A stretch of DNA of 26,628 nucleotides from Salpingoeca rosetta (Eukaryota; Protista; Choanoflagellata). The notes beneath the pieces were generated by a model. It made no database searches. It saw nothing but the letters and a program-made list of their open reading frames with translations, and was not told the origin of the DNA. Every line of letters starts with the position of its first letter. Within the stretch, counting starts at the first letter, position 1. A program made the position numbers and the translations under genes. This document shows, piece after piece, positions 1 to 26,628 of this stretch. The stretch covers positions 641,150 to 667,777 of the forward strand of contig JAWQFM010000034.1 in assembly GCA_033442325.1 (NCBI GenBank), written 5' to 3'.

Positions 1-2
1 AC

Positions 3-1893
3 CTTGCCAGAGAGGCGCGTCGTGCACAGGTGGGTGCCGTTGACGGTGAAACTGCAGTCCAGCTGGTCCACCTCCACCTCAATGTGCATCCACGGGTCGT
101 TCTTGACCATGCCCAGCACGCCAAACCACGCCGCGCCGCTTGCCGCGTCGCCGCCGCTGGGAGCCATGAGCGGGTTCACCAAATCTGTCGCCGCAGTGGC
201 CGCAGCAGTCGCGGCCGCCGCGCTCATGGTGGGTGACGTCGATGCCCCTGGCGTCGGAGACAGCGCAAACGGCGTCTCTGCAGACTCGGCTGCGCCCTCA
301 GGAGGGTTCTGCTCAAACATGTCAAACGCAAGCAATCCCAGCTCGTTCTCCTGGTAGTTGACGCTGGGGTCGCACAGCTCGCTCTCCTTCACATCCACAG
401 GCACGGCGTCGCCATCACCCACATCATACGCGCCAGCGCTGCCGAGACCTGACTCGCCAGGCACCTTGCCGGCACCGGCAGAGGCAGATGTCGAGCTCAG
501 CGGCTGCTGGCCTGCATCACTGCTCTCCGGTGCAGAGTACAGCGGGTTGGGCATCATCGTCACGTCGGATGGGCCGGCCTCCGGCTGGATTTCAAACATG
601 GGGTTGACAAAGCTGAAGTCGCCCTCCTGCGTGCCCAGGTACCCGAGCTCGACGTCGAGCGCAGAGCTCTGATCCAGCACCTCCTGCTGCTCCTTGTTGC
701 GCGTGTACAGGGTGATGATGATGTACCACACAAACATAAACACGATGCACACGCCGCTCACAATGATGGTCAGGTAGAAGGGCCAGTTGCTGTCCGTCAG
801 CGTGCTCTGTCCAAAGTCATCGTCGTCGTTGCCCGTGGTCGGCACAGGCTGCCCCGTGGTCGTCACAACGTTGACCTGGCCGTCACAATAGTCCGACAGC
901 AGGTCGGGCGTGCTGCTTGTGCCGGTCGACGTGCAGTAGTGTGCAAACAGGCAGACGGATGAGCGGTGATGGGCGAGGTCGCGGTACCGCGCAATCTCAC
1001 ACACGCACGCGCCGTGGTAGAACTCCAGCAGCGCGCCAAGCGCAGAGCACTCCGTGGCCAGCTCCCCGTGCAGGAACATGTCATCGCACAGGGCTTCTGC
1101 CTGTCGCTGCAGCGTTGCGGATTCAAACACACAGCCCATCGACGCGCGGAAGAGTAGCGGCGCCGTGGACACGGGGAAGAGGTTCGAGCCGGAAGGATCC
1201 GGGGAACCACCGTCGCTGGGCATGCTCGCCTGTCCACGCAGCCTGCACCGCGTACCATCAACGCCGTACTGGTCAGCCAGCAGCGTGCTGGTGCCGGTCA
1301 GCTGCGCGTTGTCAAAGTTGGTGTGCATGAGCAGACCATCCGAGTAGCCCTGTTGCGGGTAGAAGAAGTTCTGCCCAACCTGGTCTCCGGAGATGGGCCG
1401 GTTCCAGAAGCGCACCTCGTCCATGTGGCCCTCAAAGTCCGTGGTCTCAGTCTCGCGGCGACGGCGTGCCTCCGTTGACGACGGTTGCAGCACGGGGATG
1501 GGCTCGAGGGCACGCCCCAAGGTGAACTCGCCGTCCACGCCAAAGTGGCACGTGCGCAGGAGGCCGACAACCACGTCGGTTGCCACCACCAGCCCGGGTC
1601 GGTGCACCAGCACAAAGAGGCGGCCGTCCGTTGGGCGCCACGTCACCGTGATGTGCGCCCACAGGTTGCGGTACATGATGATGCGTGTCTTGAACACAAA
1701 CGTGCCCCAGGTGATGGTCAAGCGGCCGTCCAGCACGACGCAGTTGAACGTGATGCCGTTGGCGTAGTCCGTGTAGAACGAAAACACGACAAAGTTGCGT
1801 GTGCAGCGCCGCAAGCGGTGTGGGTTCAGCGGCACAACGTAACCACCACCATAGCCATACGTGTAGTCACCCGAGCCAGAGCCGGAGCCGGAG

Positions 1894-1936
<43 letters not shown>

Positions 1937-4900
1937 CAGACCCACTGCCGCTTCCGCTTCCGCTTCCGCTGCCAGTGTTGTCTGCTGCATACTGGTCCAA
2001 GTCGTCATGAACGTTGTCAAAGCCAGGTTTCACCCAGCCCTCTACAGCCAAGCCGCACTCGCCACCATTGCACATGCCTCCACTAGCACCGCCATCACCC
2101 GAACCAGTCCCATCACCACCAGTGCCACCACCACCCGTGCCACCACCCGTGCCATCATCGCCGCCGGACGGCTCGTATGGAACGTCGCCGCAGTCGCGCT
2201 GGGGCACAAAGCTCACAGAGGTCTGGTTGAAGGCAAACATGAAGCCGCCAGAGCCAATGCGGGTCTGGCCAGGATCAAATCGGCCTGGAATCACGTCGTG
2301 GCCAGGCACACCAAAGCGGCGAGGCAGCATCTCATTCAACCATGCCTGCGACAGCACCTCGCTGTCAAATGGCAGCGTTGTCGTCGTCGTTGTCGTTGTG
2401 GTTGTTGAGCTACTCGTTGACGTGAGCAGAGGCGTGGTCGTGGACGTGGCTGTGGTCGTGTTGCCAGCTGAACTTGTTGTGTTCACCGCAGCCGTGGTCG
2501 ATGCAAGCACCGTGCCATTGGTCGCTGGCGTTGCTGCGCTTGTGCTTGGCATTGCCGTTGCGTTGGCGGGGGTAGTTGCGTTCGACAGTGGCGTGGTCGG
2601 CGCTGGCACCGTCGTTGTGATGGCTTCACTGCAGTTGGAGCCCGTGTATGGGAATGCGCAGCTCGAGCAGTTGTCGCCCGTGAAGCGGGCATCGCAGTCG
2701 CACACAAACGCGGTGTTGTTGACCAGACGGCAGTCGCCGTGCCCGCCGCATGTGACCTCGCGCGTGCACGCCTCAACGGCGCAGGTCGGACCGGCCCAGC
2801 CGCGCTGGCACAGGCACTCGCCGACGGGAATGCTCGTGTTGGCCGCAGTACTCATGGTGCCGTTGACGCCCGTCGTGGCGGTGCTGCTGTTGGTGTTGGC
2901 TGTCTCCACGCAGGAGAGGCCATGGCCAGAGCAATCGTCGGGGCAGACAATGTCATCCGTGCAAGTCGCGCCGGTCTTGCCAAACACGCACAGGTCGCAC
3001 GTGGGGCCGGTGAAGCCAGCGTCACACGCGCACACGGCAACATCGCCCTGCGCAACGCACTCACCGTGGCTGCCGCAGCCGGCGCCGCCAGCACACGACA
3101 GCTCAACATGACAGTGGTCGCCACCGTAGCCGCTCACGCACTCACCGCAGGCAGCGCCCAGCGTCGTGTTGGAGCACATGCACACGGGCTGTTCGTTCAC
3201 AACCGCGCACGTGCCGCGAAGCGGGCCGCCGCACTGCGGGCTGCCGGGACAGATGGGCTGGCTGCAGTCTGCGCCTTGGAAGTTGGGGTCGCACAGGCAG
3301 TACGGGTTTGGTGCGTTGGCATAGTCCAGGGCGCACACGCCACGGTTGGAGCAGTCTGGCTCACCGGGGCAGTCGAGGACATCGCACGCCTCGCCGCGCC
3401 GACCCGTTGGGCACTCCCTCCACGTAAACTCCGTCTGCAGCGCTGTGGAGTTGGAGCCGCACAGGCCGTGCATGTTCTCCTGCAGCGACGCGGGAATGTC
3501 CAGGGCCGCGCTCAGCTGCCCGACATACGCCGTCACCGTCACCCGCACGCCGTTGGGCAACGACACCACGAGCTTGTGGCGCGACTGCAGGTACCACTCT
3601 GCCCTCAGCCCGCCGGGCGTGGCAAAGTCTGTCGGGTGCTCGACCGTCTGCATGGCGCCCGTGAGCGCGTCGGAGAAGAGCGCCTCCAGCCGGTTGGCAC
3701 CCGTGTCTGCGAGGTACACGGCCATGCTCTGGCTGTCGTATGACACGCCAATCATGGACGACGACACGCACGTCTCAAACGCCGTGCAGGGGCGGTGGAT
3801 GCTCTGCACGTGCATGGTGTCCGTGCGCACGAGCGTGTACGTGCCGAGGCCGCTGAACTGATACGCCGTACCAGCAAAGCTGGTGAAGTACGGGTCGCCA
3901 AACGCCGTGCACACGACGTTGCCCTCCGTGGTGGAGTTGATAAACAGGTCGGGCGCGGTGGCCACGCTGCAGTCAACACCGGTCCACCCGGGGCTGCACG
4001 ACGAGCACAGGCTGTCGCCGTTCCAGCGCGTCTCGCACATGCACTGCCCCGTGACGGAGTTGCAGCTGCCGTGGCCAGAGCAGGCCACGCCATCCACCAC
4101 ACCCTCGCACAGGGAATCGCACGTAATGCCAAAGTGCACGGCGTCGCACTCGCAGTAGTGGTTGCCGGATTGGTCTGTGGCCTCACGGCCAAACAGGCAC
4201 AGCCTGTCGCAGGTTGGCCCGATCCAATCGGTCTTCAAGCCCTCATTGCACAGCGGCCTTGCAGGCCACTCTGCCAGGTTCAGGTCATCCTCGCACAGCG
4301 TTGCAAATGCAAAGACGCTGACGAGCCCAGACGCGCTGGCGTTGTTGGCTGCACCCTGCTGCAAGCACTGCAACAAGTAGTACTCGGCCGGGTTGGGGAA
4401 CAGCGGCGCACACATGGCCTGCAGCGAGCCAATCCAGCGGTTGCAGTCCGCAAGGAACACCTGCTGCTGCGCGGGCGTGGCGCCGTAGGTTGGCAGCGAC
4501 ACGGGCCACGCGTCCACAAGCGGTGCCGTTGACGTGCTGTTCAGACCACCGCTGCCGCCACTGCCGCCACTGCTGCTTGCACTGCGCCGGCGGCGCTGCA
4601 GCAACTCCTCATCGTAGCCGGAAGCAAACTCGTCCAGAGACACCACCAGCCCAATGTCACGCGCTTCAACGTCGTCCTGCGAGTACACAAAGGTGATGGG
4701 GAGTGGAAGCGTGGAGGCGATCCACGTTGGCGCCTGTCGTGTAAAGAAGAGCAGGGTTGGCCCAACCTGGTCACCGACAACGTCGCCGCTGCCCTCGTCA
4801 AACTTCCACATGCCGGCCAGGTCTGGTGCGTACGGCGGTACGTTCTTCAGGTACGTGGAGGCAACGATGGCCGGGTTGCTGGGCCGCGTCCACAGGCGAA

Positions 4901-7900
4901 GCTCATCCACGTCGCCAACAAACGGAGCAACCGCACCCTGTCCCAGCACGGAGTCGCCAGCCATCCACACGCCAAGCAGCACCTGGCCGCCAGACTCGCA
5001 GGCGCTCGTGCCCACAAACGCAGTGAACACGCCCGATGTGTCGTCCGTCAACAGCCACACCTCAGCGGTGCCCTGGGACCGTGTCCACACGACGCTGAGC
5101 TGGTGCCACTTGTTGATCTGGAACGCCACCTCGGTCGGGTACGCCTCCGAGCCATACGAGACAATCAGCGTGTCAATCTGCCACGAGCCATCCCTGCTCA
5201 GGGCAAACGCGGTGCTGTTAGCAGAGCCAATGGGCGACAGCAGTGCCACCCGCTCGCCCTGGTGCATGCGGTGCTCCAGCACGGTGAAGGCGGCGCCTGC
5301 CAGCGTGCTCACGGTGAGTCGGGCGCCAACGGTGGGCCGCGTGTGCGCGTGCATGAGCCACAGGCCACCCGAGATGCTGAGCCGTGTGAAGGGACCGGAG
5401 TCGCCAAACGACACAGCGAGCGTGTGCAGCTTGCGGTATGCAAAGGCAACGCCGCCAACCTGCTTCGGCTTCACGCTCACCTCAAAGGTCACGGTGTCGC
5501 TGTCGTCAAACACGAGCGGCGACGAAACGAGGCCGCTGTCGTTGAGGCGGAGGGCAAAGCCGGCGTCGGTGGCCGTGGCCGGGCTGCTGCTGGAGAACGC
5601 CTCCATCTCATCCGGCAGGTCTGCCAGCGTCAGGTTTGCAAACGCCAGCGACGAGCCCGCATGGCAGGAACCAAGCAGGCCCTCCGTCCACGCGCAGGTG
5701 GTGGCGCGAGGAGCGCGCAGGAACACTTCCAGGAAGCCCTGGCGCTGCTCAATCACCAGCACGCTGCCCACATCAAACCGCAGCACTACGCTGTCCAACG
5801 ACGTTTGGGTCACGTTGTTGACGCCACTGCTGCCGCCACCACCAATTGGAATGGCAACACCCTCGGAGCGCGTGAGCACGTTGTTCACACGCACCTCAAA
5901 CGCGCCCGCAGCAACATAGGGGCTCACAAGCTGCACCTTGTCCGAACCAAATCGGACTGTCACCTCCGATACACACACTGCGCGGCCCTGCTGGCACGGC
6001 GCCAGCTGCGCGGTGACTTTGGCCAGCTCCTGGCCGCCCGTGTTGACAACACCCGCACGCTGCTGGCTCAGCACCACGCGGCCAGGTGACGGGTAGGCAA
6101 AGGAAATGCCCTCAAACGCATGCACAAGGCCGCCAGTAAAAATACCAGCAGCCACGGAGGCGCCGGCACCGCTGTTGTCGCTGCTGCTGTCGAGACGTGC
6201 AAATTCGCACTTGGCACCCAGCCAGCCCTGCGCACAGACTGAGCAGTCTGCGCCGGTCCACTGGGGATCGCAGGCGCAGGTGCCATCCACGCGACACAGG
6301 CCGTTACCGTTGCACGGCGTGGCTGCACCGCCAGGGCACGCGTCCTTGCACTCCGTGCCATAGTATCCGGGGTCGCACACGCACACGTTGAGATCCTCTG
6401 CAGAGGCGTGGCCGTTGTAGCACAGCTTGTCGCACTTGGTGCCAATGTACAGCGGGAAGTCCATGTCTGCGTAGTCGTTGCAGAAGCTCTGCAGCGGCCA
6501 CGTCTTGAGGCTCAGCACAGACTGGCAGTAGTCCGCGTACGCCACCAACGACGACATGCCTGCCGCCAGCTCGTTGGAGCGCGCAATGTCAGCGAGGCAC
6601 GCCTTGAGGTAGAAGTCAGACGTGGCCTGGCCCAGCAGTCTGCATGGCGTGTTGGCGCGGATGAACAGGCCGCAGCGGAAGTTGGCCAGGTCGTCCAGCT
6701 CTGGCGAGGAAAACTGCACAGCGCCGCCCTCGTCGCTTGGCGGGGCGTCAATGTCCGTGTACGTGAGGAACCAGACGGGGCTCGGCAGCGGCGGCTGCGG
6801 GAACACGAGCGGCGTGGCAGCGGGGCCAAGGTCCTTCGCCACAGCACCAGCGCCGTCGTCAAACTTCCACAGCGACACCAGGTCCACATCCGAGGGCTGC
6901 ACGTTGCGGTGGAAGTTCTGGCGGATGGCCGTTGAGTCGAACAGGGAGTTCTTCTCGAAGATGCGAATCTCGTCCACGCAGCCCACGAACTGCCCGCTGG
7001 CGTGGCTGCTGGTCGCGTATGCGGAGGGCCGCCACTGGCCAAACGAGAGCACGCCACCCGGGCGGAACATCTGGCTTGAGTCTGCAAAGAAGACCGACTT
7101 GGACAGCAGCGTACCTTGCTGCGTGAACATAAACAGGTTGACCACCCCCGTGGTGCGGCTCCACACGAGCGTGATGTGGTTCCACGCGTTGAGCTGCACA
7201 ACAAAGTCTGTCGTCACGACGCGGTCGCCATACACCACCTGCAGCGGGTTGGAGAGCACGACGGAGAAGGTGCGGCCGAACTGCGGCTCCTCGGGCTCGG
7301 GCTCCAGCAGCTGCTCAATCGGGTGAGGCAGACACACGTCGCGCAGCACGCGCTGGTTGATGCCGCTGATGGGCTCCGTGATGTGCGTGTACGACATGAC
7401 CGTGCCGCCGTACCGCTGCGGCTTCACCAAGAACTCAATCATGACAAACTTGCTCTTGAAGGCGTTCACCATGGGCGGCGAGTAGATGCCAGAGTCTGCA
7501 AAGCACACGGCGTACCCGTTGGTCGGGTTGTCAATGGGCTCGTCCAGCCAGTCCTTCTCCAAGATGTCGAGGATGTCCTCCTCATCCAGCTCCGTTGGCG
7601 ACTCGGGCATCCAGTCGTTGGTGCACTGGCTGCCGTCGCCACCGCACACACCGCACTGGTCCACGTAGGACACAAATGTCACGCCACGCAGGCGACACGC
7701 CTGCTCGTACGCCTGCACCACCGCACAGCTGCACGCGCTGCTGCACGCAGCGTAGCTGACGGCACACGCGCGCACGTACGGCTCTGGGTCAACCACGCCG
7801 TGGCACGCGGAGTAGCGCCCGCGCGGGGCAGCGAGCACATCGCAATTCTCGCCATGCTCGCTCGCAGGTGGCTGTGCTGGCAGGCACTGGCGTGACGGCG

Positions 7901-10900
7901 TCGCGGGCGTCTCGGGAACACGCCACGACGAGGCAAGCGCCGTGGTCTGCGTCAGGTTGCCCGTGTCCTGCACCGCTGTGTTGTCGGAGGTGAACAGCAC
8001 CTGCGTGCCGCTGAAATGGCCGCACAGGCCGCACAGGTTGTTGCGGTACGCGGTTGGCGCGTTGACCTCCAGCAGGTCGCCGTTGAAGGTGATGGAGACG
8101 TCAAGCACAAGCAGCTGCACCGTCACCTTCGAGTACACGCGAGACACGCGCACGCGGCTGGTGACAATGGGCAGCGCGTCGTCCTCAACCACCTCGCCGT
8201 TCATGACCACAAGGCCGCCCAGCCGCACGTCCACCGTGACAGCGGGCTCCTGCGTGCTGCCGTCGGAGATGGCGGGCAGGATGACGCGCACCTCATCGGC
8301 AGCGGGGTACGCTGACGTCGATGCGGCTGCCAGGGTCGCGTGCACCTGGAACTCGCTGCCATCGCAGTTGGGGCCGCCAGAGGCCACGACAAACCTGCCG
8401 CGCCCGCAGAAGCTGAAGGGCAGGCCGTCAAACGTGGTCATGTGCGCGCCGTACAAGAGGCAGCTGCTCGTGCCATCCGGCAGGTCATCGTCCCTGCACG
8501 TGGAGCCGTCGCCGCCACACACGCCGCAGCGGTCAATGACGGAGGTGTATGGCACCTGGATGGAATCGCACAGGCTCTCAAAGGCCCGGAACGGGTCGAC
8601 GCATGCTTTGCCAATGTCCTTGGCGTCTGTTGCACAGGCCATGCTCAGGCACGCGCGGTAGAACGGCTCCGGGTCAAGCACGGCGGCACAGGAGCCATAC
8701 ACAGGTGCGGGGCTGTTGAGCAGCGCACTGCACTGCTCCTCTGCGCGGGCACGGTTAGCGGGGAAGGCGACGCAAGGGTCGCGCGGCGGCTCGGGCCCAT
8801 CCGTGCACGTGGTGCTGGCGCTGGTGAGGCGGCGAAGCAGCGGCGGCGTGGCTTGGTTTACACCAAAGCTCCACATGGAGTTGCGGTTGCTCGGCGCAAA
8901 CTCGTCTGCAAGGCCGTTCATGTTCCCGCACAGGCCGCACACGCGCGACTGCAGCGAGCGCGGCACAAACACGCGGAACGTGTTGAAGTGCGACCACTCC
9001 ACATGCACGCCCGTTGCCTGGTGCACAACGCGCAGCACGCCGCTGTCACCGTCGCCTGTGTGGTGCACGGACACGCCGTGCCTGTTCAGGTAGGGCGCTG
9101 TCAGCACGGTGTCGTCTGCCTTGTCGTCAATGTCGTCGCCAGCAAGCGACACAACACCGCCGCCCGTGATGTGCACGAGAGGCGATGCGCCAAAGCGAAC
9201 AGCGAGCACGGGGGTGGCTGGGTCGCTGCCGCGCGTCACCACGGTGATGTCAAACTCGTGTTGCGAGCAGTCACTCACCAGGTTGTACTCGCACTCCCCG
9301 GCAAAGTCGAGGCTCTCGCCATCAAAGGTCACGTAGGACGAGGACGCGAACACGGTGCAGGAGGCCAAGCCATCTGCGCAGGTTGAGTCGTCACCGCCAC
9401 ATACGCCGCACACGTCGCGCGCGGACGAGATGCCCGTGGCTCCGGCAAGCGCACATGCACCCTCGTAGGACGCAATGATGTCGCAGGCATCCAGGAGGGG
9501 GAGGGCGTCCGTGGCGTTGCCAAAGGTGGCGGCCACGGCGCTGGTGGCGTTGTGCGGCCAGGCGGACCACGCACATGCCGCTTCCAGGCATGCCTGGTAG
9601 TATGTCTGTGGAGCGACGGTGGCGTGGCATCCGGCGAGCGAACCGAGCGGGTCGACGAGCACGTGGCACAGTGCTTCGGCGGCGGAAAGCGCGCCGGCGT
9701 TGCCAGCGCACTCGGACGGCGGCAGCACGGTGGCGTTGAAGGTCTGGTTGGTGAACTGCGGGTCGCCAAACGGCGCCAGCAGGCCCGTGTCGTGCACCTG
9801 CCAGCCAAGCACGCTGGTGTAGGACGTGGAATCGTCGCCAATGTGGCCGTTGTTGTTGCCGGCGATGCCGCGCGTGCTCACAAAGAAGCTCTCTGGGGCG
9901 CGCACCCACGCCGTCGCCGCAATCAGGTCAATGTCCATCTCAAACAGGCCCTCGTACAGGCTGACAAACAGGCGAAAAGAGCCGTGAATGTTCCGCAAGT
10001 AGACGGTGAAGCGTAGGCCAGAGAGCCTGTAGCCTACCAGGACGCGGCCGTTGATGCTGACGCGTGTGTGCACGAGGTCAACGTGGATGGTGACCGTGTT
10101 GGAGATGACAATGGCAATGCCGCGGAGGCACGCGGGCGAGTAGCGGCTGCTTGTTGTCGCCCAGGTGCAGGTACCCACGCTGCCGTACACGCGCAAGGGG
10201 TAGCCGTTGTACAGGCTCTCCACCAGCAAGTAGTCGTAGACGTTCGTGCGCCAGATGGTGGCGCCATCAAATGTGCGGTACACCACGCGGCCAGATCCGC
10301 CAAACACGCTAAAGCGGCGCACCGACGGCGCAACGCAGCCCGTCACGGGGCTGCAGTAGCGCCAGGGTGCGCGGCAGTGCCGTTCAAGCACACGAATCAC
10401 AGACCGTGCGGCAGCAGTGGGAGTTGACGCAGCGCACACGCGGCGCAGGCACGACTGGTAGTAGAAGTCGACGTTGACGCCAAACGTGCCGCTGCAGGAC
10501 GCAAAGAGCGTGGTGCGCACAACCGCACAGTAGGACGCGGCCAGCTGGTACGCGTACGCGTTGCCTGCACAGGGGCTCGTGGGCAGCGGCGGAAGCACGC
10601 ACACGGCGCTGGCAGACGCCGTGAACAGCGCGGCCTGGAACTCGCTCTGCAGTGCACCCGCAACCGCGGTGGTGTCAGCAGACGCGGCCAGACCACACGC
10701 ACCGCACAGGCGATCTCGGTACGAGGGCGCAATAAAGAGCTCGTGGTGAGTGCCGTACCACGTGAACACCACTTGCTGGTTCACGCCCACCACCTCGATG
10801 CGGCCGTTGAGGTTGCGGACGAGCGTCTCCTGCTGGTCGACGACCGTCCAGCCGCCCGTCAGGAACGCGCCGTCAACGTCCACGGTCATGTTTGCGTGCA

Positions 10901-13816
10901 GGCTGATGACGGAGGCATACGCGCCGCCAAAGCGCAGGGCAACGCGCGTGCCAGAGCTCACAGCCAGCGACTGGATCTCAAAGTCGCTGCCGACGCAGTC
11001 GCGTGCGATGGTGATGGCGCAGCTGCCGCTGTCCACGGCCAGGAAGCGACCCGCGGTGGAAGCGTGGTACCGCCCAAACAGGGACGTGCACCGCGGCCAG
11101 GTCGGCCGGCAGCTCGTCCCGTCACCAAACAGCACGCCGCACTCATCCACGGGGATGGGCCACGTCGTGTGCGGCGAGGGGCACGTATTGTACACGAGCC
11201 TGACCACCTGCGAGAAGCAAACGTCCTCCGCAGACTGCGAGCACTCGCACATGTGTCGCAGGCAGTACTGGGTGATCATGGTCCGACGATAGCCCGAGCC
11301 CACACACCCAGCAAGTGGGTGCGTTGACTGCAGAAGCGTGCCGCACGTGGCCTGCACGGAAGCAAGCCGCGGGGCGTCTCCTTCACACACGGCCGTACTC
11401 GGCGGCGATCCCCGTTCCACACACACATCATCGACCTTCCACACCTGCCCGTCCGACCACTGCTGCTGCGGGTCCTCCGCCAGCGTGGAGGGCTGGCCCA
11501 TGGGCTGCTCGCCACACAGCCCGCCAGCGACGGCGAGGCGCGATGCATCCACGCGGACGGAGAGAATCGGGTCCGTCCACACAATCTCCAGCGCCCCGCT
11601 GTAGTGTGTGAATGTCCAGCGGCCCCCGCGGTTGACGAGGGGCGTGCTCACCACGCCGGGCAGGAACAGGCTCCGGTCCAAGGACGGCTGGGTGAAGCCG
11701 CTCGTGTCCACAGGTGCGCCACGCACAAACCTGACGGGCTGGTTGTTGGACGACTGGACCACAAATGTGTCCGCCTCCACAACCACAGTCACGTTGTGGC
11801 CACTGTCGGCATCCGACACCACCACCACCTCGTGCGCGCACGTGTACCTGTGGTGCCCAAGGTGGCCATCAAAGCGGAAGAAGAGGCCGCCCTCCAGAGC
11901 AAGGCACTCGTCCGGCTCCGTCGACGACAGCGGGCAGGACCGACCGTCGCCAAAGCACACGCCGCAATCATCACGCGCAGACACAATCGGGTGACCGGCC
12001 CGGTCGCACTGGTCCTCAAACACGGCAAGCGCCCTGCAGATGAGTGGCGACGATGGATCCGTGCACGCCTCCTCCACGCACATGTTGTAGAGCGGCTCTG
12101 CGTCCAGGTGCGTCAGGCAGCCGCCGTACGGCCCGGAAAACTGGCGCAGGCGTCCGCACACGCTGTCCACCAGGTCCTGGTCCACACACGTGGTGGGTGG
12201 CTGCGGGGCGGTGGGGATGACATCGCACTCGCCAAGCTGCCAGGCCTGCACAAAGGGGGTGAGCGAGTCTGCAGACGCGGGCGTGCCGTCGGCATAGGCC
12301 CAGTCGTTGGACGACTGCCCGTCAATGTTGGCGCCACACAGGCCGCACACGGCATCGGCGTATTGACCTGGCGGCACGTTGACGCTGTAGCTGTCAAAGT
12401 CAGTGAAGACAACCTGCACGTGGGAGCCACCGAGCTCGAGGGTGAGCGCGCCCGTGCTTTCATCCGCGCTGAGCACTGACTCGTCGGCCAGCACAATGGG
12501 GAACCGTGCAACGGGGATGCGGTTCACCACCGCAGTCCGGGGGGCAACCAACTCCACGTCAACGCCCTTTGCTGTCGTCACACGGACACGGTCGCCCTCG
12601 CGTGCCACCTCAAAGTCGCCGTTGACGCAATCGCGCGCCAGCACATAGCTGCAGTCGCCAGACTCAAACGCATACAAGCGGCTGTCGTACGTCAGAATGT
12701 ACTTGTTGCCCAGGGCAGAGCAGCTGGACCGCTCCACCTCCAACGTGCATTCGCCGGTCACAGCATCACACGACTCGCACGACGGCACGGGCAGCTCGTT
12801 CATCAGGCCCTGCGCCGCACACTGCTGCTGGTAGGCGGCAATAGCAGCGCAGCCACAGCGCAGCTCGGCAAAGCACGTGCAGAACGAGCGCACGCAGGCG
12901 TGGTACGCCGTCATGGGATCAATTTCGGCGTGGCAGGAGGCGAACGGCCCGTTGACGTCCGTGACGAGGCCACAGTAGTCCTCCGCCTGCGATTGCACCT
13001 GCGCAATGTCGCAGTTGTCCGTGGGGTCGGACGGGTCGTCGGGGCAGCGGGAGTTGCGGTCGTGGAAGATGCGGTCGCTGGGGTCCTGGTCCACGGCATA
13101 GCTGATGCCAAGCTGGTAGTTGCTCGAGGCAAGTTCCGTGGAACTGCCGCTCAGCAGCGCATCGTCCAAGGCCTGCTTGTTGAAGTTGCCGCACAGCCCG
13201 GTCATGTTGCGACCATACACGGGCGGCACGGAGACCTGCAGCAGGTTGCCGTAGTCCCACTCAATCACCACCGACTCGGAGAACAGGGCCATGCGCACCC
13301 TGCCGGCGTGAGCCTCCAGGTGAAGCGCGCCCCGCACCAGCGGCAAGGCCGTGATCTCCGTGCCGTCTGCACTCACCACGGCGCCAGCACTCACCTCAAT
13401 CTTGGGGGCGCCAAGGGCCCGCAGGGCAATGCCTGCCGTGCACCTGGCAAAGTTGTTGAAGGAGCAGCGCGTGTGCCGCACCTGCAGCTCCCAGGGCCCG
13501 ACCGGCACCTCGTTGATGACGTCCGGGCTGGAGAAGGCGGAGCGGGCCACCGTGTAGTCGCACAGGCCCATAAAGTCGTACTCGTAGCCGTCAAACGTCA
13601 CGTAGTACGCGTTACCGGAGATGGAGCAGGTGGCGCGGGCGCCGGAGTAAGGACAGGACGTGCCGTTGCCGAAGCACACGCCACACCGGTCCACAATGCC
13701 GCCAGCGACCGTCACGCCACGCGCAGCGCACTCGCCCACCACATCCTTCAGCACACCGCAGGCGGAAATCCCGTCAACTGCGCCCAGAGTGGTGGTGTCT
13801 CCACCGCTACCAATTG

Positions 13817-13851
<35 letters not shown>

Positions 13852-15679
13852 GTGGTGGTGCTGGAGCCAGCACGCAGAGAGAGGAGAAGCTCAGCACACT
13901 TGTCTGCGATGCACATCTCGTAATACACGGCCGTTTCGATGCCGCATTGGTCAAAGCTGCCACCCACGAGCACACTGCAATACTGCTCCGCGTTTGCGCG
14001 CAGACCGCTGTTGCCCAGGCAAGGGTCAACAGGCGGTTGCGGGGGAGGAATGACGGGGCCAACGAGTGAAGAGCAGTTGTGCTCGACAGAGGGCTCAAAG
14101 GCAAACACGCCAGACATGTCCTGGGTCCATGCCCAGCTCTCGTTCCAGAGCATGCCGTACGGCGCGGGCTGCTGCGCGGTGAGCAGCTCTCTCACGGGGG
14201 CGCCGTCCACAGCGACGCTGCACAGGCCGTCCAGGCCAGACCCGCTCGTCACAATGTCGCGCGCCACAGAAACCACGAGCGAGTTCACCTCGTAGTTCCA
14301 CAGCAGCGACGAGCCAACGGCGTCCAGCACAACCCTGACTGTCTTGGCGGTCTCATCTTGGTACACGGCCAGTCTGCTCTCGGGCGAGAACAGCGTCTGC
14401 ACGAGGGGGGAGCCATCGAACAGCACACTCGCTGCTGCTGATGCGTCGCCGCCTGTGTCGTCCCCGCGCACCAGGGAGAGGCGGTGGCGGTTGCGGATGG
14501 AGACGGCCGCAACGACCTGGCCCGCATTGCGCGTTGTGAAGATGGACCAGCGCTGTTCCACGCTGCGCGCAAGCACGAAGCTGCACGCACCGGGAAAATC
14601 GGCATTGAGCCCGTCCACGGTGAGGAGGTAGCGCGAGTTGAGCAGCCTGCACGTCATGGGGTCACGCGGTGCGTGGCAGCGTGGCGCGGCTGCGGCAATG
14701 GTCAACACACCCGCAGCACGACAGGCGGCCTCGTACTGCGAAACAGCGGCATCGCACCAGGAATTCGAGTCGTCGGGACGTGCACACTTTGCCGTGCGGC
14801 AGAGCTCAATGTACGGCGCAACGTCGACGACTGCATGGCACGCGGAATACTCGCGACCACGCAACGTCTTGGAGCACACGCGGTCGGCCCAGTCGGCGAG
14901 GGTGGCGTTGAAGGAGCATGGATCGGCCGGGGGAACGTCATCAATGGTGCAGAACGGGTCTGGGTCGACAAACAGGCTCGCAGCCTCCGTGTCCACGAGC
15001 CAGCTCTTGGCGTGCTGCCACAGGCTGGCGGCCACAACGCCATTGGACGTGATCAGGCCACTCGCGGGATCGTCGTTGTTTGTGGCGTCGGCGCTCAGCG
15101 GCTGTCCACACAGGCCACACACGCGGTTGGCAAAGGTGACAGCTGGCGCACGCACCTGAAGCTGGCCAGACGCTGGTGCCCACGTGACTGTGACGCTGTT
15201 GGGCAGGCGCACAGTGAAAACACCAGCGCCCTTCTGCACAACGACACCCTCCACGGTGGTGAGTGGCAGCGCGGAGGTCTCCTGGCCGTTGATGGTGACA
15301 AAGGAGCCCGCAATCTCCACGACGAGGTTGAAGCCGAAGCGCACCGCGACGACCGAGTTGCACGAGCTCAGGCCACACGCCGTCTTGCGCGCTTGCACCT
15401 CAAACTCAGACATGGCCGAACAGTCCTTGGCAACCACGTAGTCGCAGATGCCGGAAAACGCATTTTCGTAGCCAGAGAACGTGCGAACAAGGCCAACGTC
15501 GCGCATGAAGCACGTCATAAAAGAGCCCGAGCACGTGCTGCCGTCACCAAAGCACACCCCACACTCATCGACGATGGCCGGGATGGACGTCACACCGCTC
15601 CGCACACACTGGTCACGGTAAGCCTGCACAACCTCACATGTTGAAGGCGGTATGGGTGTTGCAACTGTTGATGTAGAAC
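3..15679 (-). CDS. Segment 4 (~5,200 aa, absent from ORF track): VWD13-21 array, [LamG-C8-EGF-VWD]x2, EGF cluster, stalk, LamG-C8, TM, cytoplasmic tail
   Basis: Hand translation at many points in the same frame as segment 1 gives coherent protein (TCEVVQAYRDQC...DECGVCFGDGSTC; VYRTFDG; WNHITLVW; VDEIRIF; CPGEPDCSNRGVC; TM). The track lists no stop-terminated minus ORF in this frame below 15590, consistent with one open frame running off the window. Not every codon was checked. Confidence 0.88.
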
Positions 15680-18600
15680 CAGACACACGGCATCTCGACA
15701 GCTTGAAATGAAGTCTGTTGGGTCGACCGTCTCCAAGCATGTGGCGAGCGGTCCTTGTGCATCTGCAAGTGCAAAACACCGCGGCGGAACCGGCGGCGGT
15801 AGCGGCGGTTCAACCACGGGTGTGATGGGCGGAATGGCGGTTGTGCTCGTTGCATTGTCACTCGTGCGATCCCGGAGCCGATCACCAGCCTTTTGACGCG
15901 ACAGCCACGCTTCGATGACAGCCCAGGCGGCATCAAGATCACCCGTTGCGCACACGTCCTTGACGCACTCCTGCGCCATGTCGCCGGCAGCGGCACACAC
16001 CATCACCGCCTGTGCCTCAAAGTCAGCGGATACGCATTCATCCGAAGGCGTGTAGCCATCTGGGAGCTTGTTGTAATCATCCCAGTTGTTGGGAGGGTCG
16101 TACCAGAACAGTGACTGGGCACGTGTGACGCGGGTGTAGTCGATGGTGGCGTGATCATCTGCGGAGATGCCGTTGTACAGTGCGCACAGGCCACCAGTCA
16201 CGTTGTAAAACAGCGGCGACACCGCAACGTGGATGTTCAAATACCTTGAACTGAAGGTCTGCGCCGTGAGCTCAAAGTCCAGCGCCTCGGAGTACAGCGT
16301 GCACGAGCGGCCATATTCACAATGTACATCGACACCATCAACAACTGTGCTGTACGTGGATGATGCACTCGTGAGTTCCGCAGCGAGGCTGTTGTAGGTG
16401 CGCACGATGAGGCGTCCAGAGCGCGGGTACATGCCCACGCGCAGGCCAGACTCGCGGAACAGCGCCTCAAAGGCCGTGTTGCCCGAAGCGCTGCCGAGCG
16501 GCTCGTGTCGCACCTGCACCTCCACCAGCGGCGACCGCAGCAGGTAGAACTCGCCCACGCCGTAGAAGTCGAAGCGCGCGCCATCGAAGGTGGTGAAGTG
16601 CGGGTCGCCCGCGCTTGTGCACAGGCCGCCACGTGAGGAGTCGACTGGCGGCTGCACGGGCGGGCGAGGATCGATCATCGGGGTGATTGGCTCGCTCGGC
16701 ACTGTCGTTGGAGCCGCCGTCGTGCTGGGGGAGGTAGTGGCGTTCCCGCTCGTGCGATCCGCAGGCGGTCCTCGGCCTCCTGGCGCGACCTCCACGCCTC
16801 AATCATGAGCCACGCCGCGTCCAGGTCACCCGTGGCACACACGTCCTTGATGCACTCCTGCGCCATGTCGCCGGCAGCGGCACACACCGTCACTGCCTGC
16901 GCCTCAAGCTCCGCAGACTGGCACTCGTCCGAGGGCTTGTACCCATCAGGCTGGTCGTTGTAGTTATCCCAGTTGTTGGGAGGATCGTACCAAAGAAGCG
17001 ACTCGGCACGTGTGACGCGGGTGTAGTCGACGGTGGCGCTGTCGTCTGCAGCGATGCCGTTGTACAGGGCGCACAGGCCGCCGGTTGCGTTGTTGAAGAG
17101 CGGCGACACCGCAACGTGGATGTTGAGGTAGCGCGAGCCCTGCGCCGTGAGCTCAAAGTCCAGCGCCTCGGAGTACAGCGTGCACGAGCGGCCATATTCA
17201 CAATGTACATCGACACCATCAACAACTGTGCTGTACGTGGATGATGCACTCGTGAGTTCCGCAGCGAGGCTGTTGTAGGTGCGCACGATGAGGCGTCCAG
17301 AGCGCGGGTACATGCCCACGCGCAGGCCAGACTCGCGGAACAGCGCCTCAAAGGCCGTGTTGCCCGAAGCGCTGCCGAGCGGCTCGTGCCGCACCTGCAC
17401 CTCCACCAGCGGCGAGCGCAGCAGGTAGAACTCGCCCACGCCGTAGAAGTCGAAGCGCGCGCCATCGAAGGTGGTGAAGTGCGGGTCGCCCGCGCTTGTG
17501 CACAGGCCGCCACGTGAGGAGTCGACTGGCGGCTGCACGGGCGGGCGAGGATCGATCACCGGGGTGATTGGCTCGCTCGGCACTGTCGTCGGGGTCGTTG
17601 TCGTGGTTGTTTGTGGGCCACCGCCGGGGCCACTGTCAAAGCACGCTGTCTCGGATCCTCCAGGGATCAGGCGAAGTTCGGGCGCAACTGCTGTTGCGTT
17701 CTTGAGCGCTGCCACGCTCGCAGCGTCCGTGAGCACGGCACCACACAATCCTTCAAGTCCGGTCGTCGTCTGAGCTGGAACATCCACCTTCACCGTTGCT
17801 GTTGCCCTCAGCGCCCTCAGCCAAGTGACACGCATGCCATTGGCCTGCATCTCCAGCGCGTACGTGTCGCTCGCCGCCTGAGTGTGCTGCCGTCGCTGAA
17901 AAGCACAAACACGTCAGACACTGGACGGCCGCCGACAAACACGCCCTGTTCACTGAACACGATCGTGGTGCGGTAGTTGAGGCGGGCGGCCACGAACGTC
18001 GTGCGCGTGCTGACGCAAGGGTCGCCGTCACGTGGCACACACACAAACCGGGCGTGCACCTCAAAGACGCCATGTGGGTCCTTAGCCAGCACAAAGTCAC
18101 ATTCGGCAAGCGGTTTCACAATCGCGCCTGGCACAGACAGGACTTGCCCGCTGGAGAGCACGGTGCAAGTCGGGAACTGCTCTGCGCAGGAAGTACCGTC
18201 GCCGCCACACACGCCACAGCGGTCCCATGCCAGGAAACGCACATACTCGTTGTTTGCGTCACAGTACTCCAAGAATGACGCTGCGCCCTCGCACTGTGAA
18301 TACGCGCGGCCGGACGTGAGGGCTTGGCACGCGTCACGCAAGCAGGCGTCGTACAGAGATGAGACGAGTGAGTCAGAGCATGTGGCCGAATCAGCGACTG
18401 CGCCTGGGCTGAGGACACACAGGCGCTTTGCTTCTGCCAAGGCGGACGAATCGAGGTTGCACGGGTTTGGTGGAGGCTGCACGGGGCTGATGCATTCGCT
18501 GTTGTGCGAGCCGAGAAGCGCCGTTCCGGCCTGCACCTGCCAGCTGTTGGCGAAAAGGTATGTTCGCGCCGTGTTGATGATGGTGTACACCTGTCCATCG

Positions 18601-21600
18601 GCCGTCTTGAAGTCGTCAATCGCAGAGCCAGTAAAGTCGCCGCACAGGCCACACATGCGGCCATGCAGGGTTGGCGGTGCCATGACCTGGATGATGGAGC
18701 CGCGCGCACGAACCTGCACCTGATTCAGCATCTCAATGACCAGGGTGTCGTCCACGAGCCAGGTAAGAGTCGTGCCGTCCTTGTAGAGAACGAGCGAGGA
18801 CTCGGAACGGGAGACGCGCGCGTTGTCAATGTACACCGCACCGTTGCGCAACTCAACCAAGTGCCGGCCCTGTGTGCGCAAGGCTAATGCATACGTTGCC
18901 AGGACGGGGTTGGGAATGATTTGCACCTCAAACGAGCTTTCCTCGCAGTCCTTTGCCAAAATGTACGAGCACGTGCCGGCGTAATCGTACGCACTGCCGT
19001 CAAAGGTGACAAAGTGCGCGCCACCGAGTGTGGAGCAGGTTGCGAGTTCTTGCGCGCAGGAGGAGCCGTCGCCAAACGCAACCCCGCAGCGGTCAATGAT
19101 GGGCGGCTGCGGCGCGCGCCCGCGGTCCTTGCACAGCACGTCGTACTGGCGAATCGCCGACGTGGCGTGCAGCGGGTAGCACATGTCAGCAAGACATGCC
19201 TCATAAAACGGCTCAGGGTTGAGCAAAGAGTGGCAGGAAGCAAATGGGCCGTCTGTGTCCACAATGACGGCGCAGCGGCGGCGGCCTTCCTCAATGACCT
19301 GCGCATCTGCGTCAGCGCATGGGTCAACGGGCGTTGGCGGCACGGGCTCATGGTAGCACACGCCCTCCCTCGAAGCAAACAGCGTCGACGGCGCGGACGT
19401 GACGTTGACCACGGCCCAGCTCAGCCCAAACTTGTACGCGTTTGTGGTGAGCACACCGGCGCTGGTGACGAGGTCGTTGGAGGTGACGTTGTCGTACTTG
19501 CCGACAAGACCACACACGCGGTTGGAGAAGCGGTCCGGGACCCACACGGAGAGGATAGCGTCCTCAGTGTACTCAATCTCAATACCGTTGCTCATGGTCA
19601 CAACCAGGGTGCCCTGCAGGGTGCGGGTCACGGTGGTGCCGCCCCTGAGCAGCAGCGGAAGCTTGGTCTGCAGCTGGCCGTCCACAAGCACATCACCAGT
19701 GAACTGCAACTCCACGACCGGCGATCCGTGTGACGTGATGCCAACGCCAAAAGTGGAAATGCCGGCGTTGGTCACGTTGCGGTTACGCACGTGGATCTCA
19801 AACTCGTTGTACAGGCAGTCCTTGGCAAACACGTAGTCACACGTGCCGGAGAAGCTAAACACAGTTTTGTCCAGGGTCACGTAGTGGGGGTCACCAAACA
19901 CGGTGGACACGCTGTACGTCTCCAGGCACGACTCGCCGTTGCCAAAGCACAAGCCACAGCGGTCAATGACGCTGCTTGCCTCCACGGGGTCTGGGCTGCT
20001 CTTGAGGCAGCGATCCTCGTAGGCAGCGTACACGCCACACGCCTTCTCGGCGCCGCCGGTGCAGTAGTCGCTGATGCACGCATCAACGTACGCGGACGGG
20101 CTGGCCCAGACGTGGCAGGCGGCATACGGGCCGACGTCGCTGGCTAGTGCGGCGCAGTAGTCCTCGGCCAGCGCCTGTAGCGTGGCGTTGTTGAGACAGG
20201 GACTGTCGCGCTCCAACACACGCGGCGAGCACATGGCGCCGGAAGGGCCAAGGAAGAGCGCGTCGGTCTCGGGCGAGTGCCAGGTAAGGCCGGCCTGCTC
20301 GAAGGTGCACGTGCCGTTGACGGTGCACCCGGGCACGTTGCTGCCGTACGTGCTGACGTCGTCCAGGGCGGTGTTGCACAGGCCGCACAGGACGCTGGAG
20401 AGACGCACGTGCGCGCTGATGGCGGTCTGGCCCGAGAACGGGTTCCACGAAACAACCAAGCCCTCGCGCTGGGCGGTGACAATGAGGTCAAAGCCGTCGC
20501 TGCGCACGACAATGCCGCCATCCAGCACGCTCGGCACCTCGGTGACCTCAATGCCGTCGAGGAACACGCGCGGGCCGTCCAGCTCCAGCGCCTGCTCGCC
20601 AATGCGCACAAGCAGGCGCGTAAACGCGTCCGAGCCCTCGGGCTTGTAGCCGTGGATGGCAAACGAGCCGTGGGCGCAGTCCTCGGCCAGCACGTACGAG
20701 CACTGGCCGTGGAACGTCTGCAGGTCGTTGGAGACGGTGGCCACGTGGGAGCCGAGCACGGCGCACTGGAGGTTGGAGGAGGCGCACGTGGACCCGTCAC
20801 CGAAGCACACGCCGCACTCGTCCAGCACCGTCTCGATGGCAGTGAAGCCAGACTCAATGCACAGGTCCTCCAGCGCCGTGATGCTGGCGCACGCAGCAGC
20901 TGCGATTGCCGCATCGACGCTGTTTGTGATCTCATCGCCGGGATTTGCTGCCAGCGCCGTGGCGTTGCCAATGGCGATGCAGTAGTCGTACACGCACGAT
21001 GCAAACAATGTTTGGCTCTGCATGCCGACTTCGCCCACGCATGAGGCGTACGGGCCAGCGGTGTCGCGCAGCACGTGGCAGTAGTGTTGGGCCACCAGCA
21101 GCAGTTCCGGCGAGGAGTCGCACGGGTTGCTCGGGCGCGGCTCGACAGCGACGGTTTCGTTTGCAGATGCGCACTGCTGTGGGGCGGCCCAAGCTGTGCC
21201 GTAGCTCCAGGCAGCCGTGACGTTGTCCGAAGCAACACTAACATTGGCGGTGGCGCCCGGCAGGCGGAGCCCCTCTGCAGAGCCGCAGAGGCCACAGGAG
21301 CGTGACAGCAGGGACGCGTGGGCGTGAACGGCGACAGCACCGCGGCCATCGGACGAGACGCTCAGGAACGGCACGGAAACGGACAGGCCCTCCGATGTGA
21401 CGTCGATCAACAGGCCGCCGCCAGCCGCGGAGCGGTAGGGAAAGCTGACCACGAAGCCAGCCTTATCGCGGGCAAGCCCACTGACAAAGAGGACCTCATC
21501 GCCGCGGGACAGGATGGCGCTGGCGCTGACGCGGGCACCGTTGACGAGGACGCGCGTCTCTTGGAGCAGCGGCGCGACAGCCTGACGCGTCGAGTTGAGG

Positions 21601-24600
21601 AGCGTGGCTAGAACCCAGTCTGCACGGACACGGTCCAGCTCAGCCGGTACGGTCATAGTGCTGGGCAGGATTTCAAGCCACGTTGTTGGCCGTTGCGGAT
21701 CTGGTGTCATCTCAACCCGCACGGTGGGCGCGTCCTGGCCACAGCGCTGCAGGTACACGGCAAAGGCTCCAAACTGGCAGTCACGCAGGAGGGCATATGC
21801 CTGCTCGCCCGCAAACAGGAACGGGTCCGCAGCGAAGGGCTGAACGAAGGAAGCGCCATGCAGCGAGCACGAGCGCCACTCCTGTGCACAGGCGGAGCCG
21901 TCGCCAAAGCACACACCACAGGCGTCTCTGACAGAGCCGAGATCCGGCACAAGCTGTGCACACGCGCGCTCGTACTCCGACACAGCGGCGCAGGCAAGGC
22001 CCTGCCGCCAGGTATCAACGGCATCCGCCGGGATACTGGGAGGTGCCGCGGCGCAGAAGGCGCTCAGGCACGAGCGATAGTACGCGGCTGGGTCGAGCAC
22101 GGCAAGGCACGGGCCGAGCGAACCGCCAGGGGCGGTCATGCGGTCGCAGTACGCCTCAGCAGCCGCACGGGTGGTGCTTGTTGCGGTGTCGCACGGGTGG
22201 GTGGTGGTTGCAGGTGGGGCAACGCAGGCTTCATCTGGAGGCTGAAGCGCAGAATCTGGGCGCACCGTCACCTGCCGTGTTGAGGAAGACGAAGCGTCAC
22301 CGCTATCGCCGCTCACATCCGCAACATCAAGCAGTGAGGACACACCGAGGGACGCGGGCCAGCACATGCCGACGATGTTGGCGGTGCTGGCGGTGCTGGT
22401 GTGTATGCGCACACTGGTTGCACCAGCAGAGATGGAGATGCCAAACGCCGGCACCACAAGCGTAACCAGCGACGCGGACGAGCGGAACAGGCGTGTGTCA
22501 TCTGAGGGGTTGACAATGTGCACGGGGTCCGTGGGCGCAAACGCTCTTGAGAGTGGCTGGCCATCGGCATCACCAGACGCCTCGTGGCTCACGACCGTGC
22601 CGTCGCTGTGAATCTCAAGATGCCAGCCGTTGTGGCGAGCAATCGCCAGCACATACGCGCCAGACGCCTGGCGTTTGACCGTGACCATGAAGCTGCGTGG
22701 GTCCTCGCGGTCGCCCACGAGCAGCAACTCACAGCCCGTTGCCGTGCTCAGCAGCGAATCGGCCGCAAAGGGAACAAGCGTGTGGGTGTCGAGCAGGCTG
22801 CACTGGAGCTGATCCTGGGGCCCACAGTCCTCGCCGGTGCCATAGCACACGCCGCATCGATCCCGCACAGAGGACACGTTGTACAGCAGCCCACCAGATC
22901 GGGCAGCACATGCCCGCTCGTACAGGGTGAGCAGCTGACACGCCTCCCGCCTTGCCTCTGCTTGGCTTTCGGCGAAACAGGCGCGGGCAACGCACAGGTT
23001 ATGATAGGCTGCTGGCTCCTCCAGCGAGAAGCAGCTGTCCTTGTACGGGCTGACCTCTGACACGGGGTCAAGGTCAGCACACAGCATCGCAGCAGAGGTG
23101 CATGACGTGTTGGCCGGGGGAGGGAGCACCACAGGGTCCTCGGGAACAGAGCAACCACCGGTGACAGATGAGGCCAGGAGCTGCGAGGCCCCGGCAGCGT
23201 CCAGTAGCGTTGTGCTTCCACACGCGGCGGCGTTGCCTGCGACAACGGCGCTGGTTGCCATCACGCGCACCATGGAGGTAGAGGACGCAGCAACGGCCAC
23301 CACAACGCGAGCAAGCACGCCCACGGGCTGCCTGATAAAGTCGGTGTTGTTTGAGTACCTCTCAGTCCCGGGTGCACTGCCGCTGTATACGGTAAGCAGC
23401 AGCTCCGTCGAAGTGCGCTCCAGCAGAGCGTGCTGCAACCTGACAGGGAAGCCCGTGGTCGTGCGGCCGTTCACCACGGCAACGTTGGGCTGCCGTGGAT
23501 CAAGTGTGAAGGCAGCACTCGTGTGGGACGCCGTGTGGTTCACGACCATGTGCACCACGCCAACGACTGGCGACACGGACACGGAAACACCTGCAGCACG
23601 CAGCAGGGTCAGGTCACACACATCGTTCTGCTCGCCAAGCGCGAGCGCGGTGCGATCGGAGGTGGCATCAGGGCGGAAGGTCAGCAGGGACGCCTGCGTC
23701 GCCGAGCACTCGTTGGGCAGGCTGCAGCTCGTGCCGTCACCGCGGCACACGCCGCAGCGATCAAACACCGAGGCAGCACCGCGCACACCTGCGGAGAAGC
23801 AGAGCGCCTCCACGTTGCCGAGGAAGCCGCACGCCGTCTCACGTGCCAGGGCAGGGGTGGAGGCCAGGCACACGCGGGCAACGCACGACGCGTACGCCCT
23901 GTTGAGGTCAAGCGCCTGCTCGCAGGGGGCGTACTGACCAGACGCGAGCACCTGACACTCCAGCTGTGCGCGCATCGCAGCCTCAGGGCTGGCACACCCT
24001 GGTGCCGGGTCTTCCGGCCCGGTGCACGTCGTCTGCTGGAACAGCACGCTGTCACCCAAACGCTGCTGGCTGGCCACGACGCTTTGTGGGAGATCACCAT
24101 CGCCCGCGAGCTCGCTCGCAGTGCACAATCCAGTCACGTTGAGGCTCACCGAGGTCCTTGGACCAGGGCTGTTGAGAAGTGAGTCTCCAGCATGCAACAG
24201 CACGTTGGTGTCCATGCGAACAATGTCCCTGTGCACGGACAGTGACCAGCCAGTTTGTGCAGAGATGCGTCCCTTGACGAGGCCATGAAGCAGCGTGACC
24301 GCCGTCGGCGAGGTGAGCACCAGCTGCCCAAAGCCAGCGCTGGCACCGACACGCATGGGCCAGGTGGAAGCGCCGGTGTCCAGCGCCGTTCCGTTCACCC
24401 AGACACCAACGGCGCCATCGTCACCCACGCGCAGCTCAACGACAGCACCCGAATCATCAGACACAGCGAGACCGCGCCCGCCCTCCTGGAACTGCACAAC
24501 AATGCTGGATGAGCTCACGGACGTGACGTTCTTCGATGTGGTCGTGTTTCCAACTGTTTGTTCGACCGTCGTCACTTGTGTCTCGACGCGAGAGACACGC

Positions 24601-26627
24601 ACGGCCTCATACGTGCACGAGCCAAGGAAGTCGTGAGTCGCGCCATCAAAGGTGGTGAGGGCATCAATCGTGGGAGACAGGGAGCACGTTGCGCCAGGGA
24701 AGGCGGTTGGATCCTGCACATCGCAGCCTGACCCATCGCCAAAGCACACACCACACACATCCCGGGTCTCGGTCGGCAGCTGCACGCCGCACTGGCGGTC
24801 AAAGGTGGAGATGACATCACACGCAGCCTCAGCACCGGCGTCAGCGTCGCTCGCGCTGCAGAAGGCCTCCATGCATGACACGTGAAACTCGGCCGCTTGA
24901 AGCGTCGTCGTGGGGCACTGAGATGCGAGCGCGGCGAGCGTGGCATTGTCTGAAAGCGCGTGACAGAAAGTTTGCGCGGCTTCCACAGTCGTGGCAGCAG
25001 CGCCCTCGCAGGTAGCGCGGGGCGTGACCGGCGGCTCTGGCGCCGTTTCGCACGCCGCATCCGCGCCAATGGCGTTGTTGGTGGCAGGCACCATGTGCGA
25101 GGCCAGGTTGGCGCTGGTGAACTGCGCCGGCGTCAGGGTGCACGCACCGCAGCTGCCAGAAGCGCTTCCCACGCCCTCGCTCGGACCGCTAACCTCCACG
25201 TCCGACCGGGAAATGGTCACACGCAGAGGCAGGGCAGGAACAGCGAGCGACAACTCCCCTGCAAGCGTTGAAATGAGCGTGCGGATACCGCGAGTGGCGC
25301 CGAGGTACGCGCCCGAGCCCACAACGACCGGCATGCCGTTCACTTGCACAGTTACAGCCGCGCCCGCCTGTTGTTGCTGCTGGGCGGAGAACATGCTTGC
25401 AGGCTCAACCACCACTGTGTCGTTCTGGAACCGAACGGCAATGGCAACCACCGCGCTGTCTTCGGAGAACTTGGCCTCCACGCTAAAGTCTGTGCCGGCA
25501 TCCTCCGCAACGCGCTCGGCGCAGGCACCCAACAAGCGGTAGAAGCACACGGGGTACGCATACTGAGCCGACGAGCTGGCCAGCGTCTTGAAGAGCCCAC
25601 GGTACCTGTACCGACACGTACTCCATGCACGGCACGTCTGCACCTGCCACGCATCACTGGACGTCGCCTGCGACAGCAACGCGGTTGCATCGAGGCAGTC
25701 GCCACAAGCGTCCTGCACGCTGCCGTCCAGGTGGACGCCGGCGTCAACACAGGCCTGTTCATACGCGCGCAGTGCTGTGCATGGGACCTGGGAATCGCAC
25801 GGCGCCGCCACGCACGCGTCGTAAAACGGTTGCGGATCAACGGCAACATGGCAGGGGGAGAACAGCCCAAAGCGCGAGGAAATGAGCTGGCACGCGGTGC
25901 TGTCATCGCCCGTGTCTGCGGCACCGGAAGAGGTGCAGGCATCAGGTGGGAACTCGGGGTCTGAGCACGTGCGGTTGGCAAACTTGAGCAGGTGGCTCGA
26001 GTACCCAACCAGCTGACGCGCCCCGAAAAAGTAGGCATCGCTGGTGTCAGTCACGCTGAGCTGCGTGTCGTCGCCCGCAACGCCGTTGAAGTTGCCGCAG
26101 AGGCCGCACAATGCGCCCCCACGCCACTGCGCACCATTCGCCTGCACAGACACCACGCCATCCGGCACACGCCACAGCACACGTACCCCAAGCCGGGCAG
26201 AGACAATCTCAAAGCCCCAAAGGCGGCGATACATCGTGACTTCGTTGCTGGTGGTGAAGGGGAAGTGGGGGATCACGTCGGGGCCCAGGTACGCCTGCCA
26301 GTCCTCATCCGCACTGGCCAGGCTTGAGTACAACGACACAGGATCTTCTGAGAAGGAGCGGAGCGCAACGCCAACGACACACCGCTGAGAGCCGTCACCA
26401 CAGGCCGCAAGCGTCGCCTGCACCTCAAACGCGTCGGACTCGCAGTCCTTGGCGACGACGTAGGTGCACATGCCGGGGAACTGCCACACGTGCTCATCAA
26501 AGGTTTCAATGAGCATGCCGTCGCGCACGGTGCAGGTCGCATCTGCCGCGCACGTGGAACCGTCACCGTCGCACACGCCACAGCGATCCACCACAGCGGC
26601 GTCGCGCGTGTGGCCCTCGGCGATGCA
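3..26627 (-). CDS. Giant single-pass membrane glycoprotein with ~23 VWD, C8, 3 LamG/pentraxin-like and EGF-like domains (FCGBP/zonadhesin/mucin-like); partial at both ends; three apparent 1-nt frameshifts
   Basis: Four minus-strand frame segments join into one continuous domain series. The frame is open at the 5' edge (CIAEGHTRDAAVVDRCGVC) and the 3' edge (...HLCTTRLSGK). It contains recurrent TFDG, GDPH and CGLCGNF VWD signatures, C8 cysteine patterns, EGF motifs and one TM helix. Confidence 0.9.
705..785 (-). other. Single transmembrane helix
   Basis: WPFYLTIIVSGVCIVFMFVWYIIITLY is followed by TRNK (basic inside) and preceded by acidic NDDDD. Confidence 0.88.
1290..2250 (-). other. LamG/pentraxin-like domain 3, split by Gly-rich and Ser-Gly inserts
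   Basis: LAVEGWVKPG...NLWAHITVTWRP...FEGHMDEVRFWNRPIS...LLMHTNFD. Confidence 0.75.
1869..1973 (-). repeat. Coding hexamer repeat encoding G(SG)17
   Basis: Plus-strand (GCCAGA)n and (CCGCTT)n runs read as 35 alternating Gly/Ser codons on the minus strand, using several synonymous codons. Confidence 0.9.
2376..2620 (-). repeat. Thr/Ser-rich mucin-like stalk
   Basis: Translates as ITTTVPAPTTPLSNATTPANAT...TSSSTTTTTTTTTT, with several N-x-T sequons. Confidence 0.8.
2628..3410 (-). other. Cluster of about five tenascin-like/laminin-like EGF repeats
   Basis: CPGEPDCSNRGVC...CLCDPNFQGADC; CGSHGEC...CACDAGFTGPTC; CSGHG...CLCQRGWAGPTC; CGGHGDC...CDCDARFTGDNC. Further EGF pairs lie at ~3966-4225 and ~6195-6450. 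Confidence 0.85.
4700..5565 (-). other. LamG/pentraxin-like domain 2
   Basis: VTFEVSVKP...NKWHQLSVVW...FVGDVDELRLW...AGMWKFDEGSG. Confidence 0.8.
6765..7520 (-). other. LamG/pentraxin-like (ConA fold) domain 1
   Basis: FVMIEFLVKP...NAWNHITLVWSR...FVGCVDEIRIF...VSLWKFDDGAG matches the Laminin_G_3/pentraxin pattern. Confidence 0.8.
7620..15570 (-). other. Array of nine VWD-C8 modules (VWD13-21)
   Basis: VWD starts fall near 15515, 14650, 13630, 12720, 11900, 11090, 10310, 9360 and 8460, with motifs such as RTFSGYENAFSGICDYVVAKDC, RVCGLCGNMNG and NLCGLCGHFSG. Boundaries are approximate. Confidence 0.75.
13821..13847. repeat. (GCT)9 microsatellite encoding poly-Ser within a C8 loop insert
   Basis: Nine perfect GCT units read SSTTTN-S9-DTIGSGGD on the minus strand. 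Confidence 0.85.
15680..16759 (-). CDS. Segment 3: GDPH-type VWD12 (repeat copy 2), Pro-rich linker, start of a C8 domain
   Basis: ORF 15590..16795 is a paralog of segment 2 and ends in C8-like CFALADAQGPLATCLETVDPTDFISSCRDAVC. Confidence 0.85.
15855..17590. repeat. Direct tandem duplication, two copies of ~0.88 kb
   Basis: 17141-17589 matches 16260-16708 (offset 881) with 3 mismatches by eye. The remainder aligns at offset 887 after a 6-nt indel and is clearly more diverged. Confidence 0.93.
16760..17878 (-). CDS. Segment 2: end of VWD10, Thr/Pro linker, GDPH-type VWD11 plus short Cys-rich helical module (repeat copy 1)
   Basis: ORF 16675..17850 contains TVKVDVP...LEGLCG, which completes VWD10, followed by CTSAGDPHFTTFDGARFDFYGVGEFYLL. 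Confidence 0.85.
17879..26627 (-). CDS. Segment 1: ten tandem VWD(-C8) modules (VWD1-10)
   Basis: This is the 2925-aa ORF in the track (e.g. ETFDEHVWQFPGMCTYVVAKDC, GALCGLCGNFNG, FGDPHYVTLD, HFVTFDGSAYDYAGTCSYILAKDC). The frame continues upstream of the called GTG to the window edge. Domain-like sequence is lost after FSDGSTL at ~17880. Confidence 0.9.
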
Positions 26628-26628
26628 C

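What the first reader, a model, noticed from the sequence alone, without database searches (positions are those of the whole stretch)
3..26627. Giant (>8,800 aa) membrane-tethered VWD-array protein with at least 23 VWD domains
Seen: one colinear reading with ~23 VWD domains, three LamG domains, ~9 EGF repeats, a TM helix and a tail, still open at both edges. Known: vWF and gel-forming mucins have 3-4 VWD domains, zonadhesin about 4-5 full ones, and FCGBP about 12-13. Inference: this is an unusually large, probably undescribed adhesion, glycocalyx or matrix receptor, likely from a holozoan protist. Automated annotation would fragment it, because over half is absent from the ORF track and it has three frameshifts.
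Basis: partly seen in the sequence, partly recalled or inferred. Interest (0 to 1): 0.8.

Follow-up and report, generated by a model that had tools for sequence, protein, structure and literature searches.

The report
Giant membrane-anchored VWD-C8 array protein
The whole window is one very long gene on the reverse strand for a cell-surface protein of about 8,900 amino acids or more, built from some 22 mucin-type "D" modules plus a membrane anchor. It is an uncharacterised relative of animal mucus and adhesion proteins in a single-celled relative of animals, and it is one of a family rather than a one-off.

Summary
Four stop-free stretches (2,936, 412, 402 and 5,269 aa) tile 26627 to 3. They carry 22 recognisable VWD domains plus one degenerate slot, about 20 C8 domains, three LamG_3 domains, about nine EGFs, a Thr-rich stalk, a (Ser-Gly)17 tract, the only TM helix and a tail of at least 230 aa. 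Both window edges are open.

The three frame breaks cluster around a recent 0.88-kb tandem duplication. Two of them fall inside a VWD and a C8 with no profile columns missing, so they are indels, not introns. Contigs from other runs of the same species read two breaks in frame. No run supports the window's join at the third. The gene is therefore probably intact and the reference locally unreliable.

Stranded RNA reads show low-level transcription of the minus strand.

No TIL, cystine knot or FCGBP_N domain was found; modules end in a CGVCxGDGxxC motif. No database protein from this locus turned up. Uncharacterised colinear relatives exist in environmental contigs. A sponge has TIL-less VWD-C8 arrays, and earlier scan notes report paralogues in this genome.

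Best reading: a type I glycocalyx or adhesion filament with conserved NPxF/NPxY tail motifs. I class it as a new variant of a known kind, of moderate interest.

The parts
17820..26627 (-). Piece A, 2,936 aa, open at the window's right edge. It starts in the tail of an upstream C8/CGVC linker. It then holds nine VWD-C8-CGVCxGDGxxC modules (one with an unrecognisable VWD slot at 23238-23705) and the first part of VWD 10.
17804..17907 (-). Frame break 1 (A to B), inside VWD 10. The VWD profile runs 1-110 in frame A and 97-148 in frame B. Compared with a contig of run X1, the window has a 9-nt tandem duplication (17804-17821) and lacks 7 nt after 17875. With that variant, A and B read through in frame.
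15861..17605 (-). Recent tandem duplication of a ~0.88-kb cassette: 15861-16724 against 16749-17605, 89% identical with 300 nt at 99%. Each copy encodes a GDPH-type VWD, a small 4-Cys domain (weak C8-3_MUC4 hit) and a Pro/Thr linker. The pair is nested between VWD 10 and the next C8.
16745..16775 (-). Frame break 2 (B to C), at the border of the two cassette copies. The window reads CTGCGGATCGC where the sister copy's protein (DRLRDRT) implies one more base. No contig or read of four runs bridges 16759|16760. Reads of all four runs carry a different left flank that reads in frame as DRLR-DRTDGNGTTT.
15636..15681 (-). Frame break 3 (C to D), inside a C8. The C8 profile runs 13-51 in frame C and 50-94 in frame D. 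A contig of run X16 is 8 nt shorter here and gives a continuous, normal C8.
7590..15809 (-). First half of piece D: nine further VWD-C8-linker modules. VWDs lie at 15072-15512, 14184-14651, 13158-13628, 12300-12722, 11478-11906, 10659-11090, 9846-10280 (cysteine-poor), 8895-9359 and 7989-8465.
2619..7589 (-). Membrane-proximal region, in gene order: LamG_3 (6951-7226), EGFs (6234-6413), diverged VWD (5661-6128), LamG_3 (4863-5243), EGFs (3975-4250), VWD with GDPY (3423-3911), then a run of teneurin-type EGFs (2619-3386).
786..2618 (-). Stalk: a Thr/Ser/Pro-rich stretch (2370-2618), a third LamG_3 carrying a (Ser-Gly)17 tract (1872-1973), and a juxtamembrane Cys-rich domain (915-1133) conserved in the L002 relative.
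702..785 (-). The only transmembrane-helix candidate in the whole reading (D5009-5036), followed by basic residues.
3..701 (-). Cytoplasmic tail, open at the left edge. The motifs SFVNPMF (594-605 holds NPMF) and NPLY (537-548) are conserved in the L002 relative. The last ~25 aa begin a beta-rich domain that in L002 continues for about 370 aa more.

Best explanation
The window is the body of one intronless, minus-strand gene for a type I membrane protein. About 8,900 aa lie in the window, and the total is probably over 9,300 aa.

Shown:
- An extracellular chain of at least 21 VWD-C8 'D-assembly' modules that lack TIL/E and mostly end in a CGVCxGDGxxC mini-motif.
- A membrane-proximal block of LamG_3, EGF and two more VWDs.
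- A short Thr-rich stretch and a Ser-Gly tract.
- One TM helix.
- A tail with two NPx[FY] motifs conserved in a relative.

Inferred:
- The disulfide-rich modules form a long beads-on-a-string filament projecting from the cell surface, on the order of 0.1 micrometre. This estimate rests on my general knowledge of D-assembly size.
- The filament acts as a glycocalyx or adhesion element that binds extracellular ligands through its VWD and LamG domains.
- The four VWDs with an Asp-Pro motif (GDPH three times, GDPY once) may self-cleave yet stay attached, as described for FCGBP.
- The tail motifs recruit PTB-domain adaptors for endocytosis or cytoskeletal coupling.

The three frame breaks in the window are most likely local errors or strain differences of the reference around a tandemly duplicated cassette. 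The real gene may hold more copies of that cassette.
For: - Open frames and codon bias.
- Domain content.
- A module model (pLDDT 76.5) matches solved VWF, MUC2, MUC5AC and FCGBP D assemblies at E 1e-17.
- Breaks 1 and 3 lie inside a VWD and a C8 with no profile columns missing. Both are in frame in the contigs of runs X1 and X16.
- Break 2 is a join that none of four runs supports, with an in-frame alternative in the reads.
- Contig depth over the cassette is 2.5-5 times that of the flanks.
- Stranded RNA reads lie almost all with the first mate on +, which implies a minus-strand RNA. No CT..AC joints were seen in 13800-19700.
- Relative L002 is colinear with D58-5266, including the TM helix, SFVNPMF and NPLY.
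- Relative L003 is colinear with A1102-2925 at 36% identity.
- There is a single TM candidate.
Against: - The window as given does carry three frame breaks. A contig of run X1 matches the window's version of 15636-15687, so that version may be a real allele.
- No single read or contig links pieces A, B, C and D.
- RNA depth is low and is zero across 15770-16360 and near break 1.
- The runs differ from the window and from each other at many sites, so I could not separate strain, allele and assembly effects.
- The start, the signal peptide and the stop lie outside the window.
- No functional data exist. The ligand, self-cleavage and adaptor binding are all inferred.
Confidence: 0.65

Rival explanations
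1. It is a pseudogene in the sequenced strain. A once-intact giant gene was disabled by three real indels around the duplicated cassette, and what is transcribed is a dead or truncated message.
For: The breaks are in the window. They are complex changes rather than simple homopolymer slips: a 9-nt duplication plus a 7-nt loss, and a divergent 46-nt patch. A contig of X1 matches the window's version at 15636-15687.
Against: Downstream of the breaks, 5,269 codons stay open with strong codon bias (GC3 0.80). In-frame versions exist in other runs for two breaks, and no run supports the third join. RNA reads at 17680-17725 carry the letters of the contig that holds the in-frame version of break 1.
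Confidence: 0.15
2. It is two or more adjacent genes: for example a secreted VWD-C8 array (piece A) and a separate membrane protein (piece D), with the duplicated cassettes in between being a third gene or remnants.
For: No read or contig spans all the pieces. RNA depth drops to zero at 15770-16360.
Against: The breaks fall inside domains that continue across them. No stop, start context, promoter-sized gap or non-coding stretch separates the pieces. Piece A has no TM helix or stop of its own. Relative L002 carries the array and the anchor on one contig in one frame.
Confidence: 0.1
3. It is a choanoflagellate orthologue of a known animal protein (FCGBP, a gel-forming mucin, zonadhesin or MUC4) and does the same job.
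For: The best named hits are FCGBP-like proteins, zonadhesin, alpha-tectorin and mucins. The fold matches their D assemblies.
Against: No TIL, FCGBP_N, MAM, NIDO/AMOP, CysD or cystine knot was found. Identity to the animal proteins is 20-33% and limited to single modules covering 6-24% of the query. It has a TM helix and an NPxY tail, unlike FCGBP and the gel-forming mucins. GDPH occurs in only 3 of 22 VWDs.
Confidence: 0.05

Closest known systems
FCGBP (IgGFc-binding protein) and FCGBP-like proteins of vertebrates
   Same: A long tandem array of VWD-C8 modules, 13-17 per protein in the models fetched here. Some VWDs carry GDPH. The best named sequence hits and D-assembly structures match.
   Different: FCGBP modules are VWD-C8-TIL and it has an FCGBP_N head (Pfam lists for its hits). 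As I know it from the literature, it is secreted. The window protein has no TIL. It ends its modules with CGVCxGDGxxC. It has 22 or more VWDs of which only 3 carry GDPH. It adds LamG/EGF and is membrane-anchored.
Zonadhesin
   Same: A type I membrane protein with a VWD array, EGF near the membrane and a cytoplasmic tail (architecture from my knowledge of the family). It appears among the hits.
   Different: Zonadhesin has MAM domains, a mucin domain and VWD-C8-TIL units, about 4-5 of them. None of MAM or TIL was found here.
Gel-forming mucins and von Willebrand factor (D assemblies)
   Same: VWD plus C8 fold. The conserved GLCG motif lies at the end of the VWD. The structural match is E 1e-17 with TM about 0.68.
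   Different: There is no TIL/E, no long PTS domain, no CysD, no VWC and no cystine knot, and the module number is far larger. Lang et al. 2016 (PMC4948705) use the lack of TIL to exclude the choanoflagellate proteins from the mucins.
MUC4 / SUSD2-type membrane-proximal VWD
   Same: A VWD with an Asp-Pro motif followed by EGFs and a TM helix. The duplicated cassettes have a weak C8-3_MUC4 hit (E 0.011).
   Different: No NIDO or AMOP. The hit is below Pfam's cut-off. The motif in the membrane-proximal VWD is GDPY, not GDPH.
Uncharacterised TIL-less VWD-C8 arrays: environmental contigs L002 (P0101), L003 (P0093), P0057 and P0011; sponge proteins P0001-P0003 (the sponge assignment rests on the P0096 cluster, whose representative comes from another ENA contig and which holds Corticium candelabrum XP_062520253.1)
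   Same: L002 is colinear over D58-5266 with the same order: array, LamG/EGF/VWD, TM helix, SFVNPMF/NPLY tail. L003 is 36% identical over 1,800 aa of piece A. P0001 has 14 VWD plus 14 C8 without TIL.
   Different: Identity is only 25-36%. None of them is characterised or named. The sponge array is followed by cEGF/TSP_3/TSP_C ORFs instead of LamG/TM.

Membership tests
VWD-C8 D-assembly superfamily (VWF, mucins, FCGBP) | VWD domain (PF00094) present above Pfam's cut-off | tested here: met
   Pfam E values from 1e-104 to 1e-9 in all five pieces. 20 domains found by own HMM.
VWD-C8 D-assembly superfamily (VWF, mucins, FCGBP) | C8 domain (PF08742) after the VWD | tested here: met
   Pfam C8 in pieces A, C and D. 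19 full units, one split unit and one partial unit by own HMM.
VWD-C8 D-assembly superfamily (VWF, mucins, FCGBP) | Predicted fold matches solved D assemblies | tested here: met
   Model pLDDT 76.5. Foldseek top hits are VWF, MUC5AC, MUC2 and FCGBP, with E from 1e-17 to 1e-10.
VWD-C8 D-assembly superfamily (VWF, mucins, FCGBP) | TIL (PF01826) and E module completing each D assembly | tested here: not met
   No TIL hit at E <= 0.01-0.05 in any piece. The module ends in CGVCxGDGxxC, which is modelled at low confidence.
FCGBP | N-terminal FCGBP_N domain (PF17517) | tested here: inconclusive
   Not found in the window, but the N-terminus lies outside the window.
FCGBP | GDPH self-cleavage motif in most VWDs | tested here: not met
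   GDPH occurs in 3 VWDs (A2245, B142, C64) and GDPY in one (D3971).
FCGBP | Secreted, no membrane anchor | tested here: not met
   One strong TM candidate at D5009-5036, followed by a tail conserved in a relative.
Gel-forming mucins | Long central PTS domain and C-terminal cystine knot | tested here: not met
   Only a Thr/Ser/Pro-rich stretch of about 80 aa. No CTCK or VWC hit. The L002 relative's C-terminus has none either.
Zonadhesin | MAM domains N-terminal to the VWD array | tested here: inconclusive
   No MAM in the window. The N-terminus was not available.
MUC4 / SUSD2 type | NIDO-AMOP-VWD unit | tested here: not met
   No NIDO or AMOP hit. Only a weak C8-3_MUC4 hit at E 0.011.
TIL-less VWD-C8-CGVCxGDG arrays of choanoflagellate type (unnamed) | Colinear homologues with the same module type and the same LamG/EGF/VWD-TM-NPxY C-terminus | tested here: met
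   tblastn of D58-4415 and D4694-5266 onto L002 in order. The TM helix and both tail motifs align. The P0057 unit shares 30% identity over 653 aa.

The most novel reading that the evidence does not exclude
This gene and its relatives (paralogues in the same genome, environmental choanoflagellate-like contigs, sponge arrays) form a pre-animal family of membrane-tethered D-assembly filaments. They would represent the ancestral state from which the secreted VWD-C8-TIL proteins of animals (FCGBP, gel-forming mucins, VWF) arose. In this reading the NPxF/NPxY tail, and a cytoplasmic LamG-like domain, couple a filament over 0.1 micrometre long to the cell interior, making it a surface receptor for prey or matrix rather than passive mucus.
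Probability: 0.25. Interest if true: 0.65.

Novelty: new variant of a known kind. Interest (0 to 1): 0.45.

Why it matters
VWD-C8 assemblies are the building blocks of animal mucus, of clotting (VWF) and of sperm-egg adhesion. Where they came from is only sketched in the literature: Lang et al. 2016 left the choanoflagellate proteins as 'data not shown' and as possible false positives.

A complete, transcribed, membrane-anchored array of 22 or more modules in a genetically tractable choanoflagellate gives a concrete pre-animal member to study. It shows that very long D-module arrays and membrane tethering do not need TIL.

It also flags a place where the reference assembly is unreliable and where the gene appears to be missing from protein databases.

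It is not a new kind of system. The function is still inferred, and related giant genes exist elsewhere.

Tried and rejected
- **Introns as the cause of the frame changes: rejected.** The VWD and C8 profile alignments continue across breaks 1 and 3 without missing columns. No CT..AC joints were seen. The two 'joints' reported (14444 to 16511 and 14444 to 17392, GT..CG, with 11 foreign letters between) are 22-nt cross-matches of reads from elsewhere.
- **Plus-strand ORFs of up to 421 aa: rejected.** They are antisense by-products of a 64% GC coding region.
- **Looking for the locus's own annotated protein: nothing found.** Three word searches covering 1,615-9,220 aa and the exhaustive profile search gave no protein more than 36% identical. 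A model longer than 9,220 aa would escape the word searches but not the profile search.
- **Loose-end sequences of the reads: not in the window.** They come from extra cassette copies or from paralogues.
- **The VWD slot at A975-1170: no VWD signal** with the own HMM, hhalign or Pfam.
- **Weak Pfam hits (S4, Vpu, DSL, Antig_Caf1): treated as noise.**
- **Not possible here:** the N-terminus, signal peptide and stop could not be reached, because no tool reads beyond the window for this genome.


Full report
**What is in the sequence**

The finding is real, but it lies on the minus strand. A six-frame scan that also counts frames running off the ends gives four overlapping stop-free stretches that tile the window:
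- A, 26627-17820 (2,936 aa)
- B, 17913-16678 (412 aa)
- C, 16798-15593 (402 aa)
- D, 15809-3 (5,269 aa)

The ORF lister shows only part of this, because it omits ORFs that run off an end. GC is 0.70-0.80 at third codon positions against about 0.53 at second positions in these frames, up to the left edge. The plus-strand ORFs are antisense by-products of a 64% GC coding region.

**Domain content**

- Pfam finds VWD and C8 in every piece. In the last 2,600 aa it also finds Laminin_G_3 and teneurin-type EGF. It finds no TIL.
- An HMM iterated on the protein's own VWDs finds 20 domains.
- A further full module at D1844-2150 is recovered by profile-profile comparison at 99.5% probability. Its VWD has lost most of its cysteines.
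- The stretch D3228-3383 scores 23.1 bits for VWD when scanned alone (cut-off 22.9). It aligns to a clear VWD of relative P0057.
- That makes 22 recognisable VWDs. The slot at A975-1170 sits between two good C8 units but gives no VWD signal with any method.
- C8-plus-linker units number 19 full, one split by a frame break, and one partial at the very start of the window. At least one more module must therefore lie upstream.
- Modules are 20-29% identical to one another, so the array is old.
- Most modules end in CGVCxGDGxxC.
- A model of one module (pLDDT 76.5) matches solved D assemblies of VWF, MUC5AC, MUC2 and FCGBP at E down to 1.9e-17. The linker is modelled at low confidence.

After the array, in gene order, come:
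- LamG_3, EGFs and the diverged VWD
- LamG_3, EGFs and a VWD with GDPY
- a run of about five full plus three half EGFs
- a Thr/Ser/Pro-rich stretch
- a third LamG_3 interrupted by (Ser-Gly)17
- a juxtamembrane Cys-rich domain
- the only TM candidate of the whole reading (D5009-5036, window 702-785)
- a tail of about 233 aa that is still open at the edge

**The three frame breaks**

All three breaks lie within 2.3 kb, around the only DNA-level repeat of the window. This repeat is a tandem duplication, 15861-16724 against 16749-17605. It is 89% identical overall and 99% over 300 nt, with a period of 881-887. Pieces B and C are these two copies. Each copy encodes a GDPH-type VWD, a small four-cysteine domain with a weak C8-3_MUC4 hit, and a Pro/Thr linker. 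The pair is nested between VWD 10 and the next C8.

- **Break 1** lies inside VWD 10. Profile positions 1-110 are read in frame A and 97-148 in frame B.
- **Break 3** lies inside a C8. Positions 13-51 are read in frame C and 50-94 in frame D.
- Because no profile columns are missing at either break, these are small indels, not introns.

I laid reads and contigs of four runs of the same species on 13800-19700.
- A 945-nt contig of run X1 lacks one copy of a 9-nt tandem duplicate at 17804 and has 7 extra letters after 17875. Applying this in a script joins A and B in frame and gives a normal VWD.
- An 800-nt contig of run X16 is 8 nt shorter across 15645-15681. Applying it joins C and D in frame and gives a normal C8.
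- **Break 2:** at 16759|16760 no read or contig of any run bridges the window's join. Reads of all four runs (21 in X21) carry another left flank that continues in frame as DRLR-DRTDGNGTTT. The window reads CTGCGGATCGC where the sister copy's protein (DRLRDRT) implies one more base.
- Contig depth over parts of the cassette is 2.5-5 times that of the flanks.
- Further loose ends, such as the one at 17562, encode a different Pro/Thr linker.

My reading is that the reference is collapsed or mis-joined in this repeat and that the true gene holds at least one more cassette. This is inference.

One caveat applies. The runs differ from the window and from each other at scattered sites, and one X1 contig supports the window's version of 15636-15687. 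Real allelic or strain variation is therefore also present, and a broken allele in the reference strain cannot be excluded.

**Expression**

The two raw-read RNA runs give 58 and 202 reads on the 5.9 kb. Nearly all have the first mate on +, which for the usual stranded libraries means a minus-strand RNA. No splice-type joints (CT..AC) were seen. Depth is low and patchy, and it is zero at 15770-16360. Transcription of the gene is therefore shown, but a single full-length transcript is not.

**Relatives**

No protein from this locus was found anywhere. Word searches with D1-2700, D2740-5269 and all of A (candidate lengths 1,615-9,220 aa) gave none. Neither did an exhaustive profile search of 1.84 billion representatives. 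Nothing fetched is more than 36% identical to any piece. Either the locus is unannotated or its product is not in these collections; I cannot tell which.

The profile search found 6,156 proteins at E <= 0.001.

The closest relatives are unnamed:
- **L002** (17.4-kb JGI contig carrying P0101) is colinear with D58-4415 and D4694-5266. It has the same order of array, LamG/EGF/VWD, juxtamembrane Cys domain, TM helix and tail. The motifs SFVNPMF and NPLY align exactly, and its frame runs about 370 aa beyond the point where the window ends.
- **L003** (P0093) is 36% identical to A1102-2925.
- **P0057** shares the LamG / Cys domain / EGF / VWD unit at 30% identity over 653 aa.
- **P0001-P0003** have 14 VWD and 14 C8 each without TIL. 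P0001 is directly preceded by a 3,074-aa VWD/C8 ORF and followed by cEGF, TSP_3 and TSP_C ORFs. The cluster of the related hit P0096, whose representative comes from another ENA contig, includes a Corticium candelabrum protein, so these are probably sponge genes.

Named hits are FCGBP-like proteins, zonadhesin, alpha-tectorin, mucins, VWF, otogelin and hemocytin. All of these carry TIL, and they match 6-24% of the query at 20-33% identity.

Among all 312 proteins fetched, the largest VWD count is 17, in FCGBP-like models of Hemiscyllium ocellatum (7,014 aa) and Sorex araneus (6,961 aa). The window's reading therefore has the most VWDs of any single predicted protein seen here. Split gene models, such as the sponge one, may hide equals.

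**Literature**

Full-text searches found one relevant statement. Lang et al. 2016 (PMC4948705) note that:
- choanoflagellates have VWD together with C8 but without TIL;
- their mucin predictor hit a protein in S. rosetta and M. brevicollis ('data not shown');
- they regarded it as a likely false positive, pending better assemblies.

No paper describing this architecture was found.

Earlier notes of this scan identify the genome as a choanoflagellate, probably S. rosetta. They list two other VWD-rich giant genes in it and the same CGVC motif. I did not test the species assignment.

**How it most likely works**

Shown: this is a single-pass protein. Its disulfide-rich array must be extracellular, so it is type I, with the NPx[FY] tail inside the cell.

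Inferred from what is known of D assemblies and of the other domains:
- The modules form a long, stiffened filament.
- LamG_3 and VWD domains supply binding surfaces.
- The Thr-rich and Ser-Gly stretches are glycosylated spacers.
- The Asp-Pro motifs in four VWDs may self-cleave while the parts stay attached, as reported for FCGBP (PMC8267560 and PMC10880436; abstracts seen).
- The conserved FxNPxF and NPxY motifs bind PTB-domain adaptors.
- The post-TM part of the L002 relative looks LamG_3-like (Pfam E 0.006; atlas score 0.96). This is a lead only.

I commit to a glycocalyx or adhesion filament that is linked to the cell interior. I am about 65% confident in the gene-level reading and much less confident about any specific ligand.

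**Verdict**

- It is a new variant of a known kind (VWD-array surface proteins), uncharacterised and apparently absent from protein databases.
- Interest is moderate.

Noticed in passing
L002:3732-3734 and L002:12801-12803: The environmental relative's giant frame is interrupted by two in-frame TAG codons, one of them inside a conserved VWD motif (GLCGQFTN*IELDFDG). All three called ORFs share one frame. This could be sequencing error, a polymorphism or stop-codon read-through.
   Followed up: partly
window 17804-17821: A perfect 9-nt tandem duplicate (GCCCTCAGC twice, giving LRA-LRA in the protein). It is present in the window but single in a contig of another run of the same species.
   Followed up: yes
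window 13800-19700: Runs of the same species differ from the window and from each other at clustered sites (for example 14454-14513, 14762-15420, 17143-17176, 17680-17725 and 19268-19293). This suggests several haplotypes or strains, or contigs that switch between near-identical copies.
   Followed up: partly
L001:1-18681: A probable sponge locus. A 3,074-aa VWD/C8 ORF is followed after 98 nt by a 4,226-aa ORF with 14 VWD and 14 C8 and no TIL. Small ORFs with cEGF, TSP_3 and TSP_C come next. This may be one gene that joins a VWD-C8 array of about 24 modules to a thrombospondin-type C-terminus.
   Followed up: no
L002:15300-16595 (the homologous part begins at window 3-80): The part after the TM helix and the NPxY motifs looks like a Laminin_G_3 / ConA-like domain (Pfam E 0.006; atlas feature score 0.96). 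It would be cytoplasmic, which is unusual for this fold.
   Followed up: partly
window 1872-1973: A (Ser-Gly)17 tract encoded by a 6-nt repeat of 12 copies, inside the third LamG region. It was already noted by another first-stage note as a possible glycosaminoglycan attachment site.
   Followed up: no
window 915-1133 and 6590-6640: A Cys-rich, probably helical domain with the motif FY..C..(D/E)IA occurs after LamG 1 and again just before the TM helix. It is conserved in P0057 and L002. No Pfam family matches it.
   Followed up: partly

Follow-up and report, generated by a model that had tools for sequence, protein, structure and literature searches.

A G(SG)17 tract in a LamG loop of a giant Salpingoeca rosetta protein as a candidate glycosaminoglycan attachment site

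A giant gene of the choanoflagellate Salpingoeca rosetta was found to encode an uninterrupted Ser-Gly run, G(SG)17, within a LamG loop, and this loop is a plausible and testable candidate site for glycosaminoglycan (GAG) attachment. We tentatively take the tract to be a real Ser-Gly insert, generated by slippage and intrinsically disordered, in a membrane-proximal LamG surface loop. Our best single guess for its function, held with the same caution, is that it may form a cluster of xylosylation sites carrying chondroitin (sulfate); we infer both the xylosylation and the chain type. The candidate combines Ser-Gly sequons with predicted disorder and putative host enzymes.

A single gene of more than 8,000 codons fills the whole window, that is, the entire 26.6-kb stretch of DNA analysed here, and its start lies beyond the window. 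No paralogue was found in the S. rosetta genome, and the giant gene is single-copy. Its features, listed from the C-terminal end of the protein, are as follows.

3..704, minus strand: predicted cytoplasmic tail, which runs off the window, with NPMF (594-605) and NPLY (537-548) motifs
705..785, minus strand: sole predicted membrane helix, WPFYLTIIV...IIITLY, read from the sequence and followed by basic residues
1320..2051, minus strand: second LamG (Laminin_G_3) beta-sandwich domain, by Pfam, AlphaFold2, Foldseek and the family alignment
1821..1868, minus strand: C-terminal loop flank DYTYGYGGGYVVPLNP, with a YGY-G..P anchor kept in both relatives
1869..1973, minus strand: G(SG)17 tract with 17 Ser-Gly sequons, in which an (AGC GGA)-type block precedes a (TCT GGC)-type hexamer block
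1974..2021, minus strand: acidic N-terminal loop flank FDNVHDDLDQYAADNT, whose start, GF-N-HD, is common to both relatives
2088..2168, minus strand: Gly/Asp/Thr-rich linker with a G-S-G-D site, immediately before the LamG domain
2376..2423, minus strand: Thr-rich mucin-like stretch (T10 and neighbours); the surrounding region is rich in Ser/Thr and has several N-x-S/T sequons
2424..6500, minus strand: EGF and teneurin-type EGF modules with a single VWD domain, which separate the VWD-C8 arrays from the second LamG domain
4800..5300, minus strand: first Laminin_G_3 domain of the same protein, with a short equivalent loop
6501..26627, minus strand: VWD-C8 arrays of the giant gene, about 20 units in all, with a frame change at about 15593-17913

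The basic residues after the single predicted helix imply, as far as the sequence can be read, a type I topology. With its position N-terminal to the sole membrane helix and among Cys-rich EGF/VWD modules, the tract should be exposed outside the cell. Beyond the point where the tail leaves the window, the relative P0001 extends about 300 aa further. The giant gene also contains another low-complexity run, a poly-Ser stretch at 13815-13868.

We then examined the tract itself. The minus-strand translation reads GWVKPG-FDNVHDDLDQYAADNT-G(SG)17-DYTYGYGGG, exactly as the first-pass annotation had given it, with the repeat placed directly after the WVKPG strand and with the same flanks, and the tract corresponds to aa 4613-4647 in the stop-free frame of window 3..15809. 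The interval 1830-2020 named in that annotation takes in the tract together with its flanks. It thus contains 17 consecutive G-S-G sequons, with serine encoded by TCT (nine times), AGC (four), TCC (two), AGT and TCG (one each), and glycine by GGC (13), GGA (three), GGG and GGT (one each). Tandem Repeats Finder resolved this DNA into two hexamer microsatellites, GAGCCA x12 at 1873-1944 (95% match) and CCGCTT x3.8 at 1948-1970 (100% match). The mixed codons had been taken as a sign of selection at the protein level, and this argument is weaker than was claimed because the tract DNA consists of two hexanucleotide microsatellite blocks, so that the mixture arises mostly from two near-pure slippage blocks. 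What remains of it is that the deviations from the two pure hexamers are all synonymous (7/7, versus 30% expected for random substitutions; P about 2e-4, or about 2.5e-3 if just five events were independent), a count that carries a bias, since it was the perfect SG run that drew attention to the tract.

A pattern search of the whole 55.4-Mb genome detected four loci with pure TCNGGN x6 and eight with pure AGYGGN x6. The remaining 11 loci have only 6-9 units, versus 12+5 units in the LamG-loop tract. G(SG)17 is therefore the longest SG tract detectable in the 55.4-Mb genome by these patterns, which mixed-codon tracts escape, and it exceeds chance. The acidic residues claimed near the tract were also found, since the N-terminal flank has five Asp in 20 residues, one of them at -4 of the first Ser; a further Asp occupies +2 of the last Ser.

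The tract lies in a long loop between the strands GLAVEGWVK and RNFVVFSFY of the second LamG domain, and both the family alignment and the AlphaFold2 model put it directly after the W-x-K strand, in agreement with its earlier assignment to a LamG loop. In Pfam, Laminin_G_3 reached 28.2 bits (cut-off 27.6) for window 1203-1829, which follows the tract in the protein, with the alignment confined to the C-terminal half of the profile, and 27.1 bits, just below that cut-off, when the tract was included. Within window 1203-2201, Pfam gave no family besides Laminin_G_3, even at E up to 10. When a 293-aa piece was modelled with AlphaFold2 (pTM 0.70), the beta-sandwich strands had pLDDT >90, and residues 36-78, which include the tract at 37-71, had pLDDT <50; the tract-bearing loop, roughly 80 residues long, is thus predicted to be disordered. 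Foldseek matched the LamG model to 54 PDB chains at E <= 0.001 (TM about 0.4-0.56 by target), including neurexin LNS2, CRP/SAP/PTX3, and laminin, agrin and perlecan LG domains. The tract-bearing domain is thus modelled as a LamG/pentraxin-type fold.

We next compared the loop among relatives. The C-terminal LamG module is shared, at 20-57% identity, by a Ptychodera flava protein (XP_070533132.1, 6778 aa), a Salpingoeca macrocollata transcript and metagenomic proteins, and among these uncharacterised giant homologues an S/G tract is found only in the nearest relative, a marine metagenomic protein with 57% identity. This relative has (SG)7(SGG)7 at the tract position, consisting of Ser and Gly only, with each Ser followed by Gly and with repeat units that differ from those of S. 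rosetta; four independent metagenome assemblies of it carry the S/G tract at the same codon position. It also has an S/G/T-rich linker before LamG, as at 2088..2168. A relative with 39% identity has kept the acidic loop and lacks the repeat, so that the expected presence of the tract in orthologs holds for the 57% relative, with another repeat unit, but not for the 39% relative. The latter and about 16 more distant homologues are without the repeat, with loop lengths from 0 to about 45 residues, and the acorn-worm protein XP_070533132.1 has almost no loop at this position. In the family alignment, no part of the LamG domain varies more than the tract-bearing loop. An alignment-based scan of metagenome contigs found no further relative, and a word-based protein search recovered only P0001 among candidates of 342-1088 aa and none among those of 2898-9220 aa. 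About 40 short matches from an exhaustive protein search were rejected as unrelated SG-rich proteins with repeat-only similarity.

With respect to the host enzymes, XT1-like GT14 exons were located at about 1336100-1337700 of G000:C10. The Branch/GT14 match was missed at the default threshold and was recovered as a 16-bit exon, which was then matched to human XT1; this is the only PDB match of the GT14 exons, in three colinear stretches (E 3.8e-16). The genome also carries a GT43 gene and two CHGN (chondroitin-synthase-family) genes, and thus the xylosyltransferase and chondroitin synthase genes that the GAG proposal calls for are both represented. Several further Glyco_transf_7C-containing loci are present besides the CHGN genes. 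An exon-wise search gave no match to Xylo_C or to GT31 Galactosyl_T (B3GALT6-type), and the control search found them in no genome. The GAG pathway has been reported in S. rosetta (10.1101/139022; 10.1101/211789). The first-pass annotation had further stated that S. rosetta makes chondroitin sulfate and that the bacterial chondroitinase EroS induces its mating; the literature bears this out, and the products are chondroitin and chondroitin-6-sulfate (10.1101/139022). EroS is thought to work by modifying S. rosetta proteoglycans, but no core protein for the chondroitin sulfate is named there or elsewhere in the literature searched (10.1101/139022).

The xylosyltransferase (XT) puts xylose on Ser-Gly in unstructured regions, and chondroitin sulfate is the default chain (PMC10570366). 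Among acceptor sites GSG is preferred over SG and an acidic residue at -4/-3 is favourable, and the mapped sites all lie in disordered or low-complexity regions (PMC10424144). Under the GAG reading, hexanucleotide slippage would generate the Ser-Gly insert in the LamG surface loop, and an XT1-like GT14 enzyme in the Golgi would xylosylate some of the 17 Ser-Gly sequons, with those adjoining the acidic N-terminal flank as the easiest acceptors. After assembly of the linker tetrasaccharide, chain growth would by default yield chondroitin (sulfate), giving the protein a polyanionic brush at a few hundred residues from the membrane. Against this, most of the 17 serines are distant from any acidic residue, the inner ~13 having none within five positions; the repeat is missing from the 39% relative and from all more distant homologues, in a loop that is highly variable; and slippage alone can account for the origin and length of the tract. 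Moreover, known GAG sites usually occupy inter-domain linkers rather than loops of a folded domain.

A slippage-born flexible loop that carries no glycan is hence a serious rival. The tract would then be a near-neutral coding microsatellite in a permissive and already long acidic loop, unglycosylated and at most a flexible spacer, a possibility that we regard as real but somewhat more doubtful than GAG attachment. The two near-perfect hexamer arrays detected by Tandem Repeats Finder fit it well, and so do the hexamer and nonamer units of the 57% relative, which show ongoing turnover, the lack of the repeat in the 39% relative and in about 16 more distant homologues, and the poly-Ser (13815-13868), poly-Thr (2376-2423) and G/D/T (2088-2168) runs of the same gene. 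The downstream membrane anchor forces the tract to stay in frame, so that frame maintenance is no sign of selection for Ser-Gly. It is less easily reconciled, however, with the purely synonymous deviations from the pure repeats (7/7), with an S/G-only tract kept at one site across 43% protein divergence, and with a length that no other detectable SG tract of the genome reaches. Furthermore, 17 extracellular and disordered Ser-Gly units would be hard to keep unmodified in a cell with an XT1-like enzyme and chondroitin sulfate (PMC10570366).

The tract serines could instead bear another O-glycan (mucin-type, some other short sugar or unextended xylose) as part of a mucin-like stalk, which we consider unlikely. 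Thr-rich mucin-like stretches and a Ser/Thr-rich N-x-S/T region do occur about 130 residues upstream, the several Glyco_transf_7C-containing loci besides the CHGN genes could be read in this way, and GT31, the B3GALT6-type enzyme of the canonical linker, gave no match, although the control search matched it in no genome either. However, Gly-flanked Ser lacking Pro or Thr would fit known mucin-type sites poorly. Ser-Gly is the preferred XT site (PMC10570366, PMC10424144). It is very improbable that the tract lies outside the mature protein, as an assembly artefact or an intron spliced from the mRNA. Logan contigs of four out of four public runs do break at 1866-1980, leaving the tract length without independent confirmation, but contigs reach into the repeat from both sides, and a joint that skips the tract was seen in none of the four runs, those guessed to be RNA included. 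The tract is also in frame within a 15.8-kb stop-free frame, and four independent metagenome assemblies of the relative have an S/G tract at the same codon position. The intron reading was consequently rejected on the in-frame tract, the missing skipping joint and the S/G tract of the relative. Separately, the guessed-RNA runs cover about 1-3000 of window 1-6000, which fits a 3'-biased RNA library, and gaps in them are not proof. One contig joint, 836>2878, was taken as spurious, as it rests on 21-letter sides. Differences between alleles do occur near the tract.

The GAG reading finds partial parallels among known proteins. Serglycin is a small animal secretory-granule protein whose Ser-Gly run is its core and is densely substituted with GAG chains. 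The tract resembles it in its uninterrupted Ser-Gly run flanked by acidic residues, whereas the S. rosetta repeat has been inserted into a loop of a folded LamG domain, within a giant membrane protein. The description "serglycin-like" thus applies to the repeat but not to homology, as Pfam at E up to 10 gives just Laminin_G_3. Neurexins (heparan sulfate), CSPG4/NG2 (chondroitin sulfate), perlecan domain V and agrin are LamG/LNS and EGF proteins with GAG chains near LamG, and Foldseek places the tract-bearing domain beside neurexin LNS2 and the LG domains of laminin, agrin and perlecan (LG3). Neurexin and CSPG4 are, moreover, type I membrane proteins, as is predicted for the S. rosetta protein. 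On the other hand, the GAG serines mapped in neurexin, CSPG4, perlecan and agrin lie in inter-domain linkers or stalks and are not known from a LamG loop; the sequence identity of these animal proteoglycans to the S. rosetta domain is just 10-18% (Foldseek), and they have no counterpart of its N-terminal VWD-C8 arrays. Those arrays, about 20 tandem units accompanied by mucin-like Thr-rich stretches, recall FCGBP, zonadhesin, gel-forming mucins and tectorin/otogelin, although the S. rosetta protein differs at its end, where EGF-LamG-EGF-LamG leads into a membrane helix and a tail that carries NPxY-type motifs. With coding microsatellites and with amino-acid tandem repeats of disordered loops, the tract shares a near-perfect hexanucleotide array whose unit and length are not those of the nearest relative; it differs in that its deviations are synonymous only and in that the sequence and cellular context fit a known modification signal.

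A single-copy, membrane-anchored protein with the longest detectable Ser-Gly run provides a concrete core-protein candidate, which makes the proteoglycan question in S. rosetta testable. If the GAG reading were refuted, the tract would be a clean example of a coding microsatellite tolerated in a LamG loop. It is a long shot that the giant VWD/EGF/LamG protein is a chondroitin sulfate proteoglycan of S. rosetta and a physiological target of EroS, with trimming of the LamG-loop chains unmasking or changing a LamG/EGF adhesive surface and thereby leading to swarming and mating; if true, this would reveal a GAG-gated adhesion receptor older than animals, with its chains inside a folded domain and not in a linker. 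Confirmation of GAG attachment would itself mean that membrane proteoglycans with LamG/EGF modules predate animals.

The Ser-Gly run lies on the minus strand, in a single stop-free frame that reaches from window position 15809 down to 3 (5269 codons). Three further minus-strand frames carry the reading upstream as far as 26627, so that one giant gene fills the window. A search for a paralogue of this gene in the S. rosetta genome found none. The encoded protein has the following features:

Window 6501-26627, minus strand: about 20 VWD-C8 units (Pfam)
Between the VWD-C8 units and the first Laminin_G_3 domain in listed order, minus strand: teneurin-type EGF modules (Pfam)
Window about 4800-5300, minus strand: first Laminin_G_3 domain (Pfam)
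C-terminal of the first Laminin_G_3 domain in listed order, minus strand: another VWD domain, then more EGF modules (Pfam)
Window 2376-2423, minus strand: Thr-rich mucin-like stretch (sequence reading)
Window 2088-2168, minus strand: Gly/Asp/Thr-rich linker directly ahead of the tract-bearing LamG domain (sequence reading)
Between the tract-bearing domain and the helix, minus strand: Cys-containing juxtamembrane region (sequence reading)
Window 705-785, minus strand: single hydrophobic helix, with basic residues next (sequence reading)
Motifs at window 537-605, minus strand: tail with NPMF and NPLY motifs, running off the window (sequence reading)

The NPMF and NPLY motifs are similar to the NPxY/NPxF motifs that serve sorting and adaptor binding in the tails of integrin beta and the LDL receptor. 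Three frame changes occur at 15593-17913 (minus strand), where the open frames 15593-16798, 16678-17913 and 17820-26627 overlap, and these come from introns or frameshifts between VWD units. Another coding microsatellite of the same gene, a GCT trinucleotide array at 13815-13868 (minus strand) in the VWD-C8 region, encodes a Ser-rich run with nine consecutive serines.

Translation placed G(SG)17 at residues 4613-4647 of the stop-free frame (window 1869-1973), with ...GWVKPG-FDNVHDDLDQYAADNT before it and DYTYGYGGGYVVPLNP after it, in exact agreement with the tract and flanks quoted in the first-pass annotation. Tandem Repeats Finder resolved its DNA into two hexamer arrays, GAGCCA x12 (95% match) and CCGCTT x3.8 (100%), read on the coding strand as an (AGC GGA)-type block and then a (TCT GGC)-type block. 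The seven departures from the pure hexamers are without exception synonymous changes at third codon positions. With 30% of random substitutions taken as synonymous, this corresponds to P of about 2e-4, or 2.5e-3 with only five independent events, in a test that is biased because the tract was picked out as a perfect SG run. Logan contigs of public runs break at the repeat, and the tract length is that read in the window sequence. Contigs of different public runs of the same organism carry amino-acid-changing differences at window positions 1378, 1522, 1562, 2073, 2084, 2126, 2648, 3566 and 3941, including V>A, T>S, L>V, S>G and G>S, as well as eight silent ones, so that allelic or strain variation is present right beside the tract.

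A pattern search of the 55.4-Mb genome counted four loci with pure TCNGGN x6 and eight with pure AGYGGN x6, and G(SG)17 is the longest such tract detectable with these patterns, which would miss tracts mixing codon families. The 11 remaining Ser-Gly loci have 6-9 units each, and the frame around the nine-unit one is short and apparently non-coding. The plus strand of G000:C2:2426800-2429800 (L046) holds a 433-residue open frame with a Cys-rich part, then ...TTTTTVPNE-(SG)6-DTTT..., an extracellular-looking site with acidic residues on either side, and then a repeated Thr-rich unit. On the minus strand of G000:C22:565400-568400 (L052), a 980-residue open frame has (SG)7 immediately behind a strongly acidic run (...SDSESVDDSDS), a classic GAG-consensus-like flank.

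The tract does lie inside a LamG loop, by profile, alignment and predicted structure alike. The stretch C-terminal of the tract reaches 28.2 bits for Laminin_G_3 (Pfam cut-off 27.6). In a 19-sequence alignment, the loop after the F/W-T-x-E-x-W-x-K strand has 0-25 residues in most homologues, about 45 in a 39%-identical relative, and about 80 in the S. rosetta protein and a 57%-identical relative; the equivalent loop in the first LamG domain of the same protein is short. AlphaFold2 on this alignment gave pTM 0.70, with pLDDT above 90 in the sandwich strands and below 50 at residues 36-78 of the modelled 293-residue piece, in which the tract is 37-71. Foldseek against the PDB returned neurexin LNS2, pentraxins and laminin, agrin and perlecan LG domains, with E down to about 1e-5.

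An exhaustive profile-free search matched 102 proteins. The top match, P0001 (57% identity), is a 937-residue gene model from marine metagenome assemblies that starts just past the tract, and the upstream DNA in contig L033 reads, in the same frame, ...EGWCKPGFGNVHDNVDGGTSGG-(SG)7(SGG)7-SGS-DYTYGYGGG.... An insert made only of Ser and Gly thus occupies this position in the nearest known relative too, again with Gly after every Ser, but it is built of a hexamer and a nonamer unit; three further assemblies (L034-L036) begin within this same tract. In the 39% relative, P0002 from a JGI metagenome, the anchors GFDN-HD ... YGY-G..P are still present and the loop is acidic, but it has no Ser-Gly repeat. 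More distant homologues have short loops, among them a Salpingoeca macrocollata transcript (P0003) and the uncharacterised 6778-residue XP_070533132.1 of the acorn worm Ptychodera flava (P0005). The ortholog comparison is thus split: the closest relative has kept the tract, with turnover, and those further out lack it. Further searches gave no additional orthologs. Since the acorn worm has a homologue of the C-terminal LamG module, the family occurs in choanoflagellates as well as in at least one lineage of animals.

The xylosyltransferases XT1 and XT2 transfer xylose onto Ser-Gly sequons of unstructured regions, where glycosaminoglycan (GAG) sites invariably lie; full modification of tandem sequons is possible, and the default chain is chondroitin sulfate (CS) (PMC10570366). 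GSG is preferred over SG, attachment is helped by acidic residues at -4/-3, and every mapped CS site falls in a disordered or low-complexity region (PMC10424144). In the tract, 17 of 17 serines are in G-S-G context, and AlphaFold2 predicts the loop to be disordered. The flank on the N-terminal side is acidic and places an Asp at -4 of the first Ser, whereas no acidic residue lies near the inner serines. The linker at 2088-2168 holds a G-S-G-D site, and at the corresponding place in the 57% relative (L033:~231-330) is an S/G/T-rich linker with several SG sites. These sites in the pre-LamG linker of both proteins mark a second candidate attachment region.

Exon-wise six-frame searches of the genome found two loci of the CHGN family (chondroitin synthase/GalNAcT), one GT43 gene and eight Glyco_transf_7C loci, a number that includes the two CHGN genes. 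Xylo_C and GT31 gave no match in these searches, and controls matched these families in no genome either. GT14 "Branch" gave no match at first, and then a 16-bit exon at G000:C10:1337588-1337692 that led to a multi-exon gene. The sole match of a stop-free piece of it among all solved structures was human xylosyltransferase 1 (E 3.8e-16), in three colinear stretches including the SHG..N.RFIRKQG and GGSDWF motifs. This xylosyltransferase-1-like GT14 gene (L042, G000:C10:1336088-1339192, minus strand), with abundant (GT)n/(CA)n repeats in its introns, had escaped the default exon-wise Pfam search. An XT1-like gene and genes of the chondroitin synthase family, as expected of a GAG-making host, are present, and genes for the synthesis of the linker and of CS are reported to be expressed (10.1101/211789).

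The tract-bearing protein is not a serglycin homologue by a Pfam scan of window 1203-2201, which gave only Laminin_G_3 at E up to 10. Its nearest functional analogues are the animal LamG/EGF proteoglycans neurexin, CSPG4, perlecan domain V and agrin, whose chains sit on linkers and are not known from within a LamG loop. The hexamer arrays are also what an unglycosylated flexible loop born of slippage would display, and this reading, to be set against the purely synonymous deviations and the Ser/Gly insert of the 57% relative, is a strong competitor, only somewhat less probable than the GAG-site reading. Another O-glycan on the tract serines is to be weighed against the uniform G-S-G context; we consider it unlikely. 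That the tract is an artefact or an intron is very improbable: the public contigs do break at the repeat, but the run is read through in the stop-free frame, and a Ser/Gly tract stands at the same position in the contigs of the 57% relative.

S. rosetta produces chondroitin and chondroitin-6-sulfate; its mating is induced by the bacterial chondroitinase EroS, and modification of S. rosetta proteoglycans has been hypothesised as the trigger, with no core protein named (10.1101/139022). The GAG-site reading of the tract agrees with the sequence-level tests of sequon, predicted disorder and host enzymes and makes it a candidate site, and we tentatively consider it quite possible that some of its serines carry a GAG chain.
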